The notes under the pieces: model-generated | Told to the model about the DNA's origin: nothing | The model's database searches: none | The model's input: only the letters and a program-made list of their open reading frames with translations | In this document: one piece after another, positions 1-64,000 of the stretch | How the letters are laid out: every line of letters starts with the position of its first letter | Numbering within the stretch: the stretch's first letter is position 1 | Source of the DNA: a virus | Direction: 5' to 3' (one strand) | IMG/VR virus record: IMGVR_UViG_3300045988_183511 | Length of the DNA: 64,000 nt | Program-made: the position numbers and the translations under genes

Positions 1-596
1 AGTTGGCGGGGCTTGCATTCGATTTTCTTGCGAATCCCGCAGGTATTTTCGCCGTTGTAATATAGCAGAACTCCTATACCATCAGGAATCTCATCTTTGA
101 CCTTCTTGTATAGCGCTAACGGCATCGCATAGTAGTTACAGTGCCCCACAAAGTTGTGGCCATGGTCAGAGTGAAAGTCACTCACGGAAACCTTAATTTC
201 CACGCAGGTGATGACGGTGTCAATGGTGTATGTATGTTTCGTCTTATATAGCCTGCAGAACCGTTCCGTACACGGTTCATTACGAAAACTCCAGTTGGCG
301 ATATCTTTAGGGCATGATACTTCCTGCGTCCACTGCTGGACGGACGGCATAACTAAGTCTCTGTCCTCATCCCTGTACATTGAGAGTTTGCAGGTCCCAC
401 ATTTTGTTTCTGATGTGAAGCACTCTTGAACCCGAACGAAGTCAACAAGACCGGATTTTATCGAACCGCACTCGACAGGTACTTCCAGAGCGTCGAAGCC
501 TTGACGGAACGAATCACCCCGGTATCCACCATAGTTGGCAGGATGCCAAACCTTTAGCGCTGATTCTATTTTTTGAGTCAGAAGAGTTTTTGCCAT
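1..596 (-). CDS. hypothetical Cys-rich protein, possible PD-(D/E)xK nuclease fold; C-terminus runs off window start
   Basis: Hand translation of minus strand from ATG at 594-596 (GAGGA RBS 8 nt upstream) gives uninterrupted MAKTLLTQKIESALKVWHPANYGG...CGTCKL...VEIKVSVSDFHSDHGHNFVGHCNYYAMP... to position 1; absent from ORF track only because no stop inside window. Confidence 0.45.
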   Translation of the reverse strand, partial: MAKTLLTQKIESALKVWHPANYGGYRGDSFRQGFDALEVPVECGSIKSGLVDFVRVQECFTSETKCGTCKLSMYRDEDRDLVMPSVQQWTQEVSCPKDIANWSFRNEPCTERFCRLYKTKHTYTIDTVITCVEIKVSVSDFHSDHGHNFVGHCNYYAMPLALYKKVKDEIPDGIGVLLYYNGENTCGIRKKIECKPRQ

Positions 597-610
597 GGCT
601 GCTCCAATCC

Positions 611-904
611 TCATCGAATGATTTCGTGCGCAATAACGTCGGATTCCGTACAAAAGATATCGCTGTAATCGGCCTCATCATTGCCCGCACAGACCTCATG
701 CTGATATGGTGCCGTGCCCTTGCGTTCAATTTCAATGCGCCAGATGCCATCGATATAGCGCACGACAATAATGGTATCGTCGTCCAGGAATAACCGAACT
801 CCCTTGACATCGAAGCAACCAATTTCATCGACCCCATAGTTGGAATTATCCAGGCAGACAAGGTCGTCACTGGACCCATAAATTTTAACCACGTTGCACC
901 TCAC
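611..904 (-). CDS. hypothetical protein (97 aa)
   Basis: ORF track; ATGA start/stop overlap with upstream gene 901..1176; preferred over overlapping 514..879 ORF which looks like out-of-frame noise. Confidence 0.4.
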   Translation of the reverse strand: MRCNVVKIYGSSDDLVCLDNSNYGVDEIGCFDVKGVRLFLDDDTIIVVRYIDGIWRIEIERKGTAPYQHEVCAGNDEADYSDIFCTESDVIAHEIIR

Positions 905-1176
905 ACCATTTTCTGTTCGCTGGTGACAATGCGCGGGATGAATAGAAATTCAGTTTTTCTTGTTTCAGTGTTGGTCCTCCGAATGACCGTGCCATCCCGG
1001 ATGATTTTCACGCCGTCCTTTTTGATGACGGGCTTTTCATCGCCGACAAAGTTCATCAGTTCCAATTCCTCGACAGTATAGTTGTCCCGGTGCAGCCATT
1101 CCGTGAGCTCACCGTCATCGTCGAAAACCGGGACAGCCTCGCTTCCCAGCGTGCTCCTTGCTTTGAATTCATTCAT
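901..1176 (-). CDS. hypothetical protein (91 aa)
   Basis: ORF track; AAGGAGG RBS 7 nt upstream of ATG. Confidence 0.5.
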   Translation of the reverse strand: MNEFKARSTLGSEAVPVFDDDGELTEWLHRDNYTVEELELMNFVGDEKPVIKKDGVKIIRDGTVIRRTNTETRKTEFLFIPRIVTSEQKMV

Positions 1177-1290
1177 AGTTTTCGTCCTCCTTGCAACAAT
1201 TTTCCATGCGTATTATCAGAATTCCGGGATTATATCTGAGCTTTGCAACATTCGTACAGCCGCAAAAAGTCAAGCCGATTTAATTTAGGT

Positions 1291-2157
1291 TTATACCGCC
1301 TTCTTCGTCTTCTTGGTTTCGGGCTTTACGATACCGCCGTTGGCATCGTAGACATTGTATGGGAAGTCACCGTTATTGACGCGCTTAGCGACGCGCTGCC
1401 CGGTGGCAGTCTTATAATACTGGTTCAGTCGGTTTGCAGTACGGAAAAAGGCAAACCTTGCATACTGTGTACCGCGCTTGACACGATTTTCGCGCAGCAG
1501 TTCGTCCCGCAGCGTGATAGCATAATGTTCGGCTTCATTGTTGGTGAACCCCGAATAGAACACGTCCATGAACTTCTCGATATAAATAGCGGGAACATCG
1601 TTCATGGCAGCCACAACGATGGCCGCTGTTGTACCTGCGGAATTGAGTCCCGGCAGCGTAGCCTTCTTGATGCACTTAGTGGCGGATTCGATTTGCGTGC
1701 GGTATTTCATCAGCCATTCGCTCAAAGCTTCCTCGTGACTGAGGTTCGAGCCTGCGAACACGCGGCCGATGAGGTTTGCTGCGGAGAGAATCGTATTGTT
1801 CGTCCAGCTCATATCGTACTCGGACATCTGCACACGGTTCGCCATGGAGCGGATGTTTCCGGAATCGATGTGCTGAGACTTTGCGGCATTAAAGGTCACG
1901 TTCATACGCACGGTCACACCGGACTCGACGATAGCGAGCAGCCGATGCTGTCCGTCAACCAGCGTGCCATCGGAGGCGATGGCAATACCCTGATGCGTAG
2001 TATCCCAATGTCCTTCTCTCATGTCCTTCGCCATCTTTTTGACTTTGGCGACGTTCACGTTCCGATTGTTATCGTTCCTCTCAAGCCATTTTGCTGCCTG
2101 TTCGGGCGAGATTTCGTAGCCATCCCGCGTTCTCTGATTGAAATTATAGCGTCCCAT
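1291..2157 (-). CDS. ParB-like nuclease domain protein
   Basis: ORF track; motif LVDGQHRLLA (ParB N-terminal DGxHR signature); start moved to MGRYNF (ATG 2155-2157, AAAGGAA RBS) because upstream residues of the track ORF look non-coding. Confidence 0.6.
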   Translation of the reverse strand: MGRYNFNQRTRDGYEISPEQAAKWLERNDNNRNVNVAKVKKMAKDMREGHWDTTHQGIAIASDGTLVDGQHRLLAIVESGVTVRMNVTFNAAKSQHIDSGNIRSMANRVQMSEYDMSWTNNTILSAANLIGRVFAGSNLSHEEALSEWLMKYRTQIESATKCIKKATLPGLNSAGTTAAIVVAAMNDVPAIYIEKFMDVFYSGFTNNEAEHYAITLRDELLRENRVKRGTQYARFAFFRTANRLNQYYKTATGQRVAKRVNNGDFPYNVYDANGGIVKPETKKTKKAV

Positions 2158-2375
2158 TTGTGATTCCTTTCTGCCCAAGTAGGCGTGTGTTTGATATTTG
2201 TTATTGATATTCAGAAAAATTCCCTGATTTGTGATTATATTCGTGTTGGTCGAGTTGGCGTGGCTGCATCGAAACAATGCGCAACGTTCTGAGTCTGTGC
2301 ATAACACCTCCTCTCACCAGCGGCGATAAGGCATCCCTGCCGCTGAGATTATGAGTCCTAGCTCTGTCGTCTGAA

Positions 2376-5096
2376 TCAGCCGAAACTAAGCTGCTCCGAG
2401 TCAGTTGAAAAGAAAGCCACCTTTTTCTTAGCCCGTTCTTTTGCGCTTTTGCTCATAGGCTTCTTTGCGCCGTCCAGATGATGCTTGCTCTTGTACGAAT
2501 AGCCTTTCCAGGCAGCTTTGTATGAGAGATATCCGTATCCATTGGCGTTGTCCAGGACCCTATCGGTAGCCGTCTCGACCACAACATAGCGCGGCTGATT
2601 GGGCTTTGAAAGTTCAGGACTCTTCACGACACGGTAACTCTTCTTTTCATCTGCGCCGTACTTGGAGAACGGTAATGTGGATTCCTTTTGGGGTTTGGCT
2701 TTTGCCTTGGTATTTTCGGTATTTCCCTCGACGGAATCCACCAGTTCAGAGTCAAAGAACGCCTCATCGAGCGGCACATTGGAATTGTTCTGCTTATTTG
2801 CTTCTTCGATTTTCTGATACATGGCATCTTCGACACGGCGCATCTTCCAGACCTTGATGAGGACCTTTTCCGGGAACATGATGGCCAGTCCCTTTTCGGC
2901 CAGCATCTTTCGGACAGCAGGCGTAGCGAAAGACTTGTATTTTGCATACGGTCCTTCTTTGTGCTGCTCGATTTCATGGCTTACCTGAGTCATGTATTCC
3001 TCAAACGCCTTGTTCTGGTCGAGCCAGAACTCGACTTCGGAATAAGGAGAATCATGGTCCACGGTTTTTTGAAGTTCGCAACTCTTCGCATAAGCAAGAC
3101 AAGCGTCTTTCACATCGGCAAAACCAAGCCCAAAATTATCGTTCAGAGTGTTTCGGCGTGCTCCATCCATCACGAAATAACGGCTTCCTTGCTTGATGAT
3201 GGCGATACCATCTCCGGAAGTGATGGCGGTGGGTTCTTCCGCATATCCGTCGTCAGTCCAGCGGTCGATAATCGATGCCGTATCCTGTACAAAGCCTTTT
3301 CGGCAAGTGTAATAATCCGCGCCGTTGTAAGCTCGTTTCGTGATGCACTTGAGGATTGCGTCAATCAGAGCGTCCTTATCCTTGATTTTTACGCTGTACA
3401 TCAGGTTACTTTTCACGTTCCAGACAACGCCATATGGAAGACCCAGCGCAATCATAGAACACGCACACTGCAGAAAATGCTTGTGTGCCAGACTGCTGAT
3501 GAACTTGATGCAGTAGACGGTGTTGTTCTTTACGACATCCGCAAGGCCCGAAGTGTAAATCACTTTATGGTCATTAGTATGGATGTCGATATCTCCGCGT
3601 GCCTGAACATACTCATCGGGAGTGAACACGGTGCCAAGCCGCATACTGAGCGACATTTTGGCTTTTGCGCTCACAAAAGGAGGCTTGACCTGTTTTACAT
3701 ACCGGCACTGATTCGTTTCGAGTGCTGTGAGCAGTAGAACCTTATCCTCGACCGTTGCGCCTTTCTTGATTTTCAAATACTGCATGTCCTTGTGTAGGTC
3801 CATGTAATAAGCGAGTGCGTCATCGATATCATAGGAATTAAAGAATCCTGCCTGCATGTAGATGCTGATGCAGGGAGACAAATCAATCATTGCATCTGCC
3901 GTCTGGATATCAATGGTCGTGGTATCATTACGTTCAATCGGTGTGACTTCCAGCAGCTTATAGCAAGCATCCACATCTTCGATGAATTTGTGGTCGAACA
4001 TCTCGGAGAACGAAAACGGATGCCGGAACACGCAATTCATTCCAGTCGGAGTCATCAGGGATTTATCGCTCAACGGATGGTCATAGTTCACGAAGATAAT
4101 CCGCTGCTTTCCTCGACTTGCTGCGACACAAAACAGATTCCGAAGAATCTCATATCGTGACATCGGCTTGCTTGTGCGGGACGACCAGTATTCTTCAGTG
4201 AAATCGAACACGACACAGATAGGTCGCTCCATACCTTTGCTGCCGTCAAATGTTGTGAAGATACCAACATCTGAGGAAGGTGCTACCGCCTTATCCCCGT
4301 CATTGTCCGCGATACTTGCATAGACGTGATGCTTGTCATAGAGGTTTCCGGGGCGATTTTCCAGGTCATTGAGCACCTTTGTCATAGCTCCGATTCGAGC
4401 GCCCAGGCACAAAACATCTTTCGGGTTTTGTTTATTCAGAAACTCCGTCACCTCATCGACTGACATCTGTTCCACGATGCAGGAACCATTTACGCCGTTG
4501 ATGGTCTTGCCCCAGATATTGCCGAGTCTTTCAGCCAGGTTATGGGAAATACGGAAGCATTTCGTGAAAACCACCTGTTCATGGCGGCCGAGAAAATCCT
4601 GCATGAACTCCCAGACATCCAGCGCTGTATCATCGTAGATTTTCTGCTTCATATCGCCCACTGCGACGATTTGAAGGCCCGGATTCTGAGAACGGATATA
4701 TTTGAGCAGTTCTGCAATCTCGTCATTGATATCCTGATACTCGTCAATGATAAGAGTATCAATTGGCGGAATCGGAATTTTCTTTTCCAATACCATAGCG
4801 AGCTGTTCACCCTGCCCGCAATTTCGGATTCCCTTTTTGTTCAGCAGCAGGCTTGCAAATCCATGATAGTTCTGGACCAAGACATTATGATTTTTGATTT
4901 TGTCTTTGGCGTCAAGTTTGAGTAATCGGTTATAGGTCAAGTACAGGATACGCCGTTCTGGAGGGTACGCATCACAGAGCACGTTGATGGTCGATGTCTT
5001 TCCGCTGCCAATGCAGGCGTCACACAATACGTTTTTTCCCGACAATGCCAAATGTACGAATTCCTGTTGTTCGCTTGACAAGTCGTTCAGTGTCAT
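2376..5096 (-). CDS. UvrD/PcrA-like superfamily 1 DNA helicase (about 906 aa)
   Basis: ORF track; Walker A CIGSGKTST, motif II IIDEYQD, VAVGDMKQKIY; start at MTLNDL (AAGGAGA RBS) rather than the track TTG start. Confidence 0.65.
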   Translation of the reverse strand: MTLNDLSSEQQEFVHLALSGKNVLCDACIGSGKTSTINVLCDAYPPERRILYLTYNRLLKLDAKDKIKNHNVLVQNYHGFASLLLNKKGIRNCGQGEQLAMVLEKKIPIPPIDTLIIDEYQDINDEIAELLKYIRSQNPGLQIVAVGDMKQKIYDDTALDVWEFMQDFLGRHEQVVFTKCFRISHNLAERLGNIWGKTINGVNGSCIVEQMSVDEVTEFLNKQNPKDVLCLGARIGAMTKVLNDLENRPGNLYDKHHVYASIADNDGDKAVAPSSDVGIFTTFDGSKGMERPICVVFDFTEEYWSSRTSKPMSRYEILRNLFCVAASRGKQRIIFVNYDHPLSDKSLMTPTGMNCVFRHPFSFSEMFDHKFIEDVDACYKLLEVTPIERNDTTTIDIQTADAMIDLSPCISIYMQAGFFNSYDIDDALAYYMDLHKDMQYLKIKKGATVEDKVLLLTALETNQCRYVKQVKPPFVSAKAKMSLSMRLGTVFTPDEYVQARGDIDIHTNDHKVIYTSGLADVVKNNTVYCIKFISSLAHKHFLQCACSMIALGLPYGVVWNVKSNLMYSVKIKDKDALIDAILKCITKRAYNGADYYTCRKGFVQDTASIIDRWTDDGYAEEPTAITSGDGIAIIKQGSRYFVMDGARRNTLNDNFGLGFADVKDACLAYAKSCELQKTVDHDSPYSEVEFWLDQNKAFEEYMTQVSHEIEQHKEGPYAKYKSFATPAVRKMLAEKGLAIMFPEKVLIKVWKMRRVEDAMYQKIEEANKQNNSNVPLDEAFFDSELVDSVEGNTENTKAKAKPQKESTLPFSKYGADEKKSYRVVKSPELSKPNQPRYVVVETATDRVLDNANGYGYLSYKAAWKGYSYKSKHHLDGAKKPMSKSAKERAKKKVAFFSTDSEQLSFG

Positions 5097-5181
5097 AGCC
5101 AAATTCTCCTTAACAAACAAAATGCCCCGGCAGCATCCAATTCAGATGCCGCCAGGGCACAATTTTTATCTTATTAGGGTT

Positions 5182-5209
5182 ATTATATCTGATTCGCACA
5201 GATGTGCAA
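5182..5209 (-). promoter_or_regulatory. minus-strand promoter, motif family copy (TTGCAC-atc-TGTGCGAAT-caga-TATAAT)
   Basis: read on minus strand; sits about 80 nt upstream of the helicase start. Confidence 0.5.
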
Positions 5210-5225
5210 GCGTTTCCCTCCCCCC

Positions 5226-5272
5226 CCCAAAAAAAGAAAGAAAGACCCTTACCGAATTTCGGTAAAGGTCTT
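5226..5272 (-). terminator. rho-independent terminator after macro-domain gene
   Basis: minus strand AAGACCTTTACCG-AAAT-CGGTAAGGGTCTT hairpin followed by TCTTTCTTTTTTT. Confidence 0.5.
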
Positions 5273-5279
5273 ATTGCTA

Positions 5280-5756
5280 TTATTTCTGGAGTTCCCAAAT
5301 CTCAACATTCAGATTCCAGGCTTTTGCTGCATCGCTGATGATGTCCAGAACCGTGTCCCAGTCGCCTCCGGCAAGGCCGCAGCCTAAACCATATGGCAGC
5401 CGGACGATTGCGCTCTGATTCTTTTGAGCGCAGTCTCTAAAAAACGAGAACAGCGCAGCCGCCAGTGCAGCATAATTCGTCTGCCTTTCACCTCGGCCAT
5501 AACCATTCTGCCCGAACAGATTCACGACATACAGCTTCGGTTCTACCAGAACCTCCTGGTAAGTACCGAGCTTGTTGCCGTTGTTTCCATAGCAAAACTC
5601 CAGATAGCGCTGATATACCACCGGCCATTGGCTGCGAATTTGCATCGCGAGTCCGGCTCCCATCACGCCTTTGCAATTTACTTGCTGGCAAATGTAAGTT
5701 GGCTTACTCGCAGAAAGTCGTGAAAAAATATTGCCGTCGATAAATTTAATGTCCAT
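5280..5756 (-). CDS. macro domain (ADP-ribose binding/processing) protein
   Basis: ORF track; YICQQVNCKGVMGAGLAMQI matches the macro/Appr-1-p fold glycine-rich loop (VNAAN..GGGVAGAI); start set to MDIKFIDG (RBS AAGGGTGG). Confidence 0.6.
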   Translation of the reverse strand: MDIKFIDGNIFSRLSASKPTYICQQVNCKGVMGAGLAMQIRSQWPVVYQRYLEFCYGNNGNKLGTYQEVLVEPKLYVVNLFGQNGYGRGERQTNYAALAAALFSFFRDCAQKNQSAIVRLPYGLGCGLAGGDWDTVLDIISDAAKAWNLNVEIWELQK

Positions 5757-5757
5757 C

Positions 5758-6165
5758 TTACTTACCACCCTTTCCAAATTTCGAAGCATTCCCTGGATAG
5801 ATGGTGTAGTCCGTGCCATAATCAACGTTATTGTCTCGGTATACGAGCTCTACATTCGACATGCTGGTATAGAAAATCTTGTCTCGGTAACGGCTATCAC
5901 CGATTTCAAATTTGATGTTTTGCCCGTTGTCCACGATTTCGTAGCTTACGAGAGCGGATACGGTCCAAATGTTGTCGTAGCGAAAATGAATGTAATTGTA
6001 TTCCGGTTTCATCTCAGCACTTTCCGGTGTGGCCAATATCTGGTTCGGGATATCTTCGAGTTCAGACATTGTGGTACTTGTCACAGTGCTGATTGCGTCC
6101 TCACAGCCAGCCAAAAGTAGAGCCAGGCAGCACAGCACCAAAGCAGTCCCAATAAATTTTTTCAT
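5758..6165 (-). CDS. small lipoprotein
   Basis: ORF track; signal peptide with lipobox LLAGC; GGAGG RBS; stop 1 nt from macro gene start (operon). Confidence 0.55.
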   Translation of the reverse strand: MKKFIGTALVLCCLALLLAGCEDAISTVTSTTMSELEDIPNQILATPESAEMKPEYNYIHFRYDNIWTVSALVSYEIVDNGQNIKFEIGDSRYRDKIFYTSMSNVELVYRDNNVDYGTDYTIYPGNASKFGKGGK

Positions 6166-6188
6166 AGTTATTCCTCCGTCTGATTTTT

Positions 6189-6214
6189 ATTGTACGCAGT
6201 TCGCACAAAAGAAA
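6189..6214 (-). promoter_or_regulatory. minus-strand promoter, motif copy (TTTCTT-ttg-TGTGCGAAC-tgcg-TACAAT)
   Basis: read on minus strand upstream of lipoprotein-macro operon. Confidence 0.45.
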
Positions 6215-6294
6215 AAGCTGCCCAACAGCCATAAGGCCACTGAGCAGCTCAATATAAACCCTATTTTGTGTTTGATATCTGTCGTACAAATCTG

Positions 6295-6322
6295 ATTGTA
6301 CGAGCCTCGCACATCAGGTCAA
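6295..6322 (-). promoter_or_regulatory. minus-strand promoter, motif copy (TTGACC-tga-TGTGCGAGG-ctcg-TACAAT)
   Basis: read on minus strand; tandem with the 6189 copy. Confidence 0.45.
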
Positions 6323-6446
6323 GCCGTGTCGGCAGCTACGCATCCTGGCACCTACGGTTTCTGCGGGCAAAAGGATGCAGCTACGCAAACAAATAAGTCC
6401 TGCCCGCATTTTGCTGCGAGCAGGGTTTGCTTTTGCACTGTTGCGT

Positions 6447-6769
6447 TTAGCCCTCAATGTCGAAAGTGTAGCTTTCCTCTTTCATTGCAACAAGGCCCTT
6501 AAACGTCTGGCACTCGGCGTCGTCCAGGAATGCCTTGATGGTCAGGCTGGTATCCTCGTTATCCAGCCATTCGGGACGCATACGGACAACGAGGTCGTGC
6601 AGCTCTCCGACGACATAGGCCATCAGGTCCTGGTCGCCCAGGGCCTCACCAATTGCTTCATCATCGTATTCGACAGGGAAGCTGATGGAAGCGGCGAGGC
6701 CGTCGAGTTCGTCAAAATCTTTGGGACGGATTACAGTGGCTTCAAGTTTCAGAATGCTAGTGCTCATGT
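6447..6769 (-). CDS. small strongly acidic protein (about 107 aa)
   Basis: ORF track 6447..6902, start reset to MSTSILKL (AAAGGAG RBS); very high Asp/Glu content. Confidence 0.45.
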
Positions 6770-6817
6770 TAAAATCTCCTTTTTTTGTGTGTGGTGGTTT
6801 GTCTTTCAACATTTTTA

Positions 6818-6848
6818 ATTGTACGCAATTCGCACGCTGTAGCAATAC
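6818..6848 (-). promoter_or_regulatory. minus-strand promoter, motif copy (..-gcg-TGTGCGAAT-tgcg-TACAAT)
   Basis: read on minus strand upstream of acidic protein gene. Confidence 0.45.
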
Positions 6849-6982
6849 AAAATTTCTTATATTGGGTTCGCGATTTCTTGTATTTGTCTCAGGACTTAAC
6901 ACAAATCAAGACCTATGAAAGGGTAAAATCCTACACAAATCAAGACCTTAACACACCCCAAAAACAACACAAATCAAGGATT

Positions 6983-7819
6983 TCAGTTTAACCCATCATT
7001 GTCATATTTATCACTTTTGCCCAAATTGCAGACGTCGCAGAGAGTGCGAAGATTTGATGGTATGGTTTGCCCGCCTTTTGATACAGGTAAAATGTGGTCA
7101 ACATGCAAAGTAATGCCATCTTTTGATGTTCTCCCACAAAGTACGCATCGAAATCCATCGCGCTTCATAATGTCATATCTCAAAGAAGGAGTTAAGAGTT
7201 GCCGCTGATATTCTTTGCTTGTCTTTTTCTCTTCTTCTGCATATGACTGACGAATATATGACTCGATTTCATCCATGGTATATGTCATTGTGTCTGTGTA
7301 GCAATTTCGGCCATGAGGTGATGTGTAGGTTTTTATACACGCAAGAATTATATCTGTCGTGGGAATCGGCCACTCATTTTCTGCCCTTTTCAACATCATC
7401 TTCTCAACGGTTTTATAAAGTATTGGCTGCTTTTCGGTATTTCCTTTATCCTCACCGCTATACGCAGGAAGCTTATTGTATTCGCGCATAAATGCTTTAT
7501 ACAACTTTCTGTTCTCAACCACTTTTGCCAAAAATTCTTCTAACCTGTCTCGCCTTGACGAAACCATCGTATAAACGCGCTTATCAAAATTGAAGCGGTC
7601 ATATTTGGCTTTTGTGTCCACAGATATATTATATTTGATAACGTCAGTTACCTGATTGAATTCGTATTTATTAACAAGCTGTTGATATGCCAAATATCGG
7701 TTACTGGAACGCGCAACGAGCTTCTCTAAATAGCACAGATAAAGCAAAAAGATTGTAACAGGAAGAAGTATAATGATTCCCATTTCCATCCACCATACCA
7801 GGCTATTGTAATGAAACAT
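6983..7819 (-). CDS. membrane-anchored HNH endonuclease domain protein
   Basis: ORF track; N-terminal TM helix; C-terminal CVLCGR...HVDHILPVSKGG...NLRTLCDVCN HNH motif. Confidence 0.6.
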   Translation of the reverse strand: MFHYNSLVWWMEMGIIILLPVTIFLLYLCYLEKLVARSSNRYLAYQQLVNKYEFNQVTDVIKYNISVDTKAKYDRFNFDKRVYTMVSSRRDRLEEFLAKVVENRKLYKAFMREYNKLPAYSGEDKGNTEKQPILYKTVEKMMLKRAENEWPIPTTDIILACIKTYTSPHGRNCYTDTMTYTMDEIESYIRQSYAEEEKKTSKEYQRQLLTPSLRYDIMKRDGFRCVLCGRTSKDGITLHVDHILPVSKGGQTIPSNLRTLCDVCNLGKSDKYDNDGLN

Positions 7820-7850
7820 CTTTCTTCTATCCTTTCTGCTATTTACTGCT

Positions 7851-8060
7851 TTACCATTTTTTTCCGCCGTGTATACCGCACACCAGGCAAAACGCCTCGT
7901 CGATGCTCCTGCAGTTCATTGACCTGAACCCATGAGGGCCGGTGCGCATGTTCCCACATAAAGCATAGGTTTCACTCATGCCCCGGCCGCTGACACTGAT
8001 GGCGTTTCCAAAGGCATGAACGGTTGAGCCATCTCGACACATTACAAACATTATACTCAT
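7851..8060 (-). CDS. hypothetical small protein
   Basis: ORF track 7851..8087; start moved to internal ATG because the promoter -10 overlaps the annotated start. Confidence 0.3.
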   Translation of the reverse strand: MSIMFVMCRDGSTVHAFGNAISVSGRGMSETYALCGNMRTGPHGFRSMNCRSIDEAFCLVCGIHGGKKW

Positions 8061-8085
8061 CTCGCTTTCTGTTTCATTTCTTTTC

Positions 8086-8113
8086 ATTCTATGCGAATCG
8101 CACCACGAGTCAA
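8086..8113 (-). promoter_or_regulatory. minus-strand promoter, motif copy (TTGACT-cgt-GGTGCGATT-cgca-TAGAAT)
   Basis: read on minus strand. Confidence 0.4.
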
Positions 8114-8509
8114 TTTAAGACGTTCTAGAATAGGCATTCCATTGGGCGGCTCCCTCCTCTTTAGGCTGCTGCCAGTACAAAAAGAAAAAGACCCACCTGC
8201 TTGTGGCAGGTAGGTCATTTCTTATACTGAGCATTCTATTTCAGGTTTCTCGTTAGAGCCTTCCACCGTTCCTTCAGGCGCTCACCAAACTCTTCAACAG
8301 TCATCCGCTGCATGTGGTCGGAGAAGCTGCTAACCTGCTTGTATTCTAGGCCAATCTTAGTACACCCCTCCTTCAGGTTGGGTAGTTGACTTGTATGAGG
8401 TTCGCATAATCGGTCAACCGTCATACCTCATGAATCCGACCAGACCGGATTTTATTTTTTTTGAAACAAAAAAATAGCCCGCACAGAACTGAATCTGTAC
8501 GGGCTCGTA

Positions 8510-9010
8510 TTAGTCATGAGGATGTTCGTGGCAAGGTTCAGGCGGCATACCATGCGGGTCAGGCTCGGGGAAGTGGCCATGGTCCCCGATGATTTCCGAA
8601 GTACGGATACCGTTTGCTTTCCGGCAAGCCTCGATGGTCTTAGAAAGTACTTCCTTGACATCGCGCGGGTTCCTGATACGACGGATATCGATTTCAGGTG
8701 TCATGGCATCCGTGGAGCAGAGATGGATGCTGCCGACACGGCAAAGGCGCTCATAGAAGTTCTGCTTGAACGCGATTTCGTATATGAGGCTTACATGAAA
8801 ATGCTCAATCCCGCCTACTGGCATGTCTGCATTTTTATCTTTAATTACGAAGTCTAATGGAGTATTTGACCGTGTTGGTTCTACAATGTTATCTCCAATG
8901 ATTTCTTGAATAACATTTTTTGTGTATTCATACTTTGCCGCCGTTCTGGCAATTTTCAGGCACCGTTCTTCCGCGTCATATTGTGCTTGCGGACCATTGA
9001 CATCAATCAT
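8510..9010 (-). CDS. hypothetical protein (166 aa) co-oriented directly downstream of the RM specificity gene
   Basis: ORF track; 4-nt overlap with S subunit gene; His/Pro-rich C-terminus; no recognisable motif. Confidence 0.4.
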   Translation of the reverse strand: MIDVNGPQAQYDAEERCLKIARTAAKYEYTKNVIQEIIGDNIVEPTRSNTPLDFVIKDKNADMPVGGIEHFHVSLIYEIAFKQNFYERLCRVGSIHLCSTDAMTPEIDIRRIRNPRDVKEVLSKTIEACRKANGIRTSEIIGDHGHFPEPDPHGMPPEPCHEHPHD

Positions 9011-10056
9011 AAAGCAGCCTCATTTACTGTCATTTCATATTTTCCCATCATTACCTTCACCCGTTCTTCCATCTCCCTCATATACTCTTCCATATACGCC
9101 CAGTCAGGCTGACCTGTCTTGTCCTTGGGAAGCAAAATGACATCCTTGAGTAACTTCGTCCCCGTACACATTTCAGAGAAAGCGTATTTATCGGTAGTTA
9201 CTCGCTCAATAGCGCATCCGATAAACTGCATACAATGTTTAGTCATAGGCATTCTAGGCATAAGGATATTAACTCGACCATGGGACACAGCATAATACGG
9301 TTGCTCTTGATAGAATACTTTGCCAAACATATCTACGGTCAACGTATTTGCTTCCCAAAGACGGGCATTCTTGTTATCAATGAGCGCAATAATCCCATTA
9401 TTCTCTTTTCCAGACGACACGAGGGGGGTATTTCCTTCCACAATGACCTTGGGCTGAATGTCGTCTTTTGATAGAGCTGCGTCAAACAACTCCCCTACCC
9501 GGAACTCTCCCCACTCCCTCGCATCCACCTTTTTCTTCTCCGCATTCTTCGCAGCCTGCAGCAGGGTCAGCGACTCGGCGACTTGAGTTTCAAGGTTTGC
9601 TATGTAGGATTCCATATAAGCCCAATCGGGGTCGCCGTCAGGGGTGGTGGGGAGTTTAACCCTAAGGTTTCTTACTCTATCCACGCTCATTTTAAAGCCA
9701 AGCCAACCAAATTCAGCTCTCTTTCCAAAAATGATAGCGCAAAGAAAGAGCGCATTATATTTGTTAAGTGGGGTATGTGGCAAGGGAGTTAAAGTCGAAA
9801 CAATATTCGATGTGGTAAAAGCTTCTTCTTGATAAAAAGACGCTCCCATTGCACCGTCGGAAGCAACTGTAATGCAATTACCTTGATGTGTGGCTTCTTC
9901 GCAAGTGTTTGTAATCCCGTTGTTGAATCCACTGGTCGTAATATAGTTAACCGTTCCTGTTCCTAACTCGTCCTTTGCGTGAAACCTTCCATACTCGACC
10001 TTAAAGTAATCTCCAATCCGAAACTCCTTCCATTCGGAAGTATCAATCTTCCCCAT
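9007..10056 (-). CDS. restriction-modification specificity subunit with two target-recognition domains (BcgI-B / HsdS-like)
   Basis: ORF track; duplicated halves each ending in the conserved PDWAYMESYI / PDWAYMEEYM helix typical of S subunits. Confidence 0.7.
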   Translation of the reverse strand: MGKIDTSEWKEFRIGDYFKVEYGRFHAKDELGTGTVNYITTSGFNNGITNTCEEATHQGNCITVASDGAMGASFYQEEAFTTSNIVSTLTPLPHTPLNKYNALFLCAIIFGKRAEFGWLGFKMSVDRVRNLRVKLPTTPDGDPDWAYMESYIANLETQVAESLTLLQAAKNAEKKKVDAREWGEFRVGELFDAALSKDDIQPKVIVEGNTPLVSSGKENNGIIALIDNKNARLWEANTLTVDMFGKVFYQEQPYYAVSHGRVNILMPRMPMTKHCMQFIGCAIERVTTDKYAFSEMCTGTKLLKDVILLPKDKTGQPDWAYMEEYMREMEERVKVMMGKYEMTVNEAAL

Positions 10057-11863
10057 TATTGTCCTCTCCCTTCTCCACCAGAATGTTCGTGCCTTCCTCA
10101 GTGCCGGTCACTGTCGAACCGTAGAGCACCTTCTGCAGCAACTTGTCCCCGAACTCCTTGGCGTTGATGCCGCGCTTGTACATCTCGTAGTCCATCACGG
10201 TCTTGATGAAATCTTCCTCGTACAATTCAAAAGGCTTCTCCGGCATCTGATAGGACAGATGTTCAGCCGGATTGATAAGCTGGCGGGTGTTGTAGCGGTC
10301 ATCGTTGTCATCCTGTATTGCCTTGACCCAGTAATCTTCCAGCGCAGGCCACTTATCATGTACATCCTGCCGACCCTTGTTCTTGACCGTCTCCAGACCG
10401 TCATCAGCCACATAGTAGCCCTTGATGTTGCGCCCATTCTGAGGCTTGCCAGTCTCGAAGATGAAGATAGAAGTAGTAACGCCCAGACCGAAGAAAAGGT
10501 TCTCAGGCAGCTTGATGATGGTGGTCAGAGTATGGCGTTCCAGCAAGGCTTTCAACTTGGATTCCTTCTCCATCTTCTTATCCGGGAGAATGAAGGCACA
10601 CTTTGTACCTGCAGGAACGCTATCCAACACATTGGCAACGATTGTTGCACAACCGTATCGTCTCTCGTAAGGCGGGTTCATCAGGGTTTTCGTGATTTTC
10701 TGTTTCCGAATCCATTCAGTCGCCTCAGCCGAAGTGGCATCCATCTGCACAAGGTTTGTCTTACCGTCCTTGTGAATCATCATGTTGGCACAGGCCAGAG
10801 CGTAGACTTTCCGGTACATCTCGATACCGAACAACTGCTCAGACTTGATTTGCTTCGCCTTGCTGGTATTGCTGCCGCCTGCCTCACGAATCATATTGCA
10901 CATGCTCTTAACGAGGAAGGTGCCGGAACCACAGGTGGCATCCAGAACCCGGTCATTCATATTCACATCAATGAGTCGGTACATAAACGATGCAATATGG
11001 TCAGGAGTAAACACCTGTCCCGCCTGAGCCTTACCACGGTAGCGGTTGAACTCATTGAAGAAGATAGCCATGACATCTTCGCCATTCCAGTTATCGGAGT
11101 TGACGAGGTCGGCAATCTGGCAGACATTGTCGATGAAATCGTTGATGGCTTCCTGATTTTCCGTAATAGACATACGGACAGAGGCATACTCCTCCAAGAG
11201 TACATCCAGCTTGCTATTCTGCTTCTTATCATCTTCCAGAGCCTTAGACAGGGCACTGTAAATCCAGTTATGGAAGGTGCTGTAATCCATGTCTTTCAGC
11301 TTTTGAAGACCGTTCTGAGGGTTGTAACGCTGGGCGACAAGGGCACAAGCTGTGAAAATCATCCGGTCCTGCAAGTCCGTCATGCCGAACTTGAAATGCA
11401 GGCTGTTGTTGATTTTCTGCGTGATTTCGAAGATGTAGTTACTATCCAGTTTCTGGCTCGTACACAGGCGGATATAGTAGTCCTTGTTTTCCAAGCGCTT
11501 GGACGCATCAGACAGCTCGATTTTGTTCTTGAACACGCGGATAGCACTGCCGCTATAAAGAATACCGATGGTCTTGGAGTATTTCTTGGCAACTACATCG
11601 ATGTTCTTGAACAGTTCCTTGACATGCTTTTCCTTGGAAACGCCTTCTGTTTCCGATTTTGTCTCCAGAATAATGGCTGGTTTGCTGGCGTCATCCGGCA
11701 GATACCAGCCATCCGGCTTGTCATTGCAGCCACGGAACCCCAACTGGTTGAAGGTAGTGATTTGCCCAGTCCCCTGCTGCACTCCATCTTCGGTCTTATC
11801 AAAGCCAAGAACCAGCTTGGCACTGTCACGAACTTCGTCTTCCGTGCGAAATGCTTTTACCAT
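10043..11863 (-). CDS. restriction endonuclease-N6-adenine methyltransferase fusion (BcgI-A-like Type IIB, about 607 aa)
   Basis: ORF track; N-terminal PD-(D/E)xK-like PDGWY...ILETK; MTase motif I DATCGSGTFLV and motif IV NPPY; start set to MVKAFR (AGGAGA RBS). Confidence 0.65.
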   Translation of the reverse strand: MVKAFRTEDEVRDSAKLVLGFDKTEDGVQQGTGQITTFNQLGFRGCNDKPDGWYLPDDASKPAIILETKSETEGVSKEKHVKELFKNIDVVAKKYSKTIGILYSGSAIRVFKNKIELSDASKRLENKDYYIRLCTSQKLDSNYIFEITQKINNSLHFKFGMTDLQDRMIFTACALVAQRYNPQNGLQKLKDMDYSTFHNWIYSALSKALEDDKKQNSKLDVLLEEYASVRMSITENQEAINDFIDNVCQIADLVNSDNWNGEDVMAIFFNEFNRYRGKAQAGQVFTPDHIASFMYRLIDVNMNDRVLDATCGSGTFLVKSMCNMIREAGGSNTSKAKQIKSEQLFGIEMYRKVYALACANMMIHKDGKTNLVQMDATSAEATEWIRKQKITKTLMNPPYERRYGCATIVANVLDSVPAGTKCAFILPDKKMEKESKLKALLERHTLTTIIKLPENLFFGLGVTTSIFIFETGKPQNGRNIKGYYVADDGLETVKNKGRQDVHDKWPALEDYWVKAIQDDNDDRYNTRQLINPAEHLSYQMPEKPFELYEEDFIKTVMDYEMYKRGINAKEFGDKLLQKVLYGSTVTGTEEGTNILVEKGEDNNGED

Positions 11864-11983
11864 AATAGATTCTCCTAAAATTAAAATCCCCACGCAGACA
11901 TTTTCATCCGCATGGGGACCACAAAAGAAAGAGCCGCAGAAACATAATCTCTGCGGCTTACACTTATTTATCTTATATTTCCC

Positions 11984-12011
11984 ATCATATTCAATTCGCA
12001 CGGATGCACAA
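11984..12011 (-). promoter_or_regulatory. minus-strand promoter, motif copy (TTGTGC-atc-CGTGCGAAT-tgaa-TATGAT) for the RM operon
   Basis: read on minus strand about 120 nt upstream of RM gene start. Confidence 0.5.
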
Positions 12012-12113
12012 GGCAAAAATATGGCAAATCGTGGCAAAACTGTGGCATAGACAAGACGCACAGGGCACGTTCCGTCATGGGGTAGCAAAGGCTCGGAAAT
12101 CAACCGCTTTGCC

Positions 12114-12233
12114 CAAATATGTCATCTTGTGTGTTTTATTGCCATTTGTTGTAAATTAGCGCTTGCTTTTTAGTACGAGATGTGCTATTATAATTACAGA
12201 AGATGACATTATTATACAGCAAATGACATATCC
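12114..12233. promoter_or_regulatory. divergent control region with nested inverted repeats (ATATGTCATCTT / AAGATGACAT / ATGACATAT)
   Basis: 10-bp inverted repeat arms about 80 bp apart plus an inner ATGTCAT/ATGACAT pair, between the RM operon and the plus-strand 628-aa gene; TATAAT at 12189-12194 for the plus gene. Confidence 0.35.
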
Positions 12234-12247
12234 GAAAGGAGTACACC

Positions 12248-14134
12248 ATGATTTCTGTTAACCTCGCCACGCCCGTGATTTTCTATAAGCAGCTGCCCGG
12301 CATCGCTAAGAAGCTGGATGTGGATGCTGATTTTTTGAAAGGCTTTCTCACCAACGCCAGGTGTTATGTCGAGGATGCCGGAAAAGGTGAAGTGCTTGAG
12401 CTGGACAACTCGGCCGACACGATAACGAAAGTTGTCGCAGCCCATGAGAAGCGTTTCTATGGCGCGGAAGCCATTGTGGAATTCGCCAAGAGCAAAGGCG
12501 TGGATATTCCTGCACTGAACCATTTTGAACTTGGTGCAGATATCTCTGCCCATGCAACGGAAGACCAAGTTGCCAACATCACTGCATTGGCCGCACGAGT
12601 CGAGCGCCTCAATAATCGGTACAAGAGTCTTGCCCGGCTTGAAGCCCCGGACGTCATCCTGATGAACGAAGCAAGGATGGTGCGTGACGCAGTAGAGCAG
12701 CTGGAAGATAACAGCGGTACATACTCCCCGGCTCTTGACCAGAACGGGGTTGCCTATCAATCCTTGAAGGATATTGGGTATTCTCTTGTCACCGGTTGGG
12801 ACAAGTCGGTACTTGAAAAGAACAGCAATAAGGATACGGAGGCCACCTTTCCCAAAGAGCCCGACTTTCAAAGGCTGGCATCGCTGGTTAAAAAAGCCAT
12901 CGGAACCCGAACACAGGGTAAGTTTGCGTTTCAGGCAGGACTGACTCGTGGATATATCAGTAACCTTGCGAACGGCAACGCAAAAGCTCAGCCGACCGAG
13001 AATACCATCAAGAAAATTGCAAGCGCAACGGATGCTGTCACGGAGAACGAGCTTCGTATCGCCTGTGGGTATGAGCCCTTGCCTGACGACGGGAAAGACA
13101 AGCTCTCTATGCAGCGTGCAAGCATGTCTGATGACGCATGGCAGAAAGACAACGTGGATGCATTCCTCTCTTTTCTGAATGAAACGATTCCAATGTCCAC
13201 TCCTCTTTCGTCCACTGAAATTCTTCAAGCTCTTTTCAAGGAAAAATACGGTGACAAGAACGACCAGATTCTGCTGGAGAAGGTCTCTGCCCCCGGCACC
13301 TATCGTGCGGAAGGTACGGCTGCTAATGTCATTCTACCCATTCGTCTTTGTTGGTTCAGCTTCAAGCGGATGCTGATGCAGACCCTCTATGTGGGACTTA
13401 TCGGGCATTACAGCAAAAACGATGAGCTGTATATCACCGGATACATTTCTTCTGTGAAAGAACTGCGTGAGGCTGTCCCGGCACTTCGCGGTGGCATTGA
13501 TGCGGCTTATGACGCGAGCCTTCCGGAGGGAATCGACATTATGAAGTTCCCGGTATTTTACACGGCTTCCAATGTTCAGGAAGCATACAAGCGGGTCCAG
13601 CAGAAAATCGTCTCCAAAATTGACGATTACTTTGCCAGCGAAGTGAAGGTTCGCGTTTCCGGCATCGGCTTTTATACCGATACCCTCTCGGATGAAAAGT
13701 TTGTGGAATTCATGCGCTTTCATAAAGCAGCGCTGACCGCTCCTTCTGCTCCTATCGAACTCCGGGACATCTATGAAAACGTTGTTGAACGTCACGGCCA
13801 CCCTGAGGATTTCCTTGTGGAAGACAGCGACTTTGACTGTAAGGCTTCCGTTATCGCCTATGCGATGAACAATGAGACGGTTCTCTGTGCAGGACAGGAC
13901 ATCTTTGACGGGATGCTGGGCAGCAAAGAAACCGATGCAGAAAATTGCTCTTGCGTTTCTGTCTCTGACAAAGAGTTTGCCCGTCTGCATTCCAAGTTTG
14001 GCCTCAAGAGAGAGGACGTTCTAGAAGCTATCAAGGCATACGCGCAGGAGCTCGGTCTGGAGTACGGCCCCGTCAACTACTTCATGATGTGTGACCCGAA
14101 ATATGCAAATGACCTTGGCGAAGTTGTTCAGTGA
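12248..14134 (+). CDS. large hypothetical protein with central XRE-type HTH
   Basis: ORF track; KFAFQAGLTRGYISNLANG helix-turn-helix; AGGAG RBS. Confidence 0.45.
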   Translation: MISVNLATPVIFYKQLPGIAKKLDVDADFLKGFLTNARCYVEDAGKGEVLELDNSADTITKVVAAHEKRFYGAEAIVEFAKSKGVDIPALNHFELGADISAHATEDQVANITALAARVERLNNRYKSLARLEAPDVILMNEARMVRDAVEQLEDNSGTYSPALDQNGVAYQSLKDIGYSLVTGWDKSVLEKNSNKDTEATFPKEPDFQRLASLVKKAIGTRTQGKFAFQAGLTRGYISNLANGNAKAQPTENTIKKIASATDAVTENELRIACGYEPLPDDGKDKLSMQRASMSDDAWQKDNVDAFLSFLNETIPMSTPLSSTEILQALFKEKYGDKNDQILLEKVSAPGTYRAEGTAANVILPIRLCWFSFKRMLMQTLYVGLIGHYSKNDELYITGYISSVKELREAVPALRGGIDAAYDASLPEGIDIMKFPVFYTASNVQEAYKRVQQKIVSKIDDYFASEVKVRVSGIGFYTDTLSDEKFVEFMRFHKAALTAPSAPIELRDIYENVVERHGHPEDFLVEDSDFDCKASVIAYAMNNETVLCAGQDIFDGMLGSKETDAENCSCVSVSDKEFARLHSKFGLKREDVLEAIKAYAQELGLEYGPVNYFMMCDPKYANDLGEVVQ

Positions 14135-14170
14135 GTTGTTCTGAATGCGGCAAGGTGATTCGCTGCCATA

Positions 14171-14623
14171 ATGGATGAGGTGTTTCCTATGACACAAACC
14201 GATACCAATACCCGTATTACCGGCCTTGGCTTTTACTTGGATGAAATCGAAAAGCCGATATTTTGCATTTTTCTTGAGAATCATCGTCAGACTATAGATG
14301 CCATGAGCGCATCTGCTTCTGTTCGTGCATTTCTTGACCGTATATGTCTCGATAACGGCCGCATTAACTACGATGAGGCGGATAGGCTTTTGGCGAAAGA
14401 TGAGGATTGTGCTTTGCTCGGTAAATGTCTTGCCTCCGCCCTTAATCACGAATTTGGAGAAGAGTTGCTCTCCTGCCACTATAGCAGCTCAACTGATATT
14501 AACCGTCCGTGCCTTATCCTTTTACCTGAAAAAGTCAAGGATGAACCGGCCATAGCATGTGTGCAAAAGGCAGCAAATGAGCTGCTCGTCGATTTCGAGC
14601 ATGTGTGCCACGACACCCACTAA
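14171..14623 (+). CDS. hypothetical protein (150 aa)
   Basis: ORF track; follows 12248..14134 on same strand. Confidence 0.35.
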   Translation: MDEVFPMTQTDTNTRITGLGFYLDEIEKPIFCIFLENHRQTIDAMSASASVRAFLDRICLDNGRINYDEADRLLAKDEDCALLGKCLASALNHEFGEELLSCHYSSSTDINRPCLILLPEKVKDEPAIACVQKAANELLVDFEHVCHDTH

Positions 14624-14695
14624 ACAAAAAAAGAAGGCTGCTACCCGTGATGGGCGGCAGCCTTTTGTCTTAAAAAAGGAAATGACTCGCAAATA

Positions 14696-15148
14696 TTATT
14701 TACTCGTTTGTTTTTTTAGCTTGTCCCTCGTTTCCATCAGAATAATCCCAAGCCGGTTCTGACCCGGGATGTTCCGGCATTTCGGGCAATGGCAGTTTCC
14801 CCAGTAGTTATCGTGCCAACTGGTGGTATCTTCCTCGATTGGCTGCGTTCCCGTTTCGAGGAGACGCTGCTTGAGGTCTTTATTCTGTTCGAATTTAGCC
14901 ATCACCACGCGGCGCATTACATCGTCCCGGGTTTCGTCCCAGTTGGCAGGGAAAGCCACATGACGGCCAAAATGCTTAGCCGTTGCCGGAGGCATGTCTG
15001 AAAATTGTTTGCGCTCTTCCAGCGGAACCTTGTGGCTCTGAAACGCTGCTTCGGCATTCTTGTAACGAATCCCATTCATCACAAATTCGCAAGAATAATA
15101 GTTACTCATAAACCAGTAGCGAGGGGTATCTTTTCTGAATCGAATCAT
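14696..15148 (-). CDS. NADAR (YbiA/DUF1768-like) domain protein, predicted ADP-ribose/NAD-related hydrolase
   Basis: ORF track; WFMSNYYSCEF..GIRYKNAEAAFQSHK matches the NADAR signature F.SN.....F......Y...E..FQ..K. Confidence 0.6.
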   Translation of the reverse strand: MIRFRKDTPRYWFMSNYYSCEFVMNGIRYKNAEAAFQSHKVPLEERKQFSDMPPATAKHFGRHVAFPANWDETRDDVMRRVVMAKFEQNKDLKQRLLETGTQPIEEDTTSWHDNYWGNCHCPKCRNIPGQNRLGIILMETRDKLKKQTSK

Positions 15149-15169
15149 ACGAATCTCCTATTCTCTATC

Positions 15170-15724
15170 TCATGCGGCGGTTTTATTGCCGCTGTTCTTT
15201 TTCTCTACTGCTGTACTCAAAAGACCATCAAACAACTCAACTGCCGTAGACACAAACAGCTGGCTCTGAACCGAGATTTTTCCCGGCTCCGGAGTCCGCT
15301 CTTTCATGTGCGCAGCAGCATTATAAATTGCCGCCAAAACCCCATGCTTCATCAAAACCACTTCTCTGATATCGGGACTTTCAGCGGCAAGGAAGCTGGC
15401 GAGGTTGTAGGCCCGCCCAAGCATCAGCTCATCGTACAGCGGAGCATTGTGCTGGACCATGGTAGTGTAAACAGCAGGTTGTTCTCCGAAAGTGCTGAAT
15501 CGGATGCCTCGGAATCCAGAATTCAGCTCATACAAAAGCGCGAGGCGTTCGGTTAGAAATACTGCCGTCTCAGCAGTCTTCTTTGCCGTTTTATCAGATA
15601 ACGGAGCGGCATTGTTCTGCTGTGCCGCGTGCAGAATTTTTTTGGCTAAAAGCCGTTTCGTATATTCCTGCACATCGTGGTCAAGCTCATAGTAAATGTG
15701 GCTTGCCGTCTTGTTTGTACGCAT
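15170..15724 (-). CDS. hypothetical protein (184 aa)
   Basis: ORF track. Confidence 0.4.
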   Translation of the reverse strand: MRTNKTASHIYYELDHDVQEYTKRLLAKKILHAAQQNNAAPLSDKTAKKTAETAVFLTERLALLYELNSGFRGIRFSTFGEQPAVYTTMVQHNAPLYDELMLGRAYNLASFLAAESPDIREVVLMKHGVLAAIYNAAAHMKERTPEPGKISVQSQLFVSTAVELFDGLLSTAVEKKNSGNKTAA

Positions 15725-15728
15725 CTTG

Positions 15729-17924
15729 TTACCTCCTGGTTCTTGCCGCCTTCTGTTGTTCGACCCACGCTTCGGCTTCCTCTACTGTGGCATACACTGC
15801 CGTCTCACCGCGCCGGGCAATCTGCTTTTGGGCATTCTGAGCTGCCTGCTCACTCTTGTAAGTTTCATAGCCAATGTAGGACCCATCCCATCGGGCAAGG
15901 CAGCAATAATATTCGTGGCTCTTAGCGGGAGCTGTCGGGACAAAGGGAGGAGGTACTGCGGGTGTTGCCTGAGTCGGCTGTGCGGCAGGAATCGGTGTTC
16001 CAGTCTTTCTGGCAATTAGATTCTGCTTTTCTGCCATCCATGCATCAGCTTCCTTCGTACAATAGAAGTACTTTGCTTCGCAAGTATTGAACAGTGAATA
16101 ATACAGATTCAACATTTCTTTTTCACTGTTGCAGACCTTCTTGCGAGCCAAATTGTAGCTTGCATCGTAGTAGCAGCAGATGAAAGCATCCCCACGCGGT
16201 GCTTTCTTCGTCTCATCTTCCTTGTAGTCTGGATACAGCTTGGCGAGGTCTTCTGCCGTATTCTTTTCCGGGTCCAGCGTGGATGCGTCGAACCCATTCG
16301 GAAGTTTCCAGTCATGAGAACTGATGATGTCCAAAAAGCTGCTTGCATAGCGCAATGTCCAGCGCCCAACATGGACGAACCCAAAACTTTCAAGACACCG
16401 AATCTGTTTCGGGGTAGCCATTCCGCTGGCTCTGCGAGCAATGAGTCGTTTGAGAATTGCAGCGGCAAGGCCCTGAGATTTGATGGCATCCCCTTTTACG
16501 CCGTAGCACGAAATACTATCGATGATGTCATCGGAAGGCTCCTGCCTCTCACTCTCAAACATCGGCTGATAATCGTTGAGTTCCGGCGCTTCGATGCTGA
16601 AAATGTACTGCAGCGGGTCAACCAATCCTCTCGGCTTTTGACGCTGTGCCTTGAGCTTGCGCTGAATCGTATCCTGCTTTTCGAGTTCACACAGTGCTTT
16701 CCGCTTTTCCTCGTCCAGCTCAGTCTGTGCTTCCTCGATTGCCTCAATCAGCCCCAATTCGGGACTCCCGAAATTCTCCTGGCTATTCGAACCGGTGAGT
16801 GCCGCATCCGCCAACATATCGGTGGTCTTTTGTGCCACTTCCGGGTCTTCACAGAAAATATCAGCAGGATGGCAAAGACTATGTTTCTTTGTCAGCCACA
16901 GGAAATCCAGCACGAGAAGATTCTTTTTCCCTTCACATAGGCGTGTTCCGCGTCCCACAATCTGCGCATACAGGCTACGGCTCTTGGTAGGACGCAAGCA
17001 GATGATACAGTCAACGGTCGGGCAATCCCAGCCTTCCGTCAGGAGCATCGCGTTCGTCAGCGCCTTGTACTCGCCATTGTCAAACCCTTTCAGAACGTCC
17101 TTCCGGTCCGCAGACGCGCCGTTGACTTCTGCGGTCTTGAAGTTTCGCTTATTGAGGATATTACACAGTCTTTTGCTGATTCGTACCAGAGGCGTAAAGA
17201 TGACAGTCTTTCGGTTCTGGCATTCTCGCACAATGGCATCCGCAATCGTGTCCAGATACAGGTCAAGAACATTGCCGAGGTCCTGAGCACTGAAATCACC
17301 GGCATTGATATGAACCTTGCTGATGTCTACCTCGACCGGAATTGTCTTCGTGTTAATTTTGCAGAGATATCCTTCCCGAATTGCATCCGGGAGCTTATAT
17401 TCAAATGCAAGACTATCAAAGATATCAGATAGGGATTTCATGTCGCTTCGGTCGGGTGTTGCGGTCACGCCCAACACTTTGGCATCGATGAAATGCTCGA
17501 GAATTCCCTTGTAAGTTTTGGCTGCCGTGTGATGCGCTTCATCAATGATGATAGTCCCGAAATAATCACGCGGATACTTCATTAACCGATTCTGCTTAGA
17601 GAGAGTCTGAACACTGGCAACCACGACCATCTTATCGGAATCGAGCGCCGAGCTTTGCGCTTTCTCTAACGCGGTCTCTAGCCCCGTCACCATCTTGAGC
17701 TTGTCGCTTGCCTGCTGTAAAAGCTCTTCCCGGTGCGCAAGAATCAAAACGTGTTCGCCCTTTGCCACCTGGTCGTTCACGATGCTTGCAAACACAATAG
17801 TTTTGCCGGTTCCGGTCGGCATCACAACCAGCGTTTTCTTATTCCCGGCATCCCACTCTCTATGAATCGCCGCAGCAGCTTTCTGCTGATATGGCCGTGG
17901 GTCAATCTTCTTTGTTGTAATCAT
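15729..17924 (-). CDS. superfamily 2 DEAD/DEAH-box helicase with long C-terminal extension
   Basis: ORF track; Walker A MPTGTGKT, DEAH box IIIDEAHH, TATPDRSD, motif VI QIVGRGTRL. Confidence 0.65.
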   Translation of the reverse strand: MITTKKIDPRPYQQKAAAAIHREWDAGNKKTLVVMPTGTGKTIVFASIVNDQVAKGEHVLILAHREELLQQASDKLKMVTGLETALEKAQSSALDSDKMVVVASVQTLSKQNRLMKYPRDYFGTIIIDEAHHTAAKTYKGILEHFIDAKVLGVTATPDRSDMKSLSDIFDSLAFEYKLPDAIREGYLCKINTKTIPVEVDISKVHINAGDFSAQDLGNVLDLYLDTIADAIVRECQNRKTVIFTPLVRISKRLCNILNKRNFKTAEVNGASADRKDVLKGFDNGEYKALTNAMLLTEGWDCPTVDCIICLRPTKSRSLYAQIVGRGTRLCEGKKNLLVLDFLWLTKKHSLCHPADIFCEDPEVAQKTTDMLADAALTGSNSQENFGSPELGLIEAIEEAQTELDEEKRKALCELEKQDTIQRKLKAQRQKPRGLVDPLQYIFSIEAPELNDYQPMFESERQEPSDDIIDSISCYGVKGDAIKSQGLAAAILKRLIARRASGMATPKQIRCLESFGFVHVGRWTLRYASSFLDIISSHDWKLPNGFDASTLDPEKNTAEDLAKLYPDYKEDETKKAPRGDAFICCYYDASYNLARKKVCNSEKEMLNLYYSLFNTCEAKYFYCTKEADAWMAEKQNLIARKTGTPIPAAQPTQATPAVPPPFVPTAPAKSHEYYCCLARWDGSYIGYETYKSEQAAQNAQKQIARRGETAVYATVEEAEAWVEQQKAARTRR

Positions 17925-17979
17925 ATTTCACCCAAAAAACAAGCAGGCCCGAAATGAGCCTGCCTTACTTTTTCTCAAT

Positions 17980-18177
17980 TTAGTTCATTGCCCGCTGCAT
18001 CACAAATATAATGCCGGTTGCCAAAACCATAACGCCAATGTCTCTGACAACGGTTCCGACCCGTTTATCATTGGTAATGTCCTGATTCCATTCAAATCCC
18101 CAACCAATCATAGCGACACCAACCACAATCAAAATAACACCAACAATCGTTAAGCTTTCTTCTGATAAACCGTACAT
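17980..18177 (-). CDS. small membrane protein (about 65 aa)
   Basis: ORF track 17980..18276 with start reset to MYGLSEE (GGAAAGGAAA RBS); two predicted TM helices. Confidence 0.35.
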   Translation of the reverse strand: MYGLSEESLTIVGVILIVVGVAMIGWGFEWNQDITNDKRVGTVVRDIGVMVLATGIIFVMQRAMN

Positions 18178-18265
18178 AGTGCATTTCCTTTCCGCAAACA
18201 AAAAAGTCCCGCACAAACAACTCATGCGGGACAACGATAAGATATATTTTTGGTTTATATTTTTC

Positions 18266-18293
18266 ATTGTACGCAATTCGCACAGATTGACAA
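18266..18293 (-). promoter_or_regulatory. minus-strand promoter, best motif copy (TTGTCA-atc-TGTGCGAAT-tgcg-TACAAT)
   Basis: read on minus strand about 90 nt upstream of small membrane gene. Confidence 0.55.
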
Positions 18294-18412
18294 TAGAAAA
18301 TTACAAAAAAATTCCCGCATGAGCGTCGCTGCTCACACGGGAAAAAATTTCTTAATATTGGGTATTTATTATTTTTGGTGGGATTTCTTACGAAAATTGG
18401 TGGTCTACTAAT

Positions 18413-19952
18413 TTACGTAAAAACAATCCCTTCATTTTTTGCAACAAATCTGCATTGTCCAGCGGCTATTTTGTTCACGTTGGTGTCTTTATACCTTGTT
18501 GCTTTCCCGTCCTTGGAAGCCACTATGCTTTGCATTACATGAGCTTGTTCGCCAACAAAAAATACACTTCCTGGATGATTACGGTTCAAATTTCTATATG
18601 CAGGATGATGCTCTTTCACCTTGAGCTTGCAAACATCACCTGGATGGCTTTGACGAAACTCTTCCAAGCTGTCGGTAGTCTGTTTAATAGCCTTGTGGCG
18701 ATTCGTTGCCACTGCTTTGCCATTGAGCGTGTACACGCGACTCATGTTCTCTTTATGTAGCGCTCTTCTATCATGGCGGCGGAACTGTTTCAGCTCATAC
18801 GGCACATGATTGTTGATATTGCTATCACAAACGTTGCTTGGCAAGACGGAGCAAGCAATACAGTAAGCATCGAGCCAATGGTCTTTACTTACACTGTGCG
18901 ACTCACGATAGTCATGGGTGCTCTTGCCTGTTGTCACAAAAAAGTGCTTTGGAAATAGCACACTCAATTTATTCGTCAGTGCCGGAATGATTTGATTCAA
19001 TACACTCAAAGCGCCGTACTTTTTGTTAAGTCCAACTTTTTCTTCGGCAAGTTTCTTTTGCCAGGCAGCATCTTTATGAACAAGGTTATGATGCTCCGAG
19101 CATAGACCAACGATATTGGCAATGGTGTTGCTGCCATTCTCGGATTGCAGCACTACATGGTGGTAATGGTCGATGGGTTTATCACAGAACAGGCAATGGT
19201 GTTCCTGCATTTCAGAAACAGCATTTTCAAGACTCCCTTTTTGGTAGAGTGGACCTTGTTGGTACTGCCATTTCTGAATGTCAGGATTATCAAGCCGCAT
19301 AAACGCAAATTTGTTGACTTCAAGTACAACATCGCTGATGGGAAGAAACTTTTGAATCTTCTTAACCAAGTTGATGTGTGTTTGGAGCAGCTGATTTGCA
19401 GTAGGTGTAAGCCAGCCTTCCGGTCTTGTGCGGTTGGTGAACTTTGTCTCTTTGTTTTTGATGCCGATGCAAAGTACATCTTTTTCACAACCCGGTAGGC
19501 GGCGTTTAATAACACCGATATCTTTTGCGCGTTTGCTGACGCTGCCATTTTGAGCAGTAGTTTGCTTAACGCACTTTTTAGAAATAGTTCCATTTGCCTT
19601 AGCTCTCCGTTGACGGCGGCAGCGTCTGCCATTGGTGCGTCTTGCGCGGCGGGCTTTTTTTACGGTCTTGCATCAACTTTGGAATCTCTTTATTGCGAGT
19701 TTCCAGATGTGCCGTAAAGACTGCCGTTCCATTTGCTTTAACAACGGCAACGCCAATATTGGTTCTACCGGGGTCAATACCCAAATAGAGCAGCTGTACC
19801 GCATCATCTGTTTCATATAGCAGCTGGATGGTAAACGGTTTTGCTCTTACGACTCGTGCTTTCTGCTCTTTAAGCAGATGGCGCACATGCCCGCCGCGAG
19901 TCGTAGGCATTAAAGGTTTACCGTCTTTGTTAAGCACATAAACAGTGGGCAT
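18413..19952 (-). pseudogene. iscB: iscB (OMEGA RNA-guided nuclease) interrupted by a +1 frameshift in a poly-A tract near 19651-19661
   Basis: Track ORFs 19599..20084 (KPLMP motif, Ruv[17 protein letters not shown]) and 18413..19369 (HNH CLFCDKPIDHYHHVV...GLCSEHHNLVH) are in different frames; my translation of the 19369-19672 gap in the downstream frame gives the bridge helix [19 protein letters not shown]; the frames meet at an A-run (AAAAAAAGCCC). Confidence 0.65.
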
Positions 19953-20154
19953 ATACGCCACCTCCTTTACGATAAGTCTCTCCTGCCGAAACAGGAGGTT
20001 GTGTTTCCCTTGGCTAGATGACGCCTTCGCATGGTTGCAGGCTGGGAAAACCGTACAAGTGCAGCTCGTCATCTTGATGTACAAAAGTACATCTGCCTGT
20101 GATATTTACAAAGTCAAGTGGTTTTGTTGGAACCACCAAATTTCGTAAATACCC
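19953..20154 (-). ncRNA. candidate omega RNA (IscB guide RNA scaffold)
   Basis: about 200 nt non-coding stretch immediately 5' of iscB start with several stem-loops on minus strand (GTGGTT-ccaacaa-AACCAC; GTAC-tttt-GTAC; TCCTG-tttcgg-CAGGA); position matches where IscB omega RNAs are encoded. Confidence 0.4.
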
Positions 20155-20763
20155 TTAATATTCAGTGCAGAGAACCGTCAAAAGGCTGGAGAAGTAGTAC
20201 ATTGCGATGGTCGTGATTTTCACAGCATCGCTTCCCTGCCCGTTTGCAAGGCGCGTAAAGGTGCCGCCATTCTTGAGTCGGGTCATGGTCAGGTACATGA
20301 GCATATAGGTGTTCACATAGACGTCTGTATATCGCTGACCGTCGTCCTCGTAGCGCTGCGGGATACATTCCTGACTCAACATTTCAATGAGCTGATACCA
20401 GGATTTCAGATACAGAGGGCTCTTCGGTTCATTCAGAGCATTCTGAGCCTGCTTCTGGTATTCTTTCAGAGTTTCATCAGTCAGGGGCATAAACTCGACG
20501 TTTGCAAATTTGTCACGGTTGTAGTAGAGCCACAGCGTGGCATTGGACAGGTCCATGCAAATACCGGCAAGCTTCTCTGCTTTTTCGTCCTCCAGTTGAG
20601 TCACCGGAACGCTCGGGTCATCGATTTCGGCATCTTCGGAAGTCATGTCCACAATCCTGTAGCTGTTCTCTTCTGCCCGAATTTCAGAACTGACGAAGCG
20701 CTTGAAATCTTCAACGAGCTTCCGATAAGCTTCGAGCTGAGCATTTTCTTTCTGTTCACTCAT
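20155..20763 (-). CDS. hypothetical protein (about 202 aa)
   Basis: ORF track 20155..20865, start reset to MSEQKEN (GGGAG RBS). Confidence 0.4.
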   Translation of the reverse strand: MSEQKENAQLEAYRKLVEDFKRFVSSEIRAEENSYRIVDMTSEDAEIDDPSVPVTQLEDEKAEKLAGICMDLSNATLWLYYNRDKFANVEFMPLTDETLKEYQKQAQNALNEPKSPLYLKSWYQLIEMLSQECIPQRYEDDGQRYTDVYVNTYMLMYLTMTRLKNGGTFTRLANGQGSDAVKITTIAMYYFSSLLTVLCTEY

Positions 20764-20957
20764 AATGTGTATCTCCCTTTTGGATTTCTTATTATATGGA
20801 TATTGCACTTTTTTGCAAGGGCTTTTAACCCAAGCACCTTTTGCGCCGTTTGTCAATGGCCACAAAATATCAAAGTACTGGTAAAATTAAGGTGGGAAGA
20901 CGTTCTGGAACCATGAAACACAGGGCCCTGCCTCTTGCTTATGGCTGCTGACTTTTT

Positions 20958-21665
20958 TCAGCCTGCGTTCTGGCTGTTCTTCTTGACATCGGCTGCAACC
21001 TTCAAGCGGCGTATGTACTCTTCCAGTTCCTCCAGTGTATAGGTTTCTTCCGTCTCAATCGGCTCTTTGGCATCTTTGGGCAGATAGCTTTTCGTACAGA
21101 CAAACTCAGGGCTCGTTACAGGGCAGTCCAGGACAGTTTCATCGTACAACTCTTTCTCGATGTTGTGGTAGAGAAAGAACGGGATATGCCGCCCGCAATC
21201 GTCATCCGATTCTGTCCAATCCGGGAGTTCCTGGATTTCGAGGGCATATGTTTCATAAAATATCGTGTTTGCCCGAGCATTGCCAAGAAGAGTGTTGAAC
21301 AGCTTAAAGTTTTCCCTCACTTCACGGCGAAAGAACTTCGGGAGCGAGAACTCCTCGTATTCCAGTTTCGTATCAGAGCGTAGGTAGTATCGGTACTGCG
21401 TCTCGACCGGTATAAACTTTGTTGCAGCATTCAGTTCTTTCAGAGCGTTGAGTCGTTCACTCGTCTTTCTGACATTATGTCTTGCATAGCCCAGATACGC
21501 TGAAACCAGAATCATCAGAAGAAGAGCTGCAAGGATAATGACAATGAGCCATTCCTCGCCTTCCATATGCGGCAGGTGTTTCAGAATACTATCCTGGATA
21601 GCATAAGGAAGGTCATCGAACCATTCATAGAACCCAATCGGGTCCTGATAAGTATGGGGAGCCAT
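20958..21665 (-). CDS. hypothetical membrane-anchored protein
   Basis: ORF track; one TM helix (LIVIILAALLLMILV). Confidence 0.4.
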   Translation of the reverse strand: MAPHTYQDPIGFYEWFDDLPYAIQDSILKHLPHMEGEEWLIVIILAALLLMILVSAYLGYARHNVRKTSERLNALKELNAATKFIPVETQYRYYLRSDTKLEYEEFSLPKFFRREVRENFKLFNTLLGNARANTIFYETYALEIQELPDWTESDDDCGRHIPFFLYHNIEKELYDETVLDCPVTSPEFVCTKSYLPKDAKEPIETEETYTLEELEEYIRRLKVAADVKKNSQNAG

Positions 21666-21683
21666 GATTCACCCTCACCGCCA

Positions 21684-22571
21684 TCAGTAAATAAACTTGC
21701 ATTCCCGGCGTTCCCGGCCATTGCCGCACCAGTAATGCCGCCAGCGGGGGGTTTTGCCTTCCCCATTCTTTTTGTATTCTTTGGCCGCATTCTCACCAAC
21801 GGTATACGGTTTAATGTTGATTCGCTGTGCCTTTCCCTGAAACACGAATACCGGGCGGTCACGCTTTTTGGAAGTTTCCAAGCGGACATCAGGGTTCTTG
21901 CTGGCAAGATAGTTGGCGCACAGGATTGCCAGCCGGACATAAGGCGTTCCGTCGTCAAAGACCGAAGGCACTTCTTCCATTACGGCCGGAACACTGATAC
22001 CGTTCACTTGCCGCTGTCCTGCTGCCTTTTCCAGATATTCTTTCGTACTCCGGGTTGCTTCCGTCAAACTCTGATTTTCCTTGGCCCAGGCAGGCAGAGT
22101 CAGGAACGTGAAATCATCGTGGCTACCCTTAGTGGGGCCGACAAGAACGATACCGAAAGCTGTGGTTTTCTCTTTTTCGTCGAATTCCACATGCACGAAC
22201 ATACCGTTGTAGTCGTAGCTGTCATACACCGGGATAAAGAAATCACGAACCGGGAGTCGCTGCAGGATATCCTGATGAATTGCCACGTCATCCGTATCCA
22301 TCAGCATTTTCTGAAACTCGTAGTCAAAATCATAGACCGTCTTCGTCTGATTCCAGCAGCCAATGGTAAAGCAGGGAAAAATCTGCGCAGCCAAAACACG
22401 CTCAAAACCCGGCGTGTTCATTCTCTGCGCCGCTGTCATGCAGCACAGCATCGCGGACTTGTTGTATTCTTCCAGCGTTTTTCCACACGGGTCACTGAAT
22501 CCAAAATGGTTTCGGGTTTGTTTGGTAACGGCATTCGCCGTCAATGCGATTCTCAGCTGTTCATTGGTCAT
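21684..22571 (-). CDS. hypothetical protein (295 aa)
   Basis: ORF track. Confidence 0.4.
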   Translation of the reverse strand: MTNEQLRIALTANAVTKQTRNHFGFSDPCGKTLEEYNKSAMLCCMTAAQRMNTPGFERVLAAQIFPCFTIGCWNQTKTVYDFDYEFQKMLMDTDDVAIHQDILQRLPVRDFFIPVYDSYDYNGMFVHVEFDEKEKTTAFGIVLVGPTKGSHDDFTFLTLPAWAKENQSLTEATRSTKEYLEKAAGQRQVNGISVPAVMEEVPSVFDDGTPYVRLAILCANYLASKNPDVRLETSKKRDRPVFVFQGKAQRINIKPYTVGENAAKEYKKNGEGKTPRWRHYWCGNGRERRECKFIY

Positions 22572-23164
22572 TTGCTATCCTCCAAAAGTTTATTTTTTGT
22601 CATATGCAAACAGCGCTGGACCATCCCAATGGTGAATTTGCGAGTCGTCAGTACTGTCATGAGCTTTCCTTCATTGCCCTTGATGGTTCGTTCCAAAATG
22701 TTCCAGGATTCGCTTTCGGGCTTGACATTGGTATATAAGTCCAGCGGAACATACAACCACGCGATTTCACTGTCCTGCATCACGGCATAGGATTGCAGGA
22801 TTTTATCAATTGCCTCCACGCCGACCTTCCAGCTGGTGATTATGGTCCGGCTGATATCGTATACAATCAGGTGCGGTGCTTCATTTGCTTCCGTATCAAC
22901 TTCAATGACATGAGCAATATACGGTTTTCCGTCCACCAGCTTATACCGATAAATGATGGACGGGATTTTCTCTCGAATCAATCTGTCATGTTCAAGCGCC
23001 AAGTCCGCGTACTCGCCCGTTGCATCAATGATGATGACTCGTCCCTGACAGGTCCTCAGTGTCGCTCTAATTTGCTTGCGGCACCAGGCAGAGCAGCTCT
23101 CTTTGTACTCCGTCGAGACAAGAAAGAAATTCCTGCCCGGTGTGATAATGGGTTCATAGCTCAT
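22568..23164 (-). CDS. hypothetical protein (198 aa)
   Basis: ORF track; 4-nt overlap with upstream gene. Confidence 0.4.
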   Translation of the reverse strand: MSYEPIITPGRNFFLVSTEYKESCSAWCRKQIRATLRTCQGRVIIIDATGEYADLALEHDRLIREKIPSIIYRYKLVDGKPYIAHVIEVDTEANEAPHLIVYDISRTIITSWKVGVEAIDKILQSYAVMQDSEIAWLYVPLDLYTNVKPESESWNILERTIKGNEGKLMTVLTTRKFTIGMVQRCLHMTKNKLLEDSK

Positions 23165-23202
23165 TGTTTATCCTCTGTAGCTTTTGTAATTCATTCACTT
23201 TT

Positions 23203-23230
23203 AATTGTCTGCAATTCGCACAGTTTCGCA
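23203..23230 (-). promoter_or_regulatory. minus-strand promoter, motif copy (TTGCGA-aac-TGTGCGAAT-tgca-GACAAT)
   Basis: read on minus strand. Confidence 0.45.
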
Positions 23231-23264
23231 ACATGATATTGTCTGTGAATACCAGTTATCGGAG

Positions 23265-23903
23265 TCATAGTCCTTTGACAAAATTCGGGTCGTAGTGGGA
23301 CAGGACTTCCTCGTTCAAGCTGTATTCGCAGTTGATAGTCGTTGCGTCATCCACATACATGCCTCGGTTTGCGTAGTATATTCCATCAATATAAATGGCG
23401 AACATGACGGACGGCATCAGTGCCTTTTCATTCACTGCGTAAATCAGGTATTCATCCAGATTATCCTTGACCACCGCGCTCTTATTGATTTGGGCGATTT
23501 GCTGTCCGCCAAGAAATACAGGGCAGCATACTCCTTCTTTTCCAAAACCAATTTTGTAGCTCTGGTATTCCTCGCCATACAGCTGCATGGCGATAGAATT
23601 GTATCCTTGGAGAAATCCGGTTTTTGTATGGATGACGGAAATCTCGCCTACCGTGCAGTTGTTCTCACGGATAGCAAAAGGGTATCTCAGAATATCTTTC
23701 GTGTTGATGCCGCGCATGTACGCCCTTGCGTCAGCAGCTGGCATGTATTGCAGCAGAAACTTGGAATCATTCAGCCGGATGCCATAACCCTGCCGTAGCA
23801 ATTTCGGGATATAGTGTGCCTGCCCGATAACGGCCTTGCCTTTCACGATATCGAAGGTGAACTCATATCCTTTCGATTTGGTTTGCTTCACAATCCATTG
23901 CAA
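23265..23903 (-). CDS. hypothetical protein (212 aa)
   Basis: ORF track. Confidence 0.4.
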   Translation of the reverse strand: MQWIVKQTKSKGYEFTFDIVKGKAVIGQAHYIPKLLRQGYGIRLNDSKFLLQYMPAADARAYMRGINTKDILRYPFAIRENNCTVGEISVIHTKTGFLQGYNSIAMQLYGEEYQSYKIGFGKEGVCCPVFLGGQQIAQINKSAVVKDNLDEYLIYAVNEKALMPSVMFAIYIDGIYYANRGMYVDDATTINCEYSLNEEVLSHYDPNFVKGL

Positions 23904-24144
23904 GACTCATCGCCTCCTTTTGCCTTCTCACTCGCTGGATAACCTTGTAAATACCAGGAACCGAGAGCTGATATTTTTCGGATAGTTTCTGCACCGGTAC
24001 GCCACTCTCGTATTCTCGAAAGATATTCTCATTGCGCGGTCTTTGTCTAATTTTGATGCGCTCATTTCTACGGTTTTCAGTCAGGCCCGCATCGTTGGCA
24101 ACCATGCTGCAATATCCTTCTGCCACGTTAAATTTCGCAATCAT
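23863..24144 (-). CDS. small HTH protein (sigma-70 region-4-like)
   Basis: ORF track; ESGVPVQKLSEKYQLSVPGIYKVIQRV helix-turn-helix. Confidence 0.45.
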   Translation of the reverse strand: MIAKFNVAEGYCSMVANDAGLTENRRNERIKIRQRPRNENIFREYESGVPVQKLSEKYQLSVPGIYKVIQRVRRQKEAMSLAMDCEANQIERI

Positions 24145-24189
24145 TTCCTTGAGAGGGACACTGTTCTTGTATGCCGCAAGAATTTCGGC

Positions 24190-24327
24190 CTATCTAGCAT
24201 CCTCTACCTGCGCCAACTGAATTCTGGCCTCCTGTTTCGCGTCGTCTAACGCTCGATAGCATGTACGGACGCTCAACCTGTATTTTGCGGCAAGCTCCTC
24301 AATGGAATAGCCGTTGCCGTAGTCTTT
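24190..24327 (-). CDS. very small HTH protein paralogous to 23863..24144; same frame, separated by a single TAG
   Basis: ORF track 24190..24441; GYSIEELAAKYRLSVRTCYRAL HTH; start reset to internal ATG because the promoter motif overlaps the track start. Confidence 0.3.
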   Translation of the reverse strand, partial: KDYGNGYSIEELAAKYRLSVRTCYRALDDAKQEARIQLAQVEDAR

Positions 24328-24403
24328 CATGATATTGCAATTTCGCTCAATCAACTTTTTGCTTGCAAATTTTGAGATGGTACTCAGCTCCTTTGCTTTA
24401 CGC

Positions 24404-24431
24404 TTTATTTCTGATTGTCTGCAATTCGCAC
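24404..24431 (-). promoter_or_regulatory. minus-strand promoter, motif copy (TTGCCC-att-TGTGCGAAT-tgca-GACAAT)
   Basis: read on minus strand. Confidence 0.45.
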
Positions 24432-24492
24432 AAATGGGCAACTATTTTTGCGAAATAAGAAGGCAGGCTCCGAAAAGAACCTGCCATGCATA

Positions 24493-26658
24493 TTAGAGGT
24501 TAAAGATGCCCAGCCAGCGCCGAAACTTGATGCCGAACAATTCCTGTGCCTGCTCGTAGTTCATGATAAGCTGGTTGCCGCCAGAAATCTCTGCTTCGAG
24601 GGAGTTCGGCAGCTCATCTGCAATGTATTTCAGTTCGTACCACGGTCCATCCGGCGGATAGGAGTAAATGAGCCTGTTCTGCTTCTTATCAACCCGGAAC
24701 TTGCTCGGGTCAGCCTGCCATGCCAGTTCGATTTTCTCAATTGCAGCACGACCAATGCTCTCATCACCCATATAGTCGTTATAGTACAGGATACGCACAT
24801 AGTCCGGCAAATCGATTCCGCATGCCTCGAAGATATCTGCAATGACACTAGACGAAGCGTGGAAGATATCCGGGAAGTATTCCTTGCCATTCGCATTTTC
24901 ACGCATTTCCGTCGTCATCTCATCGATGCAAACAAGCATTCGGCGGACATATTCGCCATAGAACGCGGTTGTCAGCTCCGACATACTCTCATTCACACGC
25001 TTCGAGTTTTTGGCACCGCGCTCGTTGTCGATTTTAGCACCAATTCGACAGATGATAGCGCGTTTCGAGAGGTCTTTTGTCAGCGAGGTAATTTTATTCG
25101 ATGTGATAGATACAGCAGGATAGTTCACGAGCCTGTCCGAGATACCCCATTCATCGTTCTTGATTACCCGTTCTGAATGGTTCTGAAACTGGGTCTTGGC
25201 GAGGTCGTCGATGTTCAGCGGCAGTCCCTCACAAACTCGTTTGAGGCCGTCGATTCTTGTGGCTGTGAAATCCTCCGTTGTGTTCATCTTAACGGTCTCA
25301 CCGCTCATGAGTTTGATAAGAAATTTTATAAAGGTCGTCTTGCCGCCGTTTGAGTCACCGTAAATTACGCCGTACATCGGGAACAGCTTCGTATCGTAGT
25401 TGTTCCTTGACGCAAAATACCGAAGGTACGCCATGAACGGGGTAGCCAGATACCAGGTCATGTACTTGAAGTAGTCCTTCTTGGCCTGTTCGACATCGCC
25501 GTAAAAGTAGTCCATGCCTGAGAAGAACTTCTGGATGCTTTTGATGTTCTTTGCCACCTCGCTGAGATTCGGATTGAGGTCGATATTCTCGTCGTTGAAG
25601 GTCATGGTCCCGGCATCATAGTCGATATGTAATTTCGGGAGCTGCTTAACTGCCTCAGCTGCCACACGCCGAACCTCGGTATATCGTTTCCCGAAAACGC
25701 GCATCGGTTCCGCTGCCACTACAATACGATTCGCCTGTACCGGCATCTTAGGCATGATTGGCTTGACGAGTTCCTGCATTTTCTTGACATCGGCAACTAT
25801 CTCGTATTCGACCTCATCCTCAGGCTGTGCCTGTTCCAGAAAGACAAGCTTCTGCTTTTCAATAGACTGAAAGACGGGCACTTCTTTGATGTTCTCTTTC
25901 AGATAATCTTCCTGGTTCATGGTGTTCACGACTGCCTTATAGGAGACATTGTCGGAGCAGGTCTCCTTGAAGGTCTCGAACAGAACCTTGTAATGCGAAA
26001 ATGCCGCCTCGTCATCGAAGCAGACGATATTCTCTCGCTGAATGCCGCAAAACGCCGATGCCGACATATTCGCACTGCCGGTGATGACTCGGACACGCTT
26101 ATGGTCAGCGCTCTCCAAGATAAAGATTTTCTCGTGCGATTTCGTGTCTCGCGATACATACAGCTGCAAGGACCCGTCATCGAGGCGGTTCGCAAGGTTC
26201 CCTGCCGACTTAGACTTAGCGAGCCGCTGCACGCTGTCGATTTGCACCGACATGATGGCAGCAATGCCGTTGGCGATGATTTTCTCGCATCCGAACACGA
26301 CTTCCGCATACGAGAACTTGTTGATGACCTTATTCACGAACTCGATACCGGACGAAAAAGTGATAGCATAGAGTCTGTCGAACCCGTCAAACAACTCTTC
26401 CCAATTCGTTTCTACCGTATCAGCATATACCGCCTTCACAACACTCAACGCCTGCGTGGAGATGCTCGCCTTTGCCTTCGTGGTCTTGTTCGCCACGAGT
26501 TTGAAGGGCTTATCCGTCTGCCCTTCACTGTCCTCCATGTCCTCGCCGGGGTCCAAGAGTTCTTCCGGGCCTTCTACGGTATATTCGGGGCTTTTCGATG
26601 CCATCATGTCCATGAGCGACATCTGATTTTCCAAGTCGTTTGTTTTCCTTCTTGCCAT
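24493..26658 (-). CDS. PLD-like (HKD-type) nuclease domain fused to P-loop NTPase (primase/VirE-associated-like)
   Basis: ORF track; SHEKIFILESADHKRVRVITGSANMS resembles HxK..GSxN; Walker A GDSNGGKTTF, Walker B-like LNIDDL. Confidence 0.5.
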   Translation of the reverse strand: MARRKTNDLENQMSLMDMMASKSPEYTVEGPEELLDPGEDMEDSEGQTDKPFKLVANKTTKAKASISTQALSVVKAVYADTVETNWEELFDGFDRLYAITFSSGIEFVNKVINKFSYAEVVFGCEKIIANGIAAIMSVQIDSVQRLAKSKSAGNLANRLDDGSLQLYVSRDTKSHEKIFILESADHKRVRVITGSANMSASAFCGIQRENIVCFDDEAAFSHYKVLFETFKETCSDNVSYKAVVNTMNQEDYLKENIKEVPVFQSIEKQKLVFLEQAQPEDEVEYEIVADVKKMQELVKPIMPKMPVQANRIVVAAEPMRVFGKRYTEVRRVAAEAVKQLPKLHIDYDAGTMTFNDENIDLNPNLSEVAKNIKSIQKFFSGMDYFYGDVEQAKKDYFKYMTWYLATPFMAYLRYFASRNNYDTKLFPMYGVIYGDSNGGKTTFIKFLIKLMSGETVKMNTTEDFTATRIDGLKRVCEGLPLNIDDLAKTQFQNHSERVIKNDEWGISDRLVNYPAVSITSNKITSLTKDLSKRAIICRIGAKIDNERGAKNSKRVNESMSELTTAFYGEYVRRMLVCIDEMTTEMRENANGKEYFPDIFHASSSVIADIFEACGIDLPDYVRILYYNDYMGDESIGRAAIEKIELAWQADPSKFRVDKKQNRLIYSYPPDGPWYELKYIADELPNSLEAEISGGNQLIMNYEQAQELFGIKFRRWLGIFNL

Positions 26659-26998
26659 TTTGTGCCTATCCTTCCTAAACAGATTTGGGTCATTTGTTGG
26701 TTTGGGTATAAAAGCGAGCGGTTACTTTTTAGCAACCAATTATTCATTCATGGTTTTTGTTTTTTCGGTTAAACTGATTTTAGGTATTCCTAGTTTTATT
26801 TTACCACTTTAGCTGTCCCATTGTCCGGACTTCAAACCACTCGGCGCAAGTATTATCCGCCTCAGCCGGATTTCATTCGTCTTTTCTTGTATCCTCTTCG
26901 CGTTTCGTTTAATTTCGTGTTGTTTCATGAATACCAAAAACAGCCGCCATATTTATTGCAAATACATCCTTGCATCGCTTTTTTGTTCTCCAATTCCC

Positions 26999-27026
26999 AT
27001 TGTATGCAATTTGCACGGCTGTGCAA
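26999..27026 (-). promoter_or_regulatory. minus-strand promoter, variant motif copy (TTGCAC-agc-CGTGCAAAT-tgca-TACAAT)
   Basis: read on minus strand. Confidence 0.4.
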
Positions 27027-27176
27027 CTGCCTACAGAGTATCAAACTGCTGGAAATCATGCCGCAGAATATCAAACTGCTGGTAAAATCGGCTCGCTTCG
27101 CCACTGAATCGCTGTATTCACAAAACAAAAAGCCGTCCACCCAAAAAGATGAACGGCATATATTTTTGCAGGATGG

Positions 27177-27383
27177 TTATGCTTGCGCTGCTTCTGTTTT
27201 TCTGCCATTGTACAAGGCGGCGACCATATCGACCGCCTCATCCATCGAGTGGCACTGGTAGCTAATGACCTTGCCGCTGCAGGTCAACATCCTGCCGCAG
27301 AGGTTGTAGGTCTTGCCGTCCGATGCCGTCATAATATTGCCGTAGCAATTCACCGTCACACCGGATTTTGTGTATACTACCAT
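27177..27383 (-). CDS. hypothetical small protein
   Basis: ORF track 27177..27461, start reset to MVVYTKSGVTV (AAAGGTGGTGA RBS). Confidence 0.35.
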   Translation of the reverse strand: MVVYTKSGVTVNCYGNIMTASDGKTYNLCGRMLTCSGKVISYQCHSMDEAVDMVAALYNGRKTEAAQA

Positions 27384-27622
27384 GTTTTCACCACCTTTTT
27401 CGGTTTTGTATGTTTTATATTTTTGCCTTTTAGCCCGCCGTACTTTGCCAAGACTATGCACAGGGCGTCTCGAATAGTCTCGGCATGCCCATAGACATGC
27501 CCATCGTCACCAATGACTTTTGCCCCTTGCAGCCAGTAGGATGTATCGTCAGAGGCAAAGACCGTGTTGCCATTGAGGACCAGCGTTACGCCTGATGCAG
27601 TTTCGATTTTTGCTATGCTCAT
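27377..27622 (-). CDS. hypothetical small protein, paralog of 27177..27383 (shared ..SGVT.. N-terminus)
   Basis: ORF track 27377..27811, start reset to MSIAKIETASGVT. Confidence 0.3.
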   Translation of the reverse strand: MSIAKIETASGVTLVLNGNTVFASDDTSYWLQGAKVIGDDGHVYGHAETIRDALCIVLAKYGGLKGKNIKHTKPKKVVKTW

Positions 27623-27668
27623 ATTCGTTCTGCCGCTTTCCTGTGCCGTTTTTCTTTTCTTGTTCGGT

Positions 27669-27965
27669 TCAGCCGAAATCAATACTACGCCGTCCGGCGT
27701 ATAAGCCGTTTCCGTAAGCTTTATTGACGGCCTTTTTGAGCTCCTCCTGAAACTCCTGCTCTTCCATCTCGTTCTTTCTGAATGCTTCCGCAAACGCCTT
27801 GTACAAGTCATAGGTCTCTTTGTCGGGGTTAAATGGTGCGGTTCTGTAGTATTCTGTTACGAACCACTTTTTGCCATCGATGCTGGTCAGATAAAATCTT
27901 GTATTCGGAATCGGAATGCTTCCCATCATGTCAATCACCATCCTCCACGACCAAGGCGAACCCAC
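27669..27965 (-). CDS. hypothetical protein (98 aa)
   Basis: ORF track. Confidence 0.35.
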   Translation of the reverse strand: MGSPWSWRMVIDMMGSIPIPNTRFYLTSIDGKKWFVTEYYRTAPFNPDKETYDLYKAFAEAFRKNEMEEQEFQEELKKAVNKAYGNGLYAGRRSIDFG

Positions 27966-37144: not shown

Positions 37145-38275
37145 TTATTGCTGTGCAGCTTCCAACAAGAATCTGGCCTTTTCCTGAACTGCATGTTCCA
37201 GCATCTTGAGCCGCTCATCACCGAGATTATACCGACTATGCTTTTTGAACTTGAAAGTCAGCAAATGCCGCAGCTCCTGTTTCTGTTTTGGTCCCATAAC
37301 ATGACAAGCGACTTCATCGAAGTTTGCATACAGAGCTGGAGACAATGTCTTTTCCTGCTCGGAGAGATTGTTCAAGTCATCATCCATAACATAACAGTAC
37401 AGAGATAACCCATTATCGAAGATGGGCGCAGGCTTTAGCAATTGATTTGTATGGTTATCTACCAGGAAGCCGAAGTTACCAAGATGTCGGTCCGCATTTC
37501 GAATCACAGCATCCAGAACCAGCATATCTGCTAGGTCATCTTTCCAACCGTGAGCGTCATACCAGACAACAATTTGGGAAATCTTGGAGGTTTCAATAAG
37601 CGTGGATGCCGGAACGAAGGAAATATCTTTGCTCGTGAACAGCTCACAGGTGGAGCAAAGCATTCCTTTCCACTTGGAAAGTCCATAAGAGATATGGTCA
37701 ATTCCCATTGCCTCAGCTACCTGTGCGGCATAGAACTCAGAGTAGGGTTCTTTGCCAGTATTGGCAAAACCGCTTGTCCCGCCCTTGTAAAGCAGAACTT
37801 TACCGTCTTTTCTACGCCATGCTTTTGGTAGCATACCATTCGTTGTGAATTCAGGAGAGGACCGGAATTTCGATGCAGGAGAACTGCCATAACCTGTAAA
37901 AGCAATTTGCGATAGCACTTGACTGAATCGATTGTCGAAAAGGTTTACCTGCGCGAAAGTCTTTGGGTCATCCGGATAAGTGACCCAATAGCAATCGGTT
38001 AGGGAGAGTCCTTTGCAGATTTGTAGGATACCGATGAAATCATTCTCGCTCAAGCCATTTTTTGATAGGAAATTCTGAGCATAAGCTCTGTTTGCAGGAA
38101 TCGTCCGGTGCCGCAGCCAACGGGTCAATGATTCGTTGGTGGACTTCATACCAAGGGGTAGGTACGTCGCTTTATCTTTGTTTGTTGAGGTAATGGCAAC
38201 GTCAATACCGTCAATGGTTCGTTTGGCTGTAAAATGGAGCAGGATATCATCGAATTGTTTCAGCACCAAATCCAT
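37145..38275 (-). CDS. HipA-like serine/threonine kinase
   Basis: ORF track 37145..38293, start reset to MDLVLKQ (AAAGGAGGG RBS); HipA C-terminal catalytic region DAHGWKDD...VLDAVIRNADRHLGNFGFL. Confidence 0.6.
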   Translation of the reverse strand: MDLVLKQFDDILLHFTAKRTIDGIDVAITSTNKDKATYLPLGMKSTNESLTRWLRHRTIPANRAYAQNFLSKNGLSENDFIGILQICKGLSLTDCYWVTYPDDPKTFAQVNLFDNRFSQVLSQIAFTGYGSSPASKFRSSPEFTTNGMLPKAWRRKDGKVLLYKGGTSGFANTGKEPYSEFYAAQVAEAMGIDHISYGLSKWKGMLCSTCELFTSKDISFVPASTLIETSKISQIVVWYDAHGWKDDLADMLVLDAVIRNADRHLGNFGFLVDNHTNQLLKPAPIFDNGLSLYCYVMDDDLNNLSEQEKTLSPALYANFDEVACHVMGPKQKQELRHLLTFKFKKHSRYNLGDERLKMLEHAVQEKARFLLEAAQQ

Positions 38276-38357
38276 AAAGCACCCTCCTTTCACAAATAAT
38301 TTATAGGAATATTATAGCATATAGCACCGTTTCTCTCAACGCTTGTTTTATCGGCAC

Positions 38358-39083
38358 TCATCCGCCTTTAACTGTCTCAAACTCCAAAGTAATGGTATCC
38401 ACGATACAAAAAGCCTGTGACCCGTATGGGGTTCCGTCACGATAGGTCGAGAAAGTATCACAGGAAAGAACTCCGTCTTCCAAGCGTACTTCTTTGACTG
38501 GCGTATGCCCCACCACTTGCAGATATTTGCCGCCGCGATACAAACGTTTTGCGTTCTGATTCGGAGACAGCTGCGGGCGATACCAAATGGGAGAGTCCGC
38601 TGCCCACATTGTCTCACAGCCCATCTGGTTGATAACTTTGATAACCGCGAGAACATTTTTGCGGTTCTGTGGTGCTACCCGGAGCTGAACAAAGAGATTT
38701 GCAAGGCCGCCGTGCATGAAAAGTGTTTTGTCAATTTTGTGGATATATGCAAGCTGACTTTTCTTTGGCAAGGTATTTGTCAACTTTTTAATTTCTTGAC
38801 ACACCAGCCCTCTTTTTTCCGGATGGTATCCGGTTTCCGGTTTTCCCCAGATGTAGCTCAGGTCATGGTTCCCGTAGCACCAGAGAGTATCTGGATGTTC
38901 CTTGGCAAACGCGATTGCGGTTTCATAGGTCTCCAGATACTGCGCATCATCATGTACCCCGAAATCATCTGCCAAGTCCATAAGGCAGACGGCCTTGTCC
39001 GCAATGCCCTTCTTCACGATGGCATCTGCCTGCGCAAACATCCAGGGTTTCAAATGGCAATCTGGAATGACTAAGACCTTCAT
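38358..39083 (-). CDS. calcineurin-like metallophosphoesterase (PPP-family Ser/Thr phosphatase-like)
   Basis: ORF track; GNHD and GHTP metal-binding motifs; directly upstream of HipA-like gene in same operon. Confidence 0.6.
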   Translation of the reverse strand: MKVLVIPDCHLKPWMFAQADAIVKKGIADKAVCLMDLADDFGVHDDAQYLETYETAIAFAKEHPDTLWCYGNHDLSYIWGKPETGYHPEKRGLVCQEIKKLTNTLPKKSQLAYIHKIDKTLFMHGGLANLFVQLRVAPQNRKNVLAVIKVINQMGCETMWAADSPIWYRPQLSPNQNAKRLYRGGKYLQVVGHTPVKEVRLEDGVLSCDTFSTYRDGTPYGSQAFCIVDTITLEFETVKGG

Positions 39084-39119
39084 GGCTCTTCACCTCTCTT
39101 TTTTGTGTTTATTATTTAG

Positions 39120-39147
39120 ATTATATACGATTCGCACCGAATGTCGA
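39120..39147 (-). promoter_or_regulatory. minus-strand promoter, motif copy (TCGACA-ttc-GGTGCGAAT-cgta-TATAAT)
   Basis: read on minus strand about 40 nt upstream of phosphatase gene. Confidence 0.45.
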
Positions 39148-39483
39148 GAATTCCGTTCTGGAGAATCATTGTGTTCGGCCGCCATGGCATCGTGCTGCCG
39201 GGCCAAGCTGAGCCACGCCAAATAATGTTGAATCGGAATTCAGTGAAATTGAATTCAACGTTTTTGAGAATACAAGAAGAGCCCCCGCCAAGCAGCGGAG
39301 GCTCGCTTTTTGTGCGGCAAAGCTCAAAGTCATAGGGGTGCTTTTTCCAAACGCCAGGAAATCTCCCTCATAGTTTGCATCGTGCCAGAAATTATTGAAA
39401 TTATAGAGAATTTTTGCAAGCCCTAGTGTTTACAAGTGCAGTGTTTTAGCGTATAATGTAAACAGCAGAAAGGAGGAAAGGCG

Positions 39484-40515
39484 ATGGATATCAGCAAAAA
39501 CATCACCTATTATCGTTCTCAAAAAGGCGTTACTCAGCAATGGTTGGCTGACGCAATCGATGTCAGTAAAATGAGCATTTCCCATTTTGAGAATGGTAAA
39601 CGCCGTCCGGACATTGCAACCATCAAGAAAATTTGTAAAGCGCTGGATGTTACTCTTGGTAAATTCATGGCGTACAATGAGGGAGTTACTGTTTTTAATG
39701 GCTCTTTCCGTAAGTCGGACAACCTAGCCGCATCTCAGCAGGATGCTATCGTTGCTCAGATTCGCTACGCTGCACAGCGCTATTACGATGCCTGTTTGTG
39801 CGCCAATACCGTTTGTGACGCCAACACTCTACCCAAAGAGAAAATTCCTGTTTTTGAGGATGCAAACCGGTCCGCTTCCTATATGCGCAGCGTTCTTGGC
39901 CTGGCTCCGACCGGGCCCGTTGGCAATCTTACCAGCGTACTCGAAAACAAGGGCATCTATGTCGTTCTGGTCGAACAGCGTGACATGGGTGTATCTACCA
40001 AGAACTTCTCGGGGTATAATGGACTCTCCAATAAGGGCTTCCCTATCATCGCTGTAAATGAAAGTATGGTCTATGGCCGTCAGCGCTTTACCCTTGCACA
40101 TGAATTCGCACATTTGCTCTTTACCAATGCTACTGAGCGGCAGATTGACGATATTGCAGGACGGTTTTTATTGCCCAGCGAAGATTTGAAACGAGAAGTT
40201 GGTAGCAAACGACCGTTTATCAGTTTTAAGGAAATCGTGTATGTCCAGAATGAATATGGAGTTTCTGAACAGTGCATTGTTTTTCGTGCAAGGCAAGAGG
40301 AAATCATTAGTCAGCGCACTTATGATATTATCCTTAATGCCAAGGAACACCCACAAGATACTACCGATATCAGAGAACATCCTATTCGGTTGGAGCAAAT
40401 TGTCTGTCGCGCTTATACTGATAATGAAATTAGCGTATCGAAGGCTGCTGAGCTGTTAAATGTCGATACCGTTAAAGCTGCAGCTATTTGTGGGGCAGGA
40501 GGAGAAAGCGCATGA
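39484..40515 (+). CDS. XRE-family HTH regulator fused to ImmA/IrrE-type zinc metallopeptidase domain
   Basis: ORF track; N-terminal HTH (QQWLADAIDVSKMSISHFENGKRRP); HEFAH zinc-binding motif; AGGAGGAAAGG RBS. Confidence 0.65.
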   Translation: MDISKNITYYRSQKGVTQQWLADAIDVSKMSISHFENGKRRPDIATIKKICKALDVTLGKFMAYNEGVTVFNGSFRKSDNLAASQQDAIVAQIRYAAQRYYDACLCANTVCDANTLPKEKIPVFEDANRSASYMRSVLGLAPTGPVGNLTSVLENKGIYVVLVEQRDMGVSTKNFSGYNGLSNKGFPIIAVNESMVYGRQRFTLAHEFAHLLFTNATERQIDDIAGRFLLPSEDLKREVGSKRPFISFKEIVYVQNEYGVSEQCIVFRARQEEIISQRTYDIILNAKEHPQDTTDIREHPIRLEQIVCRAYTDNEISVSKAAELLNVDTVKAAAICGAGGESA

Positions 40516-40574
40516 CTCTGTTTGCCGACACAAATAAAATAGAATGGCCTCTGCCGTATTTGGCAGGGGCCTTT

Positions 40575-41105
40575 TCATCCGTATTTCCCAAGCGGTCGGG
40601 CCTGAAGCAAGGCGCTCACATCGAAACTGGAAGCGTTATACACCGTTACGCCATGTTCCAGAGCGTATTTTACCGTATATGCTGTGCCTCCAGTATTTCT
40701 AGTACAATAGGAGATGCAATAGGCAGAACAATCCACTAAATGCCGGTCTCTTAAAAGATATACTCCCCTGCTTGGCTCTTTTGCTATGTAGACTATCTTG
40801 TCCACCTGCTTATCTATCTTCTCTGCGTGCCGCTGCTGTTCTAAGCTCCATTTGGAACGGTATCCCTCAAAAGGCAGAACCTCAATGATACGAATACGGG
40901 GATGTGCAGCTTTCAGGGAAACCAGCATATCTGCCATGAGGGCATCGAACCCTAAAGAGCCTCCAACGCCAAAGTAGGTGACTCCCTGCTGGATGAGTGG
41001 AATGAGCCGATGCTCTACCCTGGCTAATATTTTGAGCTGTTCTCCCTGTGGGATATCCTTGTGCCCGACAAAGCAGCAGGTCTGCTCTCGATACTTGCTA
41101 TTCAC
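40575..41105 (-). CDS. SLOG-fold protein of the DUF1273/YpsA family
   Basis: ORF track; FVGHKD ... GVGGSLGFDALMADMLVSLKAAHP ... EVLPFEGYRSKWSLEQQ pattern resembles B. subtilis YpsA/YoqJ. Confidence 0.5.
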   Translation of the reverse strand: MNSKYREQTCCFVGHKDIPQGEQLKILARVEHRLIPLIQQGVTYFGVGGSLGFDALMADMLVSLKAAHPRIRIIEVLPFEGYRSKWSLEQQRHAEKIDKQVDKIVYIAKEPSRGVYLLRDRHLVDCSAYCISYCTRNTGGTAYTVKYALEHGVTVYNASSFDVSALLQARPLGKYG

Positions 41106-41358
41106 AGTGACCCTCCTTTGCTTCGACGAACCACTTGTCTACCTCATAGTACAAGTATGTTTTGGCTCTTCCTATCTGGCAGGTATAGCGTACCCCAACG
41201 CCGCCGGTCTTTGAGTATTTACGCGGCAATACTTCTGAGATGCAGGTGATGTCAAATTTCTGACCTGTGTCCCAGATGACCGTCTGAGGGGTCAGAATAC
41301 CTTCAGGAGAGAAATCGGCGACGACCTCGACATATTTCTTGGTTCTTTGTTCCGGCAT
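41098..41358 (-). CDS. small protein resembling the detached C-terminal (DUF4113-like) region of UmuC-type polymerases
   Basis: ORF track; same frame as the polymerase gene, separated by one TGA codon plus one sense codon. Confidence 0.4.
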   Translation of the reverse strand: MPEQRTKKYVEVVADFSPEGILTPQTVIWDTGQKFDITCISEVLPRKYSKTGGVGVRYTCQIGRAKTYLYYEVDKWFVEAKEGHCE

Positions 41359-41361
41359 GAA

Positions 41362-42630
41362 TCAAACGCTCCCCTGCAAATACCCATGTGGGTGAATCGT
41401 ATGGTTTCCCTTTGCATCGCAATGCGAGAGAAACCGGTCTTTGTACATGACGGCTCGCTGCACGGAATAATACCCGAACCGGTTCCGTATCCCATCGATT
41501 GCGGATTCGAGTCGTTCAGTCTCCTCCTGCTTTTCGGCGCTGTACTCAAATGATATCTGATTTGGTTCCGTATCCGGCCGCAGGTCAATGGCTCGCACGC
41601 CAACCGAGCGGAGGTGCTCGCTCCATCGGTAGTTCTTCTTGTACAGCTGGTAAGCTGCCTCCGCAATATCCTTTTCCTGCATCGTTGGCTGAGGCAGCTT
41701 GACTTGCCGCTCAAAGCTGAAAAGGCTGGAATCTCGGAGGCTCACCTCCACGCCTCGACAACGGAAATGGTTTTCTCTGAGTCTTGCTGCCACGCTTTCT
41801 GAAAGCAGATAGAGGACAATCAAGACATCCTGGTCAGTCTTCAAGTCCCGTGGCGTTGTCCAGCTGTTGCCAATGCTCTTGATAGGTGCTTGAGCTTCCC
41901 TGTCCTCGTATTTTGCTACCGTTCTCGTATCAAGCCCGTTGGCGAATCCCCATAGCATGGGACCGATTTTTCCGAGCTTCTCTTTCAGAAAGCTTGGATT
42001 GGCAGCCGCCAAATCGCCGATTGTATGGATACAGTAGCTTGACAATTTTTTCCCCGTTCTGGGCCCAACATACAAGAGGTCCGTGGCAGGCAGCGGGAAC
42101 ACGATATCTTTCCAGTTTGACCTTGATATGACGGTGATGGCATCCGGCTTTTTATAGTCGGACCCCAATTTCGCAAAGACTTTATTCCAGCTCACGCCGA
42201 TAGAACAGGTGATGCCGAGCTCATCCTTCACGGCGTCGGAGATTTGCTTGGCTATCTTTTGCCCGCTGCCAAAAAGAGACTGGCTTGCGGTACAATCAAG
42301 CCATGCTTCATCTAAGCCAAACGGCTCGACCATGTCGGAATATCTGAGGAATATCTCTCTGGTGTATCCGCTGTATCGTGTATATAAATCATAATGAGCC
42401 GGAACAAAGATGATATCTCGGCAATGCTGCTGTGCTTCCCACAGAGCCATCCCGGTTTTGACTCCCATCCGTTTGGCCGGATACGAGGCGGTCAACACAA
42501 TGCCATTTCGCCGTTCCGGGTCGCCACACACCGCAATCGGCTTTCCCTGCAGCTTTGGGTTATAAGCCGCCTCGCAGCTTGCGTAAAAAGAGTTCATGTC
42601 AGAGTGAAGTATCACTCGTTCGCTCACCAT
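41362..42630 (-). CDS. Y-family translesion DNA polymerase (UmuC/DinB-like)
   Basis: ORF track; N-terminal ILHSDMNSFYASCE...PIAVCG signature of Y-family polymerases; GGGAGG RBS. Confidence 0.65.
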   Translation of the reverse strand: MVSERVILHSDMNSFYASCEAAYNPKLQGKPIAVCGDPERRNGIVLTASYPAKRMGVKTGMALWEAQQHCRDIIFVPAHYDLYTRYSGYTREIFLRYSDMVEPFGLDEAWLDCTASQSLFGSGQKIAKQISDAVKDELGITCSIGVSWNKVFAKLGSDYKKPDAITVISRSNWKDIVFPLPATDLLYVGPRTGKKLSSYCIHTIGDLAAANPSFLKEKLGKIGPMLWGFANGLDTRTVAKYEDREAQAPIKSIGNSWTTPRDLKTDQDVLIVLYLLSESVAARLRENHFRCRGVEVSLRDSSLFSFERQVKLPQPTMQEKDIAEAAYQLYKKNYRWSEHLRSVGVRAIDLRPDTEPNQISFEYSAEKQEETERLESAIDGIRNRFGYYSVQRAVMYKDRFLSHCDAKGNHTIHPHGYLQGSV

Positions 42631-42696
42631 GATTAGCCTCCCTTGTTTGCCGCAACACCTGTTAGTTGTTATTTGCTCTTTGTTGGTTGTTATCGG

Positions 42697-42714
42697 TTGT
42701 TATTAGTATAACAA
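42697..42714. promoter_or_regulatory. perfect inverted repeat TTGTTAT-N4-ATAACAA plus two further ATAACAAC direct repeats upstream of polymerase gene
   Basis: seen directly in sequence 42660-42720; candidate operator; no Firmicute LexA box (CGAAC-N4-GTTCG) present. Confidence 0.35.
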
Positions 42715-42784
42715 ATACAACCGTAAGTTGCAATATGTGCGTGTAAAATAGAATTTGGAAGTCCCATCAAATACACTACAACTG

Positions 42785-42830
42785 GTAGTTATCGCCAGCG
42801 GTTGTATGGAACGGTTACTATTTTGTAATT
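42785..42830. repeat. copy A of an about 45-bp imperfect direct repeat ending in CGGTTACTATTTTGTAAT
   Basis: aligns with 46845..46892 (identical 18-mer plus about 70% identity over the preceding about 30 nt). Confidence 0.5.
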
Positions 42831-42914
42831 CATGCATGAAATTGACGAATAAAGAAGGGCACACGCCACATCTATAGCCGCAAGGTTTAGGTGGGGAGGT
42901 TCACGTATGGCAAG

Positions 42915-42955
42915 TAGTTGGCAAAAAAAAGCCGCCCACCCGGTTAGGGCAGACG
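42915..42955 (-). terminator. rho-independent terminator (stem uses G-U pairs) after zinc-ribbon gene 1
   Basis: minus strand GCCGTCTGCCC-taac-CGGGTGGGCGGC followed by TTTTTTTT; near-identical element at 46485..46510. Confidence 0.4.
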
Positions 42956-43013
42956 GCAGGATGTGCTATCTATATAAAAAGACGACTGAGTTCGTCAGAG
43001 GTCTTGTAATCTA

Positions 43014-44534
43014 TCAGGCAGCTTTCTTTGCTGCGGTTTTGCCCTTCGGACCCTTCTTCCGTGCATTGGCTTCAAGCTCCTTCTTGTTGGTATCATACCA
43101 AACCTCGAACTCCTTGAAGTTGTTCAATGCCCAAATCTCAGGAGAAGCCTTGCGACCGTAAATTTCTTCCAACAGGTGGATGACTTTACGACCAACTTCT
43201 TCCATGATTTTGGCGTCGTATTTGTGGTTGCGGCAAAAACCTTCAGGCATAACGATGTCGTATTTGGGGTCAAGAACTTCAAGCCCCGGCTCCTGAATGC
43301 GAATCATGGTGTACCCAGCTTTGTGGGCAGCTTCAAACTTGAAACGGTCTCTTACTACGTGTTCATCATCTCCATGCCATGCAACGCCATTGTATTCGCC
43401 ACACAATTTCTGAATGTGGTCCACAAAGTCCAGACCCAAGAGGCTGTTTTCGCCTAAGATGCTTCGTACATCAGAGAAAGGATTGGCAATTCCATTCTCA
43501 CCAGCAAACGCCAGCATAAGCCGCACCACGAAACACTCTGGTTTGGAAATAGCATTCTTTCTCCGCATTTTGCAGTCGTAACAGCCAGTAAAGCCATTGC
43601 CTACAGAACGGACAACATTTTGAATCGCGGCTTCGAATTCTTGCCCGCAATCACGGCATTTGAAGAAGGCTTTTTTGCTGCTCTTAACAGCGACTTCTGA
43701 AGCAGAAAGCTTATTTTTGCTACTCCACATGGCGGCTGCTTCTGGGCATTGCGACGCAAGGTCGTTGATGCTAGAAACAACCTTGAGCCCCGCACAAATA
43801 GGGCAACCAGTGTGACCATTATCTACAGCATCGACAACGTGATGGATTCTGGCTTCAAATTCTTGCCCGCAATTATGACATTTGAAGAAAGCCTTTTTAC
43901 CGCTTTGGGTGGCAACTTCTGAAGCAGAAAGCCTGTTTTTGCTGCTCCACATTGCAGCCGCTTTCGGACATTGCGAAGCAAGGTCATTGATGCCGGGAAC
44001 AACTGTTTTGCCTGCACAAACAGGGCAACCGGTGCGACCTTTTTTTACAGAATTCACAACATCGGCAATTTTGGTTTTGAATTCTTGCCCGCAATTATGA
44101 CATTTGAAGAAAGCCTTTTTACCGCTTTGGGTGGCAACTTCTGAAGCAGGAAGCTTGTTTTTGCTGCTCCACATAGTAGCGACTTCTGGGTATTGCGACG
44201 CAAGGTCGTTGATACCGGGAACAACTTTTCGCCCCGCACAAACAGGGCAGCCAGTGGTGCCATTGCCTACAGAACGAACGACATTGCAAATTGCGGCCTC
44301 AAATTTCTGTTTACAGTCCGGACAAACAAATGTGAGCTTTCTTCCGCTTCCTGTAGTAACATCAAAAGCAAGATGCTTGTCCTTTTCGCTCAGCATTGCA
44401 GCTACTTTCGGGCAAGCAACAGCAAGGCAATTTTCTTTGATGTTATACGGCATCTCAATGCCAAGAGTCGGAACAGATGCGCAAGCAGCGCAATTGCAGG
44501 TGCTGGCATGCATAACCTTCACAAAAGTATTCAT
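43014..44534 (-). CDS. protein with about 6 tandem zinc-ribbon repeats and C-terminal DUF559 (Vsr-like) endonuclease domain
   Basis: ORF track 43014..44804 with start reset to MNTFVKVMHAS (GAGGAG RBS); repeat unit TGCPVCAG.KVV.GINDLASQ.P..A.MWSSKN.L.ASEV...S.KKAFFKC..CGQEF; C-terminus GLDFVDHIQ...EYNGVAWHGDDEHVVRDRFKFEAAHKAGYTMIRIQE. Confidence 0.55.
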   Translation of the reverse strand: MNTFVKVMHASTCNCAACASVPTLGIEMPYNIKENCLAVACPKVAAMLSEKDKHLAFDVTTGSGRKLTFVCPDCKQKFEAAICNVVRSVGNGTTGCPVCAGRKVVPGINDLASQYPEVATMWSSKNKLPASEVATQSGKKAFFKCHNCGQEFKTKIADVVNSVKKGRTGCPVCAGKTVVPGINDLASQCPKAAAMWSSKNRLSASEVATQSGKKAFFKCHNCGQEFEARIHHVVDAVDNGHTGCPICAGLKVVSSINDLASQCPEAAAMWSSKNKLSASEVAVKSSKKAFFKCRDCGQEFEAAIQNVVRSVGNGFTGCYDCKMRRKNAISKPECFVVRLMLAFAGENGIANPFSDVRSILGENSLLGLDFVDHIQKLCGEYNGVAWHGDDEHVVRDRFKFEAAHKAGYTMIRIQEPGLEVLDPKYDIVMPEGFCRNHKYDAKIMEEVGRKVIHLLEEIYGRKASPEIWALNNFKEFEVWYDTNKKELEANARKKGPKGKTAAKKAA

Positions 44535-44658
44535 AATTATCCTCTTTTCTCCTCGTAACATTCGAGGCTTGCAATAAAAAGCAACCACCATCCCCCATTG
44601 CAGGAAGATGATAGCTGCTACATTTATAAGCCAACTTCGTATTAGATGGCTTTTTTTA

Positions 44659-45819
44659 TTATTCTTCAGTAGCTTTCTGACCGTGGTGAAGAGCACCACG
44701 GACAAATTGGTTCCAGCGAGCATGGTACAAAACGAACCCGTCTTCAAACTCCACCGTGATGTTGTTGACACCATGATAAGCGGTGCAGGTGGCTTTACTG
44801 CCATCCTTCATCGTCATCGTGGTGCCGACAGATTTCGGAGAACTGTACTCGTCCTTGCGAGCTGCGTTGATGGCACGCCCCCGCAGTCTGCAATTGGGGC
44901 AGCAAGTAACACCGGACGCAATAGCCCGCGTCATGTTGTGGATGCTTGTCACAAACTCTTGTTTGCAATCGGGGCACACAAAAATGGCGCGTCTGGACGA
45001 ACGGGCAGGAATTTCGCTGGGGGCGTAATCGTTCTTGCCGCTCCACATAGCAGCAGCTTTTGGATACATGGTCGCCAAATCGTTGACGCCGGAAATAGCC
45101 TTGCGACCTGCACAAACAGGGCAACCGGTATTGTTATGCAACAAAGAATTGACGACGTTGCAAACGGGAGCCTTAAACTCCTGTTTGCAGTCGGGGCAGA
45201 CAAACCATGCCATTTTGTTGTTGCCTGCAGATATCTTACCGGGAGAGCAAGCGTTTTTGTTGCTCCACATGTTGGCTGCCGCAGGGCACTTTGTAGCCAA
45301 GTCATTGATTCCGGAAACCACTTTCAAACCACGACAAACGGGACAACCGGTGCGATAATGCATCAAAGAGTTGACAACATTGCAAATGGAAGACTCAAAC
45401 TCTTGTCCGCAATCAGGGCATACAAAGATGGCCTTTTTGTGGCTGCCTGCAGCTACTTCGCTGGGAGAGCAAGCGTTCTTGTCACTCCACATGGTAGCAG
45501 CCATAGGGCATTTGGTAGCCAAATCGTTGATGCCGGAAACAATCTTTTTACCTGCACAAACAGGGCAACCAGTGCTACCGTTCATTACCGAACGAACAAC
45601 ACTAAAGATTTTGCTTTCAAATTCCTGCCCACAGTCTGGGCAAACAAATGTGAACTTTCTTCTGCTTCCCGCAGCCACTTTACTGGGAGAGAAGGTGTTC
45701 TTGTCACTCCACATGGCAGCGACCTTAGGGCATTTGGTAGCCACGTCATTGATGCCGGGGATAACTTCCTTGGAATTGGTAGTGTTGGTGTTGATGTTGG
45801 TATTCATAGCGGCTTTCAT
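44659..45819 (-). CDS. paralogous zinc-ribbon repeat protein (about 6 repeats, no DUF559 domain)
   Basis: ORF track 44659..45909 with start reset to MKAAMNT; near-identical RBS/5' region to gene 43014..44534. Confidence 0.5.
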   Translation of the reverse strand: MKAAMNTNINTNTTNSKEVIPGINDVATKCPKVAAMWSDKNTFSPSKVAAGSRRKFTFVCPDCGQEFESKIFSVVRSVMNGSTGCPVCAGKKIVSGINDLATKCPMAATMWSDKNACSPSEVAAGSHKKAIFVCPDCGQEFESSICNVVNSLMHYRTGCPVCRGLKVVSGINDLATKCPAAANMWSNKNACSPGKISAGNNKMAWFVCPDCKQEFKAPVCNVVNSLLHNNTGCPVCAGRKAISGVNDLATMYPKAAAMWSGKNDYAPSEIPARSSRRAIFVCPDCKQEFVTSIHNMTRAIASGVTCCPNCRLRGRAINAARKDEYSSPKSVGTTMTMKDGSKATCTAYHGVNNITVEFEDGFVLYHARWNQFVRGALHHGQKATEE

Positions 45820-45952
45820 AACAGACTCTCTTTCTCCTCGTATTTTCGAGGCTTGTAAAATAAAAATAGCAGCTATCATTTTTACGATAACTGCTTCATA
45901 TATGAGCATACGGCGTGCAGCCGAATGTCATGCTGGAATTGGATAGAGTGGC

Positions 45953-46303
45953 TTACTGCTCATCGAGCAGGATTCCACCGTGCTTGGCGATGATGGCATC
46001 GACAACAGTGAGCGGCACATAGCCGTACACTCCGTCATCACCATATTCGTCGAGCAATGGCTCGGACGGAGACGGGAACCCGACTTCTACGCTCACGTAG
46101 CCCCCCTCGTCGTCCTTCTGGCAGTAGTGGCCTTCGGATGCCTGGATAGACATCTTAAAGCCATCTGCGCAGATTGCTTCGGGGCGGTTCTCGCGCATCG
46201 CCATCATAACAGCAAATATGTTGCCGCTATTTTTGGCAATTTTCTCCTTCTTCAGAAGGTCGGTAACGCGGATGAATTCGGCGGTGTTCATAATGGTGTT
46301 CAT
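45953..46303 (-). CDS. hypothetical protein (about 116 aa)
   Basis: ORF track 45953..46327, start reset to MNTIMNTAEF (GAGGAAA RBS). Confidence 0.4.
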   Translation of the reverse strand: MNTIMNTAEFIRVTDLLKKEKIAKNSGNIFAVMMAMRENRPEAICADGFKMSIQASEGHYCQKDDEGGYVSVEVGFPSPSEPLLDEYGDDGVYGYVPLTVVDAIIAKHGGILLDEQ

Positions 46304-46433
46304 AGCTTTCCTCGACTTTCTCCGCATTACGCGGTCTTACAACAAAAAAAGACAGGTCACCCGATTGGTGCCTGTCTGAATTTGTCAGATTATGAATGGT
46401 TGATGTCGGTTTATTATCTGTCGTACAACGCTT

Positions 46434-46461
46434 ATTGTATGCTGTTCGCAAGTTTCGTCAA
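46434..46461 (-). promoter_or_regulatory. minus-strand promoter, variant motif copy (TTGACG-aaa-CTTGCGAAC-agca-TACAAT)
   Basis: read on minus strand. Confidence 0.4.
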
Positions 46462-46844
46462 ACATTTTTTCAAAAGAAAAAAGTCGCCCACCCGAAGGCA
46501 GACGGCTTGTAGTTACATGGTCTTGAACTTGCGGCAGCAGTTCGTCATGGCACGGATGCGCACCATGTCGATTTCGATTGCCAGTGCGTTGATGGCTTCA
46601 TACAGAGCATAGACAGCCATTGCAGGAATTGCGACGAATAATAATGGATTTAATGATTTTCACAACATCCTCCCGTTATTTTTTGTATTTTCTTCTCAGT
46701 TCTCACCTCTCGGCAAAAACCAAAAAGTCTCTTCGATATTGTGGTCTTCCAACTCTTCTTTCCAGAAGAACCGTTCGTAGTCCCCGTCGCTGTTGAACGT
46801 CGGGTCGATGTAATACACTGTTCCATCCGTTGCTTCTACAATCG

Positions 46845-46892
46845 GCGATTATCGTCAGCAGCCGCATAGAGCGGTTACTATTTTGTAATGTT
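46845..46892. repeat. copy B of the about 45-bp imperfect direct repeat (see 42785..42830)
   Basis: AGAGCGGTTACTATTTTGTAAT; immediately followed on minus strand by a protein-like frame that has no start codon (possible truncated gene end). Confidence 0.5.
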
Positions 46893-46998
46893 TGTTTGCT
46901 TGCCGGGATATGCGAGCCAGATACAATAGGAGCTGTACAACAAATACTACATTGAAGTATTTGTGCAAAAACTATCCAAACGAAGGAGAACGAAAGAA

Positions 46999-47950
46999 CA
47001 TGAGAAACAAAAACCTGACCGCTGCCGCTGCCATGGCAACCGCCACAGTCCTGATGCTTGCCGGATGCGCTACCCAGAAGCCTGCCGCTTCCTCTTCCGA
47101 AGCAGCTTCTACCGCCCCGGCTGAAAGTTCTGTGGTTGAGGAGACTACGCCGGAGGAAGCGCCTTCCGAGGTTACTGATGTAGACGAAGCTGCTGCAGAG
47201 GACCTGCTGTTGAGCACCGAGACGATGCACTACAGTGCTGATGATGAAGATGGCGTCGTTACCGTCCATAAGTACGATGAGAACGGCAATGAGGTTTTCA
47301 TGCGTGAAATCGACAAAGCAAGTGATATGGACACCGTTATCATCAAAGAGCTGGACGAGAACGGCAATGTCCTAAAAATGACCTCCTACCTCAATGGCGA
47401 GCAAAACTATCTGTACACTCAGGTTTTCAACGACCACGGGGACCTGATTGAACGCGATGATGAGGATGGCAATCCTTCCATCGTGTGCCAGTATACCTAT
47501 GATGACACCCACGAGCTGCCTGTTACGGAGGTCATCACGAATGACAGTGGCGTTCAGACCACGACTCGTGACTTTGATACGATGGACGTCGATAGTCTGT
47601 ATATCGAGACTGTCAGCGAAGATGGTGCAGATGACATTGTGTATCACAAGCGCGTGAGCGACAACAAGACCACTTATTATTTTGGTCAGGGCAGTGAGGT
47701 CTCGACCGAATACGATGAGCATGGTAATATGACCAAACAGCAGGGCAAAGATGCTACGATGGGCAACTTCGAACAGACCTTCGAGAACACCTATGATGAC
47801 AACGGCAATCTTGTCTCCATGAAGTCCACCTACAATGGTGATGATGGCTATTTCATTGACTACATCTACGCCGCTCTGAATGACGCAAGCTATAACGGCG
47901 AAGGCACACTGCTCTTTGACGCAGCAACGGATACCCCGTCTGCCGCCTGA
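46999..47950 (+). CDS. lipoprotein with YD/RHS-like repeats
   Basis: ORF track 46892..47950, start reset to MRNKNLTAAAAMATATVLMLAGC (AAGGAGAA RBS; lipobox); repeated YDENGN / LDENGN / YDEHGN / YDDNGN motifs. Confidence 0.55.
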
Positions 47951-47985
47951 TGCTTTTCACGGCTAAAACAGGAACCTAAACTATT

Positions 47986-48017
47986 GGAGTCACCTTCGGG
48001 TGGCTCCTTTCTTTTTT
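47986..48017 (+). terminator. rho-independent terminator
   Basis: GGAGTCACC-ttcg-GGTGGCTCC followed by TTTCTTTTTT. Confidence 0.45.
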
Positions 48018-48068
48018 GCCTGTGCCCGTCTTTTTGTGGTATACTGGAAAGAAAAAGGAGTGTGAAAT

Positions 48069-48182
48069 ATGAGTATCATCTGCAAGGACCTGAAAGGCAT
48101 TGAGACCGGCAAGGTTCTGTGTCCCTGCCCGGAATGTGTCCGTAATGCGGTCCTTTCGCTCGGAGAGGTTTTGGAAGAATGA
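48069..48182 (+). CDS. candidate small ORF (37 aa) with CPCPEC motif
   Basis: hand-found: AAAGGAG RBS 7 nt upstream of ATG; MSIICKDLKGIETGKVLCPCPECVRNAVLSLGEVLEE; below ORF-track size cut-off. Confidence 0.3.
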   Translation: MSIICKDLKGIETGKVLCPCPECVRNAVLSLGEVLEE

Positions 48183-48387
48183 GGCATTGACACACTCCCA
48201 CAATTTTAATCGAGGGAGTGTGTCAACATGGCATTATGGAGTCAATCTTTGGGTTAATTGTCTTACCATCACACAGCAGGCGAAAAGCCATTGCCTGTGC
48301 ATTGTTTCGATACAAACAAGGAACTTACCCATGCAAAAAGGAAAAGCACCACAGAGGTTCTGTGCCCCCATGGTGCTTATGCATTCT

Positions 48388-49233
48388 TTAGAGATAGTCA
48401 CTCAGCTTAATGACGCCGACCGAATTCAGGGATGTGTCAATGTCCAGATAAGTGCATCCGGAACAAGCCCTGTCAAACCTGACGATTTCGGAATGCGGGG
48501 TGTGCCCAAACACATAGAGCGTCTTATCGTGTCCAGGTCGTAACTCATCCAGGTCGTAACTGTAATATCTTCCAAAAGGATTGTTGTGCGTAATCACTAT
48601 ATGCTGATATCTATATGGCTCTGTATAATCTATATTAACCTCCGTAACCGTCTGATTCCAAAGCCATTCAAATAATGCTCTTTGTTTTCTTGTACAAGAG
48701 AGATATTCATAGATGGTTCTTTCAGCATTATAGGGATTACCGCACATCACTTCCAGCAAGTACAGAATAATCTTCCAAAGGCCATCGTCTTCCCATGCTA
48801 TCGTATAGGTGATAAAAGCTCGAACGAATGCATAGAAAGTCTTTGGCTTCCCCCGAATAATTTCGATTCGTTTATCAGCACTGCACTCATACTCTTTGAG
48901 TTCTTCTTTTGTTTTGGGATAAGTATATCCTTCCTTGTATGTTCTGAATATTCCTGCCGCAAACAACCGAATTCGGGGGACTTTGATTAACACATGATAG
49001 TACTGAAGCATCTTCCTGTGTTGAAGCTCATGGTTGCCCTGAACCAATCTCACATCACATTCATGCTCTTGCAGAAAAGACACCGTTCTGGCATTATCTT
49101 TTCCACGGTCGGTGACATCTCCCACGCAGATGATGGTATCGCCTTCCTGCCAGCCTGCTGCATTGAGAGATTCCATCAATCCTTGATAGTTTCCATGGAT
49201 ATCTCCCGCCACGAAGATTTCGCTCATCCTCAT
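48388..49233 (-). CDS. metallophosphoesterase (PPP-family phosphatase-like), second copy in window
   Basis: ORF track; GDIHGN, GDVTDRG, GNHE, GHTP motifs. Confidence 0.6.
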   Translation of the reverse strand: MRMSEIFVAGDIHGNYQGLMESLNAAGWQEGDTIICVGDVTDRGKDNARTVSFLQEHECDVRLVQGNHELQHRKMLQYYHVLIKVPRIRLFAAGIFRTYKEGYTYPKTKEELKEYECSADKRIEIIRGKPKTFYAFVRAFITYTIAWEDDGLWKIILYLLEVMCGNPYNAERTIYEYLSCTRKQRALFEWLWNQTVTEVNIDYTEPYRYQHIVITHNNPFGRYYSYDLDELRPGHDKTLYVFGHTPHSEIVRFDRACSGCTYLDIDTSLNSVGVIKLSDYL

Positions 49234-49252
49234 CTCCCCTTCTCGTTTTCTC

Positions 49253-50002
49253 TTAAAGCATCATGAGCAGCCGTTCCATCTCATTATTGTCTTTGTAGGA
49301 AGAGATAACCATGTTCCGGCGGTCGCGCTCCTGCTCTTCTTCGGGATACCAGTCTTCGGTATAGTCATCACCGAGAAGTTTCTTGGCAATGTCTTCAATC
49401 GAGAATCCGACTCGAGGTTCCTTGTTTTCATCAAAAGCCCTCTGCGCTTCCTCAAATCTCGTATCGAGCTTTTCCTTTTCCAGCTCAACGCCGGATGCAT
49501 CTACACCAAAGAAGGTCATTTCCCATAACACACGGGACAGGCAGAATTCAAGGCCATAGATGTAGATGCTGGATGGTGCCAGTTTCCAGCTAAGAATTTC
49601 ATTCCAAGCACTGAGCTCAAAAGCATATTTCGTGGGAAGGTCCTGTTTCATCACTGCATTCTCGATTTCGTCCGTGCTCATAAAGGTCAGCATCTCATCA
49701 CTGATGGGCTCAGATTCTTTCAGGTGCTCTTCTCTCCATTTACGGAGGTCTTCCACTTCGATGCAGACAGTGTCATCCCCCTCATCGCCAAATCCCTTGC
49801 AAACCACAATGATACTCTGTTCATCCGGGTTCACCGCTTTCGGCGTGACGGTCTCCATTCTGGCAAATGCTCTATCGACTTCCTTGACTGCTGCCGCCTG
49901 TTCCTCGTTATCGGAATACATGGCAGCAAATTCTTTCGCCAGCTTGTTTTTATCGCAATGCATAAATGCTTCATAAGTGTTCTTGAAATCAGTCTTTACC
50001 AT
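49253..50002 (-). CDS. hypothetical acidic protein (249 aa)
   Basis: ORF track. Confidence 0.4.
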   Translation of the reverse strand: MVKTDFKNTYEAFMHCDKNKLAKEFAAMYSDNEEQAAAVKEVDRAFARMETVTPKAVNPDEQSIIVVCKGFGDEGDDTVCIEVEDLRKWREEHLKESEPISDEMLTFMSTDEIENAVMKQDLPTKYAFELSAWNEILSWKLAPSSIYIYGLEFCLSRVLWEMTFFGVDASGVELEKEKLDTRFEEAQRAFDENKEPRVGFSIEDIAKKLLGDDYTEDWYPEEEQERDRRNMVISSYKDNNEMERLLMML

Positions 50003-50003
50003 A

Positions 50004-50237
50004 TTATTTTTCTTTCTTCATTTTCTGTTCTTTGATGATGGTCACCTTGACTTTGGCTGCCAGCTTTTTCTTGACCGCCTCATATTCTTTCTCAGTGCCC
50101 TTGAATGTGATTTTGTTACCGCCGCTGAGCATCGCTTCCTGCACACTCAACGGGTCGATGCATTCCGGGTATTCTGTATGCAATCCCACGAATGTTTCTG
50201 AACCATGTGGGCGTGGACTGATTACCTCATATACCAT
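50004..50237 (-). CDS. hypothetical small protein (77 aa)
   Basis: ORF track. Confidence 0.35.
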   Translation of the reverse strand: MVYEVISPRPHGSETFVGLHTEYPECIDPLSVQEAMLSGGNKITFKGTEKEYEAVKKKLAAKVKVTIIKEQKMKKEK

Positions 50238-50239
50238 TC

Positions 50240-50488
50240 TCGTCTCTCCTCTAAACCAAAAAAGACGAATGGCAGCTACGCAACCGGCAGCCTGTTACCG
50301 GGCAGCGGCCACGCTTCCGTCATCCGTCTTTCATTTCTTTACAAACAGCTACGCTTCATTGTATGACCTACGGTATGCGGGCCTACGGTACTTTCGGAGT
50401 AGTCTATTGCGGCTACGCTTCCCGCAAGTACATTTCGCTCAACTTTAGGCAAGTACCTACGGTTTCAAGCACCTACGGTACGACCAGG
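50240..50488. repeat. intergenic cluster of short direct repeats (4x CCTACGGT; 3x GCTACGC)
   Basis: seen directly: ACCTACGGTAT, GCCTACGGTACT, TACCTACGGTTTC, CACCTACGGTACG; same two motif families recur at 6330-6390. Confidence 0.45.
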
Positions 50489-50713
50489 TTATTTATCGTC
50501 GTCGTTGTTTTCCCGGTCTTCCAGAATCTGCGGATAAATCCAAAACATGAAATATGCCAGGATAATATAAGAACCAACAAAATGAAAGAACAAGGCCGGT
50601 GTAGTCATAACATCCAAAAGACCAACGAACTTGAAAACAACAAGAGTTAAAGCAGAATTAACAAGGAACACAAGGTCCAGAAGCAAAATTCGACCAACAG
50701 TGATATTCGACAT
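50489..50713 (-). CDS. small membrane protein (74 aa)
   Basis: ORF track; two hydrophobic helices. Confidence 0.35.
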   Translation of the reverse strand: MSNITVGRILLLDLVFLVNSALTLVVFKFVGLLDVMTTPALFFHFVGSYIILAYFMFWIYPQILEDRENNDDDK

Positions 50714-50716
50714 GAT

Positions 50717-51385
50717 TTATGCCTCCTCAGCAAAATATTGATGCAGTGACTCCGATACGATTTCCTGCGTTTCCTGGCTCCAACGAGTATACGCATTGTC
50801 AGGGAACTCGGCATTCTCTACCATGCTCAGCTTCCAGGAGGATACAGGAACCCCGTTCTGGACTGTAATTATGGTGGGCGCTCCGATTCTCTTTTCACCG
50901 ATACTGATGCTTTCGCCGTTCTCATCTTTCACAGTATAGTCGATGAGATAATCGCTCAGCCAGTCAAGAAGCTCATAATATCCTTTTCCGGGAGCCACGG
51001 TCATGACCGGGCCATTCAGAGTCTCATCAAATTCATACTTGTCGCGGTAGTTATCAATCTGGCAATAGTAGAGGGTCTTTCCCTCCTCTTTTGCGGTTTC
51101 GATAAGTTCCGGTATCAGGTTCCGGCAATAAGGGCAGGTAGGAAATGCAAAAACGATAATGCCATCAGCTACGCTTCGTGCTTCCTCCGCCGTCACTTCT
51201 TTGATGGAGGCAAAGGCAGGAACTTTGATTTCCTGGAATGTCTCTTCTGCCGTCGAGCTACGCTTCATTCCATTATAGCCCTCATAGGTCCTTGCTAAAG
51301 CAACGGAAGGTATTCCGGCAGTGCAGATTGCGGCTGCCATTGCCAGTGTTGCTACAGCGTATGGAATTAAAAACTTTCTTTTCAT
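50717..51385 (-). CDS. secreted thioredoxin-fold protein (CxxC), possibly a conjugation-associated disulfide isomerase
   Basis: ORF track; signal peptide; FAFPTCPYCRNL thioredoxin-like active site. Confidence 0.5.
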   Translation of the reverse strand: MKRKFLIPYAVATLAMAAAICTAGIPSVALARTYEGYNGMKRSSTAEETFQEIKVPAFASIKEVTAEEARSVADGIIVFAFPTCPYCRNLIPELIETAKEEGKTLYYCQIDNYRDKYEFDETLNGPVMTVAPGKGYYELLDWLSDYLIDYTVKDENGESISIGEKRIGAPTIITVQNGVPVSSWKLSMVENAEFPDNAYTRWSQETQEIVSESLHQYFAEEA

Positions 51386-51616
51386 AGGACATGCTTCCGA
51401 TTTGATTTAGATAACCTCAAACTTTGATTAGATTGCATCTGAATGATTTGTGGTCAGAGGTATGTACAATTTTTCTTTCCTATATCTGCATTATACCATA
51501 AATTGCACTTTTTCTCAATTTGGAAGCCGGTTTGTTAAATGAAAGTTCACGATTAGCGGTTAAAGTGTTGCCAGCCTGCCAGACGAGAGGTTGAAGTAGC
51601 TCCATCAACCCTTCTG

Positions 51617-51919
51617 TCAGCCTTTCAATGCTTCCTGGAAGAAAGCGTTGTCCATGCGTCTTGTCTTTTCCTTGCGCGGCGGAATCAAGTCAAATACTTG
51701 TCTACTCTGCTTTCTCTCTTGTGTCTCCGCCTTTTCTTCTTTTCCAGCTTCCGAGATATCGAAATCGTCATCGAAGTCATTGTCATCAAAGAACCAAGAG
51801 CACACGGACGATTCACTCATGGTTTTGAGTTCAAGACACTCTTCACAATAAGTTTGGGGTTCTCCCACACGAGCTTCAAACTTGCGCTTGCAGGTTGGAC
51901 ATACTCGAATTGCTATCAT
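51617..51919 (-). CDS. small zinc-ribbon protein with acidic tail
   Basis: ORF track; CPTCKRKF...CEEC; ATGA overlap with upstream gene. Confidence 0.4.
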   Translation of the reverse strand: MIAIRVCPTCKRKFEARVGEPQTYCEECLELKTMSESSVCSWFFDDNDFDDDFDISEAGKEEKAETQERKQSRQVFDLIPPRKEKTRRMDNAFFQEALKG

Positions 51920-53193
51920 TGGTCATCCATCTCCTCTTCATTGTATCCATTATGCGTCAATGGGTTAATCCCATCGCGGCGAATTCCGTCGTCGTCGTAT
52001 TTATGTGCTGGCATTGGGATGTTGTCAAAATCCTTGAAATCGAGAACTTTGCTTCCTAGTGCCCGGCTGATACCGTCTTGCATTCCTCGCTCACAAACGA
52101 CGTGGTAAGGCACTCGTCCGTTTTTTTGATATTCGAGTTCTTCAAACTCAATGACCGGCAGCGTTATGGTTTTGCATTTCTGTTCATTGATGTATGCTTC
52201 AACATATCGCCCAGTAGTAACGGTTGTATGGCTTTCAGCCATCTCATCCAGCCACACGGAAATCATTTCATTGAGTTCGTTTCGTGTTAAAGCTGCTGTT
52301 CGAGTAAGAAGTTCCACGCCGATAGAACTTGTTGGAACGAAATAGCTGTACTTGTAGACTTGTTCGAGATTCGTGAGCGTTAAGAGCCTTGTTGCGTTAT
52401 GGGTTTTGATAATATCAGTGCTGTCGATTGCTTTGCCATACTTATCGCCAGTAATGATTTTTGGAACTATGGCGCAGGTCTTGCCGATAACGATGCACTT
52501 AGGAGACATATTGCAGATTGTTGCGAAGTCCTCGTCCGTTGCCGCAAGTGAGCTGGATTTCAAGAGTTCCATCACTGCACTTACACGCCGCTGTTCGTAA
52601 GACACAACCCATCGCATCAGCTTATCGAGCGTACAGTAGAGAAAAGAAATGCCTGTGCGGTTGATTACGATACCTACCAGACGGCTTTGACCGAGCGTGT
52701 ACTCCTCGCCCATTGTGGTGCTCGTCTTGATAGTTGCAGAGATTTCATCGGACAGGAAAAGAAGCCCTTTGTCATAGAAGAAGTCGCTCATGAAGGATTG
52801 GGACGCATCCTGTTCAGAATTAAGAACATCAATCAGCTTGATTCCAGCTTCCTTGGCAGGTTGAATTCCCGCTGCTCGGCACATGCAGAGTGTCGTTTCC
52901 ACCCTGGTGAGCCGTCCTTGTTCGCCTTTGATTCGCCGCTTCATAGCCGCCCGCTTGTCTACATCCAGAGCGTCTTTTTGAGTGCTTCGAATGTATTTCA
53001 GACCGTCCGGAGAGATACGCACATACCGCGATTCATCTCTCATAAAGACCTCAACATACCCATGCTTTTTGGCCGCTCTCAGAGCTTTGGTAACGCATTG
53101 ATATGGGATGTCAGAGAGAGCAATGGCAAGCTGCTTGTGCTGGATAGAATCAACGCCATAGAGATATACGAGAAGCTTTTGTTCGTTCGTCAT
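51916..53193 (-). CDS. hypothetical protein (425 aa) of the transfer region; function unknown (replication/relaxase-associated?)
   Basis: ORF track; no firm motif recognised. Confidence 0.4.
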   Translation of the reverse strand: MTNEQKLLVYLYGVDSIQHKQLAIALSDIPYQCVTKALRAAKKHGYVEVFMRDESRYVRISPDGLKYIRSTQKDALDVDKRAAMKRRIKGEQGRLTRVETTLCMCRAAGIQPAKEAGIKLIDVLNSEQDASQSFMSDFFYDKGLLFLSDEISATIKTSTTMGEEYTLGQSRLVGIVINRTGISFLYCTLDKLMRWVVSYEQRRVSAVMELLKSSSLAATDEDFATICNMSPKCIVIGKTCAIVPKIITGDKYGKAIDSTDIIKTHNATRLLTLTNLEQVYKYSYFVPTSSIGVELLTRTAALTRNELNEMISVWLDEMAESHTTVTTGRYVEAYINEQKCKTITLPVIEFEELEYQKNGRVPYHVVCERGMQDGISRALGSKVLDFKDFDNIPMPAHKYDDDGIRRDGINPLTHNGYNEEEMDDQ

Positions 53194-53282
53194 AGTACCA
53201 CCAAAGTTGTCCGTTCGATTCCGTACCTCATACGAATCGCAGGGCTGAAATTCATATCGTACCGCGTAAAATCAAAAAGAAA

Positions 53283-53356
53283 GAGTAACATTTCTAGGGA
53301 ACGAAAATATGACACCTAAAAATGCTACTCTTTTATATCCCTTAAAATGTTACTAC
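53283..53356. promoter_or_regulatory. inverted-repeat cluster GAGTAACATTT / AAATGCTACTC / AAATGTTACTA upstream of gene 51916..53193
   Basis: seen directly; candidate operator or oriT-like site. Confidence 0.35.
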
Positions 53357-53365
53357 CGGACTACG

Positions 53366-54136
53366 TTAAAGCCAATGGAAGAGGTCGGCTTTTGAGCAAA
53401 GAATCACTTCCAAATACGGGTCATATTCGGTCGGAATTGCAGTGTAAAGGAAGCTCATCATATCCCATCCATCACCGTGTTGGAGCACCCTGCAAATGGC
53501 ATTTGTGATGGCTCCCGTATAGACATTGTTGCTGTCAATCGGGGTCTTTTTCGTGGGTGAAACGCCGCGACAAAACACGAGAAAAAGCTGTTCGGAAGGC
53601 AGGTTGATTGGCCCATTTTGAGCGATAAATGCCTTGATAGCAGCCTCCGTGATGTAATCGAATTCGGCATCAAGATAATACTGCCCAACAGCGTCTTTCG
53701 CCTTTGCCTTGCGGCTGTACCACTCATGCTGAAAAGGCGGCAAAAAGGAAGAAAACCGGAGCTTGAGAAAGCCATTTTGAGGGATAGAAACCATACAGAA
53801 ATCGTTTGGAATTGACGTTGCAATGTTTTTTCGCTGATACGGTGCAGGGGCTTCATCACTCTCAAATGAGACAAGGATTGACCGCTCGGCTTTAAGAATC
53901 TCAATCGAGACATCATTGCGAATGGAATCCGGCAGCTTTTTCAAGGGAACATCATCCGGAACCGATTTCAAAGCATCCACTGCCTTTTGGAGCTTGCTTT
54001 TTACGAACTTTGTCGATGCATTGTACAAAACCGGGGCTTGATATTCGGCTTCAGGGGCATCACCACCAGCGTTGCGTTTGACATCGTTTTTATCGTTGCA
54101 ACGTTTATAATCATTTAATGATGGGAACGCCATTCC
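53366..54136 (-). CDS. hypothetical protein
   Basis: ORF track 53366..54154. Confidence 0.35.
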   Translation of the reverse strand, partial: GMAFPSLNDYKRCNDKNDVKRNAGGDAPEAEYQAPVLYNASTKFVKSKLQKAVDALKSVPDDVPLKKLPDSIRNDVSIEILKAERSILVSFESDEAPAPYQRKNIATSIPNDFCMVSIPQNGFLKLRFSSFLPPFQHEWYSRKAKAKDAVGQYYLDAEFDYITEAAIKAFIAQNGPINLPSEQLFLVFCRGVSPTKKTPIDSNNVYTGAITNAICRVLQHGDGWDMMSFLYTAIPTEYDPYLEVILCSKADLFHWL

Positions 54137-54701
54137 AAACATCCTCGTCGTCAATTTGTTCCGTCACATTCAGGTCATAGTTGTCGCTGACCATGCAGAA
54201 ATAACGAATCCCGCATTCACTCAGAAGCTTTCGATTTGCGCCGGGGGCCAGGATTGCGATACGGGAAGTGACCGGCATCATATCCTCACGAATGCCAAGG
54301 CTCCGAATCGTGTCTCCCAAAATAAGTTCGTTGCCACGTTCAAATTCACAAACATAGTAGACACTGCCATCAAAGCAGAAGCTCAACAGCCAGGGAGTGC
54401 CGCTTGGAATCGTAAAATTACGACTCTCCGGCAAAAATTCACATGCAACGCGGAAAGCACGGCAGCGCTTGCGGATGCTGCTCGTCATTGTGATGTAATC
54501 GGCTTTCGCCAACCCTTCTTTGGTAGGATAGCAGGCCGGACGGCGGTTGGAGCCTTTACGGCAGGCGTTGTAAATGATTTCCTGTGCCATGTTTTTGCTG
54601 ACCTGATATTGACGAGTGAGATACTCGGCCATCAGTTCATTGGGAATAACGGGGATGGCATCCAGCAGTTCGCGGATATCGGAATTGTGAATCTCAGACA
54701 T
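54111..54701 (-). CDS. hypothetical protein (about 196 aa)
   Basis: ORF track 54111..54881, start reset to MSEIHNSDIREL (AAAGGAG RBS). Confidence 0.35.
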   Translation of the reverse strand: MSEIHNSDIRELLDAIPVIPNELMAEYLTRQYQVSKNMAQEIIYNACRKGSNRRPACYPTKEGLAKADYITMTSSIRKRCRAFRVACEFLPESRNFTIPSGTPWLLSFCFDGSVYYVCEFERGNELILGDTIRSLGIREDMMPVTSRIAILAPGANRKLLSECGIRYFCMVSDNYDLNVTEQIDDEDVWNGVPIIK

Positions 54702-54955
54702 ACAAATGTCTCCTTTCATTTCTAGCAAAATGAACCAATGTGTTCTTTTGCCGTTTGTGAACCATAAATTAAACGCATTAGCGTTGTGCTTACGTGAAAT
54801 TGAATTGTGCCTTTTTATGGATAAAAGAAAAAGAATGACACATTTTGAAAGTGCAAAATGAACACATTTTAACGTGTACATTCACAGCTTTACTCAAAAT
54901 GTATCATTCTTTATAATAATCAGCGCTCCTTCGCCTCATTTTGACGTTTCAAATA

Positions 54956-64000: not shown

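Follow-up and report, generated by a model that had tools for sequence, protein, structure and literature searches.

What is the short sequence box that lies between the -35 and -10 hexamers of so many minus-strand promoters in a viral metagenomic record, and is it the site of a dedicated regulator? The question arises from a 64,000-nt stretch of DNA (IMG/VR virus record IMGVR_UViG_3300045988_183511; hereafter the window), for which a sequence-only reading had listed 15 copies of one promoter architecture with an invariant 9-mer. All 15 were recovered at no more than two mismatches, and the spacing of 3 nt between the -35 hexamer and the 9-mer and of 4 nt between the 9-mer and the -10 held in every copy. 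The family is laid out as a TTGC -35, a 16-nt spacer and a TAnAAT -10, with the box YKTGCGAAY at -25 to -17 in the same register throughout and an additional conserved G at -15. The invariance, however, belongs to a shorter word than was claimed: the exact degenerate 9-mer is present in 10 of the 15 copies, but the other five carry one to three box substitutions (GTGCGAGG, GGTGCGATT, GTGCAAAT, GGTGCGAAT, CTTGCGAAC), and the near-invariant core is the hexamer TGCGAA at -23 to -18, which is asymmetric and non-palindromic. Most of the listed positions were right, but three starts had to be moved (23203 to 23204, 24404 to 24414, and 31004 to 31014), and the copies at 6189 and 6818 have correct starts but other ends (Table 1).

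The sites show the features of sigma-70/sigma-A promoters (TTGnnn, a 16-18 bp spacer, and A and T at -10 positions 2 and 6), and a generic promoter scan also flags them. An extended -10 (TGn) is absent, as the conserved G lies three bases 5' of the hexamer, not two, and the generic scan returned "TG_before_second: no". As predicted promoters, the sites are one family of the housekeeping-sigma type under position-specific constraint.

Within the window, YGTGCGAAY occurs 12 times, always on the minus strand, against 2.8 expected, with none of 100 shuffles reaching 12, and the full pattern TTG-N6-YGTGCGAAY-N5-A-N3-T has nine exact matches against 0.00 expected. A position weight matrix trained on copies from related loci yielded 19 matches at or above 8 bits, of which 17 reach 15 bits or more, compared with 0-2 in shuffled sequence; all lie within 5182-46927, with 18 of the 19 on the minus strand. 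Copies missing from the earlier list are marked as extra in Table 1, and a further one, at 46689-46716, is doubtful. The distance to the operon, given before as 40-120 nt, was found to be 24-130 nt from a same-strand start codon, unless the promoter precedes a short terminated leader RNA.

Table 1. Promoter copies and associated features in the window (positions of the window; scores from the position weight matrix).
Feature	Position	Strand	Bits	Remarks
Promoter copy TTGCACATCTGTGCGAATCAGATATAAT	5182-5209	-	33.0	Leader, terminator 5160-5122, UvrD-like helicase gene 2376-5102
Promoter copy, degenerate -35 (TTT)	6189-6216	-	30.7	135-aa lipoprotein-like gene 5758-6165, macro-domain gene
Promoter copy GTGCGAGG	6295-6322	-	23.9	Short structured leader or sRNA downstream, 5' start TGTACGACAGATA (6276-6288), terminator 6250-6215
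Promoter copy	6818-6845	-	34.4	5' of 106-aa ORF 6447-6767
Promoter copy GGTGCGATT	8086-8113	-	22.6	Small ORF, then HNH endonuclease gene 6983-7819
Weak extra copy ATGCGAAC	8390-8417	-	16.9	-10 TACAAG
Promoter copy	11984-12011	-	31.0	Two terminator-like leader hairpins (11958-11932, 11920-11885); type I RM genes hsdM (10043-11863), hsdS (9007-10056) downstream
Promoter copy	18266-18293	-	39.7	Leader terminator 18232-18206, small ORF, ResIII helicase gene 15729-17924
Extra degenerate copy AGTGCAATA	20791-20818	-	15.4	5' of ORF 20155-20763
Promoter copy	23204-23231	-	39.8	Heads hypothetical-gene block beginning 22568-23164
HTH-repeat gene, candidate trans factor	23863-24330	-		5' boundary approximate
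Top-scoring promoter copy	24414-24441	-	41.7	5' of HTH-repeat (Mor-like) gene
Promoter copy CGTGCAAAT (relatives: CGTGCGAAT)	26999-27026	-	32.8	5' of PLD-nuclease/ATPase gene 24493-26658
Promoter copy	31014-31041	-	33.4	5' of ORF 30140-30943, VWA-domain gene 28444-30138
Promoter copy	32901-32928	-	38.4	5' of flotillin/SPFH gene 31164-32807
Promoter copy	33068-33095	-	31.2	Leader starting TTGTACAAG; terminator ~120-130 nt downstream in close relatives
Promoter copy GGTGCGAAT, TCG replacing TTG	39120-39147	-	23.5	Metallophosphatase gene 38358-39083, HipA-like gene 37145-38293
Canonical promoter TTTACA-17-TATAAT, no TGCGAA	39429-39457	+		Near-consensus; for XRE-M78 (XRE-ImmA) gene 39484-40515
Promoter copy CTTGCGAAC	46434-46461	-	23.1	Structured leader with TGTACGACAGATA at 46415-46427 and terminator, then ORF 45953-46303
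Sole plus-strand copy (extra) ATATGCGAG	46900-46927	+	18.0	Leader with 5' helix TGTACAA..TTGTGCA, then RHS-repeat gene 47000-47950
Degenerate relative TTGAGAAAAAGTGCAATTTATGGTATAAT	51490-51518	-		17-nt spacer, extended -10; inside T4SS block; not counted as member

In related metagenomic and IMG/VR loci, the box was found in 196 distinct promoter contexts. Across 2.23 Mb of these loci, 357 occurrences of the 9-mer are in promoter register (the 196 distinct contexts) and 56 lie elsewhere, where 63 would be expected by chance; as a stand-alone site the box does not exceed chance level in this sequence. The register was identical across 47-68 non-redundant copies in the relatives. Among 185,579 species reference genomes, the strict 28-mer gave no match except two cyanobacterial ones attributable to chance, and the same 28-mer is present in 96 IMG/VR stretches, 90 of which are homologous to the window. 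Moreover, the pattern reappeared in a motif-blind set of 49 non-redundant upstream regions, aligned solely by the downstream leader RNA: TTG in 43-48, TGCGAA in 39-45, G at -15 in 39, and the conserved -10 bases T, A, A and T in 43-45 each (the A at position 2 and the T at position 6 in 43 each), with the in-between positions varying freely. The -35 in this set favours TTGC over the housekeeping TTGA. Motif positions 5-9 and the flanks are randomised in these 49 regions while positions 10-18 and 20 are held, indicating selection on specific bases, not descent. In a small data set of orthologous promoters, TTG, TGCGA and the -10 had likewise accumulated fewer substitutions than the flanks.

These observations bear on the possibility that there is no dedicated factor, the box being read by the host polymerase or neutral and having spread by duplication and recombination, the common 28 bp serving as a point of crossover by which modules are shuffled. 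Nothing is unusual about the -35, the spacer length or the -10, and strong phage early promoters share homology beyond the two hexamers. In addition, homology to 18 related loci breaks off inside the promoter at 24414-24441 (24421-24433), and other breakpoints coincide with the edges of copies 5182 and 6818. Against such an account stand the specific bases held in the motif-blind set and the absence of the strict motif from reference genomes; to our knowledge, no polymerase contact reads a hexamer at -23 to -18. The element itself also speaks against it: three plus-strand genes have canonical promoters without the box, so the host polymerase does not need the box, in agreement with the earlier statement that it is not a requirement of the housekeeping sigma. 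An origin without any dedicated factor thus seems quite improbable.

One of these box-less promoters serves a gene that had itself been proposed to encode the factor, the XRE-ImmA fusion (Table 1). No other gene of the window is of the classical repressor type, and, like immunity repressors, the fusion gene lies on the opposite strand behind a canonical promoter. However, this promoter is bracketed by an inverted repeat, TGTTTACA-N22-TGTAAACA, a putative palindromic operator seen at no box promoter, and the box is asymmetric, whereas XRE domains normally bind dyads, as dimers. The fusion is retained as a weaker candidate, and we doubt strongly that it is the box-binding protein.

The promoters belong to a conjugative element of ~245-290 kb from human-gut metagenomes, very common and uncultured, whose host is probably Firmicute-like. 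The sequence covered comprises ~82 kb of the 245-kb contig plus ~3.7 kb from a close relative, and in this part almost every transcription unit on one strand begins with a box promoter, including cargo operons (defence, anti-defence and others), the genes for HTH-repeat regulators, short structured leader RNAs, and the T4SS operon. A single regulon had been proposed to span the cargo island; one family is indeed found there, but it is not confined to cargo, since T4SS, helicase and left-flank operons have members too. Similarly, the T4SS block has no member within the window, as was stated, yet the T4SS operon's own promoter, ~8.9 kb past the window's right end on its contig, is a degenerate member of the family (20.8 bits). 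In the close relative, a member outside the window lies 5' of a RecD2-like helicase gene pair, itself upstream of the T4SS operon, and three further members are located to the left of the window, one of them 5' of three HTH-repeat genes.

Anti-defence-like genes (macro, NADAR, Apyc1-like lactamase fold, pol IV) are numerous on the same strand, recalling plasmid leading regions (PMC11541004). This likeness would suit leading-region single-strand (Frpo-like) promoters firing on the incoming strand, as suggested earlier as an alternative. However, no inverted partner copy was found near any site, 150-nt single-strand folds on six promoters gave z-scores of ~0 unless a flanking terminator was included, and the -35 and -10 hexamers are not paired into a long stem or covered by a hairpin. 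The suggestion is not supported and seems hardly credible.

Considering the position constraint, the box-less promoters and the absence of the strict motif from reference genomes together, the best reading is an element-specific regulon mark, and from the conservation we infer that a trans-acting factor exists. Our main reading, to which we assign a probability of about 0.5, is that the box is a promoter-embedded site for one element-encoded factor, most probably an autoregulated global repressor. Under this reading, a single sequence-specific DNA-binding protein encoded by the element would dock at the box, inside the RNA polymerase footprint, so that all box promoters would be set together. 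The sign is less certain; with the favoured one, an element entering a cell without the protein would undergo a burst of expression that would later be held down, by a logic known from the IncP kor regulon and from the C1 repressor of phage P1. That both the -35 and the -10 are conserved would fit a factor that acts on a promoter which is competent already. On the other hand, a non-palindromic box is unusual for repressor operators, monomeric or tandem binders excepted, and the exact register would also fit a polymerase-touching factor (activator, sigma-like protein or antiterminator loader) or promoter-cassette inheritance. The earlier proposal of an operator or specificity element for an element-encoded factor is therefore supported as regards the regulon mark, whose reader may be a repressor or an activator or sigma.

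The box could instead be a positive specificity element for an element-encoded activator, sigma-appropriation factor or dedicated sigma-like protein, precedents being the Lpa box of P1 (-22), the MotA box of T4 (-30), and sigma factors of plasmids or phages. More than 190 distinct contexts show the box at one unvarying distance from the -35 and -10, as a polymerase-contacting factor would need, and the box is not found stand-alone above chance level. The preference for TTGC over TTGA, the recurrence of TGC at motif positions 2-4 and 12-14 (less consistently at 19-21), and the weakened -10, GACAAT, of several high-scoring copies point the same way. Nevertheless, TTG is kept in 43-48 of the 49 motif-blind copies, unlike in known activator-dependent phage promoters of this type, which have no conserved -35; the -10 retains the A and T on which the housekeeping sigma depends; and neither the window nor its 18 kb of flanking sequence on the same contig yielded a sigma-family gene. 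A positive element is thus a possibility that we take seriously while considering it less than likely. A sigma factor or another regulator could be encoded in the remainder of the 245-kb contig.

As for the protein, the "tandem small HTH proteins" named earlier proved to be one HTH-repeat gene. In most relatives it encodes a single 155-aa protein with three HTH repeats, and in the window an AAG-to-TAG change splits it into a ~46-aa ORF and a 93-aa ORF (23863-24144). The element encodes four mutually homologous HTH-repeat proteins of three to six repeats, which match the Mor Pfam family and give weak sigma-70 region 4 matches, the latter in favour of a positive element; the two transcription units coding for them have two of the best-scoring box copies as promoters. 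We infer that these paralogous (Mor/sigma-4-like) proteins, themselves apparently expressed from box promoters, are the best candidate factors. Counting against this, the strongest candidate gene of the window is interrupted by a stop codon in this copy, yet the promoters are intact. A more far-reaching possibility, tentative and on balance unlikely, is that TGCGAA, the TGC-containing -35 and the G at -15 are read by a new promoter-specificity protein, a sigma-4/Mor-like HTH-repeat array present as several paralogues; bound asymmetrically within the polymerase footprint, it would direct transcription of the whole 245-290 kb element, alongside an undescribed 5' leader RNA/terminator attenuator class behind a quarter of the promoters.

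The leaders also raise the possibility that the box is a Q-type antiterminator loading site, where a factor would join the paused polymerase and read through leader and long-operon terminators. The lambda Q-binding element matches the box in position, an intrinsic terminator lies no more than 160 nt downstream in 25 of 68 non-redundant promoters, -10-like ATATAAG and TACGAT occur in the first 6-13 transcribed bases of terminated leaders, and terminator-like hairpins within the T4SS operon are not followed by any promoter. However, the other 43 promoters have no leader terminator, the pause elements are conjectural, and no gene resembling Q, NusG or RfaH turned up, with no Q-family Pfam match above noise; a single HTH-repeat protein gave a negligible Phage_antitermQ match (E = 0.17). 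We regard such a role as very unlikely.

The box was also compared with other known spacer and box elements. A MerR-type spacer operator does not fit, as the spacer here is 16 bp (versus 19-20 bp) and the box has no dyad. Compared with the Spo0A 0A box (TGNCGAA), (G/T)TGCGAA is one base short between TG and CGAA; the Gram-positive LexA (Cheo) box CGAAC-N4-GTTCG is matched by a CGAAC/CGAAT half-site only, as the -10 region, where its second half would lie, does not fit. A sigma-54 promoter (GG/GC ~10 nt apart, -24/-12) is discounted by a distance of 8-10 nt from the G-rich part to TGC and by the conserved TAnAAT that follows.

Among phage systems, T4 middle promoters (MotA, AsiA sigma appropriation) likewise combine a host-sigma -10 with an element-specific box at a fixed distance that defines a temporal class, but the MotA box replaces the -35, whereas the box here is centred at about -21 with TTG retained. 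P1 late promoters have an extra class-wide conserved element (Lpa box, ~-22) between the -35 position and the -10; it is a 9-bp inverted repeat replacing the -35, whereas the box is asymmetric and the -35 kept, though the position is similar. The candidate HTH-repeat proteins match the Mor family of phage Mu, yet Mor/C bind a dyad near -43 at promoters without a -35, whereas here the arrays have three to six HTH repeats, the core lies at -23 to -18, and nothing but T-richness is conserved upstream of the -35. As at lambda PR', the putative factor site lies between a good -35 and -10 with terminators downstream, although lambda Q acts at a single promoter and here there are many copies, most without a leader terminator.

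For the favoured repressor, phage P1 C1 offers operators that are also asymmetric, without dyad symmetry, in many promoters scattered over a large plasmid-like element; these are 17 bp long and adopt no single promoter register, whereas the present family is register-locked, and no C1-like protein was detected here. The IncP (RK2) kor regulon differs in its proteobacterial hosts and in its KorA operators, dimer-bound 12-bp palindromes overlapping the -10 of several promoters, whereas the present box lacks symmetry and occupies the spacer; Pfam scans of ~60 window ORFs and eight left-flank ORFs gave no kor homologue. Nevertheless, the kor regulon resembles the present family in placing one regulator site at a fixed position in many promoters, in joining transfer, maintenance and accessory operons, and in having autoregulating regulators, and such fixed-position embedding is seen here in 19 window copies, in more on both flanks, and in the 196 distinct contexts of the relatives.

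A weight matrix derived from copies in related loci, with the window excluded, detected 19 sites of at least 8 bits (matrix score) in the window, 17 of which reached at least 15 bits, whereas shuffled sequence yielded 0-2; 18 of the 19 lay on the minus strand, and all fell between 5182 and 46927. Enrichment over the window was also evident from direct counts, as the 9-mer YGTGCGAAY occurred 12 times, always on the minus strand, where chance would give 2.8 and no shuffle reached as many, and the complete pattern TTG-N6-YGTGCGAAY-N5-A-N3-T had 9 exact matches against 0.00 expected. The sequence-only reading had listed 15 such promoters built around an invariant 9-mer. All 15 were recovered at no more than two mismatches, most at the listed positions and three at positions now corrected to 23204-23231, 24414-24441, and 31014-31041, and three extra copies were added (Table). 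The gaps of 3 nt from the -35 hexamer to the 9-mer and of 4 nt from the 9-mer to the -10 were, as claimed, the same in all copies, but "invariant" proved too strong a word for the 9-mer itself, which was exact in 10 of the 15 listed copies and one to three bases off in the other five. Downstream of each site came either a short terminated RNA or, after 24-130 nt, a start codon on the same strand preceded by a Shine-Dalgarno sequence. At the sequence level, the promoter family is a solid finding.

In IMG/VR, the strict 28-mer query TTG-N6-YGTGCGAATTGCRKACAAT was found in 96 stretches, including 90 mosaic relatives of the window, and these together with later loci supplied 47-68 non-redundant promoter copies with unrelated flanks. 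Since the first copies had been retrieved through the motif itself, a second set of 49 non-redundant upstream regions was aligned with the downstream leader RNA as the only anchor. In this set, TTG was present in 43-48 of 49 regions and followed by C in 34, TGCGAA occupied -23 to -18 in 39-45, G stood at -15 in 39, and T, A, A, and T of TAnnAT were each found in 43-45; the five bases 3' of TTGC and all upstream sequence were essentially random. These base counts indicate that the real consensus is TTGC-n5-Y(G/T)TGCGAAY-n-G-n2-TAnAAT. Moreover, across 2.23 Mb of related loci the 9-mer stood in promoter register 357 times (196 distinct contexts) and outside it 56 times, against 63 expected by chance; the box (YKTGCGAAY, with core TGCGAA) occurs solely within promoters and not as a free-standing site. 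Substitution counts in orthologous promoters followed the expected direction and were too sparse for a test. Collectively, the alignments show the core of the box to be an asymmetric hexamer under position-specific constraint, register-locked in an otherwise competent promoter of the sigma-A type. The alternative that these are leading-region promoters fired from single-stranded DNA is hardly credible, given that neither an inverted partner copy nor, in folds centred on six promoters, a hairpin covering the hexamers was found. Several known elements were also compared and rejected on spacing or sequence, namely the Spo0A and LexA boxes, sigma-54, sigma-28/sigma-D, sigma-H, and sigma-E/K promoters, the ECF and sigma-I -10 (CGAA), CRP/FNR/Rex and cre sites, and the DnaA box. 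The box likewise fails the MerR pattern, and a dyad TGTGC-N7-GYACA was discarded because its right half reflects the -10 constraint only.

Three plus-strand genes of the element had ordinary promoters without the box, in agreement with the earlier statement that a housekeeping polymerase does not need it, and the XRE-ImmA fusion gene (XRE-M78) was preceded by a near-consensus, box-less TTTACA-17-TATAAT. A search of 185,579 species, one genome per species, found the strict motif nowhere except in two chance matches in cyanobacteria; taken with these ordinary promoters, this makes a host-wide feature unlikely, and the searches show the box to be specific to one element family. Within the window, the T4SS block (~51.6-64 kb) held no member, as had been noted, with only a degenerate variant with a 17-nt spacer at 51490-51518. 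A regulon confined to the cargo could not be upheld, as the T4SS operon promoter and flanking operons also carry members. The block forms one long operon whose promoter lies upstream of the pilin gene, outside the window but on its contig (~8.9 kb beyond the right edge), and this promoter, TTGCACGCCTTTGCGAGGTGCAGATAAT, is a member at 20.8 bits. Further right, a close IMG/VR relative with the same T4SS promoter carried another member upstream of RecD2-like helicase genes, and three further members were located left of the window, one of them preceding three genes for helix-turn-helix (HTH) repeat proteins. With these additions, the family heads almost every transcription unit on one strand, including that of the transfer genes. 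T4SS relatives at 79, 64, and 46 % VirB4 identity showed no motif within +/-10 kb, a comparison that is uninformative because their loci mainly cover the T4SS block, which is motif-free here too. Terminator-like hairpins with T-runs were also observed inside the T4SS operon (60700-60760 and 53270-53330, minus strand) with no promoter after them, hinting that full expression of the transfer genes may need antitermination.

Table. Additional promoter copies, leader RNAs, and HTH-repeat genes, with coordinates in the window or in L111, the stretch of the same contig to its left.
Feature	Sequence	Coordinates	Strand	Remark
Extra copy	Window	8390-8417		Weight matrix; absent from the sequence-only list
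Extra copy	Window	20791-20818		Weight matrix; absent from the sequence-only list
Extra copy	Window	46900-46927	+	Weight matrix; sole plus-strand member in the window
Class 2 leader	Window	5122-5175	-	After copy 5182, before helicase operon
Class 2 leader	Window	11885-11977	-	After copy 11984, two hairpins, before hsdM operon
Class 2 leader	Window	18206-18260	-	After copy 18266, before ResIII helicase operon
Class 3 RNA	Window	6206-6288	-	
Class 3 RNA	Window	46340-46427	-	
Class 3 RNA	Window	46934-46975	+	
Class 3 RNA	L111	13102-13210		Left flank
Three adjacent HTH-repeat paralogues	L111	18219-20212		9.1 kb left of the window; 175, 172, 317 aa; 3, 3, 6 repeats

The sequences downstream of the promoters fell into three classes: a short plain leader running into the first gene (class 1); a leader with a conserved AATATAAG at about +5 to +12 and an intrinsic terminator ending near +55-60 (class 2), suggesting regulated termination; and a structured RNA of ~100 nt (class 3). 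The class 3 RNA starts exactly 6 nt past the -10 with UGUACGAUAGAUA(A/C)C and comprises a variable hairpin, a conserved AUUCACAAUU block, and a covarying terminator at its end. A long-range helix joins its 5' heptamer to a second heptamer further downstream, with compensatory changes (TGTACGA:TCGTACA, TGTATAA:TTATACA, TGTAGCA:TGCTACA, TGCATGA:TTATGCA, and TGTACAA:TTGTGCA). This RNA was detected in >120 IMG/VR stretches (L117-L235), with a box promoter 33-34 nt upstream in 132 of 145 copies; it had no match in Rfam 15 and appears to be an undescribed leader or sRNA. As the box is common to all three downstream classes, it acts independently of the leaders. Both its position and the many leader terminators would fit a loading site for a Q-like antiterminator, but 43 of 68 promoters have no leader terminator, and no Q-like gene was found in the ~82 kb of the 245-kb contig and ~3.7 kb of a close relative searched for regulators, making this reading quite improbable.

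The same search identified as candidate box-binding factors four paralogous proteins of 3-6 Mor/sigma-4-like HTH repeats, the only plausible regulators found within the regulon, whose genes are transcribed from two of the best box promoters. Three of them form the array in L111, behind a 38-bit box promoter, with genes for an Apyc1-like metallo-beta-lactamase and a radical SAM protein close by. The fourth corresponds to the "tandem small HTH proteins" (23863..24327) of the sequence-only reading, which are one gene split into two ORFs in the window by an AAG-to-TAG change at 24180-24190 (minus strand). Clusters with 619 and 469 members contain the 155-aa protein uninterrupted, and most relatives lack the stop; its interruption here weakens it as the sole factor. 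No match to the HTH-repeat protein was found among PDB sequences, and its AlphaFold model (pLDDT 77) gave only per-domain HTH similarities, all at E > 0.4, the nearest, non-significant fold matches being the bipartite Tc3 and paired domains. By analogy with these domains, HTH-repeat arrays could read an asymmetric site. XRE-M78, listed first among the earlier candidates, is less likely to bind the box, since its own promoter is bracketed by a different inverted repeat, TGTTTACA-N22-TGTAAACA at 39427-39464, which is probably its own operator and recurs at no box promoter.

We infer that the box would be the site of one element-encoded DNA-binding protein inside the polymerase footprint, with an autoregulated global repressor as the favoured sign of regulation. 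With both hexamers conserved, the promoter should not need help to fire; known box-dependent activator promoters (T4 middle, P1 late, and Mu) have lost the -35. Occlusion would be effective from a site at -25 to -17, and the placing of the HTH-repeat genes behind box promoters also favours a repressor, global plasmid repressors being expressed from promoters that they control. On entry into a naive cell, the genes for defence, anti-defence, and transfer would then be expressed in a burst that the repressor would subsequently shut down. The exact register of the box and the preference for TTGC at the -35 would also suit an activator, sigma appropriation, or a sigma-like factor, a reading that is possible, if somewhat unlikely.

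Homology breakpoints against relatives were found within box promoters or at their edges (24421-24433 in 18 loci, 5210-5233, 6854, 18345-18359, 46516, and 46874), an analysis confounded by the selection of loci through the motif and by the general preference of breakpoints for intergenic DNA. Cassettes may be exchanged by crossover at the common promoter. Breakpoints inside the promoter at 24414-24441 would fit a cassette spread by recombination with no dedicated factor, but such a cassette leaves the selective holding of certain positions unexplained and is considered doubtful. A split IscB-like unit (RRXRR + HNH) at 18360-20153, 66 nt upstream of the promoter at 18266-18293, is an insertion, with 17-19 related loci joining 18359 to 20154.

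A 244,716-bp human-gut metagenome contig in ENA contains the window at 100 % identity; this contig is ERZ28577608 FENG15-1 scaffold_2, with the window at about 79,787-143,786 in reverse orientation. Identical copies of the window's proteins turn up in 133-670 blocks of public assemblies (670 for the coupling protein, in metagenome assemblies); the element is extremely common. Contigs with identical proteins clustered at 245-290 kb, none exceeding 1 Mb, and exact-protein matches came from metagenome contigs only, with some clusters citing NCBI as source. A relative at 79 % VirB4 identity was represented by contigs of 111,817 and 111,816 bp from two samples, and this near-equality suggests a closed circle; the 111.8-kb relative is logan ERR11504576_1699. 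The element combines a Firmicute-type T4SS (VirD4, VirB4, and T4SS pilin) with a long array of defence, anti-defence, and unknown genes, all on the same strand, and IMG/VR lists its family among viral contigs, at 26-390 kb, despite the full conjugative T4SS. When 20-24 kb pieces were compared by megablast with the plasmids of PLSDB and the phages of INPHARED, no match was returned, and Pfam scans of the relatives' cargo gave almost no hits. A literature search for the motif string retrieved unrelated primers only, and searches on conjugative elements of the gut, on leading regions, and on Faecalibacterium plasmids returned nothing specific. An HDV-like self-cleaving ribozyme (RF02682, 57 bits versus a gathering score of 44 in Rfam) was detected at 28348-28417 (minus strand), between the ORF 27935-28324 and the VWA gene, and its family, named after F. 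prausnitzii, provides the sole hint of a host. In addition, the DUF4379 zinc-ribbon gene 43014-44804 contains 2.9 tandem copies of a 222-bp unit (43629-44274, 81 % matches), with a paralogue adjoining at 44659-45909.

A single cis-element on nearly all operons offers an experimental handle on the switching of defence, anti-defence, and transfer genes, and the motif is a compact signature for finding and delimiting the element family and its cargo cassettes in metagenomes. The interest rests on the element being so widespread and so poorly known, and on a companion leader RNA that is apparently undescribed. The known systems nearest in logic are the kor regulon of IncP plasmids and the network of C1 operators in phage P1; those nearest in position are the Lpa box of P1 and the Q-binding element of lambda. 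However, IncP kor operators are palindromic while the box is asymmetric, P1 C1 operators have no fixed register, in P1 late and T4 middle promoters a box takes the place of the -35 that is conserved here, and lambda Q serves units with a single promoter and a Q gene, unlike the many promoters of this element. To our knowledge, global plasmid regulons work through palindromes and phage promoter classes through a box in place of the -35, and an asymmetric, register-locked spacer element possibly lies outside both. As the box fails defining features of each of these systems, it is best described as a global regulatory element that a mobile element carries within its promoters, a variant rather than a categorically new class.

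Follow-up and report, generated by a model that had tools for sequence, protein, structure and literature searches.

SCO6735 of Streptomyces coelicolor (PDB 5E3B) and BT1257 (PDB 2FG1/2AFC) are chromosomally encoded macrodomain proteins that stand alone, with no toxin partner. SCO6735 strips ADP-ribose (ADPr) from DarT-modified thymidine in ssDNA and guards against DarT toxicity; the substitution Q85A abolishes this DNA activity and N27S nearly does so. The same protein also takes ADPr off auto-modified PARP1, by a different and less defined mechanism (PMC9411070). In phages, the macrodomain AdfM counters DarTG2 (PMC13309987). Removal of guanine-linked ADPr has been reported across NADAR clades, and the phage NADAR protein AdfN counters DarTG1 (PMC11825919). 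These reports back the premise of an earlier, first-pass annotation of the locus described here, that macro and NADAR domains reverse DNA ADP-ribosylation and can serve counter-defence. A different activity belongs to Adpp of Vibrio phage Gary, which dephosphorylates ADPR-1P and overcomes aRES; NARP1 anti-defence by this phosphatase requires both Adps and Namat (bioRxiv 10.64898/2026.01.28.702374). Finally, Macro, NADAR and YpsA-like SLOG domains co-occur and fuse in DNA viruses, for which a counter-defence role has been proposed (Iyer, Burroughs, Aravind 2022).

The window analysed here is a 64,000-nucleotide stretch of IMG/VR record IMGVR_UViG_3300045988_183511, and all features to which we give coordinates lie on its minus strand. 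It encodes a single-domain protein of 158 aa (5280..5756) with the N-terminus MDIKFIDGN and with QQVNCKGVMGAGLAMQI as residues 24-40. A macro-domain identity had been proposed for this protein on the strength of a glycine-rich loop, and profiles, PDB matches and AF2/Foldseek comparisons agree with it. The Pfam Macro profile (PF01661) itself scored just under its gathering score (20.8 bits, gathering score 22; E 3.8e-4), with a match spanning profile positions 4-118 of 118; the profile is present in many homologues at 45% identity. The best profile match was phrog_335 ('phosphatase', E 8e-37), and the matches to the NCBIfam and PADLOC DarG profiles (E 4e-14 and 5e-15, respectively) were confined to the N-terminal half. 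All significant PDB sequence matches in phmmer searches were to SCO6735, BT1257, Poa1p, DarG or TARG1. The AF2 model (pLDDT 90.9, pTM 0.88) has the three-layer alpha/beta/alpha macro fold. Foldseek retrieved 123 PDB matches to it at E <= 1e-3; nearly all of the best 50 are macrodomains, and one is a designed protein. The best matches are all ALC1-like macrodomains (TM 0.74-0.87), and the best 17 are BT1257, TARG1, Poa1p, SCO6735 or DarG. By sequence and predicted structure, the protein thus belongs to the ALC1-like class (TARG1/DarG/SCO6735/Poa1p) and, according to the alignments, to its Gln-type members.

The key residues of the macro protein are N27, loop 1 (G30-A37), N79, Q83, G87, loop 2 (G125-G131) and W133. 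Both glycine loops that bind ADP-ribose and phosphate are kept (G30-V-M-G-A-G-L-A37 and G125-C-G-L-A-G-G131) and are invariant or nearly so across the subfamily. Q83 aligns with Q85 of SCO6735 and with the lysines K80 of DarG and K84 of TARG1, while N27 aligns with N27 of SCO6735. In a 34-sequence alignment, Q83 was invariant and N27 was kept in at least 90% of the sequences. Among 176 aligned sequences, the Q83 column contained Gln in 164, Glu in nine and a gap in one, Lys being restricted to the DarG and TARG1 controls. A check for missing folds or catalytic residues, on which the first-pass annotation would have foundered, found the folds confirmed and Asn27, Gln83 and both loops of the macro protein in place.

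With SCO6735 and BT1257 (TM 0.78-0.87) the macro protein shares its free-standing, single-domain, partnerless organization, Asn27, the Gln in place of the DarG/TARG1 Lys and an identical second loop (GCGLAGG.W). However, identity to them is only 28-34%, and where they have CNDxGGWGKGF the first loop reads VNCKGVMGAGLA, as in DarG and Adpp. The mobile loop after the Gln (Q83-NGYGRGER) is extended and has the basic residues R88 and R91, but it is two residues shorter than that of SCO6735 (K89, K94), and Gln24 occupies the position of a His in SCO6735. Basic residues like those of the mobile loop also occur in Adpp-like proteins. In a rough NJ tree without support values, the macro protein fell inside a clade of NARP1-linked phage macro proteins, with SCO6735 and BT1257 outside.

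DarG, the antitoxin of DarTG2, has a homologous macro domain (profiles at E about 1e-14) with the VNCxGVMGxG loop common to both proteins, and thymine-ADPr may be the target of both. The differences lie in Gln83 instead of the catalytic Lys80, and in the lack of a C-terminal DarT-binding domain and of an adjacent darT. DarG is a two-domain protein of about 330-380 aa, whereas the macro protein reaches 52.6 bits with the NCBIfam profile (cutoff 250) and aligns only with the first 148 of its 338 positions. AdfM (PhiKZ gp104), a DarG2-like phage macrodomain, shares the concept of a stand-alone orphan antitoxin on a mobile element, but it is Lys-type (N23/K78) and the window protein Gln-type. The AdfM homologue of PhiKZ-type phages (Phikzvirus) matched over a 30-residue loop only, far more weakly than the Adpp ortholog considered below. 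In the phage collection, separate queries yielded 501 records of Lys-type and 614 of Gln-type macro proteins, two sets that may overlap.

No toxin partner was detected for the gene. With one DarT2 seed as the query, no DarT homologue was detected in the six-frame ORFs of the window (best E 0.73) or in the fetched loci of the subfamily, and the precomputed gene lists for the element contained no DUF4433 or ART Pfam matches. A DarTG toxin-antitoxin pair was rejected, since DarT, the DarG C-terminal domain and the catalytic Lys are all missing. A NARP1 partnership was likewise rejected because Adps and Namat homologues are absent from the window and from the flanking sequences retrieved for the element family.

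The element encodes a VirB4/TraC-like T4SS ATPase (54956..57625) and a VirD4/TraG-type coupling protein (60793..62961), and on related contigs genes beyond the VirD4/TraG gene encode a T4SS pilin, an M23 hydrolase and a 2045-aa protein. We consider the element conjugative because of these ATPase, coupling protein, pilin and cell-wall hydrolase genes; it is a large and highly prevalent T4SS-bearing element of human-gut Clostridia. The exact coupling protein was present in 670 collection blocks, and the element scaffold measures 244.7 kb. A phage origin was discarded, the weak 'terminase' PHROG match being the VirB4-like ATPase. No relaxase or oriT was found in the ORFs scanned, and neither INPHARED phages nor PLSDB plasmids contained near-identical DNA. 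Selfish HNH, RRXRR and DUF4379 genes form a mosaic around the macro gene. For the genes nearby, the only close homologue with a named source comes from Oscillospiraceae bacterium SCCA1.

Upstream of the macro gene lies a gene for a 135-aa lipoprotein (5758..6165) with a signal peptide, a lipobox (LLAG|C) and a GGAGG ribosome-binding site. Its stop codon TAA is separated from the macro ATG by a single nucleotide, with no terminator in between. Directly after the macro stop, an intrinsic terminator-like hairpin of 14 bp with a T-run (5232..5272; fold z = -5.3) marks the predicted end of the lipoprotein-macro transcription unit, and a second terminator-like hairpin of 18 bp (5122..5160) precedes the downstream UvrD-like helicase gene. 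The best sigma-70-like promoter match 5' of the lipoprotein gene, by consensus alone, is TTGACC-16-TACAAT (10/12; 6295..6322). A hairpin with a T-run between this site and the lipoprotein start (6215..6250) may either terminate the upstream unit or serve as a leader structure. Rfam searches for a riboswitch or leader in this region gave sub-threshold chance matches only, and that idea was set aside.

The 1-nt junction and shared terminator speak for the proposed co-transcription of the two genes, but the pairing is confined to close relatives. The lipoprotein family is limited to the present element lineage, with no match in Pfam, PHROG, NCBIfam or PADLOC; the structure predicted for the protein is of low quality (pLDDT 59.6) and matched no fold at E < 0.09. 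Relatives whose macro proteins are 55-62% identical have another gene upstream, which encodes not a lipoprotein but a conserved protein of 200-208 aa without a Pfam match and has a 4-nt overlap with the macro start. Given the limited distribution of the family, the lack of domain or fold matches and the different upstream gene in distant relatives, a functional macro-lipoprotein module was abandoned, and we treat the pairing as a lineage-specific adjacency.

Two further domains complete the set listed by the first-pass annotation, and both were recovered. The NADAR protein (150 aa, YbiA-type; 14696..15148), which has no adjacent darT, scored 92.3 bits with PF08719 (cutoff 35.1) and cleared the TIGR02464 cutoff (79.2 versus 73.7). 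Its key residues are kept, E33, K40, E106, D113 and W116 aligning with E43, K50, E125, D130 and W133 of the P. nicotianae NADAR. It has in common with AdfN, the DarG1 NADARs and E. coli YbiA the fold, the E..K motif, the Glu/Asp and the Trp, and it is free-standing. It differs in Glu106, which is Asp in DarT1-associated NADARs and His in phage NADARs, and in lacking the N-terminal extension of DarG1. The YpsA-clade SLOG protein (176 aa; 40575..41105) scored 56.2 bits with PF06908 (cutoff 27.7); its GxD/E motif, G52-F53-D54, aligns with G53-V54-E55 of YpsA, and the protein has Thr and Tyr at the positions of YpsA E44 and W45. Its gene ends a run of three close-set genes, a putative operon opened by a Y-family (IMS/UmuC-like) translesion polymerase gene (41362..42630). 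Thus, all three proposed ADP-ribose/NAD folds are present on the element, but the link of the SLOG protein to NAD or ADPr is a published prediction rather than an established activity. By analogy with the phage systems, the three proteins may act in counter-defence.

We consider it likely that the macro protein is an active ADP-ribose C1'' hydrolase with a function in conflict, as its conserved residues and predicted structure suggest. The free-standing hydrolase would grip ADP-ribose by its two glycine-rich loops and cut the bond at ribose C1'', with an Asn27/Gln83 arrangement like that of SCO6735 replacing the DarG/TARG1 lysine. Its most likely role is that of an orphan 'eraser' without a cognate toxin, directed against NAD-consuming immunity. 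It would strip thymine-linked ADPr that DarT2-type enzymes of the host put on ssDNA, and the DNA of the element, single-stranded on entry into recipients, would thereby be protected. The YbiA-type NADAR protein might provide the same service for guanine-linked ADPr. Plasmid leading regions are enriched in orphan antitoxins (PMC11541004). The assignment of DNA-thymine ADPr as the substrate is tentative, drawn from sequence and from the analogy with SCO6735. The tested Gln-type members differ, SCO6735 being a thymidine-ADPr-DNA hydrolase and Adpp an ADPR-1''P phosphatase, and the substrate of the window protein therefore stays between these two readings. Context slightly favours thymine-linked ADPr-DNA, with ADPR-1''P close behind; sequence, pI and the rough NJ tree did not tell the two functions apart. 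No depletion of TNTC, the DarT2 motif, was seen in the window.

The alternative that survives best, although we regard it as somewhat unlikely, is an Adpp/Poa1p-like phosphatase converting ADPR-1''-phosphate to ADPR, which would detoxify the compound or feed NAD+ reconstitution. The source of the ADPR-1''P would be the phosphorolysis of NAD+ by RES domains (aRES defence, RES toxins) or the removal of 2'-phosphates from RNA. The strong match to the phrog_335 'phosphatase' profile points this way, as do the activity of the Vibrio phage Gary Adpp on ADPR-1P and its success against aRES, and the position of the window protein in the NARP1-linked clade of the rough, unsupported NJ tree. With Adpp and yeast Poa1p (E 1e-6) the macro protein shares phrog_335, Gln at the loop position, carriage on a mobile element and the logic of counter-defence, the Adpp comparison having been made through the operon member of Vibrio phage 184E37-2 rather than the Gary protein itself. 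This synteny-defined Adpp ortholog, encoded in an Adps-macro-Namat operon and carrying Gln at the Q83 position, gave 62.8 bits in BLASTP (28% identity over the full length, E 5e-18), a similarity roughly on a par with that to SCO6735 (51.6 bits). Full-length similarity extends to phiMK gp154, which adjoins NARP1, and Adps and Namat are encoded directly upstream of the macro gene in three of 80 genome loci. However, the remaining 77 relatives are not NARP1-linked, and NARP1 support is therefore not the default role of the family; neither Adps nor Namat is encoded in the window or the fetched flanks, although the published system needs all three genes. In addition, the position of Poa1p His23, also His in SCO6735, is taken by Gln24, and that of Poa1p Ser30 by Val. 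ADPR-1''P phosphatase activity in vitro is common among macrodomains and is often not their physiological role.

It is improbable that the protein is a TARG1-type protein de-mono-ADP-ribosylase that undoes marks left by ART toxins, effectors or phage enzymes on proteins of the host or the element. It shares the ALC1-like class with TARG1, and SCO6735 also clears ADPr from auto-modified PARP1, but the TARG1 dyad Lys84/Asp125 is missing (Gln83 and Ala129 instead), the precomputed lists reveal no ART gene on the element, and the protein activity of SCO6735 proceeds by its own, less defined mechanism.

Quite improbable is that the gene is a passenger or decaying cargo without a current role in conflict, or that it encodes a non-catalytic ADP-ribose binder. 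Chimeric and truncated copies on related contigs (P0075, P0083, P0031 and 127-aa forms) and the mosaic of selfish HNH, RRXRR and DUF4379 genes around it would fit such a fate, and because disrupted copies occur the gene must be dispensable. Nevertheless, the copy in the window is intact and retains every subfamily-invariant residue, with a coupled start and a terminator of its own. Collection blocks with the exact protein number at least 45, and hundreds of members belong to its 90%-identity clusters. Among species-representative genomes, a query with the single macro protein returned no match, and a profile search retrieved relatives at 55% identity or less only.

It is very improbable that the macro, SLOG and NADAR proteins jointly process soluble immune signals derived from ADPr, such as the cyclic ADPR variants of Thoeris. 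Iyer et al. (2022) propose such a role for co-occurring or fused Macro, NADAR and YpsA-like SLOG domains, and a B. thuringiensis plasmid carries a SLOG-macro fusion whose SLOG half matches the window SLOG protein (E 1e-9). The proposal is purely predictive, however, signal cleavage having been shown for no macrodomain of the clade, and the three genes are spread over 35 kb. Hardly credible is a true antitoxin to an unrecognised toxin of the element. Many ORFs, also in the neighbourhood, have no annotation and might include a divergent ART, and in relatives there is the 200-208-aa protein whose gene overlaps the macro start; but no DarT or ART signal was obtained, that protein has no Pfam match, and the upstream partner in the window is an exported lipoprotein, which cannot act on cytoplasmic targets.

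Returning to the ADP-ribose eraser, its role in counter-defence, if correctly inferred, would mean that such erasers are not confined to phages and also serve a conjugative element that is very prevalent in the human gut microbiome. The gain is incremental because the concept has already been published for phages; the co-occurrence of Macro, NADAR and SLOG as counter-defence is likewise known there, and the present case adds another member. The Gln-type macro subfamily is large and mostly uncharacterised, and the window protein is a handy member for asking whether one active site serves both thymine-ADPr DNA and ADPR-1''P. A broader idea, which we hold to be doubtful, is that large conjugative elements counter ADP-ribosylation with a dispersed toolkit, in which a Gln-type macrodomain would be specific for thymine and a NADAR for guanine, and to which a translesion polymerase and the SLOG protein encoded just downstream of it would also belong. 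If true, the orphan-antitoxin strategy of phages (AdfN, AdfM) would extend to plasmids and ICEs, implying that DarTG restricts conjugation.

As reported for large phages (Iyer, Burroughs, Aravind 2022), the three domain families reside on one mobile element here. In contrast to the phage sets, a conjugative element with a T4SS carries the genes, SLOG is encoded directly downstream of a Y-family polymerase, and the macro, NADAR and SLOG genes form no cluster, being 9 and 35 kb apart. Elsewhere the linkage can be closer: in nine of 80 genome loci, and also in Bacillus phage PJN02, a member of the macro subfamily has a NADAR gene no more than 6 kb away.

The 158-aa product of the gene at 5280..5756 (minus strand), which the first-pass annotation had called a macro-domain protein, is a macrodomain of the ALC1-like class. 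Its Pfam Macro score (20.8 bits) lies just below the gathering score of 22, yet all other profile, sequence and structure evidence is concordant with the macro fold. The profile phrog_335 ('phosphatase') matches the entire protein (E 8e-37), while DarG profiles match in their macro half only (NCBIfam, E 4e-14; PADLOC, E 5e-15). PDB sequence matches were SCO6735 (5E3B, E 9e-13), BT1257, Poa1p and DarG, with TARG1 matching weakly. These matches and the structural neighbours of the AlphaFold2 model (pLDDT 90.9), namely BT1257 (TM 0.87), TARG1, Poa1p, SCO6735 and DarG, place the protein in the ALC1-like class. The motif originally quoted for it, QQVNCKGVMGAGLAMQI, comprises residues 24-40.

Active-site residues were compared with a genuine DarG, encoded in a Mesorhizobium DarTG locus, with segments of SCO6735 and BT1257 taken from the PDB sequence matches, and with TARG1 and Poa1p sequences that reproduce the published numbering (K84/D125 and H23/S30/F152, respectively). 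In this alignment Asn27 is conserved, Gln83 aligns with DarG K80 and TARG1 K84, and Ala129 aligns with TARG1 D125. Across 34 aligned sequences, Q83, W133 and the two glycine loops do not vary, and N27 is kept in at least 90%. The Q83 position is occupied by Gln in 164 of 176 cases, by Glu in nine and by a gap in one, Lys being found solely in the DarG and TARG1 controls. The same arrangement, Asn27 with Gln in place of Lys, is found in SCO6735, where Q85A abolishes and N27S nearly abolishes ADP-ribose removal from DarT-modified thymidine in ssDNA, and which shields cells against DarT (PMC9411070). Since the protein has the arrangement that is essential in SCO6735, the concern that its catalytic residues might be absent can be dropped. 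With high confidence, it is predicted to be an active hydrolase of the ADP-ribose C1'' bond that the mobile element keeps for use against NAD-consuming systems. DarG itself was rejected as an identity, as the protein has a single domain, no Lys and no darT neighbour. A variant of the subfamily with Glu for Gln83 (HLFAENIPTG) and a C-terminal extension (~230 aa) occurs in Anaerostipes, Ruminococcus, Blautia, Sellimonas and related genomes (homologous loci L079-L089); at seven of them (L079, L080, L082, L083, L084, L087 and L089) a close relative of the window NADAR is encoded within ~2 kb.

The NADAR (14696..15148, minus strand) is of YbiA type, scores above the TIGR02464 cutoff and retains E33, K40, E106, D113 and W116, the counterparts of residues that bind and cleave ADP-ribose in a solved NADAR. 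NADARs of several clades hydrolyse guanine-linked ADP-ribose, and phage AdfN counters DarTG1 (PMC11825919 for AdfN). The SLOG protein (40575..41105, minus strand) belongs to the YpsA clade and carries the GxD/E ligand signature (G52-F-D54), but lacks E44 and W45 of YpsA; the connection of SLOG to NAD or ADP-ribose is a published prediction only (Iyer et al. 2022). Its gene lies directly downstream of those for a Y-family (UmuC-like) translesion polymerase and an 86-aa ORF (40575..42630, minus strand), and the three probably form one operon. This run is adjoined by an ImmA/IrrE-HTH regulator, a metallophosphatase and a HipA-like kinase. The proposal that the element encodes three ADP-ribose/NAD folds is supported by the macro fold and the key motifs of NADAR and SLOG; the three genes are separated by 9 and 35 kb. 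The three families are functionally linked in general, because a B. thuringiensis plasmid encodes a SLOG-macro fusion, with a Gln-type macro half and a SLOG half similar to the window SLOG (E 1e-9), and nine of 80 genome loci of the macro subfamily have a NADAR gene no more than 6 kb away. For phages, this link was described by Iyer et al. 2022.

The element is conjugative. The window encodes a VirB4/TraC-like ATPase (54956..57625) and a VirD4/TraG coupling protein (60793..62961), beyond which syntenic contigs encode a T4SS pilin, an M23 hydrolase and a 2045-aa protein; phage identity was rejected on account of the ATPase, coupling protein, pilin and hydrolase. The window is identical to ~79.8-143.8 kb, reversed, of ENA ERZ28577608 FENG15-1 scaffold_2 (244,716 bp). 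The element is very common in human-gut metagenomes, with exact VirD4, Y-family polymerase and macro proteins occurring in 670, 360 and 45 collection blocks, respectively. A close lipoprotein homologue is named from Oscillospiraceae bacterium SCCA1.

In phages, the macro subfamily was found by tblastn in 614 genomes. Homologues lie inside an Adps-macro-Namat operon in Vibrio phage 184E37-2 (L104:3163-6104), after Adps and Namat and before a DprA-like SLOG gene in Pakpunavirus phiMK (L101:1-4529), and within or after Adps-Namat (NARP1) operons at loci L072, L077 and L090. In the T4-like Vibrio phage K567 (L105), the homologue adjoins polynucleotide kinase and RNA ligase genes. Adpp of Vibrio phage Gary, the macro protein of such operons, dephosphorylates ADPR-1''-phosphate, the product of the RES-domain aRES defence, allowing NARP1 to rebuild NAD+; all three genes are needed (January 2026 preprint, bioRxiv 10.64898/2026.01.28.702374). 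An Adpp ortholog defined by synteny has Gln at the Q83 position and aligns with the window protein over its full length at 28% identity (62.8 bits), a similarity on a par with that of SCO6735. A PhiKZ-type homologue of AdfM, a Lys-type phage macrodomain that counters DarTG2 (PMC13309987), matches over a 30-residue loop only.

Because both SCO6735 and the Adpp ortholog resemble the window protein, sequence alone cannot decide between thymine-linked ADP-ribose on DNA and ADPR-1''-phosphate as the substrate. We tentatively favour the former, in which the protein would erase thymine-linked ADP-ribose from DNA: an Adpp-type function depends on NARP1, a link missing from this locus and from 77 of the 80 genomic relatives, a guanine-ADP-ribose eraser family has a member on the element too, and conjugative DNA enters the recipient single-stranded, the form on which DarT acts. 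An Adpp-like phosphatase is a slightly less likely reading that follows close behind. It is better supported by phylogeny, since a rough neighbour-joining tree (no support values) nests the protein in a clade with NARP1-linked proteins and leaves SCO6735/BT1257 and Poa1p outside. Neither Adps/Namat genes nor DarT, ART or RES domains were detected in the window or compared flanks. Minor alternatives are removal of ADP-ribose from proteins, breakdown of soluble immune signals, neutralisation of a cryptic cognate toxin, and decaying cargo. For phages, the literature already describes orphan antitoxins of the NADAR (AdfN) and macro (AdfM) types, the Adpp phosphatase and Macro/NADAR/SLOG co-occurrence. 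Orphan antitoxins have also been reported in plasmid leading regions, in a paper silent on DarG, NADAR and ADP-ribosylation (PMC11541004), and our literature search found no paper tying DarG to conjugation. The conjugative element is a somewhat new setting for such a macro protein.

The suggested co-transcription with a lipoprotein is borne out by a genuine two-gene operon anatomy. The lipoprotein gene (5758..6165, minus strand; 135 aa) has a GGAGG ribosome-binding site and a classical lipoprotein signal (MKKFIGTALVLCCLALLLAG/C). The macro ATG follows its TAA stop by 1 nt, no terminator was found between the genes, and a terminator-like 14-bp hairpin with a T-run (5272..5242, minus strand; RNA fold -33.1 kcal/mol, z = -5.3) lies directly 3' of the macro stop. 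The promoter is uncertain because a 16-bp hairpin with a T-run (6250..6215, minus strand), which could be an upstream unit's terminator or an attenuator, separates the best promoter-like site (6322..6295, minus strand) from the lipoprotein start; an Rfam search upstream of the lipoprotein gene matched no leader RNA family. Directly past the macro terminator T-run, upstream of a helicase gene, a C9 homopolymer (5220..5228; G9 on the coding strand) could be slippage-prone. Just upstream of the lipoprotein gene, a highly acidic 106-aa protein (6447..6767, minus strand; pI 4.05, 25 Asp/Glu versus 8 Lys/Arg) without a family match is kept in all close contigs; it may act in anti-restriction as a DNA mimic.

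The lipoprotein family is restricted to this element lineage (at least ~60% identity). It has no domain match, and its model is poor, the sole confident part being a small beta core without a fold match. In elements with 55-62%-identical macro proteins, the macro start is overlapped by the gene of an unrelated cytoplasmic protein (200-208 aa, no Pfam match), and an unrelated Big_2/CAP lipoprotein is encoded further upstream. The pairing is best read as a lineage-specific adjacency. Altered copies occur on related contigs: P0083 has macro residues 1-79 followed by a foreign ORF and P0075 a foreign N-terminus followed by macro from KLYIVNLFGQ, both breaking at the catalytic N79/Q83 loop. P0236 fuses the lipoprotein to the same foreign ORF, P0031 a DUF4379-like zinc-ribbon protein to macro residues ~48-158, and P0189 NADAR residues 1-80 to the lipoprotein. 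These copies suggest mobile-gene insertions or deletions in the region, or assembly chimeras. Many members of the macro cluster P0123-P0134 are 127 aa long and start at Met32; they could be alternative gene calls or N-terminally damaged copies and, if real, would be missing Asn27 and strand 1.

In gene content, the 60 kb around these genes resembles an accessory, establishment or anti-defence region, encoding a type I methyltransferase (HsdM and HsdS, 9007..11863) with no recognised HsdR, an AcrVA2-like protein, HNH/RRXRR/DUF4379 selfish genes, helicases, a PLD nuclease, a HipA-like kinase and an ImmA/IrrE-type regulator. One minus-strand run comprises the AcrVA2-like Pfam match (21684..22571), a Mor-family activator (23863..24105) and the PLD/NgoFVII-like nuclease (24493..26658); together with the HsdM/HsdS pair, it looks like an anti-defence or establishment island. 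The cassette that separates the HsdS and HNH genes (7820..9006) differs from that of contigs otherwise identical in this region (L002-L006:4504-7205), and its site looks like a gene-exchange hot spot. In elements with 55-59%-identical macro proteins, the macro gene is followed, immediately or after a few kb, by type I-C cas genes (Cas3, Cas5d, Csd1, Cas7; L010:6469-11259, L011:10719-12459, L012:9637-12459), so the element family can carry CRISPR-Cas at the macro site. A few kb outside window position 1, the same element encodes a protein of metallo-beta-lactamase fold (L001:16475-17635), which gave a faint Anti-Pycsar Apyc1 match, and a radical-SAM-like protein (L001:19294-20034). A run of large genes at 28444..32807 (minus strand) encodes a VWA-domain protein (564 aa), a 267-aa protein and a flotillin/Band_7 protein (547 aa).

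Follow-up and report, generated by a model that had tools for sequence, protein, structure and literature searches.

An apparent inverted-repeat transposon with 8-bp target-site duplications carrying an omega RNA and a frameshifted iscB gene

Introduction

The RNA-guided nuclease IscB and its omega RNA have been described as cargo of the IS200/IS605-type “peel-and-paste” elements, and the current rationale for the OMEGA nucleases rests on this mode of transposition: by cutting the scarless donor joint, the nuclease restores the transposon. A 2026 review holds that OMEGA modules should be of little benefit to DDE-type transposons. Here we consider an iscB locus within a 64,000-nt stretch of viral DNA (IMG/VR record IMGVR_UViG_3300045988_183511; below, the window), where the gene is split between two reading frames at a run of A's. 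The locus raises two questions: what the frameshift represents, and what kind of mobile element carries the gene.

Results

The split iscB gene encodes all parts of an OgeuIscB-like protein

The gene and its parts were mapped as follows.

19952..18413, minus strand: iscB, a split gene whose reading frame is divided by the A7 run (19655-19661)
19662..19952, minus strand: 5′ part of iscB in the original frame, codons 1-97, PLMP domain and RuvC-I
19916-19905, minus strand: PLMP motif
19775-19773, minus strand: RuvC-I Asp60 codon
19655-19661, minus strand: A7 homopolymer, the frameshift lesion, at Lys98-Lys99 at the start of the bridge helix; A6 in intact relatives
18413..19654, minus strand: 3′ part of iscB in the +1 frame relative to the start, from the bridge helix to the stop codon
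19321-19319, minus strand: RuvC-II Glu211 codon
19162-19160, minus strand: HNH His264 codon
18880-18869, minus strand: RuvC-III His358 and Asp361
within the 3′ part, minus strand: WED/TI domains, with the stop codon at 18415-18413

Deletion of one A from the A7 run created an uninterrupted 512-aa ORF, in agreement with the initial annotation, where two fragments were proposed to rebuild one full IscB. The frame-repaired protein matched Pfam RRXRR (2.7e-49) and NCBIfam NF040563 guided_IscB (226.4 bits at a cutoff of 175), and phmmer aligned its residues 1-509 with the OgeuIscB structures (7xht, 7utn, 8csz) at E ~1e-171. It shows the IscB domain order (PLMP, RuvC-I, Arg-rich bridge helix, RuvC-II, HNH, RuvC-III, WED/TI), and the catalytic residues D60, E211, H264, H358 and D361 (D, E, H and D of RuvC, H of HNH) are all kept at the OgeuIscB-aligned positions. 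The N-terminal fragment does lie within the ORF 19599..20084, as annotated, but the true start is the ATG at 19952-19950, preceded by an AAGGAGG ribosome-binding site. HNH and RuvC-II/III are found in the ORF 18413..19369, and this frame is open further upstream to the A-run, thus accommodating the Arg-rich bridge helix that had been read in the gap between the fragments. Additional inactivating lesions in RuvC or HNH, a possibility raised earlier, were sought and none was found; the 3′ part (18413..19654) bears no second stop codon or frameshift. Relative to OgeuIscB, the REC linker carries a 19-aa insertion. A protein search of genome contigs returned distant relatives only, the best being from Owariibacterium (55%).

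As written, however, the gene is not a single uninterrupted ORF: the frame ends at the stop codon 19601-19599, leaving a 117-aa product and an unlinked C-terminal ORF. Only this PLMP/RuvC-I stub can be produced from the A7 copy as written, and the locus is an iscB pseudogene or a disrupted allele, not a functional IscB member.

The seventh A most probably reflects recent decay

The run comprises exactly seven A's, as reported earlier with “about”, but occupies 19655-19661 instead of the previously given 19651-19661. Artefact, decay and regulated slippage had been regarded as indistinguishable; the comparison with about 150 related copies now points to recent decay. These copies have A6 or shorter runs and are almost all intact, nearly all of their ORFs being exactly 512 aa long. 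A7 is confined to the window and the 100%-identical record L001, while 58 loci have A6 and the remaining relatives A5 or less. The nearest intact allele (L103) differs from the window element, over 1747 nt, by one mismatch and the extra A, and another copy (L227) has A6 at the very same insertion site. Taken together, these sequence comparisons suggest that the seventh A is a real, lineage-specific and recent A6 to A7 insertion, that is, decay, and that the run is not a conserved slippage site. The lesion must be very recent, since the rest of the gene, all the catalytic residues and the omega RNA are intact.

Two other explanations deserve attention. A homopolymer error of sequencing or assembly in an intact gene would readily account for a one-base lesion within such a run, in a gene that is otherwise pristine and has an A6 allele differing by one other base. 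Nevertheless, the independent record L001 matches the A7 sequence at 100% over 3 kb, the exact 117-aa product is indexed on six contigs from JGI/IMG, Logan and ENA (which may be re-assemblies of one sample; ERZ28577608 / SAMEA3136696 is one carrier of the allele), and a seven-base run is short for a systematic Illumina error, so we consider an error very improbable. A-runs are classic slippage sites in IS elements, and the tract might instead tune the IscB dosage by programmed +1 ribosomal frameshifting, transcriptional slippage or A6/A7 phase variation; it falls at a tolerant Lys-Lys position, A6 is found throughout one subfamily, and low-level slippage of RNA polymerase on A7 could yield some full-length protein. 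Against this, the feature is not conserved, given that the ~150 relatives are single-frame and many have AAAAAG, AAAAGA or AAGGAA instead; rescue would require a +1 shift, or an mRNA that has lost one A or gained two; neither a stimulatory stop codon nor a Shine-Dalgarno arrangement can be seen; and six to seven bases are short for efficient slippage or phase variation. We rate a regulatory role as slightly less probable even than a sequencing error, and retain decay as the preferred explanation. The −1 ribosomal frameshifting on the A-run, the common heptamer mechanism, is ruled out because it enters the wrong frame.

The region upstream of iscB corresponds to an OgeuIscB-type omega RNA

19953..20154, minus strand: omega RNA scaffold, 202 nt, from homology, covariation and a covariance model
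~20153-20101, minus strand: guide-adaptor hairpin of the omega RNA

The initial annotation had pointed to about 200 nt of folded non-coding sequence upstream of the start, and this proved correct. The 202 nt from the end of the upstream gene to the ATG have a minimum free energy of −69.5 kcal/mol (z = −4.6, 0/200 shuffles), and their 3′ half can be aligned directly with the omega RNA published for OgeuIscB. The scaffold comprises the guide-adaptor hairpin, the nexus and central stems, an internal hairpin whose loop, UUUUCCCAG, is conserved, a single-stranded AGCCAAGGGAAAC that is a likely pseudoknot partner and a terminal hairpin CCUCCUG/CAGGAGG, and its 3′ end overlaps the iscB ribosome-binding site. 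The pseudoknot is predicted solely from the invariant complementary stretches. In the alignment of the omega RNAs, 97.4% of the cells pair, and 11 compensatory pairs are observed vs. 5.4 ± 1.3 in shuffles (0/500). A single consensus structure for all subfamilies failed in the mid-region, where MAFFT misaligned the short and long variants, and the variants were analysed separately.

A purpose-built covariance model, R1, gave a single match in the window (217 bits) and also matched upstream of distant iscB genes, namely in L098 (86.8 bits) and in the Ogeu-like L405 (41.6 bits, E 1.5e-9). The Rfam scan of 17500-21500 yielded no match to HEARO (RF02033) or any other Rfam family at E<=10 beyond chance level. 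A CyaR-like Rfam match represents merely a terminator at 18201-18270. The covariance-model check suggested earlier thus failed with Rfam but succeeded with R1, alongside the covariation and the OgeuIscB homology. As a test for an omega RNA in this region the Rfam-negative result is misleading, because the region is homologous to the OgeuIscB omega RNA, with support from the covariation and the purpose-built model. By these comparisons, 20154..19953 qualifies as a predicted omega RNA of the OgeuIscB type.

The element has inverted-repeat ends and is flanked by an 8-bp duplication

18360..20154, minus strand: the element, 1795 bp, with ~24-bp terminal inverted repeats and an 8-bp target-site duplication
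20131..20154, minus strand: terminal inverted repeat of the left end, GGGTATTTACGAAATTTGGTGGTT, which doubles as the 5′ arm of the first hairpin in the omega RNA
18360..18383, minus strand: right-end terminal inverted repeat (...TCCCACCAAAAATAATAAATACCC), an inverted copy of the left end
~18388-18404: second, direct copy of the repeat motif (ACCACCAATTTTCGTAA), near the right end
18352..18359, minus strand: right copy of the target-site duplication, AATATTAA; two copies in the filled site, one in the empty site

Comparison with intact homologues, as proposed at the outset, allowed us to define the ends. The homology between copies ends at 20154-20166 and 18348-18360, and 19 of the 20 sister contigs show the empty site, with AATATTAA occurring once. 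The left-end repeat has no other match in the window at three or fewer mismatches, 0 being expected by chance. The left and right repeats pair at 18 of 22 positions here (17-21 of 22 across elements) and co-vary across three subfamilies (TTTACGAAA, TTTGCAAAA and TTGAAGAAT). Perfect 8-bp direct repeats, mutually different, flank the element in 25 of the 61 unique flank pairs, with 27 such pairs in an independent scan. About half of the unique flank pairs are devoid of a duplication; we tentatively attribute these to recombination or chimeric assembly between copies, as several have one flank in common with another copy.

De novo detection also recovered the 8-bp duplication at the window element, and the de novo scan for inverted repeats plus duplications over 3.1 Mb returned essentially only these elements. 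Some contigs, such as ORUI01000009 and IMGVR_UViG_3300045988_183639, bear three copies each. When IMG/VR was scanned with the exact right end and a degenerate repeat, the same ends were found, besides on IscB elements, on other cargo, in an element of 910/978 bp with a 253/254-aa ORF; the 253-aa ORF has no Pfam match and occurs at two sites only, thus resembling cargo and not a transposase. The IMG/VR end scans also gave a 495-bp deletion derivative, mini-elements of ~80 bp and solo ends, and deletion derivatives with the omega RNA only exist as well. Neither the element nor the left-end hairpin gave a meaningful blastn match among PLSDB plasmids or INPHARED phages.

The results make us quite confident that the element is a copy of a multi-copy non-autonomous transposon that resides in mobile elements of human and animal gut Firmicutes and carries, as cargo, the omega RNA and an iscB of the OgeuIscB clade, frameshifted in this copy. 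The initial annotation of an IS element is upheld in so far as a mobile IscB/omega RNA element is concerned, but the inverted repeats and the 8-bp duplication do not fit the usual IS200/IS605 (ISC) type and, judged from the sequence, indicate another architecture.

Transposase search and the class of the transposon

The absence of tnpA, noted initially, was confirmed, and no other transposase was found in or adjoining the element. Pfam scans of the ten largest ORFs of the window gave T4SS, methylase, helicase and similar proteins and no transposase. Neither the window nor 3.1 Mb of related loci yielded a transposase with matching ends, the plasmid and phage collections and the IMG/VR end scans were equally negative, and a 14-mer scan gave random matches only. 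IS families that combine 8-bp duplications with ends starting with GG include ISL3, IS6, IS1595 and ISKra4/ISMich2, which may serve as leads to the transposase.

The textbook assignment for IscB (PMC4810608; PMC13565253) would make this a canonical ISC element of the IS200/IS605 type, moved by a Y1 TnpA; what look like inverted repeats would then be subterminal hairpins, and the repeat in the flanks would be a conserved motif for targeting or cleavage. The left end does hold a hairpin; no Y1 (HUH) TnpA was found, be it in the element, in those parts of the window that were examined or in related loci, and its absence in cis is normal for ISC elements too. The flanks and the ends speak otherwise. 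ISC elements are defined by the lack of terminal inverted repeats and target-site duplications and by a fixed short target motif (PMC4810608, PMC13565253), whereas the 8-mers flanking the present elements differ from one insertion to another (25-27 distinct perfect pairs) and occur as one copy in empty sites, which makes them a true duplication, not produced by Y1 transposition (PMC4810608). Moreover, the two ends are inverted, co-varying copies of each other, and the left-flank counts reveal no conserved 4-5-nt target 5′ of the left end. A canonical ISC element is hence barely credible here. We also considered that IscB itself made the duplication by a staggered cut, and rejected this: the new guide arises from the insertion and cannot have directed it, and the duplication abuts the TAM-like motif instead of lying 3 nt away.

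In place of the ISC assignment we favour an inverted-repeat transposon that makes 8-bp duplications. With about even chances, the whole OgeuIscB clade may travel on such a MITE-like class, moved in trans by a transposase presumably of the DDE type, with the left repeat fused with, or exapted as, the guide-adaptor hairpin, and with the coupling of target choice to the TAM known from IS605 evolved anew.

Predicted guide, TAM-like motif and host locus

20155..20170, minus strand: predicted omega RNA guide CTGCACTGAATATTAA, 16 nt of host DNA directly 5′ of the element
18346..18351, minus strand: TAM-like position GAAATT, directly 3′ of the duplicated 8-mer
20155..20763, minus strand: host 202-aa gene of unassigned function, co-oriented with iscB, from gene call and synteny
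20818-20791: promoter-like site of the 202-aa gene
18312..18343, minus strand: intrinsic terminator belonging to the host 202-aa gene (13-bp stem, then a T-run)

Since the left inverted repeat forms the 5′ arm of the first omega RNA hairpin, the guide would be flanking DNA. A guide directly 5′ of scaffold nt 1 corresponds to the OgeuIscB architecture (PMC9640706), and by this analogy the 16 nt of host DNA are the likely guide segment. Its final 8 nt (20162-20155, AATATTAA) form the left copy of the target-site duplication, and the TAA that ends the 202-aa gene falls within them.

In the empty site, the GAAATT position would come after the 16 nt matching the guide. Across 27 unique insertions, the six bases past the duplication follow N-[A/C]-A(26/27)-[not T]-G-A, or about AAAGGA, which may be compared with the OgeuIscB TAM, NWRRNA (PMC12660989); the GAAATT of the window agrees with only the first four positions of NWRRNA. 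Subfamilies of an AAAGGA type and of an ACAAAA type can be distinguished. A TAM role for this motif is suggested by analogy with OgeuIscB. The AAAGGA enrichment overlaps a Shine-Dalgarno-like sequence and could partly reflect surviving insertions just upstream of genes.

The insertion point lies between the stop codon and the terminator of the 202-aa gene in a conjugative element; the conjugative setting, proposed initially, is corroborated by a T4SS coupling protein and a VirB4/TraG-like ATPase at 54956-62961. The 202-aa gene itself occurs in some 4000 assemblies. In empty sites, the terminator directly follows the stop codon. The insertion displaced it 1.8 kb downstream, where it would now end the iscB transcript. 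The 202-aa gene, with its promoter-like site, is the probable source of the read-through transcription that would give the omega RNA its guide. Co-orientation of IscB elements with upstream genes has been reported (10.1101/2023.03.14.532601).

Discussion

Comparison with known systems

The closest described system is OgeuIscB from a human gut metagenome (PDB 7XHT, 7UTN, 8CSZ), to which the frame-repaired protein is collinear over the full length and roughly two-thirds identical, with the same domain order and all the catalytic residues. In both cases the omega RNA immediately precedes the gene and extends over the ribosome-binding site, its 3′ half is clearly alignable, and it displays a guide-adaptor hairpin, nexus and central stems, a pseudoknot-type loop and terminal hairpins; the flank motif of the window family resembles the NWRRNA TAM. 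The differences are the frameshift and the 19-aa REC-linker insertion of the window copy, and a scaffold of 202 nt vs. 206 nt in OgeuIscB with somewhat differently arranged middle stems. HEARO RNA (Rfam RF02033) belongs to the same functional class as a structured RNA upstream of IscB-type HNH ORFs, yet the window region gives no RF02033 match at E<=10, and the curated model does not cover the Ogeu-type scaffold.

With the ISC elements of the IS200/IS605 type (Kapitonov 2016; Geobacillus ISGst5, Meers 2023) the window family shares a short, non-autonomous body with only IscB and the omega RNA, a guide from the flanking DNA at the element boundary, co-orientation with the upstream gene and a TAM-like motif adjoining the insertion site, compatible with homing to empty sites. 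Nonetheless, ISC elements have fixed 4-5-nt motifs and a Y1 TnpA, and no terminal inverted repeats or duplications, while the window family has inverted repeats of ~24 bp and variable 8-bp duplications. Symmetrical-ended, duplication-making transposons that carry an OMEGA nuclease have parallels elsewhere. TnpB occurs on DDE-type transposons whose ends are inverted repeats (IS630-linked and others; Altae-Tran 2023, PMC10691335), and the Fanzors of eukaryotes are carried by TIR/TSD transposons, in both cases outside IS605 or IS607. Those TnpB and Fanzor transposons have a 3′ omega RNA and usually an identifiable transposase, whereas here IscB is the nuclease, its omega RNA lies 5′ and is joined to the left inverted repeat, and a linked transposase is missing.

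A proposed mechanism

By analogy with the work on OgeuIscB and Geobacillus IscB, from which guide use, TAM function and homing are inferred, intact copies might act as follows. Read-through from the upstream host gene would provide the guide together with the scaffold RNA, and IscB with this RNA would cut element-free alleles that show the guide match followed by the TAM-like motif; recombination with a filled allele after the cut would then restore or spread the element. The filled site itself should be immune to IscB cutting because GGGTAT takes the place of the TAM. Moving to new sites would need a trans-supplied transposase of the 8-bp-duplication type. The A7 copy would be unable to make IscB, but an intact IscB from another locus of the cell could still employ the omega RNA of this copy; standalone omega RNAs have been reported to be used in trans (PMC10691335).

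Significance

By itself the frameshifted iscB is unremarkable, one more pseudogene in a well-known family, and the carrier element matters more. What appears new, on the sequence evidence, is a transposon with inverted repeats and 8-bp duplications that carries IscB and the omega RNA and differs from the type normally assigned to IscB. OgeuIscB is the IscB most used in genome editing, and its editing-relevant clade would include a large, active-looking family with inverted repeats, 8-bp duplications, a guide-adaptor hairpin built from the transposon end and a TAM-like motif next to the duplication. This raises the question of which transposase moves these elements and how the target choice is tied to the TAM. 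If confirmed, the finding would widen the range of transposons that exploit RNA-guided nucleases, and would provide a data set of natural guide/TAM pairs for the OgeuIscB clade.

Element ends and target-site duplication

DNA comparison of element copies residing in different contexts showed that their similarity stops at ~20154-20166 and ~18348-18360, and inverted repeats were found at the borders of every copy.

Features of the iscB element in the window
Borders of the element: inverted repeats, left GGGTATTTACGAAATTTGGTGGTT, right ...TCCCACCAAAAATAATAAATACCC
20162-20155 and 18359-18352: 8-bp direct repeat AATATTAA flanking the element
19952-19950, minus strand: ATG start codon of iscB, preceded by AAGGAGG
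From 19952 to a stop at 19599, minus strand: first iscB frame (translation)
Open from the A-run to 18413, minus strand: second iscB frame, with ISDVVLEVNKF, the HNH motif CLFCDKPIDHYHHVV...GLCSEHHNLVH, then DHWLDAYCIA

A look-up of two flanking host proteins revealed that the element is absent from 19 of 20 contigs with the same host genes, and all 19 read ...CACTGAATATTAA followed by GAAATTTTTTCCCGTG, with a single AATATTAA. The window element entered by genuine insertion and duplicated its target site, which is located between the stop codon and the terminator of one 202-aa gene. Among 61 unique flank pairs, 25 have perfect 8-bp repeats and 3 have one mismatch, the sequences being all different; a separate scan found 27 unique sites with a perfect 8-bp repeat. 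Duplications are missing from about half of the flank pairs, and several such pairs share one flank with another copy (for example L094 with L076 and L071), a pattern indicative of recombination between copies or of their chimeric assembly. The left and right ends co-vary in three subfamilies, and a de novo search of 3.1 Mb of fetched loci for an inverted-repeat pair with an 8-bp duplication returned essentially these elements alone.

An Ogeu-like IscB (58% identical, 493 aa) in locus L405 also has inverted-repeat ends (1290-1500 and 2983-3040; TGGGGCTGTCCGATAATTCGTGTGGGA vs. the reverse complement of ...TCCCACATGAAATGTCGAATACCCCA), with the duplication not evident in this single copy. This locus hints that the inverted-repeat architecture extends across the OgeuIscB clade.

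The omega RNA

The structured, omega-RNA-like region that the initial annotation had placed upstream of iscB was confirmed by alignment, folding and covariation. The published omega RNA of OgeuIscB, which comes from a human gut metagenome (sequence from Kato et al. 2022, supplement), shows a clear alignment with the window: AGCCAAGGGAAACACAACCUCCUG...CAGGAGAGACUUAUCGUAAAGGAGG vs. AGCCAGGGGAACAAUACCUCUCUG...CAGAGAGUUUACAAAGGAGG. Its counterpart in the window has a folding energy of -69.5 kcal/mol (z = -4.6). The OgeuIscB omega RNA comprises a guide-adaptor hairpin, a nexus with central stems, and internal and terminal hairpins (PMC9640706), and the window fold contains the same modules: a long 5′ guide-adaptor hairpin, nexus/central stems, an internal hairpin and terminal hairpins. 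In window-type omega RNAs, an invariant loop UUUUCCCAG lies opposite an invariant GGGAAA stretch; the two probably form the pseudoknot, an inference only, because neither side varies.

In an alignment of 13 non-redundant members of the window's subfamily, pairing holds in 97.4% of the cells vs. 32-50% with the partners slid, and compensatory double changes occur at 11 pairs vs. 5.4±1.3 in shuffles (0/500). Rfam had no match for the upstream 202 nt at E≤10, neither HEARO nor another family. R1, a covariance model built from the subfamily's own alignment, matched 19953-20154 (217 bits) and no other part of the 64-kb window. R1 also matched directly upstream of iscB in L098, from a 69%-identical subfamily (87 bits), and in the Ogeu-like L405 (41.6 bits, E 1.5e-9), with no match in an empty-site locus. 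Judged by these comparisons, the 202 nt upstream of iscB are an omega RNA.

Guide, TAM-like motif and transcription

In the first omega RNA hairpin, the left inverted repeat forms the 5′ arm and a third copy of the repeat, inverted, forms the 3′ arm; the right end has two direct copies. Since the left repeat is a hairpin arm, the scaffold would start at nucleotide 1 of the element, which leaves the 16 nt next to it as the predicted guide, with the duplicated 8-mer making up half of them. At 27 sites, the six bases after the duplication read N-[A18/C7]-A(26/27)-[never T]-G(17)-A(15), approximately AAAGGA, which resembles the OgeuIscB TAM, NWRRNA (PMC12660989); the subfamily with TTGAAG ends prefers NCAAAA instead. 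The window's own site, GAAATT, matches the motif only partially, and the motif overlaps a Shine–Dalgarno-like sequence, which is a confounder.

An empty allele would thus present a guide match and then the TAM-like motif, and a filled allele has GGGTAT at the TAM-like position. A role in homing and retention was shown for IS605 IscB and TnpB (10.1101/2023.03.14.532601); by analogy, the present arrangement would be the one needed for both. The left end of the element has no promoter-like site, and such a site lies upstream of the co-oriented host gene. In this co-orientation the window element is like the reported IscB elements, for which an orientation bias was described (10.1101/2023.03.14.532601).

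The iscB frameshift

As initially annotated, IscB is split over two frames meeting at an A-run. Their junction is exactly seven A's (19655-19661, minus strand), and removal of one A yields a 512-aa protein matching Pfam RRXRR (2.7e-49) and the NCBIfam model "RNA-guided endonuclease IscB" (226 bits; cutoff 175 bits). In phmmer, residues 1-509 aligned with the solved OgeuIscB chains (7XHT, 7UTN, 8CSZ; E ~1e-171). All five catalytic residues of the RuvC and HNH domains, D60, E211, H264, H358 and D361, are present. Apart from the start codon, which is the ATG at 19952-19950, the initial annotation was accurate. Compared with OgeuIscB, the protein departs substantially at one place only, where 19 residues are inserted after the bridge helix (KKCVKQTTAQNGSVSKRAKDIGV region, REC linker; window ~19500-19570, residues ~124-146), an insertion common to the 512-aa subfamily.

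The choice between artefact, decay and slippage had been left undecided. A single-assembly artefact is unlikely, because seven A's (A7) are also present in L001, a 244-kb human gut scaffold identical to the window (100%) across 3 kb, and because six contigs (JGI/IMG, Logan, ENA) are indexed with exactly the same truncated product of 117 aa, although these samples are possibly not independent. L001 is the contig behind protein cluster P0087, which is identical to the window's 318-aa C-terminal ORF fragment; in the same protein search, intact homologues of 512 aa (76-97% identity) made up more than 100 clusters. Among ~150 related loci from IMG/VR and metagenomes, A7 occurs only in the window and L001, six A's (A6, the intact frame) in 58 loci, and A5 or shorter in the remainder, and the ORF is exactly 512 codons in nearly all. 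These data exclude a conserved programmed frameshift, and a -1 slip would lead to the wrong frame. A6 is present both in L002, a syntenic relative whose iscB is intact, and in the L227 allele, which occupies the window's own insertion site; between L103 and the window element, one substitution plus the extra A are the only differences across 1747 nt. Decay is the reading that stands: by these comparisons the frameshift is a genuine lesion, recent in origin and specific to its lineage.

Same-site alleles (window 18360-20154 vs. L227, L105 and L002) show ~4% patchy divergence inside the ORF and are identical across the first 205 nt, i.e., the left end and the omega RNA. Paralogous copies may have undergone gene conversion, the RNA may be under strong constraint, or both.

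Transposase search and other elements with the same ends

No transposase was found in the element, the window ORFs examined, the related loci, or via plasmid and phage searches, in agreement with the annotated absence of tnpA. The IS families ISL3, IS6, IS1595 and ISKra4/ISMich2, in which 8-bp duplications and ends starting with GG are known, are candidate leads. The same ends bound a 910/978-bp element whose 253/254-aa ORF is probably cargo, because it has no Pfam match and occupies two sites only. In L053 (5855-6764), the ~910-bp form has the inverted-repeat ends and right-end sequence of the IscB element and its own 8-bp duplication AATAATTT, with a 253-aa ORF in place of iscB and the omega RNA; it also occurs in L183, L187, L190 and L207, and the 978-bp variant in L197, L198 and L206.

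A widespread 495-bp deletion derivative retains the omega RNA. Such omega-RNA-only copies are common, as its 83-aa ORF (P0123) is recorded on 143 contigs, and they could act in trans with an intact IscB. In the L191 example (11526-12020), both ends and an intact omega RNA (122 bits, R1) remain together with only 83 iscB codons; it shares its insertion site with the full element in L194. Mini-elements of ~80 bp (left and right ends alone) and solo left-end hairpins of ~50-54 nt, with no clear duplications, may be MITE-like remnants or excision/deletion products.

Mini-elements and solo left-end hairpins
L208 12436-12519; L174 160-236; L285 ~3037 (minus strand); L243, L255, L264, L276

Lone copies of the right-end repeat motif, CCACCAAAAATAATAAATACCC, are also present in intergenic positions behind unrelated genes, just upstream of Shine–Dalgarno sequences (L215 ~8600-8635; L199; L192 ~3620-3653), a left end being absent within 3.5-6 kb. 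Each such copy may be a solo end or else the right end of a larger, unrecognised element.

Genomic context

The annotated location inside a conjugative element agrees with the window genes, which encode a T4SS coupling protein, a VirB4/TraG-like ATPase, methylases and helicases. The neighbours of the insertion include AcrVA2-like, Mor, NADAR and NgoFVII/PLD-type products, and the region fits an accessory region of a gut Firmicute conjugative element. The accessory genes (15729-17924 and 20958-26658), a Mor-family regulator and a NADAR protein among them, resemble an anti-defence or defence island of the conjugative element.

Positions of three accessory genes
15729-17924: DEAD/SNF2 helicase, 731 aa, missing in L002
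21684-22571: AcrVA2-like protein
24493-26658: NgoFVII/PLD-type nuclease, 721 aa

Related IscB elements are also found in phage genomes. The family colonises phages as well as conjugative elements, because an intact, 83%-identical IscB element lies at one fixed site of a phage-like genome (Thy1, PhoH, SSB, primase; L406-L415, pig and human gut samples).

Comparison with other OMEGA elements

The inverted repeats, 8-bp duplication and empty sites rule out an IS200/IS605-like identity. ISC/IscB elements were described without inverted repeats and without duplications (Kapitonov 2016, PMC4810608; 2026 review, PMC13565253), and inverted-repeat, DDE-linked OMEGA elements were reported, in the literature searched, for TnpB and Fanzor only (PMC10691335). 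The same literature held no description of IscB on TIR/TSD elements. Both the initial annotation and its interpretation hold. The window iscB belongs to the OgeuIscB clade and has only just been inactivated, its omega RNA being intact, and in that respect it is ordinary. The interest rests rather on the element architecture, which combines inverted repeats, an 8-bp duplication, an end that also serves as an RNA hairpin and an adjoining TAM-like motif, and of which the literature searched gave no description for IscB.
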